Below, one piece after another: positions 1-64,000 of a DNA stretch of 64,000 nt. Made by a program: the position numbers and the translations under genes. Position 1 is the first letter of the stretch, and each line of letters begins with the position of its first letter. This DNA comes from a virus. The stretch lies in IMG/VR virus record IMGVR_UViG_3300042883_000874, positions 1-64,000 of that record; one strand, 5' to 3'. The notes under the pieces are model-generated. The model worked only from the letters and a program-made list of their open reading frames with translations. It did not search any database and was not told the DNA's origin.

Positions 1-1346
1 CTGGTATGATTACAACAGGTACATTTATTGCAGCAGGTTCAGTGGGTGATCTTGATCAATGTGATCCATTAAGAAAGATGATCTTACATCCAGAAGCTAA
101 TGATATATTTTATGTAGAGTCTAACTTGCTTGATGCTAAAGATACTTTTGGTAGATCTGGCTTATTTATTCCTGAGCAATGGTCAATGCCACCATGTGTG
201 GATGAGTTTGGTAATTCTCAAGTAGAGGAAGCTTTAAAAATGCTAGATGAATACTTTGATAGAAAGAAAAAAGATTTAGCTCCGGAAGAATATCAATTAG
301 AGTTGTCTCAGCATCCTAGAAATATTGAAGAGGCTTTTGCTACAAGAACTGTATCCATATTTCCTAGTCATCTGGTTGCTGCTCAGAAGAGAAGAATTGA
401 GGAAAAAGAATATGTAACTGAATTCCTAGAACTTAACAAGAATGCTGATGGAACTTTTGTTGCAGAAAAAAGTAGAAAGATTCCTATTACTGAATTCCCT
501 ATCACTAAGAATACTGAAGATAAAACAGGTGTGATTGTAGTTTATGAGAGGCCTATTAAAGATGCTAAATGGGGAACTTATTATGCTTCTATTGACCCGG
601 TGGCTCAAGGTAAGACTACTAGTTCAGACTCTTTGTGTTCTATTTATGTATATAAGATTCCTGTTGAAGTAACTAGAAAAGATGCTGCTGAAGTAACCAC
701 TCATATAGAACAAGATAAAATTGTAGCTTCCTGGTGTGGAAGGTTTGATGATGTTAATAAGACACATGAGAGGTTAGAACATATCATTGAGTGGTATAAT
801 GCTTGGACATTAGTTGAAAGCAATGTTCCTGGATTTATCACTCATATGGTTAAGCAGAGAAAACAGAAGTATCTGGTTCCTAAAGACCAGATGACCTTTA
901 GAAAAGATATAGAGTATGTTAATTCTACATACCAAGAATATGGTTGGAGAAATACAGGTAGTATATTTAAAGCTCACATGCTTCCTTATCTTGTAGATTT
1001 CTGTAGAGAAGAACTAGATACTGAAGTTGGAGAAGATGGAAAGATATATAAAACTATTTATGGCATTGAAAGAATTCCTGATATAATGGCTATGGTAGAG
1101 ATGCAACATTATAGAGATGGTCTCAATGTGGATAGGTTAATTGCACTAGGAGCATTAATTGCTTTTGCAAAAGTGCAAGAGGCAAACAGAGGAGTAATGA
1201 AAAGATTTGAAGATACAGGTAAAAAAAGCTTGGATAATTCAAAAAATTTGTATAAATTTACTAACAGCCCTTTCAGACATATGGGAAAGAATTCTGGAGG
1301 AACTGATAGAAGACCACCAAGAACACCATTTAAAAATTTAAAATAA
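1..1346 (+). CDS. terL: Terminase large subunit, C-terminal part (starts before the window)
   Basis: Frame is open upstream of ATG 6. RNase H-like nuclease motifs (YASIDP..., LVESN, NVDRLIA). Lies directly upstream of the portal gene. Confidence 0.9.
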   Translation, partial: GMITTGTFIAAGSVGDLDQCDPLRKMILHPEANDIFYVESNLLDAKDTFGRSGLFIPEQWSMPPCVDEFGNSQVEEALKMLDEYFDRKKKDLAPEEYQLELSQHPRNIEEAFATRTVSIFPSHLVAAQKRRIEEKEYVTEFLELNKNADGTFVAEKSRKIPITEFPITKNTEDKTGVIVVYERPIKDAKWGTYYASIDPVAQGKTTSSDSLCSIYVYKIPVEVTRKDAAEVTTHIEQDKIVASWCGRFDDVNKTHERLEHIIEWYNAWTLVESNVPGFITHMVKQRKQKYLVPKDQMTFRKDIEYVNSTYQEYGWRNTGSIFKAHMLPYLVDFCREELDTEVGEDGKIYKTIYGIERIPDIMAMVEMQHYRDGLNVDRLIALGALIAFAKVQEANRGVMKRFEDTGKKSLDNSKNLYKFTNSPFRHMGKNSGGTDRRPPRTPFKNLK

Positions 1347-1352
1347 AAAAAT

Positions 1353-4121
1353 ATGCAAGTTCTTAATGCAATGCAGATGAAGTCAGGCAAGAAAGCCGAG
1401 TATAATAGAATGGGTTCTATTACACAGCCTCTGCAGTTTTTATCAAAGAAAGATAAAAATCCTGAGTGGACAGCCTGGAATCTTGACTGGTTAGAGTGGA
1501 ATGGACTTAAACAGATCAGAAGAAATGCTAGAAGGTTAATGAAAAACTACAAACTAGCTAAAGGTACTATTGATAAAACTGATTATCTTGTAGAAGCTGA
1601 CAATGAGATGAGAGACATAGTTGACTCTTTAGCTCAAGAAGATGCTAGTGCTTTAGAGCTTAAGTTCTATCCTATTATCCCAAATGTGGTTAATGTACTA
1701 GTTGCTGAGTTTGCTAAAAGAAATACTAAGATCACCTTCCGTGGTGTAGATGAGTACTCTCATAATGAGATGCTTGAAGAAAAGAGATCACAAATTGAAC
1801 AAGTCTTAATGCAAAAAGCTGAACAAAAGCTTATGGCTAAGATGATAGATCAAGGTATGGATCCTGAAGATCCTGAAGTTCAAGAACAAATGCAACAACA
1901 AACTTCTCCAGAAGCTCTTAAATCTTTACCAGAAATACAAAACTTTTTTGATAAAAGTTATAAAAGCTTATGTGAACAATGGGCTACTCATCAGTTTAAG
2001 ATTGATGAAGATAGATTTAGAATGGATGAACTTGAGGAAAGAGGCTTTAGAGATATGCTTATTACTGACCGTGAGTTCTGGCACATGAAGATGAATGAAG
2101 ATGATTATGATATTGAGTTATGGAATCCTGTAACTACATTCTATCATAAGTCACCTGATGCAAGATATATATCTCAAGGAAACTGGGTAGGTAAAATTGA
2201 AATGTTAACTATTGCAGATGTTATTGATAAGTATGGTTACTTAATGACACAAGAACAATTAGAGTCAATAGAAGCAATTTATCCTGTAAGATCTGCAGGT
2301 TACCCATTACAAGGTTACCAAAATGATGGATCTTATTATGATGCTACTAAGTCTCATGAGTTTAATACTAACATGCCGGGCTTAGCCTACAGACAATTTG
2401 TATCTATGTATGATAACTTTATCTACAATGGTGGAGATATTGTTAACTGGATCATGTCAGAGAATGAAGATTATGCTCCTATGGGTGCAGCCTTTTTATT
2501 AAGAGCAACTACAGCATATTGGAAATCTCAAAGAAAAGTTGGACACTTAACTAAAATTAATGAAGAAGGTGAAGTAATAACTGACATCATTGGAGAAGAA
2601 TATAAGATCACTGATAAACCTATTTATGATACTACATTAATCAAGAATAAAACTAAAGATAACTTAATCTTTGGTGAGCATATTGATTGGGTATGGATTA
2701 ATCAAGTTTGGGGTGGTGTAAAAATTGGACCTAATCATCCATCTTTCTGGGGTATGAACAACCCAGGTGGTATTAATCCTATGTACTTAGGTGTTGATAG
2801 AAATACTATTGGGCCATTAAAGTTCCAATTTAAAGGAGATAATACTCTTTATGGTTGTAAACTTCCTGTAGAAGGAGCTGTATTTAATGATAGAAATACT
2901 AGATCTACTTCTATGGTAGATTTAATGAAGCCTTTTCAAATTGGATACAACATTGTTAATAATCAAATTGCAGATATTCTAGTAGATGAATTAGGTACTG
3001 TAATCATGTTAGATCAAAATGCATTACCTCAACATTCATTAGGTGAAGACTGGGGTAAGAACAACTTGGCCAAAGCTTATGTTGCAATGAAGAACTTCCA
3101 AATGTTACCTTTAGATACTAGTATAACCAATACAGAGAATGCTTTAAACTTTCAACATTTTCAAGTAATGAACTTAGAACAAACTCAAAGGATGTTATCT
3201 AGGATTCAAATGGCTAACTATTTTAAACAACAATGCTTTGAAGTGATAGGGATTACTCCTCAGAGACTTGGACAACAAATGGGTCAAACTGATACAGCTA
3301 AAGGAGTAGAACAAGCTATGGCCGGTTCTTATGCTCAAACAGAAGTATACTTTATGCAGCATTCAGATTACCTAATGCCAAGAGTACACCAAATGAGAAC
3401 TGACTTAGCTCAATACTATCATTCAAAGAAACCATCATTAAGACTTCAATATATGAGCTCTACTGATGAGAAGGTTAACTTTGAGATGAATGGTACTGAC
3501 TTGTTACTTAGAGACATAAACATTTATTGTACAACCAAAGCTAATCAAAGAGCTATCTTAGAGCAAATGAAACAATTAGCTGTATCTAATAACACAGCTG
3601 GTGCTTCTATCTATGATCTTGGTAATATCATGCAAACTGAATCTTTAGGAGAGCTTACAAACTCATTAAAAGCTATTGAGAGAAAAGCTACAGAACAAAG
3701 ACAAGAACAAATGCAGCATGAGCAAGAAATGCAACAGCAAGAAATGCAAACTAGAATTCAAGAAAAACAACTTGAACTTGATTCTAAAATGCAAGAGGCT
3801 GAGAAAGATAGAAGAAAAGATATCCTTGTTGCTGAGATTAAGTCTGCAGGCTTTGGTGCTATGCAAGATATTAATGAAAACAAGCAATCTGATTACATGG
3901 ATTCTCTTGCTCAAATTCAAAAGTCTGAACAATTTCAAGATACTATGAACTTACAAAGCTCTAAAGAGTCTAATAGAATGACTAATGATAGAGAGAAAGC
4001 TCAAATTGAAAGAGAAAAAATGCAAGCAGATATGAGAATGAAGCAAATGGATATGGATATAGCCAGAGAAAATAAGAACAAATTTGATGTAAAAAGCAAA
4101 AGTGATAAAAAGAAAAAATAG
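1353..4121 (+). CDS. Portal protein (crAss-like)
   Basis: 922 aa between terminase and scaffold/MCP genes. FYPIIPNVVNVL and GITPQRLGQ segments and a long Gln/Glu-rich helical C-terminus are typical of crAss-like portals. Confidence 0.88.
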   Translation: MQVLNAMQMKSGKKAEYNRMGSITQPLQFLSKKDKNPEWTAWNLDWLEWNGLKQIRRNARRLMKNYKLAKGTIDKTDYLVEADNEMRDIVDSLAQEDASALELKFYPIIPNVVNVLVAEFAKRNTKITFRGVDEYSHNEMLEEKRSQIEQVLMQKAEQKLMAKMIDQGMDPEDPEVQEQMQQQTSPEALKSLPEIQNFFDKSYKSLCEQWATHQFKIDEDRFRMDELEERGFRDMLITDREFWHMKMNEDDYDIELWNPVTTFYHKSPDARYISQGNWVGKIEMLTIADVIDKYGYLMTQEQLESIEAIYPVRSAGYPLQGYQNDGSYYDATKSHEFNTNMPGLAYRQFVSMYDNFIYNGGDIVNWIMSENEDYAPMGAAFLLRATTAYWKSQRKVGHLTKINEEGEVITDIIGEEYKITDKPIYDTTLIKNKTKDNLIFGEHIDWVWINQVWGGVKIGPNHPSFWGMNNPGGINPMYLGVDRNTIGPLKFQFKGDNTLYGCKLPVEGAVFNDRNTRSTSMVDLMKPFQIGYNIVNNQIADILVDELGTVIMLDQNALPQHSLGEDWGKNNLAKAYVAMKNFQMLPLDTSITNTENALNFQHFQVMNLEQTQRMLSRIQMANYFKQQCFEVIGITPQRLGQQMGQTDTAKGVEQAMAGSYAQTEVYFMQHSDYLMPRVHQMRTDLAQYYHSKKPSLRLQYMSSTDEKVNFEMNGTDLLLRDINIYCTTKANQRAILEQMKQLAVSNNTAGASIYDLGNIMQTESLGELTNSLKAIERKATEQRQEQMQHEQEMQQQEMQTRIQEKQLELDSKMQEAEKDRRKDILVAEIKSAGFGAMQDINENKQSDYMDSLAQIQKSEQFQDTMNLQSSKESNRMTNDREKAQIEREKMQADMRMKQMDMDIARENKNKFDVKSKSDKKKK

Positions 4122-4131
4122 GGGATAGCCA

Positions 4132-4162
4132 TATACTGCCAATTATTTTAATAGGCAGTGTA
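4132..4162 (+). terminator. Hairpin after portal gene (possible terminator or processing site)
   Basis: tatactgcc...ggcagtgta inverted repeat. No clean U-tract follows. Confidence 0.45.
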
Positions 4163-4195
4163 GAAAAATCTTAATTTTTAAAGTTTATTTCTGTA

Positions 4196-4213
4196 AATTT
4201 GCTTATATTATAA
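4196..4213 (+). promoter_or_regulatory. Putative promoter (variant of the TTTTGTATATTT motif)
   Basis: aatttgcttatattataa in the intergenic gap before the scaffold gene. Confidence 0.45.
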
Positions 4214-4230
4214 TATTAAACCAACCCAAT

Positions 4231-5508
4231 ATGACAAACAAAGATAACACAACAGTTAATGAAGTAGATATTAATCTTGATGAGCTGTTAGGTACACCGG
4301 GTGCTGAAAACATCACTGTGCCACAAACTAAAACTGAACAAAAGCCTAACCTCTTTTCTAGGAAGGAGAATGTAGACTTATCGTTCCTTGACAATAATGA
4401 TGATGATGATGATGAAAATACATCTGACACCAGCTCAAAAGCTGAAGATGAAGGAAATGCTTCTACTTCAGGAGAGACTAATAAGCCTAAAGAAAAAATC
4501 AGCAAAGAAGAGTTTGAAAGTATTCTTGATGATGGGTCTGAAGAGTCTACAGAAACTACTAAAAAAGGTGGTAGACATAATGGCCTAGTAGAGTTAACTA
4601 ACAAGTTAATTGAAAAAGGGTTATTAACTCCCTTTGAAGGTGAAGAAGATGTAACTAAATATAATCTTAAAGATTTTGAAGAGTTATTTGAAGCTAATAC
4701 AAATGATAAAACTATAAAAACTAAAGAAGATGTATCTGCTGAGTTCTTTGAATCTTTACCTAATGAACTTCAAGTAGCTGCTCACTATGTAGCTAATGGT
4801 GGTACTGATCTAAAAAGTTTATTTAGATCTTTAGCAGCAGTAGAAGAAATTAGAGAGTTAGATACTAAAGATGAAACTAGCCAAGAACAAATTGTTAGAA
4901 GCTATTTACATGCTACTAATTTTGGTGATGCTGATGAAATTGAAGAAGAGATTGAAGCTTGGAAAGATAGAGATGAGTTAGAAGCTAAAGCTAATAAATT
5001 CAAACCTAAGTTAGATGCTATGCAGGAGCAAATTGTTGCTAGACAATTACAGCAACAAGAGCAAATGAGAAAACAACAACAAGCTCAGGCTCAGAAGTAT
5101 ACAGATAATATTTATAAAGCTCTTGCACCAGGTGAATTAAATGGATTGAAACTTGATAAGAAAACTCAGAATACTTTATTTGCTGGTTTAACTCAAGCTA
5201 ACTATCCATCAATGTCTGGTAGAGCTACAAATTTATTAGGTCATCTACTAGAAAAATACCAATATGCAGAACCAAATCATGAATTGATTAGTGAAGCTCT
5301 TTGGTTATTATCTGATCCTGATGGATACAGAAGTAAAGTAAAAGAAGGTGGGAAAAAAGAAGCTGTAGAAAAAACAGTAAGACAACTTAAAACTGAGCAA
5401 AGTAATAAAATTACTTCAGGTGTAGGAAGTGAAGATCATGATTCTCAAGAAAAAAGAAAAACAACAGGAGTTGCAAGACCTACAGGTGGCAGCTTCTTTA
5501 AAAGATAA
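4231..5508 (+). CDS. Acidic scaffold-like head assembly protein (crAssphage gene 77 position)
   Basis: 425 aa, very acidic disordered N-terminus then coiled coil. Lies between portal and MCP. Confidence 0.7.
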   Translation: MTNKDNTTVNEVDINLDELLGTPGAENITVPQTKTEQKPNLFSRKENVDLSFLDNNDDDDDENTSDTSSKAEDEGNASTSGETNKPKEKISKEEFESILDDGSEESTETTKKGGRHNGLVELTNKLIEKGLLTPFEGEEDVTKYNLKDFEELFEANTNDKTIKTKEDVSAEFFESLPNELQVAAHYVANGGTDLKSLFRSLAAVEEIRELDTKDETSQEQIVRSYLHATNFGDADEIEEEIEAWKDRDELEAKANKFKPKLDAMQEQIVARQLQQQEQMRKQQQAQAQKYTDNIYKALAPGELNGLKLDKKTQNTLFAGLTQANYPSMSGRATNLLGHLLEKYQYAEPNHELISEALWLLSDPDGYRSKVKEGGKKEAVEKTVRQLKTEQSNKITSGVGSEDHDSQEKRKTTGVARPTGGSFFKR

Positions 5509-5558
5509 ACAAACAAATAAATTAATAAGTATAAACTAAAAACAAAAAAACAAAAAAA

Positions 5559-7184
5559 ATGTCAACTCCAGTATTAAACAATGGTATATTCCTACGTGAT
5601 ACAAACTACCAAGCTAGTTCTCATGTGGATTCTTACCACTTAGTAAACATGTTAAAAGATGCAGAACCAATGGATTTAGGTCCAGTGGACATTTGGGCTA
5701 TGTCTCAAAAAGTAGAGATGCCTCTTTACCAATTATCATCTTTTGGTGGTAAGAACATCATCAATGTAGATAATGCACGTGGTGAGTACAAATGGCAAAC
5801 TCCAGTATCTCAAGATTTACCATATATCATGGAAGATATTGAGTCAGGAAATGCTACTAAAGGTATTGATGGTACAACCTTCAAAATCAAAATCAACAAG
5901 AGAGAATTTGGACATGGTGATATCATCACTTATGACAAATACAATGGTGTTGAGATGTACATTACAGCTGATGATATCTTACCAATGGGTGATGGTTTTA
6001 TCTACACTGTACAATTAGTAAACAATGATAACTACAAGTTTTTAGAGAACAAGTATTTAGTTCCTCAAACTAAGTTATTTAGAAAAGGTTCTGCTAGAGG
6101 TGAGTATGGAGAAAGATTCTCTGATATTCAAACTAGATCAGGGTTCCGTGAATTCTATAACTTTGTAGGTGGTGCTGAAGCTCATGTACATTATTCAATC
6201 TCTTCAAGAGCTGACTTAATGTTAAAAGGTGGAATGAATGCAGATGGTACAGTTCCTGTAACTGAGATCTGGAGAAACTTTGATAAGAATGTAGATCCTT
6301 CTATTTCTAAAATTGAAGATGTTGCATCTAAGATGGGTAAAGACTACATGAAGCGTGCAGTAGGAAATGGTACTTTAACAAGAACTTTCTTAACTAGCAT
6401 GGAATCTGCTCACTTAACTAAAATTGCTACTGACATTGAAACTTACTTAATGTGGGGTCATGGTGGTAGAATTAAGCAAGATGGTCCAGATGATATGAGA
6501 TTATCTGTAGGTTTATGGAAACAGTTAGATAACTCTTACAAAAGAGTATATAACAAATCTAGTTTCAGCTTAGAGTTGTTCAGAAGTGAATTATATAACT
6601 TCTATGCAGGTCGTGTTGAATTCCAAGGTCCAGATCCTAAGAGACAATTAATTGTTCAAACAGGTATGGGTGGTATGAGATTAGTAAATGAGGCTATCAA
6701 GCGTGAAGCTGTTAACTCTGGTTTAGTAATCCAAGCTGCAAGCAACAATGGTATTGGTGCTATCTCTGGTCAAGGAATGGACTTAAACTTTGGATTTGCT
6801 TTCACATCTTATGTGATTCCATTCTTAGCAAATGTGAAGTTTGTATTAAATCCAGCATTTGATAACTTACATACTAATGATATTGAGAACCCAATTATTG
6901 ATGGTAACCCATTAAGTTCTTACTCATTTGTTATATTTGATATCACTGATACAGGAAATGATAACATCTTCATGTTAAAATTATCTTGGGATAACCAATT
7001 AAAATGGTTCTACCAAAATGGTACTATGGATTACATGGGAAGAACTCAAGGGTTCCAATCAAATGGTAACTTCAATGGATACCGTGTAATGATGACACAA
7101 ACAATGCCAGCTATTTGGGTTAAAGATCCAACTAAGGTGTTAAAGATTGTAATGAGAAACCCAATCACTGGAGGATCATTCTAG
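5559..7184 (+). CDS. Major capsid protein
   Basis: 541 aa at the canonical position. ETYLMWG, VGLWKQL and terminal IWVKDPTK segments resemble crAss-like MCPs. A-rich leader. Confidence 0.88.
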   Translation: MSTPVLNNGIFLRDTNYQASSHVDSYHLVNMLKDAEPMDLGPVDIWAMSQKVEMPLYQLSSFGGKNIINVDNARGEYKWQTPVSQDLPYIMEDIESGNATKGIDGTTFKIKINKREFGHGDIITYDKYNGVEMYITADDILPMGDGFIYTVQLVNNDNYKFLENKYLVPQTKLFRKGSARGEYGERFSDIQTRSGFREFYNFVGGAEAHVHYSISSRADLMLKGGMNADGTVPVTEIWRNFDKNVDPSISKIEDVASKMGKDYMKRAVGNGTLTRTFLTSMESAHLTKIATDIETYLMWGHGGRIKQDGPDDMRLSVGLWKQLDNSYKRVYNKSSFSLELFRSELYNFYAGRVEFQGPDPKRQLIVQTGMGGMRLVNEAIKREAVNSGLVIQAASNNGIGAISGQGMDLNFGFAFTSYVIPFLANVKFVLNPAFDNLHTNDIENPIIDGNPLSSYSFVIFDITDTGNDNIFMLKLSWDNQLKWFYQNGTMDYMGRTQGFQSNGNFNGYRVMMTQTMPAIWVKDPTKVLKIVMRNPITGGSF

Positions 7185-7192
7185 TCAAACTT

Positions 7193-7285
7193 GTACAAGG
7201 CCAGGGTTATAAACATCCTGGCCACATGTACTTCCTCCCATATTAAGTGTAAGACTTTTGTTGAGCTCGCAACTCATATATGGGA
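7193..7285 (+). other. Two structured RNA elements downstream of MCP
   Basis: Hairpin gtaca-ggccagg...cctggcc-tgtac (7193-7231). Second stem tcccatat...atatggga (7236-7285) encloses two small hairpins. Confidence 0.55.
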
Positions 7286-7319
7286 CAAATAAATATAAAC
7301 TAAAACTAAAATTAAAACA

Positions 7320-7904
7320 ATGAATATTCCTTTATTAACTGCTACAAAAAATAGAATTTTCAATACACTAATTGGTGCAAATAAATTAGCAACTTTAGAA
7401 GATATTAATAATGTAACTCAGTATATTAATAATACTGTAGCTTATGTTAACTATGCTTATTTAATAACTAATCCTGGTGGAGAACAAGGTGGTCCATACA
7501 TAACTTCTCATCTTTATGGAGATGGTTGTGATACAACTTGTACTTGTCCTAAAATGCCTGCTGATATTGGTTGTGATTGTACACATAAAGCAGGCTGTAA
7601 TGATAATAAACAGTCACCTTTTATAATAAAAAGTTTTACAGAAGGAGCTCCTGGTATTTATCAACTTGTTATTGGAACTAAATATATATCAGCAAATGGA
7701 ATAGGAGTATTTTTTTCAAACCCTAAACATGGTAAATATTCTGTAGGTTGTAATTTAAATGAAATTGTTAGAGTAGGTCTTTATGATGAATATAGTTATA
7801 CAATTACTACTTGGAATAGTTTAACACAATCTTTAGATGCTACAGTTATTGATAACATGTATATTAACTTACAAATTTATACTGGTCAAGATAAACTAAT
7901 TTAG
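7320..7904 (+). CDS. Hypothetical protein with a central Cys cluster (possible head decoration)
   Basis: 194-aa ORF containing CDTTCTC...GCDC...GC. Follows MCP. Confidence 0.6.
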   Translation: MNIPLLTATKNRIFNTLIGANKLATLEDINNVTQYINNTVAYVNYAYLITNPGGEQGGPYITSHLYGDGCDTTCTCPKMPADIGCDCTHKAGCNDNKQSPFIIKSFTEGAPGIYQLVIGTKYISANGIGVFFSNPKHGKYSVGCNLNEIVRVGLYDEYSYTITTWNSLTQSLDATVIDNMYINLQIYTGQDKLI

Positions 7905-7971
7905 TAAATTTTTACTTTATCCAAATAAATTATTACCTTTACATAAACATAAACCAACAAAAAACCAACAC

Positions 7972-8988
7972 ATGAGTTATTCAATTGTATCATTAGCTGA
8001 AACAGCAAAAACTGGCAGTATATCTGTTAAACCGTTCTTTGACCCTAACAAATCTAATCTAGGCCTTGAAAAATATGGCATGGCTTTGTTTGATGGGGTA
8101 TTTCATGAAGAACAATTAGCATGTATAGAAAGAAATGGGATTAAGAGATACTTAACAGGATTAAATGAATTTGCTCCTGAAGTAAAATTAATTAAAGATC
8201 CAGAAGAGAGAGAAGCAAAAATTAAAGAGATTAGAAAAGTTGTATCAGAACTTGAAAGAGAGTTAGCTGCAAATATGGTTAATCCTGAAGATCCTGATTT
8301 CTGGAATAAAGTTGTTTTGTTACAACCTAACAATGATGATTTTTGGAGTAAGCTAACTATCAGATGTGGTAATGAACCATTATACTTAGATCCTACTAAA
8401 GATGCATTAGATCTTATTAAGATTTATGCAATTGAAAATGGTGGTTTCTCTTTAATCTCAAAAAGTTTTGATGATGCAAGAAGTAGATCAGTAGCTCCTA
8501 AGTTTTATTTAGATAAATTTGTTGATACAGTTTCTACTAAAACTGAAGTTAGTAAATTAAGAAACAAAGCTGTCTCTGAACTTACTAAGTTATTTGATAA
8601 GAATCAAAACAAGTTATTCTATGTAGCAAAAGCTGTAGATGCTAATAGTGTTCAATATAAGAAATCTACTCCTAATGATGTTGTTTATGATAACATGGAT
8701 AAGTATATCAGAGGAGAAGGTGTTGAATCAAATATCAAGAGAGCTGCACAACAGTTTATTGATGCTTGTAATTTAGATATGGAAACATTGAAAATTAAAG
8801 CTTTAGTTAAAGATTCAACTTATTACAAATTCATTATTGCCAAGTCTGATGGTTTTATTTACCATACTGAGACAAGTGCACTAATGGGAAGAACTGCAGC
8901 TGACTGTATAGAGTTTTTAAAGAATCCTTTAAATGACAGTATTCTATTACAGTTAACTAAAACAGTTGAGAGATATTGGAATGCATAA
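7972..8988 (+). CDS. Conserved head-module protein (crAssphage gene 75 position)
   Basis: 338 aa, helical C-terminal half. Assignment is by synteny after MCP. Confidence 0.6.
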   Translation: MSYSIVSLAETAKTGSISVKPFFDPNKSNLGLEKYGMALFDGVFHEEQLACIERNGIKRYLTGLNEFAPEVKLIKDPEEREAKIKEIRKVVSELERELAANMVNPEDPDFWNKVVLLQPNNDDFWSKLTIRCGNEPLYLDPTKDALDLIKIYAIENGGFSLISKSFDDARSRSVAPKFYLDKFVDTVSTKTEVSKLRNKAVSELTKLFDKNQNKLFYVAKAVDANSVQYKKSTPNDVVYDNMDKYIRGEGVESNIKRAAQQFIDACNLDMETLKIKALVKDSTYYKFIIAKSDGFIYHTETSALMGRTAADCIEFLKNPLNDSILLQLTKTVERYWNA

Positions 8989-9019
8989 TATTAATAATTA
9001 AAACTAAAAAATAAATATC

Positions 9020-9190
9020 ATGGCTGGACAAATGAAAACCGCAAACACTTTTCCTGTAGTAGTAACAACTCCTACAAGATACAAAGGAGGTATGAATGCA
9101 TACCCTATAGTAGTAACTAATCCAACAAGATACACTGGAGGCATGAACATTGCTGCATGTGATGTACCTAATGGTAAATTAAAAAAATAA
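9020..9190 (+). CDS. 56-aa protein with two 17-aa repeats (not in ORF track)
   Basis: MAGQMKTANTFPVVVTTPTRYKGGMNAYPIVVTNPTRYTGGMNIAACDVPNGKLKK*. A-rich leader. Fills the gap between neighbours. Confidence 0.75.
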   Translation: MAGQMKTANTFPVVVTTPTRYKGGMNAYPIVVTNPTRYTGGMNIAACDVPNGKLKK

Positions 9191-9196
9191 GAAAAC

Positions 9197-9394
9197 ATGG
9201 CTGGAACAATGAAATCTGCAAATCCTAAAGCTACTGCAGCTTCTAAAGCTACAGGTAAGCAAGGTGGTACTAATGGCACTGCTAAAGTACAAACTAGTAT
9301 TAAACCTAAATCTTCTGGTGGTGTTAATACACCTCCAAAAGGAGCTGTACCTATGAAGATGAAAATGGGTGGTTCTAAAAAATCTAAGTGTTAA
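9197..9394 (+). CDS. Small Lys-rich protein, probable paralog of 9020 ORF
   Basis: Starts MAGTMKSAN, repeats GGxN, ends MKMGGSKKSKC. Confidence 0.75.
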   Translation: MAGTMKSANPKATAASKATGKQGGTNGTAKVQTSIKPKSSGGVNTPPKGAVPMKMKMGGSKKSKC

Positions 9395-9412
9395 TCTATA
9401 AAAAATAAAAAC

Positions 9413-9829
9413 ATGGCAAAGAAAGTAGTAAAAAAATTAGTTAAAAAAAATTATGGAGGTGTTGATTCAACTCCAGCTAACACTATAAAAGCTAAGCAAA
9501 TAGATATGGATGTAGCACAAAATCCTAACTACAGAAAAACTAGTATTACAAATCCTGCAGGTGAGGCTGTGTATACTCGTAAATCAGGTTATGCTGGTCC
9601 ATCAAAAGCTGTTAAAGGAACTTCTGGTCCAAGTGGAACTTATGCTCCAGATGCTGTTTCAAAAAAGGCTGTTATTCCAACTGCAACTTATAGTAATAGA
9701 CCTGTGGCAAAAAAAGGTGGAGCAACTTCTAAGTTTGCTAAGTTAGCACCTCCTTATAATAAAGTAACATTTGCAGATAAAATTGCAGGTGCTAAGAAAA
9801 AAATGGGTGGTTCAACTAAAAAGAAATAA
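9413..9829 (+). CDS. Small Lys-rich protein with xxxGG motifs
   Basis: 138 aa with KNYGG, AKKGG and KKMGG. Ends KKK. Confidence 0.75.
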   Translation: MAKKVVKKLVKKNYGGVDSTPANTIKAKQIDMDVAQNPNYRKTSITNPAGEAVYTRKSGYAGPSKAVKGTSGPSGTYAPDAVSKKAVIPTATYSNRPVAKKGGATSKFAKLAPPYNKVTFADKIAGAKKKMGGSTKKK

Positions 9830-9831
9830 TC

Positions 9832-10032
9832 ATGGCAAAAATTAAAGTAGCCTTAAGTGGCCCTGACAGACAATGGGAAATTGAAGATGCAATGAGAACT
9901 CTTCAAAGAGCTGAAGCTATCCGTAAAGATAAAGCTTTAATGGGAGGTGTTAAAAAATCTATGGACTCATTAAACAAAATGATGTTTGGTGGATCACCTA
10001 AACCTACAGTTAAAACAACTAAAAAGAAATAG
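9832..10032 (+). CDS. Small Lys-rich protein
   Basis: 66 aa, tightly packed with neighbours, ends TKKK. Confidence 0.7.
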   Translation: MAKIKVALSGPDRQWEIEDAMRTLQRAEAIRKDKALMGGVKKSMDSLNKMMFGGSPKPTVKTTKKK

Positions 10033-10034
10033 TA

Positions 10035-10187
10035 ATGCCTGCTGAAAAGAAAGACAAGAAGTGGATTCAAAAAGCAGTTAATCCTGCTCATAAGGGTTAT
10101 TGTACTCCAATGACTAAAGCTACTTGTACACCAAAGAGAAAAGCTTTGGCAATTACTTTTAAAAAAATGGCTAAAGCTAAAAAATAA
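10035..10187 (+). CDS. 50-aa basic protein (not in ORF track)
   Basis: MPAEKKDKKWIQKAVNPAHKGYCTPMTKATCTPKRKALAITFKKMAKAKK*. Fills the gap exactly. Confidence 0.75.
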   Translation: MPAEKKDKKWIQKAVNPAHKGYCTPMTKATCTPKRKALAITFKKMAKAKK

Positions 10188-10191
10188 AACT

Positions 10192-10839
10192 ATGAAAAAC
10201 TTAATATTTTTAATATTTGCAAGCAGCTTAATAATTAGTTGCAGTACTGAATCAACTAAGCTTCCTGAAAGAAGTGTACTAAGAATTCATAAAAGCAAAT
10301 TTGCATTTTGTGGAGCATCTGGTGCAGTACCAACAGGTAAGAAAATAATGATACAAGGTGTAGAGTATAATGAAGGTTGTGCTATTTGTCCTGTATTAGA
10401 AGGTCCTTCAATCTCTAACTTGGCTATGTATGGTTCAGGTGGAACATGGGGAGATTTTAATATTGAAAATAATTTTCAAACTCCTGATGGAACTAACACT
10501 ACAGTTTGGTCTTTGTTTTGGTATTATGATTCAACTACAGTAATTCCACAGTTTAACCCTGAATCAAAATCTTGGGAATTATTATCACCAGTAAACCGTA
10601 AGTTTACTATTGACATGAGTCATCCTGAAACTAGTGAAAGTAATATGTTTGGAATGCCTGGAATTATATTTGATACAACTTCAACAGGTATCATTCTTGC
10701 TAAAGTATATGGTCCATTAAATGAAGATGCTCTTCCATTAAGAATTGCTATCCCAGTTAAAAATGGAGAAACTTCAATTACTGCAGCTAAGAAAGGTGCA
10801 CCCTATCCTGTAGGAACACCAATACCAACAAAAAACTAA
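10192..10839 (+). CDS. Putative lipoprotein
   Basis: MKNLIFLIFASSLIISC: basic N-terminus, hydrophobic core, lipobox-like Cys17. Confidence 0.7.
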   Translation: MKNLIFLIFASSLIISCSTESTKLPERSVLRIHKSKFAFCGASGAVPTGKKIMIQGVEYNEGCAICPVLEGPSISNLAMYGSGGTWGDFNIENNFQTPDGTNTTVWSLFWYYDSTTVIPQFNPESKSWELLSPVNRKFTIDMSHPETSESNMFGMPGIIFDTTSTGIILAKVYGPLNEDALPLRIAIPVKNGETSITAAKKGAPYPVGTPIPTKN

Positions 10840-10845
10840 GAAACA

Positions 10846-10995
10846 ATGGCTAAGCAAATGATCAAAAGAAAAGATGGTAGTACTTCACAAAGAGGTTTGT
10901 GGGATAATATCAGAGCTAATAAAGGATCAGGAAAAGCTCCTAGTAAGGAGATGCTTAAACAAGAAAAAAAGATTAAATCTAAAACTAAGAAATAA
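10846..10995 (+). CDS. 49-aa basic protein (not in ORF track)
   Basis: MAKQMIKRKDGSTSQRGLWDNIRANKGSGKAPSKEMLKQEKKIKSKTKK*. Stop overlaps the next ATG. Confidence 0.75.
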   Translation: MAKQMIKRKDGSTSQRGLWDNIRANKGSGKAPSKEMLKQEKKIKSKTKK

Positions 10996-11246
10996 TGGCA
11001 AAGAGTCCAGCTTGGCAAAGAAAAGAAGGTAAGGCTCCTAGTGGAGGTCTTAATGCAAAAGGAAGAGCTTCTTATAATAAAGCTAATCCAGGATCAAACC
11101 TTAAAGCTCCTCAACCAGAAGGAGGTTCTAGAAAAGATTCTTTTTGTGCAAGGATGAAAGGTATGAAGAAAAAATTAACTAGTGCAAAGACTGCTAATGA
11201 TCCTGATTCAAGAATCAATAAGTCTTTGAGAAAATGGAAATGTTAA
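10995..11246 (+). CDS. Small basic phage protein, DUF6321-like
   Basis: AWQRKEGK..GGLNAKGRASY...RKDSFCARM...SLRKWKC pattern, recognised from memory of the family. Confidence 0.7.
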   Translation: MAKSPAWQRKEGKAPSGGLNAKGRASYNKANPGSNLKAPQPEGGSRKDSFCARMKGMKKKLTSAKTANDPDSRINKSLRKWKC

Positions 11247-11256
11247 AATAAAAACT

Positions 11257-11427
11257 ATGAAAAAATCAGCAAGTGTAAAAGGAAAGTCTGTCTTATCTAC
11301 TGATAAGAAGATGATTGGCATCTACAATAAAAATGTAGAAGACAATAATAAAAAAAAGAAACAACCTAGAGTTGAAGTAATGCAAGAATTTTTTAACCCA
11401 AAAGCTAAGGCTAAAAAGAAAAAATAA
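11257..11427 (+). CDS. 56-aa basic protein (not in ORF track)
   Basis: MKKSASVKGKSVLSTDKKMIGIYNKNVEDNNKKKKQPRVEVMQEFFNPKAKAKKKK*. Confidence 0.7.
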   Translation: MKKSASVKGKSVLSTDKKMIGIYNKNVEDNNKKKKQPRVEVMQEFFNPKAKAKKKK

Positions 11428-11428
11428 C

Positions 11429-11689
11429 ATGAAAAAGAAATTAGCAAAAAAACAAATAGGTGGTCCTACAAAAGATAGTACAGCTATTTATAGAAAAGAA
11501 ATGAGTGATGCTTATACATCTGCAGCAATGAATATGACTAATCCAAAACAAAGAGATTCTGCATTTGCAAGAGCTGAAAAAGCAGGTAAAGATATGGATA
11601 GACAATCAAAAAAAGGTAAACCAGGTTATGATGCTACAGGATTTCCTAAAAAGAAAACAGGTGGTGCAATAAAAACTAAGAAAAAATAA
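11429..11689 (+). CDS. Small Lys-rich protein with xxxGG motifs
   Basis: 86 aa with KQIGG near the N-terminus and KKTGG near the C-terminus. Confidence 0.72.
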   Translation: MKKKLAKKQIGGPTKDSTAIYRKEMSDAYTSAAMNMTNPKQRDSAFARAEKAGKDMDRQSKKGKPGYDATGFPKKKTGGAIKTKKK

Positions 11690-11695
11690 TAGTAA

Positions 11696-12202
11696 ATGTT
11701 AAATTCAACTATTCTCATAAGTGATAAAATACAAACTGCTCCTAAAAAAAGCAGATCTTTGGAATGGTATCATAAAAATAAAGAGAAAGTTGCTGCTTAT
11801 AAAAAAGCTCATTATAAAGCTAATATAAGTATATATAAAGAAAGAGCTGTGAAGTTTGGTAAAAGTGAAACCAGAAAACAATATTTAATTGATAATAAAG
11901 AAAAGACAAGAGATTATAATAAAGAAAGATGGTTAAAACTAAAAGAAACTAAGCCTCATTTAAAAGCAATATATAACATAACATTAGAAAAATATAATGA
12001 AATGTTTATAAAACAAAAAGAATGTTGTTTAGGTTGTAACCAACATAGATCTTTATTAAAAAGAGATTTATGTGTAGACCATTGTCATGTAACAGGAAAA
12101 ATAAGAGGCTTGCTTTGTGATAGCTGTAATAAAGCTTTAGGATTAATTAAAGATGATAAAAATATATTATTAAACCTTATAACTTATTTAAACAATGCTT
12201 AA
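11696..12202 (+). mobile_element. Free-standing endonuclease VII-like HNH homing endonuclease gene
   Basis: CLGC...VDHCHVTGKIRGLLCDSCNKALG motif. Basic helical N-terminus. First 8 aa duplicate those of the downstream gene. Confidence 0.88.
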
Positions 12203-12899
12203 TTCAACCATATTAATAAAAGTGAAACAGAGGTTGAACAAGTTGGCCTCAAACGATTATGACAACATAGAAGCTTGGCAAATTATTGAAGCTTTTAATA
12301 AGGGTCAAGTTGATTGGTGCCGGAGAAATCTTCATGGTACTAATATAACTAAAGAAGGTGATGAACAGTCTACTAGAAGAATAGATGATTTGCAAATATT
12401 ATTGGGTTCAACATTGTTAACTCTTAACAACAAGCAAACCTATTATGAGAGTACTAACTTTCCTACTAATTACTTACAGTGGAAAAGAGTCTCTGTTAAA
12501 GCTGCTCAAAACTGTTGTCCTACTCCAAAAATTATGGTTGTATATCTAGGTGAAGTTGCCAATGTGGATGAACTTCTTAGAGATAAGAATAAGCAACCAA
12601 GCTATGAGTGGGGTGAAACTTTTGCAACTGTTTCTAATAATCAAGTTCAGTTATATACTAATAACTTATTTGACATAACTGAATCAAGATTGCATTACTA
12701 CAGACAACCAACTTATATTCAAATTGCAGGAGTAGCTAATCCTTATACAGGAATAACTTCTACTGTTGATGTACCATCTGAATTTAAAGATGATTTAGTG
12801 GAACTATTTGTAGATGAAGCAGTTAAGATATTAGCTGGAGATATTGAATCTATGAACCAGTATCAAAGAATGACTCAAGCAGTAGAAAATAATAATTAA
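12195..12899 (+). CDS. Tail/neck ring protein (crAssphage gene 74 position)
   Basis: 234 aa. N-terminal helices (LNKLASNDY...AFNKGQ), YYRQP, and C-terminal ELFVDEAV helix fit a ring/adaptor protein. Synteny. Confidence 0.6.
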   Translation: MLNSTILIKVKQRLNKLASNDYDNIEAWQIIEAFNKGQVDWCRRNLHGTNITKEGDEQSTRRIDDLQILLGSTLLTLNNKQTYYESTNFPTNYLQWKRVSVKAAQNCCPTPKIMVVYLGEVANVDELLRDKNKQPSYEWGETFATVSNNQVQLYTNNLFDITESRLHYYRQPTYIQIAGVANPYTGITSTVDVPSEFKDDLVELFVDEAVKILAGDIESMNQYQRMTQAVENNN

Positions 12900-12916
12900 A
12901 ATATAAAAAAGAAATA

Positions 12917-13372
12917 ATGGAAGAGAAATCAAGATTTTTAAAAAGAGAAAGTGGGCCAGCTACAAAAAGCTACAGTGCACCTTCTACAGGATCATTAGAT
13001 TCTATGGTATCAGCTTGTGTATCTGAGTTAATGAATGCTGGAACAGCTATTCATAAGTTACACTTAAAGATAACAGGATCAGGATCTTATGCTGCTCACA
13101 AAGCACTTAATGAATTGTATGATGCATTACCTGGACATGCTGATGATTTAGCTGAAGGATTCCAAGGAGCTTCAGAAAAGTTACTTAGTTATACTGAAGT
13201 AGCACCTAAAACATTAAACAGTGTAGCAGAAGCAATTGATTATTTAAAAGACATGACTAAGATGGTAGATGGCTTACAAGCTAAAATGCCTTATTCTGAA
13301 ATTGTAAATGACTTAGATACTATCAAGTCTACAATAAACTCAGGTAAGTATAAATTACTTTTCTTAAAATAA
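12917..13372 (+). CDS. Ferritin/Dps-like protein (DUF5856-like)
   Basis: HKLHL...SYAAHKALNELYD...DDLAE four-helix ferroxidase-type pattern. Confidence 0.8.
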   Translation: MEEKSRFLKRESGPATKSYSAPSTGSLDSMVSACVSELMNAGTAIHKLHLKITGSGSYAAHKALNELYDALPGHADDLAEGFQGASEKLLSYTEVAPKTLNSVAEAIDYLKDMTKMVDGLQAKMPYSEIVNDLDTIKSTINSGKYKLLFLK

Positions 13373-13443
13373 ATTTGTATAATCAAAAATAATTACATAT
13401 ATTAGTATCATCTATTTATTTATAAACTTAAAACAAAAACAAA

Positions 13444-15063
13444 ATGGCTTATTTTAATCACGCGTTTACCAAGATGTTCTTAGGAACAGGTACAACAAGA
13501 ACTGCTCCCTCTACAGGAGCTCCAATTAGTGTTACAAATCCTGCTTCAACAGGTGGATTTATCACTACAACAGGTACAACTACAGCTACATTATCAACAT
13601 TAGCTCCGGGGTACTTTGGATTTTTTGATAAGAACTATCAATCAATTAACCCAACTTTAACTACTTATGGATGTTGTCCATTAATCTTAGCTAGTTCTTC
13701 TTTATTAGCTAATGACAAAATTGGTCCTTTTCATGGTGGTTACAAAGAGACTAACAAGTCTAAAACAATTAACCCTAAGTATGTACAACGTGCATACAAA
13801 GTAACTACTTGTGTACCTCAACAAACTGTAGTTTCTGTAGGTAACACTCCACAAACTGGTTCTGGTACTGCTAGTATTGGTACTTTTGTTGCAGGTACTG
13901 CCGCTTCATGGCCTATCACAGGTTCTATTTATACAATTATAGTTCCTGTTACAGGTGGTACTGGAGCTGGAGCAATGTTATCAGTAACTGTTAGTGCTTT
14001 AGGTACTGCAACAGCAGCTGTTCTTTCTCAAGCTGGTACTGGTTACACTATCGGTGATATATTAACTGCTGTAGGTGGTGCTGCTGATACAACTGTAACT
14101 GTAGTAACTGTTGCTGTAACAAATTCTAATAATTTCCAAGGTGGTACAACTGATGCAACTTGTTGTTTTGAATTTTTATGTGGTGAAACTTACTACTTAA
14201 GAATTGATGTTAAAGGTTCTCCAGTATTACGTGTACTTAACCATAATGCTTACCAAACATTATCTGCTTATACAGGATGTTGTTCAGGTGTAGTTCCGAC
14301 TGCAGTTGATTCAACTTTAGTAATGATTGAATGGGCTAAAGCTTTAGTAATCAACAACTACTTAAATGGATTTGTTGCTCCAGTTGTATTTGATGAATTA
14401 GGTGTTGCTTGGTATGCTCCAGGAACTACTGTATCATTAGATGGTCTTTCAACTCCAGTTCTTTCTACTCAATGGTGGGATGCTTATATATCTCCAGGTC
14501 ATGGAGTAGGTTTATGTGCAGGTTTACGTTTATTTGGTGCTTTTGTAGAGACTAAATTTGGTAACTGTTCTTTCCAAGTAACTGACTTCTTTGAAAAAGA
14601 ACCAATTAAGGTTTATGCTTCAATGGTTGATTACACAGGAGATCCATGTGTATTTGAAGGAATTTGTGTTTACACAGATTGTTTAGGATTACAAGGAATG
14701 GGCTTTGGTGAGCAAGTAGTAAGAGATTTAATTAAAGCTGAATCTTACTTACAAAACTTCTTCCACTCTGATATCAGAATTAGAGAGATCACTCAAGGTT
14801 TTGACATCTTGAACTCTGTTAACAGAAATGCATTATATACAAGATACTTCTTGTTACATAGTGTACCAAGATTTAACAACCCAACAGGTGTATTTGACAA
14901 TGACCGTTACTTACTAGAGATAGTAGTACCAGAAGCTAATCCATTAGTTCCAGTAGGAAATACTGCTTTAGATTCTTTCTTAGGTTACTGGTTAGATTCT
15001 TGTGTTGATTGTGTTACATTAGAAACTGAAGGCTGTACTTATTGTACTGTTGTTCCTGATTAA
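13444..15063 (+). CDS. Structural protein, probable auxiliary capsid protein (crAssphage gene 73 position)
   Basis: 539 aa, Thr/Gly-rich beta protein with CGETYYLRI segment. Followed by a strong terminator, which suggests high expression. Confidence 0.55.
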   Translation: MAYFNHAFTKMFLGTGTTRTAPSTGAPISVTNPASTGGFITTTGTTTATLSTLAPGYFGFFDKNYQSINPTLTTYGCCPLILASSSLLANDKIGPFHGGYKETNKSKTINPKYVQRAYKVTTCVPQQTVVSVGNTPQTGSGTASIGTFVAGTAASWPITGSIYTIIVPVTGGTGAGAMLSVTVSALGTATAAVLSQAGTGYTIGDILTAVGGAADTTVTVVTVAVTNSNNFQGGTTDATCCFEFLCGETYYLRIDVKGSPVLRVLNHNAYQTLSAYTGCCSGVVPTAVDSTLVMIEWAKALVINNYLNGFVAPVVFDELGVAWYAPGTTVSLDGLSTPVLSTQWWDAYISPGHGVGLCAGLRLFGAFVETKFGNCSFQVTDFFEKEPIKVYASMVDYTGDPCVFEGICVYTDCLGLQGMGFGEQVVRDLIKAESYLQNFFHSDIRIREITQGFDILNSVNRNALYTRYFLLHSVPRFNNPTGVFDNDRYLLEIVVPEANPLVPVGNTALDSFLGYWLDSCVDCVTLETEGCTYCTVVPD

Positions 15064-15083
15064 TAATTAACTTTTAATAAAAG

Positions 15084-15116
15084 AGGGAAGGAGATTAACT
15101 TCTTCCCTTTTTTTTT
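15084..15116 (+). terminator. Rho-independent terminator
   Basis: agggaaggag-attaa-cttcttccct followed by a T-run. Confidence 0.85.
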
Positions 15117-15125
15117 GTATATTTG
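15113..15125 (+). promoter_or_regulatory. Promoter motif TTTTGTATATTT(G)
   Basis: One of four exact intergenic copies. Contains the Bacteroidota -7 element TAnnTTTG. Confidence 0.7.
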
Positions 15126-15139
15126 TAATATAAAAAATT

Positions 15140-15703
15140 ATGTCAAAACATATTCTAAGTTTAGAAATACCTGATACAATGAACAAATGTATACTAAGAG
15201 TAGTAGACACAAGTGTCTATGCTACTGGTATTCCTGTTACATGTCCACTATTACAAATTACAGCTCCAGGATTTATGCATCCTGTGAATTTTTCTACACC
15301 TTCGGTAGCTCCTGGGTTTAGCTTAAATATAACTGCTTGTGATTTAGAATTACAAACATCTGATTGTGGTACAACTTTTTATAATGTTCCTGATGGAATA
15401 TATATTATAAAATACAGTGTTGAGCCTAAGGATCTTGTATATGTTGAATATAATCACTTGCGTATTACTTGTGCTAATGATAAAGTTAAGGCTATTTATT
15501 GTGACTTACAGCTAGGAGCATGTGATCCTCCAGCAAATATTAAAGATAAATTAAATCAAATAAGATTAATACAACAGTACTTATTAGCTGCTAAAGCTTA
15601 TGTAGAAGATTGTAGAGATCCAAATAGAGGAATGGAATTATATAGATATGCTGTCAAATTATTAGATAAGATGTCTTGTGGTTCTTCCTGTAAAACCTGT
15701 TAA
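15140..15703 (+). CDS. Cys-containing structural protein (possible fibre hub)
   Basis: 187 aa. PDGIYIIKYSV Ig-like strand followed by a helical C-terminus. Confidence 0.55.
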   Translation: MSKHILSLEIPDTMNKCILRVVDTSVYATGIPVTCPLLQITAPGFMHPVNFSTPSVAPGFSLNITACDLELQTSDCGTTFYNVPDGIYIIKYSVEPKDLVYVEYNHLRITCANDKVKAIYCDLQLGACDPPANIKDKLNQIRLIQQYLLAAKAYVEDCRDPNRGMELYRYAVKLLDKMSCGSSCKTC

Positions 15704-15721
15704 ACTAAAAATAAACCAACT

Positions 15722-15907
15722 ATGAACTGTTTAAATTGTGGAAATAAATTATCATGTGGCTGTCAAAAAAGAGTAGCTACTGATGGTAAAAATACATGCA
15801 GCACTTGTTTAGCTGCATATGAAATTAAATTAAAAGCTGCTAAGTTAGCAGGGACTACTGTACCTAATGCAATACCAAATAAAAATATAATATATCAAAA
15901 GCCATAG
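15722..15907 (+). CDS. Small Cys-rich (Zn-binding-like) protein
   Basis: CLNC...SCGC...CSTC. AAACCAAC motif immediately upstream. Confidence 0.7.
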   Translation: MNCLNCGNKLSCGCQKRVATDGKNTCSTCLAAYEIKLKAAKLAGTTVPNAIPNKNIIYQKP

Positions 15908-15928
15908 TAACTACTAAAACATATACAA

Positions 15929-18900
15929 ATGCCCATTTATTATAAATTAACTGCATGTGCTCCTTCTACAAGTATATTGTATACAGATACTAATTTATCT
16001 ACAAGTGCTAGTATTATATTTTATAATGGGATATGTTGGAGTAGAGAACTGGTTCCTTCTCCCCTTTCACCAATAGTTACTATTGCATTACCTGTATTAG
16101 GTTGTAAAGGATGTTTAGCCCCCAATTTTTCTTGTTTTACTTTAACTAATTGTGATGCTACAATAAGTGTAAATGTAATAACTAATTTAATAACTTATAT
16201 TGGATCAACTATTTCAGTAACTGAATATCCTGGAGAATGCTTTACAGTAGTAGGTAATACAGATATTTTTTTATGCACTGATACAATTGAAGTTACTGGT
16301 ATGACACCATGTAGTTGTACACCAGGTTGTGGTTGTCCAGATGGTTATGTGTTATTACCTGATGGTGTAACTTGTCAACAAATATTAACTGTTGCAGCTA
16401 CAGCTACTCCTACTATATATCAAGTTGGGCCAGGGGAAGTTTCAGTATCAGCCGGAACTTATGGTGCTAATATATATGAAGATATAACAGCAAAAACTCT
16501 TCCTATTGCTCAAGTAGGTTCTGCTCTTTATGATAATAATGGTGCAGGAACAATACTTACTGCTACAAATCAGTTTCCATTTCCTAGTTTTTATCCTTTA
16601 TGGCAACAAAGATTAATTGATGTTGCTGTATGGACAACAGCTGGCGGTTGGGCTCCTTATAATCAATGGATAGGTTTTAGTGTTTGTGTGATAGTACCTG
16701 AAACAAAAACTTATTGTATAGGTCTTGCTGCTGATAACAGAATGAGATTTAGTGTTAATGGTGTATTAAATGTTACATTTGATGCAGGTACTTCTTTTTC
16801 ATTTACTGTATGGCATATTGTACCACTTACTTTAAATGCTGGAACAAACATAATAACTCTTGAAGGTTATAATGATGGTCTTTTTGCAGGATTTGGAGCA
16901 GAAATATATAATGCTACACCAACTGAAATACTAGCTGTTAATACTCAATTTGATTTACTACCTTATATTGTATTTAGTACTAAAAATTTATTACCACCTA
17001 ATCCTGTATCTTTCTTTGATGTAGGTCAAACAAGTGGTTATACATGTCCTCCAGGTTATTTATTGTCTACATGTGATGGTATTGTTTGTACACAAACTAC
17101 ACAAGTTCCAGGATTACCTTGTTGTTATTTATTAGAAGATTGTGAGTCAGGAGCAAATTATATTGTTAGTACAGATTTATCAGATTATATTGGTTTAACT
17201 GTAAACCTTAATGAAATACCAGGTTGTTTATTAGTAGTAGATGTATCTCTTAGCTGTGCTGGAGCTTTAGAAGTAACAGTAATTCAATCTTTTTCTAATT
17301 GTACAACATGTGCAGCTTCAGTACCTCCTTGTTATTTATTAACAGATGAGTGTACAGACAGTGGAATATCTTTTGTAGTAAGTAATGATTTAAGTTTATC
17401 ATTAGGTCAAATAATAAAAGTCTGTCCTAGTGACTTACCTGATCCTACCCCTACAGGTATTAACACAGGAGTACCAATTGATATAATAATTGGAGATCCT
17501 GGTATATCTCAATACAATCTTACAAACTGTTGTGATCCTTTAAATATTCTTATTGTAGCAAATACATTAGAAGCTTATATAGATCAAATAATTACTTTAC
17601 CTATATTAGGTAATAATTGTTGGACAGTTACAAAATTTACAACTGTTGGAACATCAATGGGTCTTCTTGACTTAACTGGTGGTTATGTTTATGATAACTG
17701 TGGACCATGTATGGATGTTTTTCCATGTGGTGTAATCATAATACCTGAATTACTAGACTGTGTATGTTTTACAATATCAGAAGCTACATCATGTGATGGA
17801 TCTATTGAACTTGTAACATTAGGTCCTATTACAGCAACATGTCTTACTTGTTTACCACCACCTCCAACATGTTATTTGTTAACTGACTGTCAAGATATAG
17901 TTGATCCATTTATTGTATGTGGTAATGATTTAGATATATATCTTGATTTAGTAATTAAGATTGAAGGCTGTGGAGACACATGTTGGTTGGTTACTTTATC
18001 TGATACTTGTGATAATAGTATCTGTCTTAATGGACTTATTACAGAATTTGAAACTTGTTTAGATTGTTTACCTGTACCACCAATTCCAGATCCTTTAGTT
18101 TTACATTCAAGAAGAATTAAACCAGGATACTTTAGTACTAACTCATGTCTTACTACTGAGTATATTGAAAGAGTAAACTGTACTTTTGCATTAGAAGTTT
18201 ATAATCAAATGATTATAAAAAGATATGGTGTTACTGTATGTTGTGATAATGATCTTGATCAATGGTCTATTAAAAAACAAGGTCTAGACTTTGAACTATT
18301 AACAGATCCGGCTTTATGTAAATCTACAATATGTACTTGTAAAAAACCTTGTTTAGTTAGTGCTACATTTATATTAGGTGCAACTTGTTATCCACCAATC
18401 ATTACTTCATCTTATATAGACTCGCTTTGTGGAGCTCCTGTATTTGTTAGTGGAGAAATAGTTGTTGAAGTAACTCCTGTTGACTGTAACTGTTATTCAG
18501 TAGCTGCACCAATATCTCCAATTACTATTGTTTATATAGATTGTTGTTGTAAATTACAAACAAGTACTATAACAGATGCAGTACAATTCTGTGCTTTATT
18601 TCCTCCTGTTAATTATGATGTAGAGCCTTTAGTAATTTCTGCTACTGGAACTTGTGGTGATGAAACTTGTGATCCTCCATTTCCTCCACCACCATTACCT
18701 ACACCTTGTTATTGTTATTCATTATATAATAATCAAGCAGCAACAGGAACATATTCAACATCAATTGACTGTTATGGAAATGCAATTAGAATTAGTCCAA
18801 TTCGTAATAGAACTTTGTACCTTCTTTGCTCTAGAACAATGCCTATTGTAAGTAACTTAAATATAGATGTTGCTCTTGTAGGAAACTGTGCTGATATACC

Positions 18901-19117
18901 ATGTATAAGTAATGTTGCTTGTAGATGTGTAAATATTGAATTAATAGGAGGTTCTGGAACATTTGACATTGCTTATAAAAATTGTAATGGAGATATAATT
19001 AATGTAACTGTTACAGATTTTGTAACTGTATGTGCAATTGGTACACCTTGGGCTACTAGTGTTGCTCCTTTTCCAATTTATTATACATTTAGCAGCAGTT
19101 GTGAATGTTTACCTTAA
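15929..19117 (+). CDS. Large Cys-rich repeat protein, putative tail fibre/adhesin with PA14-like domain
   Basis: 1062 aa, roughly 78 Cys by hand count. Repeated CYLLxDC...CxxC modules. AADN...LNAGTNIITLEGYN beta-sandwich. Confidence 0.65.
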   Translation: MPIYYKLTACAPSTSILYTDTNLSTSASIIFYNGICWSRELVPSPLSPIVTIALPVLGCKGCLAPNFSCFTLTNCDATISVNVITNLITYIGSTISVTEYPGECFTVVGNTDIFLCTDTIEVTGMTPCSCTPGCGCPDGYVLLPDGVTCQQILTVAATATPTIYQVGPGEVSVSAGTYGANIYEDITAKTLPIAQVGSALYDNNGAGTILTATNQFPFPSFYPLWQQRLIDVAVWTTAGGWAPYNQWIGFSVCVIVPETKTYCIGLAADNRMRFSVNGVLNVTFDAGTSFSFTVWHIVPLTLNAGTNIITLEGYNDGLFAGFGAEIYNATPTEILAVNTQFDLLPYIVFSTKNLLPPNPVSFFDVGQTSGYTCPPGYLLSTCDGIVCTQTTQVPGLPCCYLLEDCESGANYIVSTDLSDYIGLTVNLNEIPGCLLVVDVSLSCAGALEVTVIQSFSNCTTCAASVPPCYLLTDECTDSGISFVVSNDLSLSLGQIIKVCPSDLPDPTPTGINTGVPIDIIIGDPGISQYNLTNCCDPLNILIVANTLEAYIDQIITLPILGNNCWTVTKFTTVGTSMGLLDLTGGYVYDNCGPCMDVFPCGVIIIPELLDCVCFTISEATSCDGSIELVTLGPITATCLTCLPPPPTCYLLTDCQDIVDPFIVCGNDLDIYLDLVIKIEGCGDTCWLVTLSDTCDNSICLNGLITEFETCLDCLPVPPIPDPLVLHSRRIKPGYFSTNSCLTTEYIERVNCTFALEVYNQMIIKRYGVTVCCDNDLDQWSIKKQGLDFELLTDPALCKSTICTCKKPCLVSATFILGATCYPPIITSSYIDSLCGAPVFVSGEIVVEVTPVDCNCYSVAAPISPITIVYIDCCCKLQTSTITDAVQFCALFPPVNYDVEPLVISATGTCGDETCDPPFPPPPLPTPCYCYSLYNNQAATGTYSTSIDCYGNAIRISPIRNRTLYLLCSRTMPIVSNLNIDVALVGNCADIPCISNVACRCVNIELIGGSGTFDIAYKNCNGDIINVTVTDFVTVCAIGTPWATSVAPFPIYYTFSSSCECLP

Positions 19118-19167
19118 AAGATTGCAAATAAGAAATAATTTATGTATATTAACTATAAAATAACAAT

Positions 19168-28000: not shown

Positions 28001-30245
28001 TGATAATTTACTTAACACAGAATATGTTAGAACTTGTTCATCTTTATATGGAGCATTAAAAGTTAGAATAAAAAATCAATATAGCCAATTAAATAATATT
28101 GTTCAGTTACCTACTTCACCATGTTATACTAGAGTATATATTGATAATGATGGTAACTTTCTTGATTCTAATGGTGCTAATGCTACACTATATTCTTCTA
28201 CAGAAACATTATTTGGTGGAGATGTTTATATAAACAAGTATACTGAAAAAAATACATTTTTCTTTTTCTATGATTGGTTAGAAGGTCAACCAGATGGTGC
28301 ACAGTTAGATTATTCTCAACATGTAATGGTTCCTTATCCTCATTATTGGGCTAACTTTAATGAATTTCAAACAAGTGATTTTACTACAAGTATATTTACT
28401 GCAATTACTGGAGGTTCAGTTGGTGGTTCAGCTGGTTTAACATTACCTAGTAGTTACTATGCTTTAGATGGAGAAGCCTTTATTCAAAATTCATTAAGTG
28501 CATTTAATCCTGATATTTTTAGATTTGATAAAAGAGGTTGGTTTTATTTATTTAATTCTGGTGTAAGAAACTTTTTTGTAGAAAGTGAAATTAATGTAGC
28601 TTATAGAGATAGAGGAGAGTTAGATGTACAAAGATTTTATGATCCTTATTCTGGTAGTGATACTAAAACTTTATTTGATACAGCTATAATTAAAGCAGGT
28701 AACTATTACAAGTATGATATATCATTAAGTGTAACTAAGTTATTTAAAAATTACACTTCTTGGGCTAGTATGCAAGCTAGTACTTATAATCCTTATATAG
28801 CAGAAACTTGTTTTGTATATATACCTACTAGAGTTATCTATTCTTTACCAGCTCAGTATGAAGGTTTAAAAGATGCTTGGAAAGTATTCTTAGCAAATAA
28901 CTATTATGATTTTGATAATGTAGTTACTTGTATTAAACCTATAAATAAAAGTGGTGCTATTATATTCTTTGATGCAGCAAGCCCAGTTCAATTCCAAGGT
29001 ACTGATCAATTAGAAACAGGCTTAGGAACTAAACTTACTATTGGTGATGGTGGATTATTTTCACAACCTTTGCAAGCTCTTATTAATGTAGATTCTTCTC
29101 ATGAGTATGGATCTTGTCAAAACAGAATGAGTGTTATTAATACTCCTGCTGGTGTATATTGGATTAGTCAAAACCAAGGTAAGATATTTACTGTTGCAGG
29201 AGGTGGTATTAAAGAAGTATCTAATATAAATTTAAAATGGTGGTTTAACCAATATTTACCTTATCAGTTAATTGATGATTATCCAAATTTTCAATTATTA
29301 GATAATCCAGTTATTGGTCTTTCTTGTCAATCAGTATATGATAATGAAAATGGTTTATTATACTTTACTAAAAAAGATTATTCTTTAAAGAAAGATCTTG
29401 CATCAAAACCTGTTTATATAGGTGGTAATAAATTCTTAGTAGATGGTATGTTAAATATTCAATTAGGAAATCCTAATGATATTTACTGGCCATTATATTT
29501 TGATGAGGCATCATGGACTATAAGCTTTGACCCTAAAACTCAAGGTTGGTTAAGTTATCATGACTGGCATCCTAACTTCTGTCTTCCGGGTAAGAACACC
29601 TTTATGACTGTTAGTCCTTTAGATGGTAAAAGTATTTGGATTCATAATGAAAGATTTGATCTATATTGTAATTACTATGGAGAAGATAAACCTTTTGAAG
29701 TTGAGTTTCAAGTTACTACTGGTCAGGAAATAACTTCTCTAAGAAGTATCCAATATTACTTAGAGTGTTACAAGTATTCTCCTAATGGTTATGATAGATT
29801 TCATGTATTAGATTATAACTTTGATGAAGCTACAATTTATAACACTGAACAAACTTCAGGCTTATTAAAACTAATACTTAATCCTAAAGAAAATCCTACT
29901 GCTATATTAACTTATCCTATTATTAACCCTACTAATATAAATGTTCTATTCTCTAAGGAAGAAAACAAATATAGATTTAATCAGTTCTGGGATATTACAG
30001 AAGATAGAGGAGAATACTTTAATGCTTTGATTCCAGGATTTGCAGAAAGACCTATTTGGGATACTGCAAGTAATGGTTATATTAGAGTACTTAATTCTTT
30101 TAACTTAAACTATAATAAAGATCCTTTTCAAAGAAAGAAATTCAGACATTATAAAGTTACTGTGTTATTAAGAAAGTTAGTATCAGGAAATAGAAAAATG
30201 TTGGTAATGTTAGCAGAAACTAAAAACCTTTTATCCCCAAGATAA
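25047..30245 (+). CDS. Tail stabilization / muzzle protein
   Basis: 1732 aa. GYMRDEVYAF, IRHHKFP, FGGDVYI and WTISF...WLSYHDW propeller-type segments are typical of crAss-like muzzle proteins. Confidence 0.8.
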   Translation: MAQEQDTTPNSQPRTFDKSLNEDVNDFHLPSNEWTQARNAINNSVTGDLGKLGNEPANLKCVDITNIVIGTIHIITDKWVIFSTDGYGNCEIGLFKEGTCRYDPLVSDPCLSFQLENLVIGVSRSLSTCTYNIYWDDSINPSRVMEINVDYIDTDPTSVDYFNPNLFDSEVNGQYTSTIPWVQTCVDSNGTDPGGCIICTNTPVLDCDKLRLAQYILPICPRVEKGFSGGNLLNGSYMVAMAYSVNGQKMSDWYVSNTQGLFDHNNSSCSLDVFIDNIDQTFDQIIVATVATINQQTVVRQAGLYSTRQRRLSFDTIFDTWPTIPVEQLPIMTPIVNKTDAMYSVGDYLIRVGPTSKENFNYQPLANQIVTKWQSVEYPSDYYHKGGNKTGYMRDEVYAFFIEWIYDTGDTSASYHIPGRPPLLYTIPYSIPSITISEIADWNYIPPPGSTNNALVGDTMVFETYNTATWTGAPGTPLSDGGVVIAEGYMGYWQSTEYYPDKHPEIWNASFYCWSTLNPIFPCIGTVLPPPYVGTPNDDYDLCGKPIRHHKFPEDIVSGDPSGSATLFNSGSGTTIRVMGVTFENIRAPRTNDGQLIPGIIGYRILRGTRNGNKTVIAKGIINNMREYNIPGSSKNGLMPNYPYNDLRADDYLSMGETKTDAVSGFITGFNPMPGGFIGESAFNDKHYTFHSPDTNFSNPFLAAKEFRVYTNISGNTIGKFDLSEKHPKEKLVSNLSFIIAGIGGIGIALVAANGKRQTPYKNPTVGYSGGLLGGYATGNLPSLPDIALLAIGAATKGVTQPFKGVVDAGVLGSTLLGKSTNFWYKFFQDIINAGYTGNAATVTQEVVQTPGYLDDISIFSAGPLGLLTAPPLFLNYFSDGTDSILRLMKALIRYRDFAVRYHSYGYYNNINARGSLFRSSLVSQQYLNPEILDLNSTYKINNLFRSRTVHFESISSFGFPLITDDSRFTGAEAQTGLPADKKTIDNLLNTEYVRTCSSLYGALKVRIKNQYSQLNNIVQLPTSPCYTRVYIDNDGNFLDSNGANATLYSSTETLFGGDVYINKYTEKNTFFFFYDWLEGQPDGAQLDYSQHVMVPYPHYWANFNEFQTSDFTTSIFTAITGGSVGGSAGLTLPSSYYALDGEAFIQNSLSAFNPDIFRFDKRGWFYLFNSGVRNFFVESEINVAYRDRGELDVQRFYDPYSGSDTKTLFDTAIIKAGNYYKYDISLSVTKLFKNYTSWASMQASTYNPYIAETCFVYIPTRVIYSLPAQYEGLKDAWKVFLANNYYDFDNVVTCIKPINKSGAIIFFDAASPVQFQGTDQLETGLGTKLTIGDGGLFSQPLQALINVDSSHEYGSCQNRMSVINTPAGVYWISQNQGKIFTVAGGGIKEVSNINLKWWFNQYLPYQLIDDYPNFQLLDNPVIGLSCQSVYDNENGLLYFTKKDYSLKKDLASKPVYIGGNKFLVDGMLNIQLGNPNDIYWPLYFDEASWTISFDPKTQGWLSYHDWHPNFCLPGKNTFMTVSPLDGKSIWIHNERFDLYCNYYGEDKPFEVEFQVTTGQEITSLRSIQYYLECYKYSPNGYDRFHVLDYNFDEATIYNTEQTSGLLKLILNPKENPTAILTYPIINPTNINVLFSKEENKYRFNQFWDITEDRGEYFNALIPGFAERPIWDTASNGYIRVLNSFNLNYNKDPFQRKKFRHYKVTVLLRKLVSGNRKMLVMLAETKNLLSPR

Positions 30246-32917
30246 TGAAGCAAAATAAGATACCTAGAAATGAGTACATCATAAAACCTAAAGGAAAAAC
30301 CAATCCTTATAAACATGATGTTGTATATACTAATCTTGGTCAGTGGAAATATCCGGGTCAGGTAACTAAGATTCCTAGTAACCAGATTACTATGCAAGGT
30401 GTAAACTATCCAGTACAAGGTATAGATGACACAGGTTACTCTCAAATGATGTATCCAGGTATGGACTATCAGTTTCCAGGTCAGTATGTTACAGAGTATC
30501 CTATGGCTCAAGATGGTAGACAAGTAAATGAATTTGAAGCTGATCTTATATCTAAAATTTTGATGAATAGAAACAAAGATAAAGACTTTGTTAAAAGAGC
30601 TTATGATGTAGGAGCTTATCCAGATTCTAATATGTTTACTAAATTAGATGATAATGAATTTGGTCAAAGAAATTCTCATTTAATGGGTTGGGAAGAAGAT
30701 GAGTCTGGACAAGCTTATATGTATCCAAGTGTAATGAATCCAACAAATGAATCTATAAAAGTACCTAATCAATATGCAGATTATATATCTTCTGAAGGAT
30801 ATAAAAAAGCTACAGGAATGATTCCTGAAAAACCTTTTGGTGGAATACATACTAAGACTAATACTCATATGGCAACAGGAGGTTGGTTAGATAGTTATCA
30901 AGATGGTGGAGATAATGAAAACAGTGTTATAAATATGCTAAGTAAAAACACTTTAGCTAAAGGAGAAAGATCTAATCAAGATAATACTAGAGTTTCTAAA
31001 GTTCCTATAAAAACATTACAGGCATTACAAGCACAAGCACAAGCTGAGAAAGCAGCTAGATATCAAGCTACAGAACAACCTGTATTATCTCAAGGTAAAA
31101 AACTTAATCCATCAGAACAAGCTTATAGTGATAAAGTAAAAGCAAGAATAGCTAATCCTTCTAATGACTTGGGAATAACTGCTGCTAACATGGCATCAGC
31201 ATTAACAAGATTTAGATATTTAAATCCTGAAGAAATTGCAGCTACTACAAATAATCCTAGTGCTACTGCTGGTTTAGCTTCAAATATTATGACTGAAGCT
31301 TTAGCTAATGAGATGGCTGGACCAGCTCTTGGAAAAGCTTTTAGTTCAGGATCTAAAAACTTAGCTAAGAAGAAATTAGAAGAACAAACTATTAATAATT
31401 TTCAACCACAACATTTTGATATACCACCACCACCATCATATGAACAATATGCTGCTAGTAACTTAGATCCAGTATCACAAAGAGTATGGCAACAACAACC
31501 TATAATTGATGATTTTATTATTACACCTGAAACTAGAGGTTTAATGAATTTTACTGATCCTGTAGATATAGCAAGAAATGCTTGGCACAACAATGATAGA
31601 TTTTTGACATATGCTGAAACACATCTTTTAGATAGAGAAGGTCTTGGAAATATAGAAGATTATTTAAGACCTAATGCACCTATTAATACAGGTTATACAG
31701 TACCTAATATTAATAGCCCTTCTTCTTGGACTAATTTTGAAACTTTACCTAATAAACCTGTAAATAGATCAGGCTTAACAAAAGAAGAAGCTTTAGAAAG
31801 ATTTGCTGGTACAGATAAAGAAGCTATTTCTAAGATGTCTGAAAAAGATTTTAAAGAAAGTGTTATGAAACCTACAGGTGAAATTGTACCATATAAATTA
31901 GGACCAGAAGTTAATCAAATGGCTTATAACACAGACTTAAGAAATATGCAATTAAAAGATGCAATTCCTATGAGCAATGAAGAATACTCTAGTGCTTTTA
32001 ATGAAAGACTTGATTTACTAAATGATATAATTGCAAAAAATAATAAATCAGGAGTTGAGTACAAAGTTACAGGATTAGATCCAGGAGGTAACTTAATATT
32101 TGAAACTCCTAAACAATTTATTAAGAAAGAATTAACAGGAAAACAAAAACAAAACTTAGACTTGTATCATAAAAATCCTCAAGATTGGTTAATTAAAAAA
32201 GCAGGTTTAAGAAAAGAAGGAGATGTATGGAAATTTAATAAAGATGTAAATGCTCCTACTTTTTCTGACAAACAAGCTGCTTTAAAGTATTTTGATGAAA
32301 AAGTTGTAAAGAATATGGCTAATCAAAAATTAGAAGGAAAATCAGTATGGTCAGTAGGAATTAATCCAGGACAATGGAGAGGTGAAGTTGAAGATATTGC
32401 TAATAGTGAATATTATAAAAGTATTCCAGGATTAGATATGAGAAATACATCAAGTAGTGTATTTGGAGATATGAAACCAAGAAGAGGTAGTGGTGCTTAT
32501 GAATCTATTAATGAATATCTTAAAGGATTAGATTTAGGTAGAGTAAAACCTGGTTTTAATTCTCAAACAAAATCTTCTAGAGAGCTTTGGGATAATAGTG
32601 TAAAAAAAGGAAAAGCTTTTGGTTTTTATAATGATCCAAATACTGTTTATGGTGCAATGAAAAGTGCATTACCTTATGTAGGAACTGGTGCATTAGGAGC
32701 AGCAGCTTTACAACAAGAAGAACTAGGAGGTTGGTTAGATGATGAATTTAGAAGAGGTGGTCAAAAAGGATTAAAGAAGTACACATCTAAAAATATTCAA
32801 TCTAGTGTTAATGATATAATGCTAAGAAATGAAACTTTATTTGGACCTGCTGGTAAGAAAAGATATAAACCAGGATTAAAGTATAAAGATGGTGGATGGC
32901 TTGATAATATGTATTAA
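30245..32917 (+). CDS. Mosaic virion cargo protein with GGWLD/xxxGG motifs
   Basis: 890 aa, no Cys seen. N-terminal ITMQGV.YPV domain, three GGWLD motifs, hydrophobic segment near the C-terminus. Confidence 0.6.
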   Translation: MKQNKIPRNEYIIKPKGKTNPYKHDVVYTNLGQWKYPGQVTKIPSNQITMQGVNYPVQGIDDTGYSQMMYPGMDYQFPGQYVTEYPMAQDGRQVNEFEADLISKILMNRNKDKDFVKRAYDVGAYPDSNMFTKLDDNEFGQRNSHLMGWEEDESGQAYMYPSVMNPTNESIKVPNQYADYISSEGYKKATGMIPEKPFGGIHTKTNTHMATGGWLDSYQDGGDNENSVINMLSKNTLAKGERSNQDNTRVSKVPIKTLQALQAQAQAEKAARYQATEQPVLSQGKKLNPSEQAYSDKVKARIANPSNDLGITAANMASALTRFRYLNPEEIAATTNNPSATAGLASNIMTEALANEMAGPALGKAFSSGSKNLAKKKLEEQTINNFQPQHFDIPPPPSYEQYAASNLDPVSQRVWQQQPIIDDFIITPETRGLMNFTDPVDIARNAWHNNDRFLTYAETHLLDREGLGNIEDYLRPNAPINTGYTVPNINSPSSWTNFETLPNKPVNRSGLTKEEALERFAGTDKEAISKMSEKDFKESVMKPTGEIVPYKLGPEVNQMAYNTDLRNMQLKDAIPMSNEEYSSAFNERLDLLNDIIAKNNKSGVEYKVTGLDPGGNLIFETPKQFIKKELTGKQKQNLDLYHKNPQDWLIKKAGLRKEGDVWKFNKDVNAPTFSDKQAALKYFDEKVVKNMANQKLEGKSVWSVGINPGQWRGEVEDIANSEYYKSIPGLDMRNTSSSVFGDMKPRRGSGAYESINEYLKGLDLGRVKPGFNSQTKSSRELWDNSVKKGKAFGFYNDPNTVYGAMKSALPYVGTGALGAAALQQEELGGWLDDEFRRGGQKGLKKYTSKNIQSSVNDIMLRNETLFGPAGKKRYKPGLKYKDGGWLDNMY
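30877..32740 (+). repeat. 16-bp direct repeat AGGAGGTTGGTTAGAT flanking a 1.85-kb in-frame segment
   Basis: Exact copies at 30877-30892 and 32725-32740. Confidence 0.8.
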
Positions 32918-32918
32918 T

Positions 32919-32931
32919 TTTTGTATATTTG
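32919..32931 (+). promoter_or_regulatory. Promoter motif TTTTGTATATTTG
   Basis: Exact motif with TAnnTTTG, 4 nt before ATG 32936. Confidence 0.7.
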
Positions 32932-32935
32932 TATT

Positions 32936-35638
32936 ATGACTAAAGAAGAAATGTTAAATGGTATGTCTGAACAAGAGTTCTATGACATGTATCCAACCCA
33001 AGAAGATTGGGATAATGCCCAACAAATGAAACTTGGTGGCTTAAGTGGGGCACCTCATAATGGTCAACCTACTGCTGATGAGTTCTTTAGTTATGGATCT
33101 CATTACAATGACTCAGTAAATGTACCTATGGGTAATCCTTATTATGCTGCTGAAGGTGGTACACCTTATTATGGTGGACCTACTAGACCTTATGCATATG
33201 GTGGAGGTTTACCAAATGGTGCTAATGAATATGATATGCCTTGTATGAATTGTGGTGGTTATATGGAAGAAGGTGGATACATGGAAGATGGTGGTGGAGA
33301 TTATAATTCTCCTACTAACTATGGATCATTTAATGTACCTATGGCTTATGGTGGAGGTTTACCAAAAGCACAAAGAGGTAATAATCCTAATTATAAGTAT
33401 ACTCCTTTATCTAAAAGAGATAGTACTAATGTAATGAGACAATTAGAAAAACCTGAGTTTCAACCAGGTTATTCATATAGAGTTTCAAAAAATAGAAACA
33501 ATGTCTATCAAACTTCACCAAGTGGTCAAGAAAATGAATATAATGGATGGCAAAGTAATACTGCTAAACATGCTGCTTTACAAGAGTATATAGCAAGACA
33601 AGATTTAGCTGCTGGAAAAGTTCCCTCTCAACCTCCTGTATTTGCAGATACATATAACCAATATCGTGGTATGGTAAAAGAAGATGGTGGTGTACTAGAT
33701 GCTAGTAATAACATGTCTTATCCTACTTTTGAAGATGGAGGAAAATATAATTTATTGAACCTTATTAAGGCTGCTTCAAAGAAGATGAAGAAAGCTTATG
33801 GTGGAGATACTGTAACTCAAGGTGGTAATTCTGATAATTATCCTCAAGGTATTACTCAAGCTTTTAAAAATGGTATTAAGAATAATACTATGAATGCTTT
33901 AATGAATGAAGAACAAGAATCATTCAGTAATGAGATTAAACAAATGGGTGGTTATTCTGGTGGTTATAATCAACAACCTCAGTTTGATAGAAAAAATCAA
34001 GGCATGCAAAATATGTATCAACAAAGAATAGATGATACACAATCTAATTTAAAAAATGACTTTAGTAATTTTGGACAGTCTATGAAATACTTAGGAGCTA
34101 CTGCTAATCCTTATACTAAAACTTCTGTTTCTTATGCTGCTGAAGGAACTCAAACTGGTTCAAGAAACATGTCAGCAGAAGAATGGGAGTGGATGGATGA
34201 ACAAAGAAAGGCTAAACAAAATGAAGCTAACTATGCTAGGTATTTTGGTTCTCAAGGAACAAGAGGAATGAATTATATTCCTATGAACTATAGTCCTTTT
34301 AATAAGATTTCTAAAAAAGATGTAGGAATAATGAAGCAACTTGCAGATAATCCTTCAACTAATCTTAAAGAATTTAGTCATAGACACTTTGGTCCTTGGA
34401 GTAAAACTAAAATGACTTTTGGTTATAAAGATCAAGCTCCTTTTACTGAAAATAAACAAGATCCTATTCAAGTAGATTTAAAGAATAATACTACTCAACC
34501 TTCATTTGAAGAACAAGCTGCTCTTCCATTAGTTGGACCAAGAGTTGATAATACTTCAACAACAGATGCTATGCAAGGTTTTATACCTAAGCAAATTTTT
34601 ATGGATAGTCAATTAACACCTAAAAATAATTATTCTCAATCATCTGGTTCAAATAATTCTATTAATTCTATGCAAAATGCAATGGATAATTCAATTGAAG
34701 GAACAAATCAAACAATAATATATAATAAACAACAAAAATATGGTGGCTTATCAAAAGCTCAATATGGTAAAGATCATATGAGTACAAATGCTGCTGATGG
34801 TACTTATGATAATTTTGGTAATGCTACAGGCTTAAGTTCAGCTACTGGTAATATGGGATTAAGTTCTAATCCTATGACTAATCAAGGTTCTTTTACTCCA
34901 ATAGGTAATGCACCAGGAGCAGCTCCTTCAAATATTTCTTATCAAGGAACTCCTCAACCAGCTTTTTCTACACCTGAGTCAGTAGGTATACAACAAAAAA
35001 ATACCATAATGAATGGAATGGGGGTTGATAAAACAGCTACTATTACTCAAAAAGGAAGACCAGGATTTAGTGGGGAAGGAATGGCTAATGCTATGATTGC
35101 AGGAACCAATATGGCATCTAGTTTTTTAGAGGCTGGTCAAAATGCTAAGAATGAACAAAAATTAGGAGAACTAAGATTAGCAGATAATGCTTTTGTATCT
35201 ACTCCGGGTAATGCACAAAGTAGAGGTGACTATGATCCTAACTCAGGAATGTTTAGACCTGATGATATGGTACCTGTTCAATTTGCTGGATATGGTGCTT
35301 ATGGTGGATCTTTTCAAGATGGTGGTATGCAACAACAACAACAACCTGATCCTCAACAAGTTATGCAAGGTGTTGCTACAATGTTACAGCAAGGTGCAAA
35401 ACCAGAACAAGTTGCTAAACAATTAGTTGAAATGGGTATACCTCAAGAACAAGTAATACAAATCATACAAGCTGTAATGCAACAATTACAAGGTGGTCAA
35501 GAACCTCAACAACAACCAATGAGATATGGTGGTTATGCAACAGGTGGTGCAGCTGAAGAAGAATCTTATGAAGAAGATTTAAATGAAGATGAGATTGCTG
35601 AGTTAAGAGCACAAGGATATGATGTAGAATATATTTAA
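32936..35638 (+). CDS. Low-complexity internal virion/cargo protein rich in xxxGG motifs (start corrected to ATG 32936)
   Basis: About 900 aa, G/Q/N/M/Y-rich, around 20 GG motifs. Confidence 0.65.
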   Translation: MTKEEMLNGMSEQEFYDMYPTQEDWDNAQQMKLGGLSGAPHNGQPTADEFFSYGSHYNDSVNVPMGNPYYAAEGGTPYYGGPTRPYAYGGGLPNGANEYDMPCMNCGGYMEEGGYMEDGGGDYNSPTNYGSFNVPMAYGGGLPKAQRGNNPNYKYTPLSKRDSTNVMRQLEKPEFQPGYSYRVSKNRNNVYQTSPSGQENEYNGWQSNTAKHAALQEYIARQDLAAGKVPSQPPVFADTYNQYRGMVKEDGGVLDASNNMSYPTFEDGGKYNLLNLIKAASKKMKKAYGGDTVTQGGNSDNYPQGITQAFKNGIKNNTMNALMNEEQESFSNEIKQMGGYSGGYNQQPQFDRKNQGMQNMYQQRIDDTQSNLKNDFSNFGQSMKYLGATANPYTKTSVSYAAEGTQTGSRNMSAEEWEWMDEQRKAKQNEANYARYFGSQGTRGMNYIPMNYSPFNKISKKDVGIMKQLADNPSTNLKEFSHRHFGPWSKTKMTFGYKDQAPFTENKQDPIQVDLKNNTTQPSFEEQAALPLVGPRVDNTSTTDAMQGFIPKQIFMDSQLTPKNNYSQSSGSNNSINSMQNAMDNSIEGTNQTIIYNKQQKYGGLSKAQYGKDHMSTNAADGTYDNFGNATGLSSATGNMGLSSNPMTNQGSFTPIGNAPGAAPSNISYQGTPQPAFSTPESVGIQQKNTIMNGMGVDKTATITQKGRPGFSGEGMANAMIAGTNMASSFLEAGQNAKNEQKLGELRLADNAFVSTPGNAQSRGDYDPNSGMFRPDDMVPVQFAGYGAYGGSFQDGGMQQQQQPDPQQVMQGVATMLQQGAKPEQVAKQLVEMGIPQEQVIQIIQAVMQQLQGGQEPQQQPMRYGGYATGGAAEEESYEEDLNEDEIAELRAQGYDVEYI

Positions 35639-35647
35639 ACAAATATT

Positions 35648-37495
35648 ATGGCAAGAGTTAGAATAACTAAAAGAGTACCAAAAGCATTATCAGGACTTGA
35701 AATGAAAATGAGTGCTGGTTTGTATGGTAAAGGTACAAATGGTAATAGCCAATTTAGAAAAAATGGCCACTTAGAAGCTGGAAAAATATCTCAACAACCT
35801 ACAGAAGTAAGAGATACTTTACAACCTGTAGCTAGAGATGGTGCAAACTTAGAAGCTGAAAGAGGTGAAACTGCAATGGTAAACATTGATGGTATTCCTG
35901 CTCATTTTAAAATTGGTGGTAAAAGACATAGTGAAGGTGGTACTCCATTAAACCTTCCTGATAACTCTTTCATCTTTAGTGACACAGCTAAGATGAAGAT
36001 TAAAGATCCTATCATGCTTGCACAATTTGGTATGGTACCAAAGAAGTCTGGATACACTCCAGCTGAGATTGCTAAGAAGTATGATATTAATAAATTTAGA
36101 CAAGTATTAGCTGATCCTAATTCTGAAGATGTTGATAGAAGCACAGCAGAGTTAATGATATCTAACTACAATATGAAGTTAGCTAAACTTGCTTTAGTGC
36201 AAGAATCATCTAAAGGATTTCCTCAAGGTATTCCAGTAGTAGCTATGCCTTATGTAATGGCTAGTGGTATGAATCCTGAAGAACTTTTACAAGTAGATAC
36301 ACAAGGTCAAGAAGAACAATCTGATGAAGATATGGGTGTATCTAGATATGGTGGAGGTTTAATGAGAGCTCAAGTAGGTGCAATTAATAAACCTGCACCA
36401 ACTGGTTCACTTACTGCAGCAACTTCTTATAATACTCCTTTACAAATTAATCAAGCTGATATGGAGTACACAAAAAATGGTGTATTAAATGATCTTGCTG
36501 ATTTTTCTTTAGGTGTATTAGAATTTCCACAAAGAGCTGCAATGTATGCAGGTACAGGAATGTTTGGTGATAAAGCTAGATATGAAATGCCATCAGAAGC
36601 TATTTTAAGAAATTATCCACAAGCATCTCCTGCATTAACTTTTGCTGCAGATTTAATAAGTCCAGGTTTAGTAGCTGGTGTTGTAAAATCAGCTTCAAGA
36701 ATAGGTGTTAAAACTATAGCTTCAGAGATTGCAAGACAAGCTGCTCAAGATGCTGCTAGGCATGTTGCAACAGAAGGTTTTAAAAAAGGAGCTAGTAAAT
36801 TAGTACTTAATAAACAAATGGCTGAAGAACTTTTAAAATCTTCAGGAAGAAAACTTACTGAAAGAAATTTTGCTATAGCTGAAAAAACATATAAGACAGC
36901 AGCTAATAAAGCTGTAGATTTGCTTATTAAAAAACCCATATTAAAAACACAACCAGCTAAACTTATTTCTAAAATAGATCCTGTAGCATTGAAAACTGCA
37001 AGTAAAACATCTGTAAAAGAAACAACAAAAATATTACCTGAAATGGTTGGTGAAAAAGTAACACAAGCTGCTAAATGGACTAATGAAAAAATTAGAAAAA
37101 TTGCACCTGTAGTAGCTGAAAAATTAGAAGATGCTGCAGACTTTACTAGAAAATATTCTCCAACAGTAGCTCCACTAAAAGCTCCTGTTGCAAAACAAAT
37201 ATTGACAAGAACTCAAAAAGATGATGGTTCTGATTTAATGCAAAATGTAGGATATGATAATGTTGCTAGAAAAGAGTTATATACACATTCTAAATATCCA
37301 GGTAAAACATTTTATTTAAATAAAGATATAGGTAGATATATATTAAATGAAGAAGCTAAACCTAAAGATATAAAGATTATTAAAGATAAACCTGCTGCAG
37401 CACCTAGTGCAACAGTAGCTCCTACAGCAACAGTAGCACCTACACAAACTACTACACCTGTTCAAGAAGATTATACACAAACATATAATTATTAA
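35648..37495 (+). CDS. Virion cargo protein
   Basis: 615 aa. ANLEAERGET...GKRHSEGG domain recurrent in crAss-like cargo proteins, then an Ala-rich amphipathic region. Confidence 0.6.
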   Translation: MARVRITKRVPKALSGLEMKMSAGLYGKGTNGNSQFRKNGHLEAGKISQQPTEVRDTLQPVARDGANLEAERGETAMVNIDGIPAHFKIGGKRHSEGGTPLNLPDNSFIFSDTAKMKIKDPIMLAQFGMVPKKSGYTPAEIAKKYDINKFRQVLADPNSEDVDRSTAELMISNYNMKLAKLALVQESSKGFPQGIPVVAMPYVMASGMNPEELLQVDTQGQEEQSDEDMGVSRYGGGLMRAQVGAINKPAPTGSLTAATSYNTPLQINQADMEYTKNGVLNDLADFSLGVLEFPQRAAMYAGTGMFGDKARYEMPSEAILRNYPQASPALTFAADLISPGLVAGVVKSASRIGVKTIASEIARQAAQDAARHVATEGFKKGASKLVLNKQMAEELLKSSGRKLTERNFAIAEKTYKTAANKAVDLLIKKPILKTQPAKLISKIDPVALKTASKTSVKETTKILPEMVGEKVTQAAKWTNEKIRKIAPVVAEKLEDAADFTRKYSPTVAPLKAPVAKQILTRTQKDDGSDLMQNVGYDNVARKELYTHSKYPGKTFYLNKDIGRYILNEEAKPKDIKIIKDKPAAAPSATVAPTATVAPTQTTTPVQEDYTQTYNY

Positions 37496-37500
37496 TAACT

Positions 37501-38805
37501 ATGGCAAATATAAAACCAGGATGGAATAAAGTAGGTAATGAATTTATTCTTTATGATAATAATCTTGTAGAAAAAAAAAGACGTTCTACTGATCCTAAAT
37601 TAGATCAAGGTGTTGATAAAACTGGAGCTGAAGGAAGACTTGCTAAAGCTGCAGCTGCTACAGGTGATGTTCCTTTATTAATAGAACCTTATGGGTATGG
37701 TAGTAATAAACTTCATCATTCAAAATATGATAAAGCTCAGTGGGAAAAATGGGCTGCAGAAACAGGGTTTAAACCTAAAAGCAGAACAGTAGCTGGTCAA
37801 AATAAAGAGTTTCAAAACTATTTACTTAATGATCCTAAATTTAAAGATAGAGTATTACAAATACATACAGATTTAGGAATGCCTTATGCTAATAGACCTG
37901 ATGATAATTTTCTTGGTGAAAGATGGGATAAGATTATGGAAAAACTTACAGCTCCAGAAGAAGATAAAGTTATTCCTCCTGCTGCTGAAAAACCTAAAGA
38001 TGCAGATAGAAAACCTATTGAACAACATACTCCTATTCCTTATGGTGAAAATCAAAATGCTCCTTGGTGGTTACAAGATACTATTAAAACATTTGGTGCT
38101 GTAGGAGATATGGCTAGACTTAAAAAGTATTTACCTTGGCAAGCTACTCCTCAAGTAAGATTACCAGAAGCAACATTCTATGATCCTACTAGAGAACTTG
38201 CTGCTAATACTGAAATGGCTAACATGGCTATGCAAAATTCTGCAGCATTTACTAATCCACAACAACAAGCTGCTGCTAATACAGTTGCTCAAGGTCAAAT
38301 GGCTAAAGCTGCTGCTGATACAATGGGAAAATATAATAACTTAAATGTTACTTTAGCTAATCAATTATCTCAACAAAATACAGGTATTATGAATCAAGCT
38401 TCTCAAAATAAAGCTAATCTTGATACACAATTATATGATAAATATACAGTAGCTAATCAACAGTTTGATAATTCTAAAGCACAAGCTAGACAAAATATAA
38501 GACAATCTTATATGGATGCTATTACTAATAGAGCTAATACAGCTAACTTAAATACATTGTATCCTCAGTATGCTGTTGATCCTTCTGGTGGAGGTTTTGC
38601 TTATTTTAGACCAGATCCTAATAAGATAGATCCTGCAACTAGATATGATCATTATGATGCTTTACAGAAAAAAGCACAACAGTATTCTAGTGATCCTACA
38701 ATACAAGCTAAGTATTTTAATATTATGTTAAATAAAGGAATTGATCCTAATGATCCTAATGATGAACTTAATCTGATTAATAATAGAGGTTATAGAAACA
38801 GTTAA
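37501..38805 (+). CDS. Virion cargo protein, Gln/Ala/Asn-rich helical C-terminus
   Basis: 434 aa. Long QAN-rich helix typical of ejected/pilot-like proteins. Confidence 0.55.
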   Translation: MANIKPGWNKVGNEFILYDNNLVEKKRRSTDPKLDQGVDKTGAEGRLAKAAAATGDVPLLIEPYGYGSNKLHHSKYDKAQWEKWAAETGFKPKSRTVAGQNKEFQNYLLNDPKFKDRVLQIHTDLGMPYANRPDDNFLGERWDKIMEKLTAPEEDKVIPPAAEKPKDADRKPIEQHTPIPYGENQNAPWWLQDTIKTFGAVGDMARLKKYLPWQATPQVRLPEATFYDPTRELAANTEMANMAMQNSAAFTNPQQQAAANTVAQGQMAKAAADTMGKYNNLNVTLANQLSQQNTGIMNQASQNKANLDTQLYDKYTVANQQFDNSKAQARQNIRQSYMDAITNRANTANLNTLYPQYAVDPSGGGFAYFRPDPNKIDPATRYDHYDALQKKAQQYSSDPTIQAKYFNIMLNKGIDPNDPNDELNLINNRGYRNS

Positions 38806-38848
38806 TAAAGCAAATAAACTTTAAAAGTGTATTACAACCTCAAATAAA

Positions 38849-38860
38849 TTTTGTATATTT
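38849..38860 (+). promoter_or_regulatory. Promoter motif TTTTGTATATTT
   Basis: Fourth exact copy, upstream of the HNH gene and the giant-protein operon. Confidence 0.65.
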
Positions 38861-38884
38861 AAAACATAATATTTTACTAAAACT

Positions 38885-39376
38885 ATGAAACAATTAATGC
38901 TTACAAAAGGATACTATGCTCTAGTTGATGATGATGATTATTATTGGGTTAGTCAATTTAATTGGTGTGCTATAGAACTTGATGGTCAAGTATATGCTAG
39001 AAGAAGTAAAAAGAAAGGTATATTAAAAAGTAATGAACCTTATGAAATTTATTTACATAGAGTAGTAACTAGATGCACAGATAAAACAAAAGTAATTGAT
39101 CATATAGATCATAATGGGTTAAACTGTCAAAAAGATAATCTTAGAATATGTACACCCAGTGAAAATAAAAGAAATGTTAGAGCTTATACAACTAGTTCAT
39201 CTGTATTTTTAGGTGTAAGTTTTGATAAAATAAGAAATAAATGGGTAGCTCAATTAACACATAATAATAATAAAATTTTAAGTAAAAGATTTACTACAGA
39301 AAAAGAAGCAGCTACTGCTTATGATGCTGCAGCTAAAGTATATCACGGAGAATTTGCAAATTTAAATTTTAAATAA
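38885..39376 (+). mobile_element. Free-standing HNH-AP2 homing endonuclease gene
   Basis: YLHRVV...IDHIDHNGLN...DNLR (HNH) plus SSVFLGVSF...KWVAQ...FTTEKEAATAYDAAA...GEFANLNF (AP2 domain). Confidence 0.9.
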
Positions 39377-39377
39377 T

Positions 39378-42155
39378 ATGGCTACCTATCTTCAAAATGT
39401 CACCGACTATATCCCTCAGATACAACCATTCCGCCCAGATTATAACTTTTTGGGCAATGTTTTACAGACAAGACAAACTAAGTATGATGCTTCTAAGAAA
39501 CAAATAAGTGAGTTATATGGCTCCCTATTGAATGGACCATTAAGTAAAGAGACTAATATTAAAAGAAGAGATGAGTTCTTTAAGGTTATTGATAATGATA
39601 TTAAAAGAATATCAGGTTTAGATTTATCCTTACAACAAAATGTTGACCAAGCACAAAATGTATTTAAAGGTTTCTATGATGACAAGTACTTAGTAAGTGA
39701 TATGGTTAAAACTAAAAACCATATGAATGAACTAGAGAAAGGTGAAAATTCTAAATATTGTTATGACCAAGATAAATGTGGTGGTACATATAATGAAACA
39801 TCAATGAGAAAGCTTCAATATAAAATGGAAGAGTTCAAAGCTACTTCTGATGATGAAGCTTTAAATTTTGACATGGGTAGTTATGATGCTTACTATAACT
39901 GGCAAAAAGATGCTGCAAAAAATCTTAAAGATCAAGGTATGACTGTTACTCAAGACAGTGAATCTGGTCATTATATTGTAAGAGACAAAAATGGTGTATT
40001 AGTAGAGAATGCTTTATATAATATGTTTGATCAAATTTATAGTAATGACCCTAGAGTTGCTAATAATTATGATACTAAAGCTTATGTTTTTAGAAAAGAT
40101 TCAGTAAGAGGTTTAATGCCTCAATATAACAATGATGAAAAAGCTGCTGAAAAAGTTTTTATTGAACAAAATATGAACAAGGGTATTAAAGCTTTAAATA
40201 AAGATTTAACTATTGTAAATAACAACCACAACCAATTAAAAGGTAGACAGATTGAACTTGAGCGTAAAAAAGGAGCTTTAACTAGTAGAGAAAAACAAGA
40301 ATTAGAAGTTATTAAACAAAGAAGAGAAGCTGCTACTGTCACTAGAGATAACTTACAATCTAGATTAACTAGTATTCAAACAAACATGGATTCTGGTGAT
40401 ATGAGATCTTTAATCAACAAGTTTGATCAATCAAACTCTGCAGCATTCCAACATGAAGACTTAAGCAAGATGGCTAAGATAATGTCTATGCAAGGTGCAG
40501 AACATACAATAGTTAAAGAAACTGCTGCTTATGACTTAGCTCTTAAAAAAAATCTTGAAAAATATAAAAGTGATTTAAATATTTTTGAAAAAGTTATTCA
40601 AAGCAATATAGATAAAGAATTAGAAAAATATAAAAAAGATCTTGATAAAACAGCAGCTAATGAACAGGCTAATTCAACTACAGAATTATTTCCAGGAGCT
40701 GTTGGATCAAATGTACCTTTAAATTTAACAGAACATCCTGAAGGTGTATATATATTACAAGCTGCTGAAAGTTCTGATGTATTTAAAAAAGCTAATGATG
40801 GTTCTATGAATCTTTTATATACAACTTTTAAAGCTGCTAAAAAAGCTGCTCTTGCTGATCCTACAACAGGTGCTGGAGCCATTGATTATTTAGATAAAAC
40901 TTATGGTAAAGGTAAATGGCAAACTATGGAAACAGCTGAACAAGTTAAAGCTGCTATTAAAGATCAACCTTTACAGTCTTTAAAAAAAACACAAACTTAT
41001 ATAAAAGATAATCCAAACACTAGTTGGGGAAAAGAGGTATTAAAAAGTAATAGTGTTGCATTAGCACAAGTAAATATAGATGCTGCTGCAGGTGTTGCTC
41101 AATTAAATAATTTTAAAAAAGGAATTAAAACTACTGCTGAAAAAGTAGCTAATTCAGTAGATCCTGATTTTAAATTAGCAAAATATTTAGTGAATGAGTA
41201 TGGTGTTTTAGATCATGATGATAAACCAAATGCAAAGTTTATAACTGAATTTTTAAAAACAAGACCTAATGGTAGTAAAGGTGATATTGAAGATGCTTTC
41301 CAAAAAGCTAAGAGTCAGTTTTTATATCATTACAATAGACAACCTAAAATAGGCTTTGACCAAATGATTGATATTACTAAGAATGAAGGTTCTGGTATGA
41401 AGAGTAGTAATTCATTACTTTTTAATAGAGTAGATGCTTCACAAAATCCTGATATAAATAAACAGATATCTAACACATTAAGTCAAGCTTTTGCTAACCC
41501 AGGTAAATACAAAGCTTTAATAGGAGGTCTTGATGCAGAAAATTATGCAAGTAGTAAAGATAGTGATCCAGGAGCTGATGCATTTTTTAGACAGTTTCTT
41601 ATTGACATGAATAAGGCTGATAAAAAAGATGCCAAAAGACCTATTTATAGTGTTGTTGTTAATGGAACTGCTGCTGATGATTTAACTCAAAGTGGTTTTA
41701 CAATAAGACCTTCTCAAGCATATATTCAAGATTATATGACTAAAAATGAAAAAGATCCAGGGTTAGTAAGTCCTGATATTCTTACAAGAGGTATATCATT
41801 ATTTTATGATAACAGTACTATTAAAACAGATATTACTTCTAAATTAAAAGTTAATGCTATGGAGAAAATACTTTTAGAAAAAGGTTCTTATACAGTAAAT
41901 AACTTTTCAGAGACTTCTGGTAGAATAGAAATTGAGTATGATCCTGATACAAAGTTGACAACTATACAACCTTATTATATATCACATGATGGTGATAAAA
42001 TTATAGATCTTAAAGGTAATCCATATATTGTTGATGATATTAAAGCTGTAGATGAAACAGTTAATATATACATTAATGGATTAGCAAATGGTCAAAGAAC
42101 TAATGATTTAGTTGATGAAAGACAAAGATTAATAAATCAAAGTAAAAATAAATAA
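39378..42155 (+). CDS. Large virion cargo/ejection protein
   Basis: 925 aa, helical with coiled coil. First gene of the giant-protein series. Confidence 0.6.
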   Translation: MATYLQNVTDYIPQIQPFRPDYNFLGNVLQTRQTKYDASKKQISELYGSLLNGPLSKETNIKRRDEFFKVIDNDIKRISGLDLSLQQNVDQAQNVFKGFYDDKYLVSDMVKTKNHMNELEKGENSKYCYDQDKCGGTYNETSMRKLQYKMEEFKATSDDEALNFDMGSYDAYYNWQKDAAKNLKDQGMTVTQDSESGHYIVRDKNGVLVENALYNMFDQIYSNDPRVANNYDTKAYVFRKDSVRGLMPQYNNDEKAAEKVFIEQNMNKGIKALNKDLTIVNNNHNQLKGRQIELERKKGALTSREKQELEVIKQRREAATVTRDNLQSRLTSIQTNMDSGDMRSLINKFDQSNSAAFQHEDLSKMAKIMSMQGAEHTIVKETAAYDLALKKNLEKYKSDLNIFEKVIQSNIDKELEKYKKDLDKTAANEQANSTTELFPGAVGSNVPLNLTEHPEGVYILQAAESSDVFKKANDGSMNLLYTTFKAAKKAALADPTTGAGAIDYLDKTYGKGKWQTMETAEQVKAAIKDQPLQSLKKTQTYIKDNPNTSWGKEVLKSNSVALAQVNIDAAAGVAQLNNFKKGIKTTAEKVANSVDPDFKLAKYLVNEYGVLDHDDKPNAKFITEFLKTRPNGSKGDIEDAFQKAKSQFLYHYNRQPKIGFDQMIDITKNEGSGMKSSNSLLFNRVDASQNPDINKQISNTLSQAFANPGKYKALIGGLDAENYASSKDSDPGADAFFRQFLIDMNKADKKDAKRPIYSVVVNGTAADDLTQSGFTIRPSQAYIQDYMTKNEKDPGLVSPDILTRGISLFYDNSTIKTDITSKLKVNAMEKILLEKGSYTVNNFSETSGRIEIEYDPDTKLTTIQPYYISHDGDKIIDLKGNPYIVDDIKAVDETVNIYINGLANGQRTNDLVDERQRLINQSKNK

Positions 42156-42156
42156 G

Positions 42157-45100
42157 ATGGCAGAAGAATTAGCTAGTCAAGGACAAGAACAAGAACAACT
42201 TGCTCCTCAAGAAAGTGAATTAACTAATGGGGCTCCTGCTTTACAAGCTTTAAATAATTCTGCTGTTGATAGAATAAGACAAATTGAAGAATCTTTAAAT
42301 TTACCAGCTAGACCAAATAGTATTGATGCTTATAAAAATATAGCAGGTAATCCTATAACAGGATCTAATCCTTCAGCAAAAAATTCAAATAGCTCTGTTG
42401 ACTTTTTTACAAGCATGGATAAAGCTTTATCAGCTATGCCTAAAAAAGAAAGTGATATCTATGGAGCAATGAGACCATTTAGTTATAATGGTGATACTGA
42501 TGGAGCTAACTTTGAAAGATACCATTCTTCTGGTGATTTGTATAATAAAATTGGCTTTTCTCCTTATAGAGATAATGAATCTTTATATAATGATAAGATG
42601 ACATTTGGTGATGAGTTTGTAAGAGCTGCATCACAATGGGATAACTTAGTAGGTACAGGTTTTAGATCCGGAATTAGGTCTTGGAGTACTTTATTTACTG
42701 ATCCTTTAGCTCCAGATTTAGAAGGTGCTAGAGAAATGGAAAGAATAATGGCTGTTGGTTCATCTACAAAAGGTGGTATTGGTGGTTTTTTTATAAATAC
42801 TTTTTTAAACTCAGGATATACTATTGGTATTGGTGCAGATTTTTTAGCTGAAGAATTAGCTTTAATGGGATTAACTGCTGCTACTGGTGGACTAATGGGA
42901 GCAACTGGTGCTTCTATGATGGTAGGTAAAGGCTTAAATGCTGTTGAAAATGTTTTTCAAGGAGCTAAAACTGCTTTTGCTGGGTCAAAAAGAATGGAGA
43001 ATCTCCGTGCTATAAACAGTGTTCCTGAAATGAAAAGTCTTTGGACTAAGATGAGTCAAGGAACTAAAAGTGTTGTAAGAGAAACTGCTAATATTTTAAA
43101 TCCTTTAGACCAAACTGTTGATGCATTAAGAGCTACTGACTATGCAAGTAACTATGCTAAGATGACCAAAACTTTTGGAGCTTTTGCTGATGACATGTTG
43201 ATGATGAAAGGAGCTGTTTCTGAAGCTAAGCTTGAAGGTGGGATGGCTAAGATTAATATTACAGAAGATCTTGTTGCAAAATATAGATCTGAAAATGGTA
43301 AAGATCCTGATGGAGCAGAGATGCTAAAGATAGAAAAAATTGCTAATGATAAAGCTTATCAAGTTGCTTTTTGGAACTTACCTGCAATTACTACTAGTAA
43401 TAAGTTAATGTATGCTACAATGCTTGCTCCTTTAAGAAGTGTTATGGGAAGAGAAGGTGCTGTTAAATTAGTAGATGATTACTTGTTTAATGGTAAAACA
43501 TTCTCTGCTGTAGGTGAAGGATTCTTATCTAAAGGTAAAGCTGCATTACAATCTTTTACAAAACCTAAATTTTATGGTCAGTTTGGTATGAATTATCTTA
43601 AAGCAAACTTTGCTGAAGGTATTCAAGAAAACTTACAAGAAGCTATATCTAGTGGAGCTGCTAAACATGCAATGCAATTATATACAGATCCTATTAAAGC
43701 AGGTTATGAAGGTTATATGCCTCATTTTATGCAAGGTCTTGGTGAACAGTTTTCTGCACAAGGAGCTGAAACATTTGCTGGTGGTTTTGCTATGGGTATG
43801 TTTGCTCAACCTGTAATGGCTGCACCTTCTGTTGCTATAAGTAAGCTAGTTAAAGCTTGGGGTACTGAAAATTATGCTGCTGCTGAAAAATTAAACAAAG
43901 AATTTAAAGCTAAAAATGCACAATATTTAAATGACTTTTATGATAAAGCATTAATTACATTAGCTCCTGATATAGACAATTCTATAACAACAGGTAGATT
44001 AGCTGATGATATGTATACAGCTGCTAGAAATGGTAAAAAGAAAGAAGCTATTGATGCTATAGAAAACATTAAAGATAATAAAATACTAGTAGCCCTTCAA
44101 ACTGGTAAATTAGATATTATGATTAACAAAGTTGCTCAATATAAAAACTTAAGTAGAGCTGAAGTTGTTGAAGCATTTGGTAAATATGGTATTAAAGAAC
44201 AAGATGTAGACAGTGCTCTAGGTAAAATAGATGGTATTGTTGCAAGAGCTAATCAACTTAAAAAAGACTATGAAGATGTTGCCGAAAAATATCCTAATCC
44301 ATTTAATCCTAATAAATTTATATTGGGAACTTCTGAAAGAAAAGCTGCAGAAATTGCTTACAAAGCTTGGGAAACTGCTAAGTATAACTTAACATTTGCT
44401 AAAGCTACTTATACTTCTCACAGTAAAAGAGTAGCTGATGTAGCTAATATTTTCTCAAATATTTCTAATGACCTAGCTAAAGCTGATGCTCAAAACTTAA
44501 TGACATTGCTTAACCCTGCAACAACAAAAGGTGAGATCTTAGCACTAAGGCAAGAGCTTTCTGTTCTAGATGATAATGTTCCTGAACAAAAAAAGCTTAA
44601 AGCAGAAAAAACTAAACAGCTAGAAACTATAAATAATTTCTATGAAGCTGTTAAAGCTGTTAAAGAAGCAAAAACTCCTGAAGAAAAAGAAGCTAAAGAT
44701 GAAATAGCTAAGAAAGCTTTTATGGAGCATGTTAAATTCTTAGCTAAAAAGAATGATCATATTGTATTTAATGAAGATATAGAAAAAGCTTATAGTGTAG
44801 TTAAAGATCATATGAGTCTTAAAGATGATATGAAAGGTCTTGCTGAAAGTATTAATGTATTAATGGCTCCTCAAAACTTTTTTAAATTACACACTAGATT
44901 AAATGATGCTTATAGTGAAATTCTTAATAATAAAGAAGGTATTATTGAAGAAAATCAAAAGTTAATTAATAGATTAAACAGTATCAATGGTATATTAAAT
45001 TTAGTTACTGTAGACTCAGGTTTAAATATCCCTAATGAATTAATAGAAAAATATGTTGAAGCTTTAGATAATGATATAGAAATGCCAGTAGCTACATACT

Positions 45101-47628
45101 TTATGGATGCTCAAGGTAATAAAGTAACTGCAGGTCCTCAATTTGATATTGCTTTAAAATTATTCAGCAACTTTACAGCTATTGCTGCTAAAGAAAAAGA
45201 AGATGAGCTTAAAAATAGACCAGTAAAAACATTACAAAGTACTATTAATGACATAATAGCTAACAAAGATTTTATTAAACTATCTGAAGATGGTACACAT
45301 TATGTAAATACTAAAACTGGTAAAAAGTATGAGAGAGTTACTAACTACATTGCTGATGAAAAATCTAAAAATGATTTTAAAGATGGTATTGAAAAAGGTG
45401 AAGATATAGAAGATTACAAACAAAGATTAATTGGATTAAACTATAAAGGAAAACCTTTAACAAAAAAGCTTACAACAGCTTCTTCTCAGATTATTGGTAC
45501 AAAAATAGATGTTCTAGTAAGAGATTTCTTTAATGGAGAACTTAAAGATTTATCAACATATGATGTATCTTCTTTAGAAGAGGTTCAAGCCTTTGTAAAA
45601 GAGTTACAACAAATTAAAGATAAAATGGATGCTAGAGGTGAAAAAGTTCTAGCAAATGATATTTTATTATATGATGATAACTTAGGTGTTGCTGGTACTG
45701 TAGATTTACTTACCTATACTGAGAGTGGTGATATCCGTATATATGATATGAAATCCATGAGAGGTAATCAGTTTACTAATGTTTATTTTAGTGGTATAAA
45801 TGAAGGAAAAACAGTATATGATAATATTTTTGAAGAAGGTAAAGATTCTAATAAAGTAAAACATCAAAAACAATTATCATTATATAGAATTTTATTAAAT
45901 AATACTCACAACTTAAGAGCAAAAACTCTTGCTGTAATGCCTATTGAAGTAATATATCAACCAGGTGATGTTGTAACTAGTGAATTAAATCTATTACCTG
46001 GAGTAAGAGTAACTCCTTTAGATCAAATTAAAGATGCTAGATTACTTCCTTTAAGAGATCAAGGTGAAAAAATAATTTCTTCATTAAGTCCTACAAGAAA
46101 AGAAGCACCAAAGACTGAAGAAGAAGCTAAAGAACAAGCTATTGAAGCTGAGACTAAAAGATTGTTAATGCAACCTAGAGAGAGTCTTACTCCTGCTGAA
46201 GAAAAAGCTTTAAGATTTGGATTGCCGGGCTCTTCTACTTTACAGACTAGAAAAGAATTTATTGAAAAAAGAATAGAGTTACTAGAGAAAAAAGCTGAAG
46301 CTTTAGGTTTAGATGCTATTGAGATTAATGATACTCTTGCTTACTTAGATGGTATATTAGATACAAGTACTGAAAGTATTCAAAACAATCTTAAAAATAT
46401 AGATGATCAGATTAAAAGTTTAAATAATATTATTAAGTCTAAAAGCTCTAAGAAAACTGCAAAAGGTGTTAAAGTTCAAGAGAAGATAGCTGAACTTAAA
46501 GCTGCCCGTACAGCAGAGTTTCAGTTGTTAAATGCTATTACAGATAGAGTAAAAGAACTTGAAGAAGATTTATCTGATGTTGAAGCTGTACAACAAGACT
46601 TACAAAAACAAGCTCAATACTATTCTTCATTGATTAGTGACCCTACTCTTACTACTTATACAAGAGATGAGTTAATTGCTAGAAGAGATAAGATAAACTC
46701 TAAGATAAATACTATAGGTAAATTACTTATAGCTGTTAGAAAAGCTATTGCTGATTCAATAAGATATATTAAAGAACATGTTAGTTTGTTATTTCAAACT
46801 GATAAAAATCTTAAGACTTTTATATCAGATAATGAGTATGAAAATTTTCAATATCCTACAATAAAAAATAAGATTGAGAGTCTTCAAAATGAAGTATTAA
46901 ATAACATAAATTCAGCTGAGTTTCTTGAAGTAGTAAAAACTAAAGAGGAAGAAAGGCAAGCTCAATTACTAGCTGCTTTATTAAAATATCAAGATCAAGT
47001 AAGATACTTAAGTGAACTAATTGATAACTATAAAGAAAACAATATAGGAAATAAGTTTACTACTACTACAATGAATCTTAATGCTAAAGAAGTTGTTGCT
47101 AGTAAACAAAAAGAATATCCTGTTACTATCAGTAGAAAGAATGCTAGAATTCAATCAAGAATTAAAGAAGCTAAACTTGCAGCTAGAGATGTTGCTGAAG
47201 TTGAGACAGTTACAGTTCCAACAGGAGAAGTAGTTGTTTCAAAAGTAGGGCCAACAAAAGTAACTAGTCAACAGTTAAATGAGAATTTAAATTTAAAAAG
47301 TTTAAAGGTTGCTCAAACTAATAAATTTGAAGTTATTTATGATAATATTCAGTATAAAATTGAGAAAGTTGGAACAAATTCAGTAACTTTGAAAAGTGCA
47401 CTTGGTACAAAGGTAACAATAAATGAAGATGATCTAGTTAGAGATCTTAGAATTGTACAACCAGGTATTGAGGAATCAACTGTAGAGGAAAATGAAATTA
47501 TTAAAGCTAATGAAAAACTTATTTCTGAAGAGCCTAAAGAGTTTAAAAAAACCAAAGCTGCAGATAAAGAAGATTATGCAAAAAGATTAAAAACAGGAAA
47601 AACAAATCTTATAGAAAACCTTTGTTAA
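42157..47628 (+). CDS. Giant cargo protein with membrane-inserting N-terminal region and PD-(D/E)xK nuclease domain
   Basis: 1823 aa. Gly/Ala hydrophobic helices. GVAGTVDLL...IRIYDMKS...QLSLY motif. Only Cys is the last residue. Confidence 0.72.
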   Translation: MAEELASQGQEQEQLAPQESELTNGAPALQALNNSAVDRIRQIEESLNLPARPNSIDAYKNIAGNPITGSNPSAKNSNSSVDFFTSMDKALSAMPKKESDIYGAMRPFSYNGDTDGANFERYHSSGDLYNKIGFSPYRDNESLYNDKMTFGDEFVRAASQWDNLVGTGFRSGIRSWSTLFTDPLAPDLEGAREMERIMAVGSSTKGGIGGFFINTFLNSGYTIGIGADFLAEELALMGLTAATGGLMGATGASMMVGKGLNAVENVFQGAKTAFAGSKRMENLRAINSVPEMKSLWTKMSQGTKSVVRETANILNPLDQTVDALRATDYASNYAKMTKTFGAFADDMLMMKGAVSEAKLEGGMAKINITEDLVAKYRSENGKDPDGAEMLKIEKIANDKAYQVAFWNLPAITTSNKLMYATMLAPLRSVMGREGAVKLVDDYLFNGKTFSAVGEGFLSKGKAALQSFTKPKFYGQFGMNYLKANFAEGIQENLQEAISSGAAKHAMQLYTDPIKAGYEGYMPHFMQGLGEQFSAQGAETFAGGFAMGMFAQPVMAAPSVAISKLVKAWGTENYAAAEKLNKEFKAKNAQYLNDFYDKALITLAPDIDNSITTGRLADDMYTAARNGKKKEAIDAIENIKDNKILVALQTGKLDIMINKVAQYKNLSRAEVVEAFGKYGIKEQDVDSALGKIDGIVARANQLKKDYEDVAEKYPNPFNPNKFILGTSERKAAEIAYKAWETAKYNLTFAKATYTSHSKRVADVANIFSNISNDLAKADAQNLMTLLNPATTKGEILALRQELSVLDDNVPEQKKLKAEKTKQLETINNFYEAVKAVKEAKTPEEKEAKDEIAKKAFMEHVKFLAKKNDHIVFNEDIEKAYSVVKDHMSLKDDMKGLAESINVLMAPQNFFKLHTRLNDAYSEILNNKEGIIEENQKLINRLNSINGILNLVTVDSGLNIPNELIEKYVEALDNDIEMPVATYFMDAQGNKVTAGPQFDIALKLFSNFTAIAAKEKEDELKNRPVKTLQSTINDIIANKDFIKLSEDGTHYVNTKTGKKYERVTNYIADEKSKNDFKDGIEKGEDIEDYKQRLIGLNYKGKPLTKKLTTASSQIIGTKIDVLVRDFFNGELKDLSTYDVSSLEEVQAFVKELQQIKDKMDARGEKVLANDILLYDDNLGVAGTVDLLTYTESGDIRIYDMKSMRGNQFTNVYFSGINEGKTVYDNIFEEGKDSNKVKHQKQLSLYRILLNNTHNLRAKTLAVMPIEVIYQPGDVVTSELNLLPGVRVTPLDQIKDARLLPLRDQGEKIISSLSPTRKEAPKTEEEAKEQAIEAETKRLLMQPRESLTPAEEKALRFGLPGSSTLQTRKEFIEKRIELLEKKAEALGLDAIEINDTLAYLDGILDTSTESIQNNLKNIDDQIKSLNNIIKSKSSKKTAKGVKVQEKIAELKAARTAEFQLLNAITDRVKELEEDLSDVEAVQQDLQKQAQYYSSLISDPTLTTYTRDELIARRDKINSKINTIGKLLIAVRKAIADSIRYIKEHVSLLFQTDKNLKTFISDNEYENFQYPTIKNKIESLQNEVLNNINSAEFLEVVKTKEEERQAQLLAALLKYQDQVRYLSELIDNYKENNIGNKFTTTTMNLNAKEVVASKQKEYPVTISRKNARIQSRIKEAKLAARDVAEVETVTVPTGEVVVSKVGPTKVTSQQLNENLNLKSLKVAQTNKFEVIYDNIQYKIEKVGTNSVTLKSALGTKVTINEDDLVRDLRIVQPGIEESTVEENEIIKANEKLISEEPKEFKKTKAADKEDYAKRLKTGKTNLIENLC

Positions 47629-47629
47629 T

Positions 47630-50600
47630 ATGGTATGTGATTTAAGTAAAAATAATTTAAAAGAGAATCTTGAAAATTATGTAAACCTTTTAATTGAAGG
47701 GCAACTTTTAAATGAAGAAAAGTTTAATTATAAAGATATAATTGATACTATTCAAAAAGATATAGCAGCTGCAAAAAATGACATTCAACAATCATTAGGT
47801 GTTGCATATCATGTGCCTCAAATTATCTATGATACCATAAAGAATAATCCTGAACTTAGTGAAAAAGAACTTGTTAAAAGAGGTTATGATTCAACTCAGT
47901 TAATTAAAGACATAACTGCTTTAGAAGATGCTGAAGATAAAATGGCTGCTATCTCTACTTTATTAGGTATAGAGAATACAAGTATTGAAGAAATAGAAAA
48001 AGTAATAGCTCAGCAAGCTACAAATCCAGATAAGATTTATTTTAAAGTAGAAGGTTCAGAAGAGCTTGCAATAGATAATATTTTATCTGTTGATGGATAT
48101 AATTTAACAACTCAACAAACAGCTGAAGAAGAAAAAGTAAATGGTAAAACTATCCCTAGTAGAACAGCAAGAGATGCAGATAAAGCATTCTATCAAGATG
48201 GTTTAGCTAAGATTTTACTAGCTAGAACAAGTGCTGACCAAGATTTTACAGAACTTGAATATGATGGTAAAACTGGTTTTAGAGGAAAAGTAATGTATGA
48301 AAAAAACATTCCAGGAAAAAAAAGAGCTGGTAGAGAAGACTGGTTACCTAGAAATGTAGTTATGCTTGTTTTAACTGATAATCAAGGTAATATTATGTAC
48401 TTTGATGAAAATCATAAAATTGCTAATATTAATACAGGTAAACCTATTTACTTTGCATTAAAAACAGTAAGTGTTACTAATACTAAAAACATTAAAGCTA
48501 GTCTAGCTTCTAAATTTAAAAACATAACTCCTGAACAAGAGCAAGAAATTAATGAAAAAGTTAAAAAAGATGCTGAAGCTCTTAATAAACTTAAAAAGAA
48601 ATTAGAAGATACAGAATCAGTTTTAGTTAACTTAACTGGAGGGTCAGTTGGAGTTGCTCAAAAATTAGATATTTTAACAGAGAAAGAACAAAAAGAAGGA
48701 GGAGCTACCTTATCAGAATTTAATCAAGATTCTTTTGACCCAAATATAGTATTTGTTAGAGAGGTATTAAAAGGTGTTACAAGAACTTTACCAGCAGTTA
48801 AGTTTTATACTGCAGAAAATTTAATAACATTAAAGAATTCAACAACTCTTGGTAATCAGGATCCTGAACTAATGGATCATCTTATAACTGTTCTTACTGA
48901 AGATATTGGATTAACTGATGTAGAAAAAGAACAATATGTTAGTCAGTTTATAAATCTTTATAGAGATGCTGCTGAATCTGATGCAAAACTTTTACCTTAT
49001 GTTATTGGTATAAAAACTGATAATAATAAAAAGCTTTATATTAATCTTAATAATGTAAGTGTGCCTTTAGAAAATAAAGAGGTATCTAAGCAAATGCTTA
49101 AAGACTTCTTTACTAATAGTGTATATATTCATTTTAATAATAAACTTTATACAAAACAACAATACACTAAATACACTATTGAAGATACAGCTATTGGGTA
49201 TAAGATAGTTTCTAAAAATGAATTAGCTTATAAACCATTTATATTCAGCAAGTTTACACCTAGAGTTGTAAGAGATAAGAATACAGGTTTACCAATGGTT
49301 GTAAATGGTTATTTAAACTTTGAATCTGAGTTAACTCAAGCTGAAGTTAAACAACAAGTTGTTGAAACTAGAAATAATACTGTAGCTCAAAATATACCAA
49401 TAACCAATACTGAAGCAGAAGAAGACTTGGATGATTTAAAATCTTCTAAGTTAATACAAAACTCTGCTACAGCTAAACAAGATGCTAGAGCTGAAAACTG
49501 GTGGAGAAATGAATCAGCATTGGCTAAAGAAGTGGATAGTGCTGGAAAACCTCTTTTTAGTCTATCCCTATTAAGAAATGTTGTAAACTCTGATGCATGG
49601 GCAAATTTTAGTAATTCAACTATTACTTTATTTAAAGGAGCTAGTTTTACTCAAGTTTATCATGAGGCTTGGCATGCTTTTAGTCAAGTGTATTTAACTA
49701 AAGATGAAAGAACTGAGTTGTTATACAAACCTGTATCAAAACTTCCAGGCAGTTTTAATGTTGTTAAGAAATTTGTAGAACCAGGTGGTGGTGTTTCTTA
49801 TAGAATGGTTACTTTAAACTTTAAAGATCTTGATGTAAACAAGAGACAAGATAGATTATTAATAGAAGAATTTATAGCTGAAGAGTTTAGAAAGTATGCT
49901 ATGAATAATGGTAAGTTTAAAACTGACTCTAAAGCAAAGACTGCCTTAGGTAGAATCTTTGATAGAATATGGAAGGCTTTAAAAGCTCTAGTAGGAAATT
50001 CTGATGTATACTCTAACACAAGTTCAGAAGGTGTTTTAGGTGATATGTTTAATGCTTTATATTCAGCTAAGTCTCCTGAAGACTTATTACCATATTCAGC
50101 TAATCTAAAAAATGCTGAGTTTGGTTCATTAAATAGTGGAGGTATTGTAACAGACAATGCTGAAAATGACTTAAGTGTATCTGAAGCTTTACTATTAACT
50201 AGAACTATAGATGGTATATTATCAGAATATGTAAATGAACAAGTAGGAAAAGGTCACTTTAGTGCAGTAACAAAAGTATTTTCAAGTAGAAAGTCACTTA
50301 CTAATATTTATAATAGAGCAAAGAATAGACTTAATGATAAAATAATTCAGTTAACAGATGAGAGATCTAAGCTTGCACCTACTGATGAACAAGCATTAAC
50401 TATCATTAATGATAAGATTAACTTATTAACAAGAGCTGTTAGAGATGAAGTATTTGGAGATATTGGTAAAGCCTTAGCTGGTCAAACTGCTAATGTTTCA
50501 GTTGTTTCTTTTCATAAAAACAACAGTACATTTAAAGATTTATTATCTACATTCAAACCTATAGTAGATGAAAAAGATAGTGATGACTATGAAGAGACCA

Positions 50601-53600
50601 GTGACACTGCTCAACAAGAGTTAGCTACAAGTCTTGATGCTTCTAGTAATGATGTTGCTTCAGAAAAATTAGCTGATGACTTAGTATTATATGTAATAAA
50701 AAGTTTAAATAAACAAACTAAAGATGGAGAGCCTGAACTAAATGAATTAGGTTTTCCTGAACCAATTGAGTTCTTACCTTTTTGGAGAGTCTTAATGGAT
50801 AAAGCTTCTGGTGAAACTTCACCATTAGGTTTATATAACAACCTTAAAAATGCATCAAAAGTATCTCCTTTGTTTACACAATTGTTAGGTAAGATATACT
50901 CGCAACAAACAGAAGAAGGTGAATTACTTTCTCCATCTGACTCATTAACCAAAATGTTTAAAGAAGGTAGTGACATTGGAGCTTTGTGGATGAAGTTTGT
51001 ACAGTCTACAAACTTACATAAAGTTGATATAGTTTCTACTGTTGTTCAAGAATATTCTAATAAACCAACTGATATAAGAGTTGGTAAAACAACTGCAGAT
51101 TATTTAGGAATTGTAAATACTGATTGGCCTTTAGCTTTTCAACAAAAAGAAATTGATAGTTTTACATATAAAAAAGATCAACTTAACTATATAGATTTAG
51201 AAGCTGTAGTTAATAGATATCTTATTAAAGGTGTAAACAATGAAAATAAAAATGTTTACAGTGTTTCAAAAGAAAACTATATTCCTTTCTTAAATAGTAT
51301 TGGCTTATTCTTATCTGACATGTCAGAAATTAAAGATAGTCTTGTACCTAATGATATAGATTTTATTGCAGATGCTATTGGACAAACTCAAGATAGTAAT
51401 GATTTAGCTACAAAAGACAAGGATAAAGTAAATATTGATAACATTATTGTTTATTTAGGTAAAGCTAGAACATTAAGCAATGGTACAAAACTTCCTGCAA
51501 ATGCTTTTGCTGTAAACAAGTTAGCTGAAACAGAAGCTTCTTATTCTACTGAATATGCAAACTCTATGAGATTTAATGCTGCTAAAAAGTTAAAGTCTTT
51601 ATTTGCACTTAATAGTACTGATACTCAAAAAATAAATGGTCTTAAGAAAGCTAATGAACAAGGAGATTTATATTCAGATAATCCTGAACTTGTTCACATG
51701 AACTTTCTTAATCCTAAGAGTAATCCTTTGACAAAAGGTTCAATCATACTAAAATCTTTATTTTCTAGTGTTACTGGTATTAAGATTAAAGATAATGATA
51801 TTAACTACCGTGATCTTAGTGGTATTAGTTACATAGATGAAACTTATGCTAGTGATGGTGTTACAAGTGCTAAGATGGGCTTTTTAGATAAAGTGTTATC
51901 TGTATTTATTTCTACTCTTGGTGGAGGTTACATGGATGGAATTCAAGCTGGTGATAAAAGTTCAAACTTTGGAGTTAAGCTTAATGTTATTGATACCTAT
52001 GATGAAAAAATAAACAAAGGTTTATATGTAGACACTGTAGCTTTTATGAAAGATGCTTCAGGTAGATCTATAATGGGATATAACCCAATGCAAAAAATAT
52101 TAGATATGTTGTATCCTAAATTAGAGGGTGAGATAAGAAGAATTGCAATGGTTAAAGCTGATCCTGAATACTATAACAATATTACAGGATTTGAAAGAGG
52201 TACTGAATTTGATATTTTTGATGAGATACTTGATGGTTCTCCTGGTCTTAAAGAGGCTTTAAAGTCTGAAGAACTATTTGAAAGTTTAAATAAAGTAGGT
52301 GATTTATATATTGTATTAAATGATAATCCTGCATTAAAAAAACAACTTAATGATAATATTATTAAATTCTTTGATAAACTAGAAGAGAGTTATAATAAAG
52401 ATTTATTTGATCCAATTTTTGGAGTTGATCAACCTTTACCTGCAATATTAAAAGAACTTATATTAAAAGACTTAGTTAATAATACTAAAGAAAAAAATAA
52501 TATTTATGGGGCTACTCCTGAAGATGTAGATTTAAATATTAAAAAAGCAGCTATAAAGTCTTATATGTTTAATAACTTTATACATAAGACTGAAACTACT
52601 TTATTATTACAAGGAGATGGCTTCCAATTTGATCATACTAAAGATGATATGACTAAGAGAGGTCCTGGTTCTCAATCTGGTGGTACTATATTTCCTGTTG
52701 ATCTATTGACTAAGATCTTTATTGATGCTAAAGTAGGAAGACCTTATGAACAAAAACTTATAGCTGATAAGATTATTGCAGAAAAAGAAGTAAGAACTTA
52801 TGGGCCTACTCTTAATTCAGCAATTATACAAGAAAGTGAAGTTACTTCAGTTTACTTTAATATGTACAGAGATTTATTTAAAAGAGACTATATAGATAAA
52901 GGATTAACTGATGAAGATGAAATTAATGCAGCTTTATATGGTGTAGATCCTGACACAGGTGAGATAGGTAATGCTGAAGTTGATGCAGAAGGTAATTACA
53001 GTAATGTATTTAAAGGAGGTAAAATGAAAGCCTTTATTAACATTCAAGATGCGGATGGTCAAGCTTTAATTACTTTTGATACTTATAGAATACTTAGACA
53101 AGCTGAAGGTAATTGGTCAAATGAACAAGAAGCTTTGTACTTTAAAGTTATAAATGGAGAAACAATTACTGCTACTGAGTTAACTAACATGTTTCCTGTA
53201 TATAAATTACAATACGATGGACCACTTGCTACAGAAGTTGGTAGATTTCCTATACAAGCTTTTCATAAGTATTCATTATTCCCATTAATACCAAGTGTTA
53301 TTAAAGACTTCCCTGCTAATGATGTACATAAAGCAATGATTTCTCAAAACATTGACTATATTACATTTACATCTGGTTCTAAAAGATCATCTATTAAGTC
53401 TAGTCCTGAAAGTAAGGGAGATTCTATATATGAAGGAGATACAAGTAATCTTAAAGCTGACTTTACTTTTACACCTAATACTATTTATATTGCTTACTTA
53501 AAGAACCAAACCTCAGTTAATACTTACTTTAAACAACAATCTACATTCTCTACTCAGTTACGTAAGTTAATAACTAGTTTATTGTATGCTTATGGTGTAC

Positions 53601-56600
53601 CAACAGATTATATTAAAGCTAATAACTTTAACAGTCCTGAAGAGGCACAAACAGCTTGGGATAAAGTTAAATACAAAAGACTTGAAAGTAAATTTCATGA
53701 TTATACTGAAGAATTCAAGGAGAGTATTGATGATTATGTAAAGTTTAAGAAAGAAGAATTACTTGAAGAACTAGGCTGGACAGAAGATGATTTATATGCT
53801 GAAAAAGTAGATGATGCAAAAATTAAATCAATGCTTGTAGTTTTAAATAAAGAATTTAAAAGACAAGGCTTTAGTGCACATGAAAGAGAATTATTAGAAT
53901 CATCATCTAATATTGACAAGTTAGACTTAAGTGTTAGTCCTTTAGCAGCTAGATTTGAAAGAATGATTATGGCTATGGTTAATAACAGATTAGTTAAGAC
54001 CAAGTTAAAAGGTGAACCTTTAGTTGAGGTATCATCAGCTTTCATGCAAAATACTAAACTTAGAAATGCTACTGCAGAAGAAAAAGCTAAATATAAAGAT
54101 GATTTTGCAACTAATGGTTTAAAACCTTATGCTGTTGATGGTATAAATAACAGTATAGGCTTTATGTTCAAAAGAGCCTTAGGTAAGATGGATGAAAATT
54201 TATTTCAAACTGATTACTTTATTCTTAATGAAGCTGGTGAATATGTAAATTCAGGACAGCCTATTGCTATATATAAAGATGAAGATCAAGAAGAACTTGA
54301 CTTTGATGCTAGTTTCATTAGATTAAATGAAATGCTTAGAGTTGATGCCTGGAGAGCTAATGATGAGAATAATAAAAAGTTAAGACTTACAGGTGTAAGG
54401 ATTCCAGTACAAGGTCATAACTCTATGGAGTTTGGTGAAGTAGCTGAGTTCTTAAGACCAGAGGCTGGACCAATTATCATTATTCCTGCTGAGATTGTAG
54501 CTAAATCAGGTACTGACTTTGACGTTGATAAGATGACTACCTACATGCCATTTCTTACTAGAAGTGGTAAGTTAATGAGGAAGTATGATAAAGAAGGAAT
54601 TGAAGCAGAAAGAAAAGAGTTAGAACAAAAGTTTGAAGATTTAAAAATTACTAAAGGAGCTATTGAAATACTTAAAAATAAAAAACAAGCTCAATGGTTA
54701 GATATTAATCTTAAACTTAATGACTTTAGAAAAGCTGTTAGCATAAGAGCTAGAGGTTTAAATATTGATGCTGATTTATTAAATTCACTTACAAGTTCTA
54801 AAAGTAAAGAGATCATAAAAATTATGAGTGATCCAAATGTAGAAAATCTTGTAAAAGAATTCTTTCCTAAAGCTAGTCTTATTTACAACTACTCAATAAA
54901 AGGAATTACTTTAGAAGATGTTGATGCTGTTGATGGAGCTTTAAGATCATTATATAAAAATAAATCTGAACTTAGTAAAGTATATACTGAACTTTCTGAT
55001 CTTAATGATAATGAAAATAACTTAGGAGGTGGTCTTCAAAATAAACTAATTCAAGATATGGTTAATATTCTTGAGTTACCTGAACTAGCTGCTTCATTAA
55101 TGTCTCCAAATGATACTAACTTAGTTAAGCCTTATGCTGATAAGATAAAAGGTTATATACAAGAAGCTGATAATGAGACTGACTTTACCAAATCTCTAAT
55201 GACTGGTAATAAAATGTACAAGAAAGGAATCAGTACTACAAAAATATATACTGAAACTTATAATATTAAAAAGCATCAAGAAAACTTTAGTAGTAAAGAC
55301 TCATTAGGTATTGCTGCTGTAGATAACTACATCAATAACTTGCTTAATATGGCAGGAGCTAAGATGCAAAAATCTGTAAATGTTACAGCAAAAGTAGCTG
55401 AAACTAAAAGATCTTTCAATAAAAAAACAAATAAATGGGATACAAAAACTGTATGGGCTAATCAAGTTGTAGAAATTCCTTTAGATTTAAATCTTGCTCA
55501 TAACAAACTTGATGGTGCTATATCCTTATCTCACATCATGGATAAAGAAGGTAAGAATTCTATTGCTGATATTATCAATCAGATGATGAATGGTTTTGTG
55601 GATGCTGGTAAAGATGCTTGGGTTGCTTACTTACAAGGTAATCCTGAAGTTGTACCTAAGTTCTTATTCTTATTAGAGGCTGGTGTTCCTATTGAAACTA
55701 TAGCATACTTTGTATCTAATCCAATGACTAGACAGTATGTTAAAGACAAAGCTAAGGCTAAAGCTACTTTATCAAAGTTGTTTAATTTTGGTACTCAGTA
55801 TGATGTAGCTCCTAATATGTTAAAGACTATTTCAGAATATTTACCAGAAGCTGAAGCTGAAATTCTCTCTAAAAATGGTTATAAGGACTTGCCAAAAGAT
55901 AGTATTTATAATATTACAACAGCTTTAAACTATTTTAAGAAACCTGAAACTTTCACTAAAGAAACTCTTGAAGGATTAGTAAAATCAAAGTTAAACTATA
56001 AAGATCCTAATCAAATAGCTGCATTCTTAGAGTACTTGTATGTAGAAAAAATTATTGAGGATTATGATGCAATGAAAAAAGCAATGAATCCTGATACTAA
56101 ACCTAGTGGTGATCAATACTCAGCTCAAGCAAAAATTGAAGAAGTTGCTGGTCTTGCAAATACACCAACTTTAGATCCTGGTCCAATACAAAAACTATCT
56201 ACAGATAGTATTATATCTCCATATTTTATACAAGATTTTGCTAGAAGATTGTTTAGTAGATTATTTAAGTTAAGAGATGATGCTCAGTTAAATAACTTTC
56301 TTATTAAAACTTTTAAAAATAGAACTGCTATGTCTCAAGCAAAAAAAGCTACAGGATATGACAGTGAAACTTATATTACTAAGTTTAAAAACTTTATTTC
56401 TCAGTACATTTTTGCTAATGAGTTAAGAGTTTATAAATCTGGAGATACTGAATATAAAAATGAAGTTATTAATCCTAAGTTTTTAGAACAACTTAATCAG
56501 GATTTTGATGCTGGTTTATACTTAGCTACTAGTACTGATGAAAACTCTTATAAGAATAGAGGTTTAACTCCTATTAATGGTAAAGCATTTCCAAGATTAG

Positions 56601-58651
56601 TAAAAATGGGGAAAGATCAACAAATGTATTTTGTACCTAATGAAAAACTAAGAACTGATTTTATTGAGTTTGGGTTAGAGAGAGAATACTTAAGAAAGAG
56701 AACTACTCTTGCTGATGTTATTGATACAAATGAGTTTCTTACCAGAAGAAAAAGATTAAAAGATTCAGGTTCTTTAGAGTATAAACAAACAGATGAAGAA
56801 ACTAATGAAGAATATGTTAATAGATTAAATAATCTTACCTATGAAGATATGTTAGCTAATAAAGCTTTAACTAATACTTACAACATATGGCAGTTATTTA
56901 GATCTGGAGACAATACTATAGCTAGAGAGTTGATGGATATCATTACAAACTATCCTGAGATGAGTGATCTTACTAAATACTCTATGTTAAAACAGTTTAT
57001 GCCTCAAGGTATACCTAACATAGCTGCTTATAGAGATGTGTTAAACTTCCAATTAAAAAATTATGAGAATCTTGATGAAGGTTTAATTAGTGAATACTAT
57101 ACCCAATGGAATAATTTATCTAATGTTGGTGAACCTAAATTAACTAGTAAAAAATACAGTGATGGTAAAGCTAATGCTTACATAAGTAAGTTTTTTGAGA
57201 ATCTTCCTATCTATGCTTTCTTACAATCAGGTATGGATTCAAGTAAGTTCTCTTTATCTAGTATGATGCCTTATGAAAAGTATCAAGAAATAATGGAAAA
57301 AGCTTCTGAGAAGTTTCTTAAAAAGATTGAAACAACTGATCCTGATACAATTTTTGGTGGTTTAAAGAAACTGTTTGAAATGGAGAATAGTGCATCTCAA
57401 GGAAAATTAAGAAACAGAGGAGCTAATTTAAAAGTTGATATTTCTAACTTACCTGATGCTGAAAATAACATCTATGAACAACCATTCATTAAGCCAGTAA
57501 CAGGAGATACTGAAATTCCTACAGGAATATTTAATATAACTAGTACTTATGTTCAGAATGGTAGAGAGTATCCAGTTACTAAGGATAGGGTTGAAAAATT
57601 AATAAAAGCAAACCCTAATGTTATATTCTTACTTTCTCCAGCTGACTTACACAAGGTTGGTAAGGACTTAACTCCTGAAGAAATTAAAGCTGCTCAAAAA
57701 AATATTGATATTGCTATTGACAGAATATTAAGTCAAGGTAATGATGTAGTAATATTTGCTGAAGGCTTTGGAGATTCTCCTAAGAACTTCTTCAGTACTA
57801 GTACTGACATGAGTACTAAACCAGTAATTAGTCCAGTTGTAACTGAAAAGAGTACAACTACTCAACAATCTGCTGAAGAAAAAGAAGTTGATAGACTTAG
57901 AGCAAAAGAAAAAGCAGCGTATGCTGCTATGACTAACCCAGCAGATCAAGAAAAGAGAAAAGAAATTTATCTTAAGTATGATAAGTTACTTACTCCTTTA
58001 ATGAAAAAGATTGATGCTACTCAACCATCTAGTAGTGTTATACCTAAAGGTTTTAAACTTTCTATAGATAAAAAAGGTAAAGATCAAGGTAAAGCTAATT
58101 TAGCAAATGCTTTTATTTCTTATCCTAATTCTGGAACATCAAGTTATGCTTATTTACAAGATGCTAAAAAACAAGGTATTCCTGTTAATGATGAAATTAA
58201 AGTTGGCCCACAAGTAATAGCTTTTGTTTCTGTAAATGGTAATAATAAAGCTACAGATAAACAGATAGAAGATACTTATTTACAAGCTAGAGAAATAATT
58301 GAAGCAGGTGGTACTATTATAATGGACTCAACTTCTGATGCTAATAGATCATGGAATAAACAAGGAGAAGCTTTAGTACAAGCTGAATTAGGAGTTCCAA
58401 CAGGTCAAACTTCTAAAGGGTATAACTATTGGGGAATTAATCCTGAAAGTACTACTCAACCATCTACTGAAGCATTAGACTTTAAAACTATGCCTGAATT
58501 TACAATAGATAGAAAGAGAGAAATTTTAACTAACTTAGCAGCCAAACATGGTGTAACTCAACAAGAAGCTTATGAGTATATCAATGAAGCTTTGAATGAT
58601 AAAACTAAGAACCCTGTTACTATAATTAATAAACTAAAAGAATGTTACTAA
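47630..58651 (+). CDS. Virion-packaged two-barrel RNA polymerase polyprotein with zincin domain
   Basis: 3673 aa. Catalytic GTDFDVDK (DFDVD at 54515-54529), RIPVQG and DADGQ motifs. HEAWH...EEFIAE metallopeptidase motif (49661-49675). Confidence 0.9.
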   Translation: MVCDLSKNNLKENLENYVNLLIEGQLLNEEKFNYKDIIDTIQKDIAAAKNDIQQSLGVAYHVPQIIYDTIKNNPELSEKELVKRGYDSTQLIKDITALEDAEDKMAAISTLLGIENTSIEEIEKVIAQQATNPDKIYFKVEGSEELAIDNILSVDGYNLTTQQTAEEEKVNGKTIPSRTARDADKAFYQDGLAKILLARTSADQDFTELEYDGKTGFRGKVMYEKNIPGKKRAGREDWLPRNVVMLVLTDNQGNIMYFDENHKIANINTGKPIYFALKTVSVTNTKNIKASLASKFKNITPEQEQEINEKVKKDAEALNKLKKKLEDTESVLVNLTGGSVGVAQKLDILTEKEQKEGGATLSEFNQDSFDPNIVFVREVLKGVTRTLPAVKFYTAENLITLKNSTTLGNQDPELMDHLITVLTEDIGLTDVEKEQYVSQFINLYRDAAESDAKLLPYVIGIKTDNNKKLYINLNNVSVPLENKEVSKQMLKDFFTNSVYIHFNNKLYTKQQYTKYTIEDTAIGYKIVSKNELAYKPFIFSKFTPRVVRDKNTGLPMVVNGYLNFESELTQAEVKQQVVETRNNTVAQNIPITNTEAEEDLDDLKSSKLIQNSATAKQDARAENWWRNESALAKEVDSAGKPLFSLSLLRNVVNSDAWANFSNSTITLFKGASFTQVYHEAWHAFSQVYLTKDERTELLYKPVSKLPGSFNVVKKFVEPGGGVSYRMVTLNFKDLDVNKRQDRLLIEEFIAEEFRKYAMNNGKFKTDSKAKTALGRIFDRIWKALKALVGNSDVYSNTSSEGVLGDMFNALYSAKSPEDLLPYSANLKNAEFGSLNSGGIVTDNAENDLSVSEALLLTRTIDGILSEYVNEQVGKGHFSAVTKVFSSRKSLTNIYNRAKNRLNDKIIQLTDERSKLAPTDEQALTIINDKINLLTRAVRDEVFGDIGKALAGQTANVSVVSFHKNNSTFKDLLSTFKPIVDEKDSDDYEETSDTAQQELATSLDASSNDVASEKLADDLVLYVIKSLNKQTKDGEPELNELGFPEPIEFLPFWRVLMDKASGETSPLGLYNNLKNASKVSPLFTQLLGKIYSQQTEEGELLSPSDSLTKMFKEGSDIGALWMKFVQSTNLHKVDIVSTVVQEYSNKPTDIRVGKTTADYLGIVNTDWPLAFQQKEIDSFTYKKDQLNYIDLEAVVNRYLIKGVNNENKNVYSVSKENYIPFLNSIGLFLSDMSEIKDSLVPNDIDFIADAIGQTQDSNDLATKDKDKVNIDNIIVYLGKARTLSNGTKLPANAFAVNKLAETEASYSTEYANSMRFNAAKKLKSLFALNSTDTQKINGLKKANEQGDLYSDNPELVHMNFLNPKSNPLTKGSIILKSLFSSVTGIKIKDNDINYRDLSGISYIDETYASDGVTSAKMGFLDKVLSVFISTLGGGYMDGIQAGDKSSNFGVKLNVIDTYDEKINKGLYVDTVAFMKDASGRSIMGYNPMQKILDMLYPKLEGEIRRIAMVKADPEYYNNITGFERGTEFDIFDEILDGSPGLKEALKSEELFESLNKVGDLYIVLNDNPALKKQLNDNIIKFFDKLEESYNKDLFDPIFGVDQPLPAILKELILKDLVNNTKEKNNIYGATPEDVDLNIKKAAIKSYMFNNFIHKTETTLLLQGDGFQFDHTKDDMTKRGPGSQSGGTIFPVDLLTKIFIDAKVGRPYEQKLIADKIIAEKEVRTYGPTLNSAIIQESEVTSVYFNMYRDLFKRDYIDKGLTDEDEINAALYGVDPDTGEIGNAEVDAEGNYSNVFKGGKMKAFINIQDADGQALITFDTYRILRQAEGNWSNEQEALYFKVINGETITATELTNMFPVYKLQYDGPLATEVGRFPIQAFHKYSLFPLIPSVIKDFPANDVHKAMISQNIDYITFTSGSKRSSIKSSPESKGDSIYEGDTSNLKADFTFTPNTIYIAYLKNQTSVNTYFKQQSTFSTQLRKLITSLLYAYGVPTDYIKANNFNSPEEAQTAWDKVKYKRLESKFHDYTEEFKESIDDYVKFKKEELLEELGWTEDDLYAEKVDDAKIKSMLVVLNKEFKRQGFSAHERELLESSSNIDKLDLSVSPLAARFERMIMAMVNNRLVKTKLKGEPLVEVSSAFMQNTKLRNATAEEKAKYKDDFATNGLKPYAVDGINNSIGFMFKRALGKMDENLFQTDYFILNEAGEYVNSGQPIAIYKDEDQEELDFDASFIRLNEMLRVDAWRANDENNKKLRLTGVRIPVQGHNSMEFGEVAEFLRPEAGPIIIIPAEIVAKSGTDFDVDKMTTYMPFLTRSGKLMRKYDKEGIEAERKELEQKFEDLKITKGAIEILKNKKQAQWLDINLKLNDFRKAVSIRARGLNIDADLLNSLTSSKSKEIIKIMSDPNVENLVKEFFPKASLIYNYSIKGITLEDVDAVDGALRSLYKNKSELSKVYTELSDLNDNENNLGGGLQNKLIQDMVNILELPELAASLMSPNDTNLVKPYADKIKGYIQEADNETDFTKSLMTGNKMYKKGISTTKIYTETYNIKKHQENFSSKDSLGIAAVDNYINNLLNMAGAKMQKSVNVTAKVAETKRSFNKKTNKWDTKTVWANQVVEIPLDLNLAHNKLDGAISLSHIMDKEGKNSIADIINQMMNGFVDAGKDAWVAYLQGNPEVVPKFLFLLEAGVPIETIAYFVSNPMTRQYVKDKAKAKATLSKLFNFGTQYDVAPNMLKTISEYLPEAEAEILSKNGYKDLPKDSIYNITTALNYFKKPETFTKETLEGLVKSKLNYKDPNQIAAFLEYLYVEKIIEDYDAMKKAMNPDTKPSGDQYSAQAKIEEVAGLANTPTLDPGPIQKLSTDSIISPYFIQDFARRLFSRLFKLRDDAQLNNFLIKTFKNRTAMSQAKKATGYDSETYITKFKNFISQYIFANELRVYKSGDTEYKNEVINPKFLEQLNQDFDAGLYLATSTDENSYKNRGLTPINGKAFPRLVKMGKDQQMYFVPNEKLRTDFIEFGLEREYLRKRTTLADVIDTNEFLTRRKRLKDSGSLEYKQTDEETNEEYVNRLNNLTYEDMLANKALTNTYNIWQLFRSGDNTIARELMDIITNYPEMSDLTKYSMLKQFMPQGIPNIAAYRDVLNFQLKNYENLDEGLISEYYTQWNNLSNVGEPKLTSKKYSDGKANAYISKFFENLPIYAFLQSGMDSSKFSLSSMMPYEKYQEIMEKASEKFLKKIETTDPDTIFGGLKKLFEMENSASQGKLRNRGANLKVDISNLPDAENNIYEQPFIKPVTGDTEIPTGIFNITSTYVQNGREYPVTKDRVEKLIKANPNVIFLLSPADLHKVGKDLTPEEIKAAQKNIDIAIDRILSQGNDVVIFAEGFGDSPKNFFSTSTDMSTKPVISPVVTEKSTTTQQSAEEKEVDRLRAKEKAAYAAMTNPADQEKRKEIYLKYDKLLTPLMKKIDATQPSSSVIPKGFKLSIDKKGKDQGKANLANAFISYPNSGTSSYAYLQDAKKQGIPVNDEIKVGPQVIAFVSVNGNNKATDKQIEDTYLQAREIIEAGGTIIMDSTSDANRSWNKQGEALVQAELGVPTGQTSKGYNYWGINPESTTQPSTEALDFKTMPEFTIDRKREILTNLAAKHGVTQQEAYEYINEALNDKTKNPVTIINKLKECY
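58017..58466 (+). repeat. 15-bp direct repeat CTACTCAACCATCTA (TQPS linker)
   Basis: Exact copies at 58017-58031 and 58452-58466. Variant at 57858-57871. Confidence 0.75.
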
Positions 58652-58652
58652 T

Positions 58653-61001
58653 ATGAGCTGTGTAAATCCCAATGATTCTTTATTTAAGATTTTACTTAAA
58701 AAAGTTAAAAATCCTTTATTAGCTGAGATTGAGTTTGATAAACAGTCTGAAGGTGAACCTGTAAATAAAGCTGAGGCTTCTTATGATAAAGCTCTTATTA
58801 AAAATGCTGGCAATGATGTATCTAAAATATTTGAAAACTATCTTGCTCAATTTGGTATCACTGTAAAAGATATCAATGAAGTAAAAGATAAGTTAAATAT
58901 TGATGAAGTAGGTTATGCTGACATTCTATCTAAGATTGCCTTTGTTAAAGACAGGAAAAACTTGCCAGAAATAGCTGGTGAATTCATTGCTTACATGATG
59001 AAACATAATGGTCTTGTAAAAGACATTATATTAGACTTTGCAAAGAATGATGCTAAACTAAAGATAAAAAAGAGTGCTATATACTATGTAGCATCAGGTT
59101 TAGGTAAAAGTGTTTTGGCTAAAAAAAATCCTAACAAGTTTGTTGATATGGATGATTTATTATTTAAAGCTGTTAAGAATATAACAGGTTTAGATATGAA
59201 TACTATGGATGCATCTATGGAGCTTAACAAAAATGAAGATGTTGGTAAAGAACTTGTAAAATTAATAGAAGCAGTAAGTGATACTAAAATTATATTAAGT
59301 CCTTTAAATGAGGCTAAAATTAAAAACTTAGGCTTAACATATAAGAAATTCTTTGTTCCTAGTGCAGAGAATATACCTAACATAATAAAAGGTATATCTG
59401 AAAGATCTACTAATCCTTATGATATTGATGAAGAGTTATATAATGAGTTGTATGTAGATAGAGTATCTAAAAATAAAAATGTTTTTCAAGTTAATAACTA
59501 TATTGAGAATGAGTTTGAAAATTTAAGTACTGATACTCAAAACTTAGAAGAATTCTTAGATAGAGGTGATTATGTTACTACTAATAATTATAGTGATTTA
59601 TTAAAAGATCAAGACTATTTTAAAAGAATAGGTATTCTAATTGCTAATGAACTACAAGGTAGATATGATATTTCAAATGATAAGTCATTAGTAAGTAAAA
59701 TCAAGAAGATTATTAGTAAGTTCTTTGGGTTATTTAAGAAATCTGATGTTACTACTATTAATAAAAACATTGGTATTATTGTAGATAATGTAGTTAAGCA
59801 AAATAAAAACTTTATTACAGCAAGTATATATAAACCAGGAGCTGAAGGTAAGATTACCAAACCTGTATCCATTAAACAAGCTTTATTAAAAGATGAGTTT
59901 GGTAAAAAAATTATATATAAGCTTTCACAAAAAGGTTTTATTCTTACAGGATCTACAGCTTTATCAGAACAGGGTACTATATTAAGACCAAATGAGAACC
60001 CTTTACATGATATTGATTGGGTAAGCCCTTTCTCTAGAGAAGAGACAGATAAAATTTTTAAAGAAGTGTATCCTGATGCTATTTTTGTCAGAGACATTCA
60101 AGATGTAAAAGGAGGCTATACTACTGATAGTTATTTAATAGCTCCAGAAGGTTATGAAATTAAAGGTTATGAGGCCAAAAAATATGGTGATAAAATTATT
60201 ATAGATTCTTATAGTGTTGTAGATAAAAAAACTGAGGAAACTGTAGGTACTTATGCTTTAGAGTTTGATGAGGTTAAGAATAAAATGGTTGAAAAGGAAA
60301 ATGGTGTAACTGGTAAAGTTATTGACTTTTTTAGCTATGAAGATTACCAAAAATCAAATAAAAATGAAGCCTTTGAATTTGTTACTTCTGATAAAGTTTC
60401 TATTAAATTAGCTAATTGGAAAGATATCTTTGCTGCTAAATTAAAATTTGCAAGATATAAAGACATATGGGATTATAACAGGTTTGTACCTAATGAGAAT
60501 ATTCAAGAGATAGATGAGGAGATAAATGATTATATTACTAAAAAAGTTATTAAAAACTTTGGAATAGCAATTCCTGGTAAAGATAGTGAGCCTCTTGTTC
60601 CTAAAGCAGAAACTGATAAGTTTAATAATGCTGTTATGATGAACAATAATATATTACCATCTGAGTTTTTTACAGGTATAAATAATGTTCATAATTGGAA
60701 ACTTAATAAGAAAAATCTATATAATTTAGTAGATAAAGACACTAAAGAAATATACTTAAGAGATGTAAACCTTAAAACAGGTTATATGGAAGAAGGAGAT
60801 GTTATAGTTACACCTATCAATGTTGCTGAACAAGCTGAGACAATAGATTCTGTAAACAATAGTATAGAAAAATATAGACTTGATGAAATTTTAGCTGAAA
60901 AAGGTTATGATGCAAATGATATTATTAGTAATTTAGAGGCTGCAACAACCCAAGAAGAATTAAATAAGATTATTAACAAATTATTAAAACTGATATGCTA
61001 G
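58653..61001 (+). CDS. Cargo protein with P-loop-like and nucleotidyltransferase-like domains
   Basis: 782 aa. ASGLGKS...FVDMDD and ILTGSTAL...HDIDW motifs. Cys only at residues 3 and 782. Confidence 0.65.
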   Translation: MSCVNPNDSLFKILLKKVKNPLLAEIEFDKQSEGEPVNKAEASYDKALIKNAGNDVSKIFENYLAQFGITVKDINEVKDKLNIDEVGYADILSKIAFVKDRKNLPEIAGEFIAYMMKHNGLVKDIILDFAKNDAKLKIKKSAIYYVASGLGKSVLAKKNPNKFVDMDDLLFKAVKNITGLDMNTMDASMELNKNEDVGKELVKLIEAVSDTKIILSPLNEAKIKNLGLTYKKFFVPSAENIPNIIKGISERSTNPYDIDEELYNELYVDRVSKNKNVFQVNNYIENEFENLSTDTQNLEEFLDRGDYVTTNNYSDLLKDQDYFKRIGILIANELQGRYDISNDKSLVSKIKKIISKFFGLFKKSDVTTINKNIGIIVDNVVKQNKNFITASIYKPGAEGKITKPVSIKQALLKDEFGKKIIYKLSQKGFILTGSTALSEQGTILRPNENPLHDIDWVSPFSREETDKIFKEVYPDAIFVRDIQDVKGGYTTDSYLIAPEGYEIKGYEAKKYGDKIIIDSYSVVDKKTEETVGTYALEFDEVKNKMVEKENGVTGKVIDFFSYEDYQKSNKNEAFEFVTSDKVSIKLANWKDIFAAKLKFARYKDIWDYNRFVPNENIQEIDEEINDYITKKVIKNFGIAIPGKDSEPLVPKAETDKFNNAVMMNNNILPSEFFTGINNVHNWKLNKKNLYNLVDKDTKEIYLRDVNLKTGYMEEGDVIVTPINVAEQAETIDSVNNSIEKYRLDEILAEKGYDANDIISNLEAATTQEELNKIINKLLKLIC

Positions 61002-64000
61002 CCTGCCCAATTGAATCAAGTGATGAGTGGAAAAAGACATTAGCTGATGCTAATGGTGATAGAGATGCTGCACTTATAGAATGGAGAAAACCTGATGGTT
61101 TTGGTTCAAAAGATGAGTTTAACTTAGAAGTTGATGGAGAAACTTTTGAAACAGAAAGACCTGGGCCAACAGAACCTTTAGAGCCTGAAGTAAAACCTGA
61201 TAAGTTTTCTAAATTAATAGATGATATTAAAGTATATCTTACTACACAATACACTATCTTAACTAAAAAGAAGATTGCTGATCAACCTGAAAAGCAAGCT
61301 AGATTGCAAAAGGTTATTGATGACTTTGCAGCTCTTGAAGGAGTTGAGTCTATAACAATGTTTATTGATGATGCTTATAAAAAATCCCAACTTGCTAAAG
61401 ATAGATTTGCTAAGATTATTGCTAATGAAAAGAACTTAACAAGTAGAGAATTAATGCAAGAGTTATCTGCTATTAATGAATTTGCTAATGGTTATTCTAT
61501 TCTTGATGAGATTAATAAACAAGATATTTTTGATTTCTTTAGTGAAAAGGTAGATCCTTCTATTCCAGAAGCACTACTTACTCCTGCTCAAAAACTTACA
61601 AGAGCTATTGAAATAAAAAATAATATAAATCAACAATTTGTTGAAATTGGTAGACCTTTAATAGCTGAGTTTTTATTAGATTATAAATCAGAAAATATTG
61701 GAGAAGATATAATGCCTGAAGTAACTAAACTTCAAGAACAAATTAAAGCTATTGAAAATGATAGTTCTAAAAATGAAGCTGAAAAACTTAAAGCTATAGA
61801 ACCTTTACAAAAAAGACTTGATAAGTTTCAATCTTTTGTTCTTGATAAAGACTCAATGATAGAGCTTTTAAAAGAAGCTAGTTCTGATGAGAGTGTACTT
61901 TCTTACTTAATTGATCCTTTAATTAGTTCTAAAGATGCTGCTTTAGGTTTATTTGCTAAAGCTATAAAGAGTCAACTTACTTATGCTAATGTAAAGAATG
62001 TTGAAACTAAAAATGAATGGGCTAAATACTTTTTAGATTATGCAGATTCTACTTCAATAAGCAGAAACAATGTAGCAGAATTTAATGAAGGTATTTATGA
62101 GTATGTAGAAGAAAGTTATACAGATAGTGTAACAGGAGAAATTGTTACTAAAAGAATTCCTCATTTTGTACAAAAATATGACATGACTGCTTATAATAAA
62201 GCAGCAAAAGCTGAACAAAAAAGAAGAGGTTTAGCTCCTGTTTTAAGTGCAAATCCTACAGAATATGAGCAAAAGAAACTTGATAAGTATAATGAAGGAC
62301 TTGGTAAATGGTATTCTGAAAATAAACAATCTAAACCTATTGAAGAGATAGAAGCTATTATTGCTAGTAAGAAAAAAGAACTAGAAAAAAACTTAATTAG
62401 TCAAAAAGAATATGATGACTGGTATAGTTCTAGAGTTTTTAAAACTAAAAATGGTACTATTCAATATAGGTGGGAAATGACTCAGCCATCAGAAAAGTAT
62501 CTTAATCCAAAATGGTCAGCTCTTTATGATATAAATGGTAAACCTATTGGAGAAAAAGGAAAACTACATCAGTTTTATTTAAAAACTTACTTTGAAGCTC
62601 AAGAACTTCTTCCTGAATCACAAAAATTAGGATACAGATTACCTGATGTTCCTAAAGAAGATTATGAAAGAGTTTTATCTAATGGTCTTATTGATACAGT
62701 TACTGAGAACTTTAAAGATGCTACACAAATTAGAGCTCAAGATTCACAACAATATGGTACAGCTAATGCATCAAACTTAGGTGTTAAGTTTATACCTGTT
62801 CATTATACTCAAAAAAGTTTAGCTCCTGAAGATATAAGTCTTGATTTAGGTAAATCTGTATTATTATTTAGTGCAATGTCTAATAGATTTCATGCTTTAA
62901 ATGAAGTAAATGCTGAGATATCTTTGTTTAAAACAGTTGTTGGAGCTAGAACTGTTGCTGAAACTAACAGCAAAGGAGAGCCTATAATGAATCAAATTGC
63001 TAATAAGCAAAACATTGTAAGATTTCTTAAAAAAAATGGAGAAAGTTATTCTCAAAAACATGTTGATGACTTTATTGATATGATTGTATATGGAGAAACA
63101 CAAGCAGCTGAAGAGTTATTTGGTTTATCTATGAGTAAAATTACAAATACAGCCAGTGGTATATCTGCAGTAACATCTCTTTCATTAGATGCATTAAAGG
63201 GTATGGCCAATAACTTACAAGGTAATATCCAAATGATTATTGAAGCTAACTCTGGACAGTTTTTTGCTAAGTCTAATTTAGCTAATGGTAAAGGTTTTTA
63301 TTGGAAATCTGTACCTTCTATGCTTGCTGACTTTGGTCAACCAACTCCTACTAGTTTATTAGGACAACTTGCTGAATTTTATGATGCCATACAAGGAGAA
63401 TTTATTGATCAGTATGGTAAAAAAGTAACAGGAACTGCAGCTTTAAGATTAATGAGTATAGATACTATATTCTTTAACCAATCTTTTGCTGAACATGAAA
63501 TTCAAGTATCAGGTATGTGTGCTTTAATGGATGCTACAATGGTTACTGATAAAAATACAGGAGAAGTAATAAGTCTTTTACAAGCTCATATTCTCTATGG
63601 AGCATATGGTGTTGCAGAAAATACTAACTTCTCTGAGAAAAAAAGACAAAACTTTCAAAATACTTTACATGCTTTAAATAAAAGAATGCATGGTGTCTAT
63701 AATGAGTTTGATAAAGGTACATCTCAAAAATATTCTGTAAGTAGATTAGCTATAATGTATAGAAAGCATTTAGTACCAGGATACCGTAGAAGATTTAATG
63801 ACTTAGCAATGGATCAAGAACTTGGTACATTTACTGAAGGTTACTATAGAACTTTTTGGGATTTATTTTTCAAAGATTTAGTAACTTTTAAATGGAACAT
63901 GATTGAAGGGTGGTCTACATATACTCCTTTTCAAAAAGCTCAGATGAAAAGAGTTATAGCTGAACTTGCAACAATTGTAACTACTACAGCTTTAATAGCA
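60995..64000 (+). CDS. Giant cargo protein, N-terminal part (runs off the window; absent from ORF track)
   Basis: ATG 60995 overlaps the previous stop. Starts MLACPIESSDEWKK. The same frame reads ...AELATIVTTTALIA at the window end (about 1002 codons). Confidence 0.85.
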   Translation, partial: MLACPIESSDEWKKTLADANGDRDAALIEWRKPDGFGSKDEFNLEVDGETFETERPGPTEPLEPEVKPDKFSKLIDDIKVYLTTQYTILTKKKIADQPEKQARLQKVIDDFAALEGVESITMFIDDAYKKSQLAKDRFAKIIANEKNLTSRELMQELSAINEFANGYSILDEINKQDIFDFFSEKVDPSIPEALLTPAQKLTRAIEIKNNINQQFVEIGRPLIAEFLLDYKSENIGEDIMPEVTKLQEQIKAIENDSSKNEAEKLKAIEPLQKRLDKFQSFVLDKDSMIELLKEASSDESVLSYLIDPLISSKDAALGLFAKAIKSQLTYANVKNVETKNEWAKYFLDYADSTSISRNNVAEFNEGIYEYVEESYTDSVTGEIVTKRIPHFVQKYDMTAYNKAAKAEQKRRGLAPVLSANPTEYEQKKLDKYNEGLGKWYSENKQSKPIEEIEAIIASKKKELEKNLISQKEYDDWYSSRVFKTKNGTIQYRWEMTQPSEKYLNPKWSALYDINGKPIGEKGKLHQFYLKTYFEAQELLPESQKLGYRLPDVPKEDYERVLSNGLIDTVTENFKDATQIRAQDSQQYGTANASNLGVKFIPVHYTQKSLAPEDISLDLGKSVLLFSAMSNRFHALNEVNAEISLFKTVVGARTVAETNSKGEPIMNQIANKQNIVRFLKKNGESYSQKHVDDFIDMIVYGETQAAEELFGLSMSKITNTASGISAVTSLSLDALKGMANNLQGNIQMIIEANSGQFFAKSNLANGKGFYWKSVPSMLADFGQPTPTSLLGQLAEFYDAIQGEFIDQYGKKVTGTAALRLMSIDTIFFNQSFAEHEIQVSGMCALMDATMVTDKNTGEVISLLQAHILYGAYGVAENTNFSEKKRQNFQNTLHALNKRMHGVYNEFDKGTSQKYSVSRLAIMYRKHLVPGYRRRFNDLAMDQELGTFTEGYYRTFWDLFFKDLVTFKWNMIEGWSTYTPFQKAQMKRVIAELATIVTTTALIA

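Follow-up and report, generated by a model that had tools for sequence, protein, structure and literature searches.

Cysteines almost confined to facing termini in the virion RNA polymerase cargo block of a marine crAss-like phage, and candidate disulfide tethers between successive proteins

The window analyzed here is a 64,000-nucleotide stretch of viral DNA, positions 1 to 64,000 of IMG/VR virus record IMGVR_UViG_3300042883_000874. The full record is 101,922 bp long (~102 kb) and 85% complete, and the G+C content of this phage is ~30%. Four consecutive ORFs on the + strand, the last of which was read to its end in the full record, are arranged with their three junctions as follows:

42157..47628, + strand: first chain member, 1823 aa; one Cys, which ends the protein (TGT 47623-47625), and none at the N-terminus
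47630..58651, + strand: second chain member, 3673 aa, putative virion RNA polymerase (RNAP); only Cys 3 (47636-47638) and Cys 3672 (58643-58645)
58653..61001, + strand: third chain member, 782 aa, the putative 'wagon'; only Cys 3 (58659-58661) and Cys 782 (TGC 60996-60998)
60995..64363 of the full record (window part 60995..64000), + strand: last chain member, 1122 aa; MLAC start with Cys 4 (61004-61006)
47623..47638, + strand: junction 1, TGT TAA T ATG GTA TGT, read as C-terminal Cys, stop, start and Cys 3
58643..58661, + strand: junction 2, TGT TAC TAA T ATG AGC TGT
60995..61006, + strand: junction 3, a 7-nt overlap with ATA-TGC-TAG over ATG-CTA-GCC-TGC, in which the terminal TGC shares bases with the next ATG

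Every position given in the earlier note for the terminal Cys residues of the four proteins was reproduced by ORF calling and translation, and the junction sequences bear out the gene coupling described there (TAA-t-ATG twice, then an overlap).

The four ORFs encode 7,400 aa with 7 Cys in all, against ~95 expected at the window-wide frequency of 1.29%. Cys abounds in the tail-fibre-like ORFs at 13444-30245, e.g. 78 Cys in 1062 aa. Six of the seven Cys lie no more than 4 residues from an end next to a neighbouring gene, one at each of the six such ends (residues 3-4, last or second-to-last); with random placement over 7,400 residues, the 24 terminal positions that face a junction would receive 6 or more of the 7 Cys with a probability of ~8e-15. 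The outer ends are Cys-free: the first protein begins with MAEELASQ and the last, which has no C-terminal Cys, ends with SFQGTLKK. The seventh residue is Cys 842 of the 1122-aa protein (63518-63520), the internal Cys against which the earlier note had itself cautioned. It is lineage-specific, being common only to one 95%-identical relative and replaced by L, F, A, I or Y in the other 93 aligned homologs. A helix of the form IINKL..C was also thought to be shared by two of the C-termini. The five-residue identity is real, but the C-terminal 239 aa of both proteins are without significant similarity (best E 0.16). A duplicated docking module at the two C-termini is not supported, nothing having been found beyond the 5-residue IINKL match, which is too short to show one.

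On the basis of sequence comparison, the four ORFs are assigned to the virion-packaged RNA polymerase cargo block of a marine crAss-like phage. The sequence DFDVD at 54515..54529 (+ strand), residues 2296-2300 of the 3673-aa protein, corresponds to the DFDxD catalytic signature of crAss-like virion RNAPs. BLASTP aligns the protein around this motif with crAss001 gp50 (1e-8) and with phi14:2 gp66 (1e-8), the structurally characterised crAss-like virion RNAP, and the motif lies inside the stretch aligned to residues 1314-1405 of gp66 and 1439-1543 of gp50. The 1823-aa protein is partly similar to crAss001 gp47 (BLASTP, 3e-14), and the 1122-aa protein is homologous to crAss001 gp49 (3e-53) and phi14:2 g065 (2e-29), so that the polymerase has a gp47-like giant protein upstream and a gp49/g065-like one downstream. 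The block closes the structural module, in which PHROG profiles identified the terminase, portal and major head protein at 6-7181 and a virion structural protein at 25047-30245. An exonuclease-like domain (residues 1014-1261 of the 1823-aa protein) was the sole PHROG match among the four proteins, and Pfam gave no match on any of them. In phi14:2 and crAss001, mass spectrometry has found the proteins of the block in virions. The proposal that the 1823-aa protein inserts into the membrane is not supported, its best 19-residue hydropathy being only 1.31; the sole transmembrane-like helix among the four proteins, hydrophobic and conserved, spans residues 987-1005 of the last one.

The homologous blocks g067-g066-g065 of phi14:2 (g066 encoding the gp66 virion RNAP) and gp47-gp50-gp49 of crAss001 have the same order and an identical Cys rule. 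They are three-membered, whereas the block in the window is four-membered through the extra 782-aa protein, which has no counterpart in phi14:2 or crAss001 and gave no match in a tblastn search of GenBank phages. Its predicted model contains a P-loop-kinase-like domain with the motif SGLGKS, which Foldseek matched to adenylate and polynucleotide kinases at ~3e-3. A second, NTase-like domain has the signature G-S...D-I-D and gave weak matches of the MenT type. A helix is predicted at residues 767-781, directly before Cys 782 (pLDDT 50-62 there), and the N-terminal 50 aa are predicted to be flexible. Stand-alone homologs of 456-1227 aa carry Cys at both ends and none inside, a pattern that fits the idea, raised earlier, that a gene with Cys at both ends acts as an insertable wagon. 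Only seven columns of the homolog alignment are invariant, and C3 and C782 are among them.

Terminal Cys are conserved far beyond the window. The same rule holds at every giant-ORF junction of ten IMG/VR relatives with 51-60% identity in the 782-aa-type domain. In 109 of 120 RNAP-like homologs (26-100% identity), a Cys stands no more than 6 residues from each end; internal Cys in the 120 total only 73 in 457,326 residues, a minority of the proteins having 1-3. The last protein carries an N-terminal Cys (residue 3-6) in 118 of 120 homologs, the 2 exceptions being N-terminally truncated; none of the 120 has a C-terminal Cys, 105 are otherwise free of Cys, and 95/95 alignment rows have Cys 4. For the first protein, 95 of 124 long homologs carry their terminal Cys at the C-terminus alone, with internal Cys at 0.0078%. 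Across the homologs (917,811 residues) internal Cys amount to 0.008-0.017%, compared with 1.29% in the window ORFs. In crAss001 the residues are Cys 2339 of 2341 in gp47, Cys 5 and Cys 2404 of 2412 in gp50, plus one internal, and Cys 5 in gp49. In phi14:2 they are Cys 1797 (the last residue) in g067, Cys 3 and Cys 2179 of 2180 in g066, and Cys 3 in g065. The rule is also obeyed in the suolivirus cr1_1 and the unclassified Leptolyngbya phage Lbo-JY46. In crAss002, gp32 has Cys 2019 of 2020 and gp33 reads Met33-Ser-Cys, which suggests that the annotated gp33 start is probably 32 codons too early. The pairing logic recognized in the window, with each C-terminal Cys matched by an N-terminal Cys in the next protein, the first member C-only and the last N-only, thus extends to several hundred homologs in at least four crassvirus lineages. 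Strong cysteine suppression is known from the ejected proteins of N4-like phages (Schitoviridae), where it was attributed to envelope passage (PMC11445570), and the crassvirus cargo proteins show the same suppression.

In relatives, terminal Cys also occur where the ends are shifted, split or extended. Measured against the conserved 782-aa-type domain, the splits between genes range from ~320 aa ahead of it to ~1,290 aa beyond it, and every one has a Cys pair of its own. Fused forms (P0229, P0129-P0132) are without Cys at the fusion point; in P0229 the first protein is fused to the RNAP, and the sole Cys of the resulting 4,470 aa is the last residue. In P0065 and P0074 the last protein has an N-terminal extension of ~540 aa, and the sole Cys stands at residue 5 of the new end. 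Because the junctions are non-homologous, the fusions Cys-free and the extensions provided with Cys at the new end, the Cys belongs to the terminus rather than to any domain.

The Cys codons might alternatively act as nucleotide signals for translational bypass, reinitiation or frameshifting, yielding one polyprotein. The paired codons in the window are indeed identical at 3/3 junctions (TGT/TGT, TGT/TGT, TGC/TGC) and only 5-13 nt apart, but the TGC of junction 3 is forced by the overlap with ATG, and codon identity across the relatives' junctions is only 11/15, not above the prediction from TGT bias. Each downstream ORF retains its own ATG, 2-4 codons ahead of the Cys. The partners are 561 nt apart in relative L009, with a 162-aa ORF in between, and ~266 nt apart in crAss002; in crAss001, gp47 lies on the strand opposite to gp50 and gp49. 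These opposite-strand partners refute bypass or readthrough as a general mechanism, and a recoding signal of any of these kinds has a negligible probability. As partners are distant or on opposite strands and codon identity is at bias level, the constraint acts on the proteins. In the gene arrangements compared, the terminal-Cys rule is independent of gene adjacency, strand and translation coupling.

At the protein level, end-to-end, head-to-tail disulfide tethers between the cargo proteins are the best reading of these data and are considered fairly probable. The first member has a C-terminal Cys only, the middle members have both and the last an N-terminal Cys only; the thiols therefore pair off one to one. 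Where the chain has two proteins (L010, cr1_1 and Lbo-JY46), the C-terminus of one protein and the N-terminus of the next form the only possible pair. Both observations bear on the alternative that the thiols bond elsewhere, to the portal, the capsid or other cargo, or that each middle protein closes on itself, N to C, and the first protein bonds to the last. Cys at both ends of the middle proteins would suit self-closure, and the crAss001 cargo protein gp45 binds the portal and the tail barrel. Such acceptors do not, however, predict a first member without N-terminal and a last member without C-terminal Cys in nearly all homologs; the two-protein chains permit head-to-tail pairing only, and the pair is lost in fused forms. 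This arrangement is judged very unlikely.

A head-to-tail tether might also form without a disulfide, through a shared metal ion (a zinc-hook-like bridge) or other thiol chemistry. The same parity and conservation data fit a metal bridge, which needs no oxidant and would suit anoxic hosts and the apparent absence of an encoded oxidase. Against it, each side offers a single Cys, and no potential ligand (Asp, Glu or His) is conserved. Of the residues near the terminal Cys 0.3% are His, and no second Cys lies nearby, so that a local metal site is disfavoured; Lys-rich, helix-like sequence precedes the C-terminal Cys. The one solved analogue, discussed below, shows a disulfide. A tether of this type is regarded as improbable.

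That analogue is cyanopodophage A4 (Anabaena phage A-4L), in which gp27 was seen by cryo-EM to insert its C-terminal helix into gp26, the two being locked by a Cys1715-Cys5 disulfide (PNAS 2025, PMC12002296). The earlier note had proposed disulfide-linked head-to-tail termini for the proteins of the window, and A4 provides a directly seen precedent with the same single-Cys signature: in the A-4L sequences the lone Cys of gp27 is residue 1715 of 1717 and that of gp26 is residue 5 of 1114. This signature, an upstream Cys near the C-terminus followed by a Cys in the first 5 residues of the next protein, is found at three junctions in the window. As in the window, the A4 proteins are consecutive large ejection proteins, and the lengths of gp27 and gp26 are near those of the first (1823 aa) and last (1122 aa) members here. 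In contrast to the one link between two proteins in A4, the chain here would be four-membered, with the RNAP and an enzyme 'wagon' between the ends. The A4 paper gives the disulfide as a structural detail and proposes neither a general rule nor a linear chain (PMC12002296). BLASTP of A4 gp26 and gp27 against the window proteins gave nothing below E 0.6, a profile search of PDB sequences gave 0 matches, and comparison of the last protein with A4 gp26 by Foldseek and wide VIA-align gave generic helical matches only. Since these comparisons detected no sequence or fold similarity to the A4 proteins, the precedent is one of analogy.

Under the disulfide reading, the cargo would have been purged of cysteine like other ejected phage proteins, except for one thiol 1-6 residues from each end that faces a further member. 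Once the particle is assembled, each protein would most likely dock by its C-terminal helix on the next, and its terminal Cys would then pair by disulfide with the Cys found at residues 3-5 of this partner. The 1823 + 3673 + 782 + 1122 residues would in this way form one topologically linear, redox-reversible pseudo-polyprotein, packaged 1:1. It would correspond in function to the fused forms of relatives and to the single-chain, Cys-free virion RNAP of N4-like phages. The N4-like polymerases are likewise giant, ejected into the host and Cys-suppressed; the N4-type enzyme is one polypeptide of ~3,500 aa, essentially Cys-free, whereas here the cargo is split and Cys are kept exactly at the split ends. 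Because the links would sit at the very ends of the proteins, the chain could still thread a narrow tail channel. Retention of Cys only where the chain is broken is expected if a disulfide restores continuity and the thread passes a channel of <50 Å. After entry, the subunits may be separated by host thioredoxin systems. Ordered threading of the members during ejection is speculative. When the last 120 aa of the 782-aa protein and residues 1-480 of the 1122-aa protein were co-folded, with alignments for both, the score was 0.11 against a mark of 0.32, a result that counts neither for nor against binding.

The thiols might instead act only after ejection, or in cellular folding and assembly, for instance as redox-sensitive contacts in RNAP reassembly, the virion itself being free of the bond. 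Joint action of the three proteins in an RNAP complex is the current view, and sequence alone is silent on when the thiols meet. A reducing cytoplasm, however, disfavours thiol-based contacts, and extreme terminal placement combined with the purging of other Cys are traits expected of channel-threaded, unfolding proteins. A purely post-ejection role is accordingly seen as unlikely.

Two points of phage biology count against a disulfide: particles assemble in the reducing cytoplasm, and gut crassviruses inhabit an anoxic habitat. Profiles for thioredoxin and glutaredoxin gave no match in the 102-kb record (85% complete); the Erv1 profile also gave none, but as its control matched nowhere, that search carries no information. 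Given a reducing cytoplasm and no thioredoxin, glutaredoxin or Erv-type oxidase detected in the record, oxidation of the terminal thiols would be spontaneous and would take place after release. Disulfides do exist in crassvirus virions, namely in the crAss001 tail.

The single A4 disulfide was already known; what is new is a conserved, multi-link and order-wide rule. Published work on phi14:2, crAss001, DEV and N4 makes no mention of crassvirus cargo cysteines, and in a full-text literature search terminal cysteines in crassvirus cargo were not described anywhere found. As an annotation rule, the terminal Cys gives the true gene starts and ends, chain membership and chain order, as for the crAss002 gp33 start. 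The tether idea is directly testable in two cultured phages, phi14:2 and crAss001.

No phages are more abundant in the human gut than the crassviruses, which also occur widely in the sea. The packing and injection of megadaltons of crassvirus protein, including RNAP, is an open question (Bayfield 2023; N4 ejection paper 2026). In its strongest form, put forward only tentatively and rated as possible but doubtful, the proposal is that the cargo forms one covalent, redox-cleavable thread of ~7,400 residues (roughly 0.85 MDa) that would be packaged as a unit, ejected through the tail processively like a single polypeptide and cleaved to working subunits in the reducing cytoplasm of the host, and into which any protein with Cys at both ends, the 782-aa kinase/NTase-like 'wagon' for instance, could be inserted in evolution and delivered. 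If the tether is true, it would explain how stoichiometric cargo sets are loaded, why gene fusions and splits interchange freely in the block, why all other cysteines have been purged, and how extra enzymes are added to the injected payload.

The only TM-like helix among the four chain proteins lies in the last, the 1122-aa homolog of crAss001 gp49:

63953-64000 of the window, continuing to 64009 in the full record, + strand; residues 987-1005

This helix has a hydropathy of 2.0, is followed by an acidic run and is kept in homologs. The same hydropathy comparison of the four proteins gave no TM-like helix in the 1823-aa protein.

At 9270-9370 of crAss002 (MN917146), the annotated start of gp33 is probably 32 codons too early, since Met33-Ser-Cys-Thr-Pro fits the N-terminal motif seen in other chain members. 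In the relative L009, an additional ORF separates two chain partners, which retain their Cys pair on either side of it:

7372-7860 of L009; inserted ORF of 162 aa, Cys-free at its ends, with one Cys inside

The 125-kb Leptolyngbya cyanophage Lbo-JY46 (PP438436), outside Crassvirales, encodes at 2723-15629 a gp49-like giant of 2748 aa with Cys 4 as its lone Cys, together with the preceding 1552-aa protein, which has a lone Cys as its final residue.

Further Cys-poor cargo-like proteins, of the window (w925, w900), crAss001 (gp45) and phi14:2 (g069), contain a single closely spaced Cys pair each and no other Cys. Such pairs may make up a second thiol feature conserved in the cargo.

39378-42155 and 32936-35638 of the window; Cys-poor cargo-like ORFs, one Cys pair each
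w925; C128/C134
w900; C103/C106
crAss001 gp45; C390/C398
phi14:2 g069; C369/C378

In sharp opposition to the cargo block, Cys is extremely abundant in the tail-fibre-like ORFs (13444-30245), with, for example, 78 Cys in the 1062 aa encoded at 15929-19117. This composition suggests that the external fibres are stabilised by disulfides.

The 782-aa 'wagon' (58653-61001, + strand) looks like an injected two-domain enzyme. A P-loop-kinase-like domain, with an SGLGKS motif near residue 150, was matched by adenylate and polynucleotide kinases using Foldseek (E about 3e-3). The second domain carries a G-S-x(n)-H-D-I-D-W signature, typical for Pol-beta-type nucleotidyltransferases, and has weak matches to the MenT1 toxin. 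Searches of Pfam and PHROG with the protein gave no matches. Many RNAP-like giants among the homologs of the 3673-aa protein (P0122-P0239) contain additional precomputed Pfam domains, namely an AlkB-type dioxygenase (PF13532), DUF1768/NADAR (PF08719), PF18760, PF25176, helicases and kinases, which suggests that varied enzymes are carried as riders within the injected chain.
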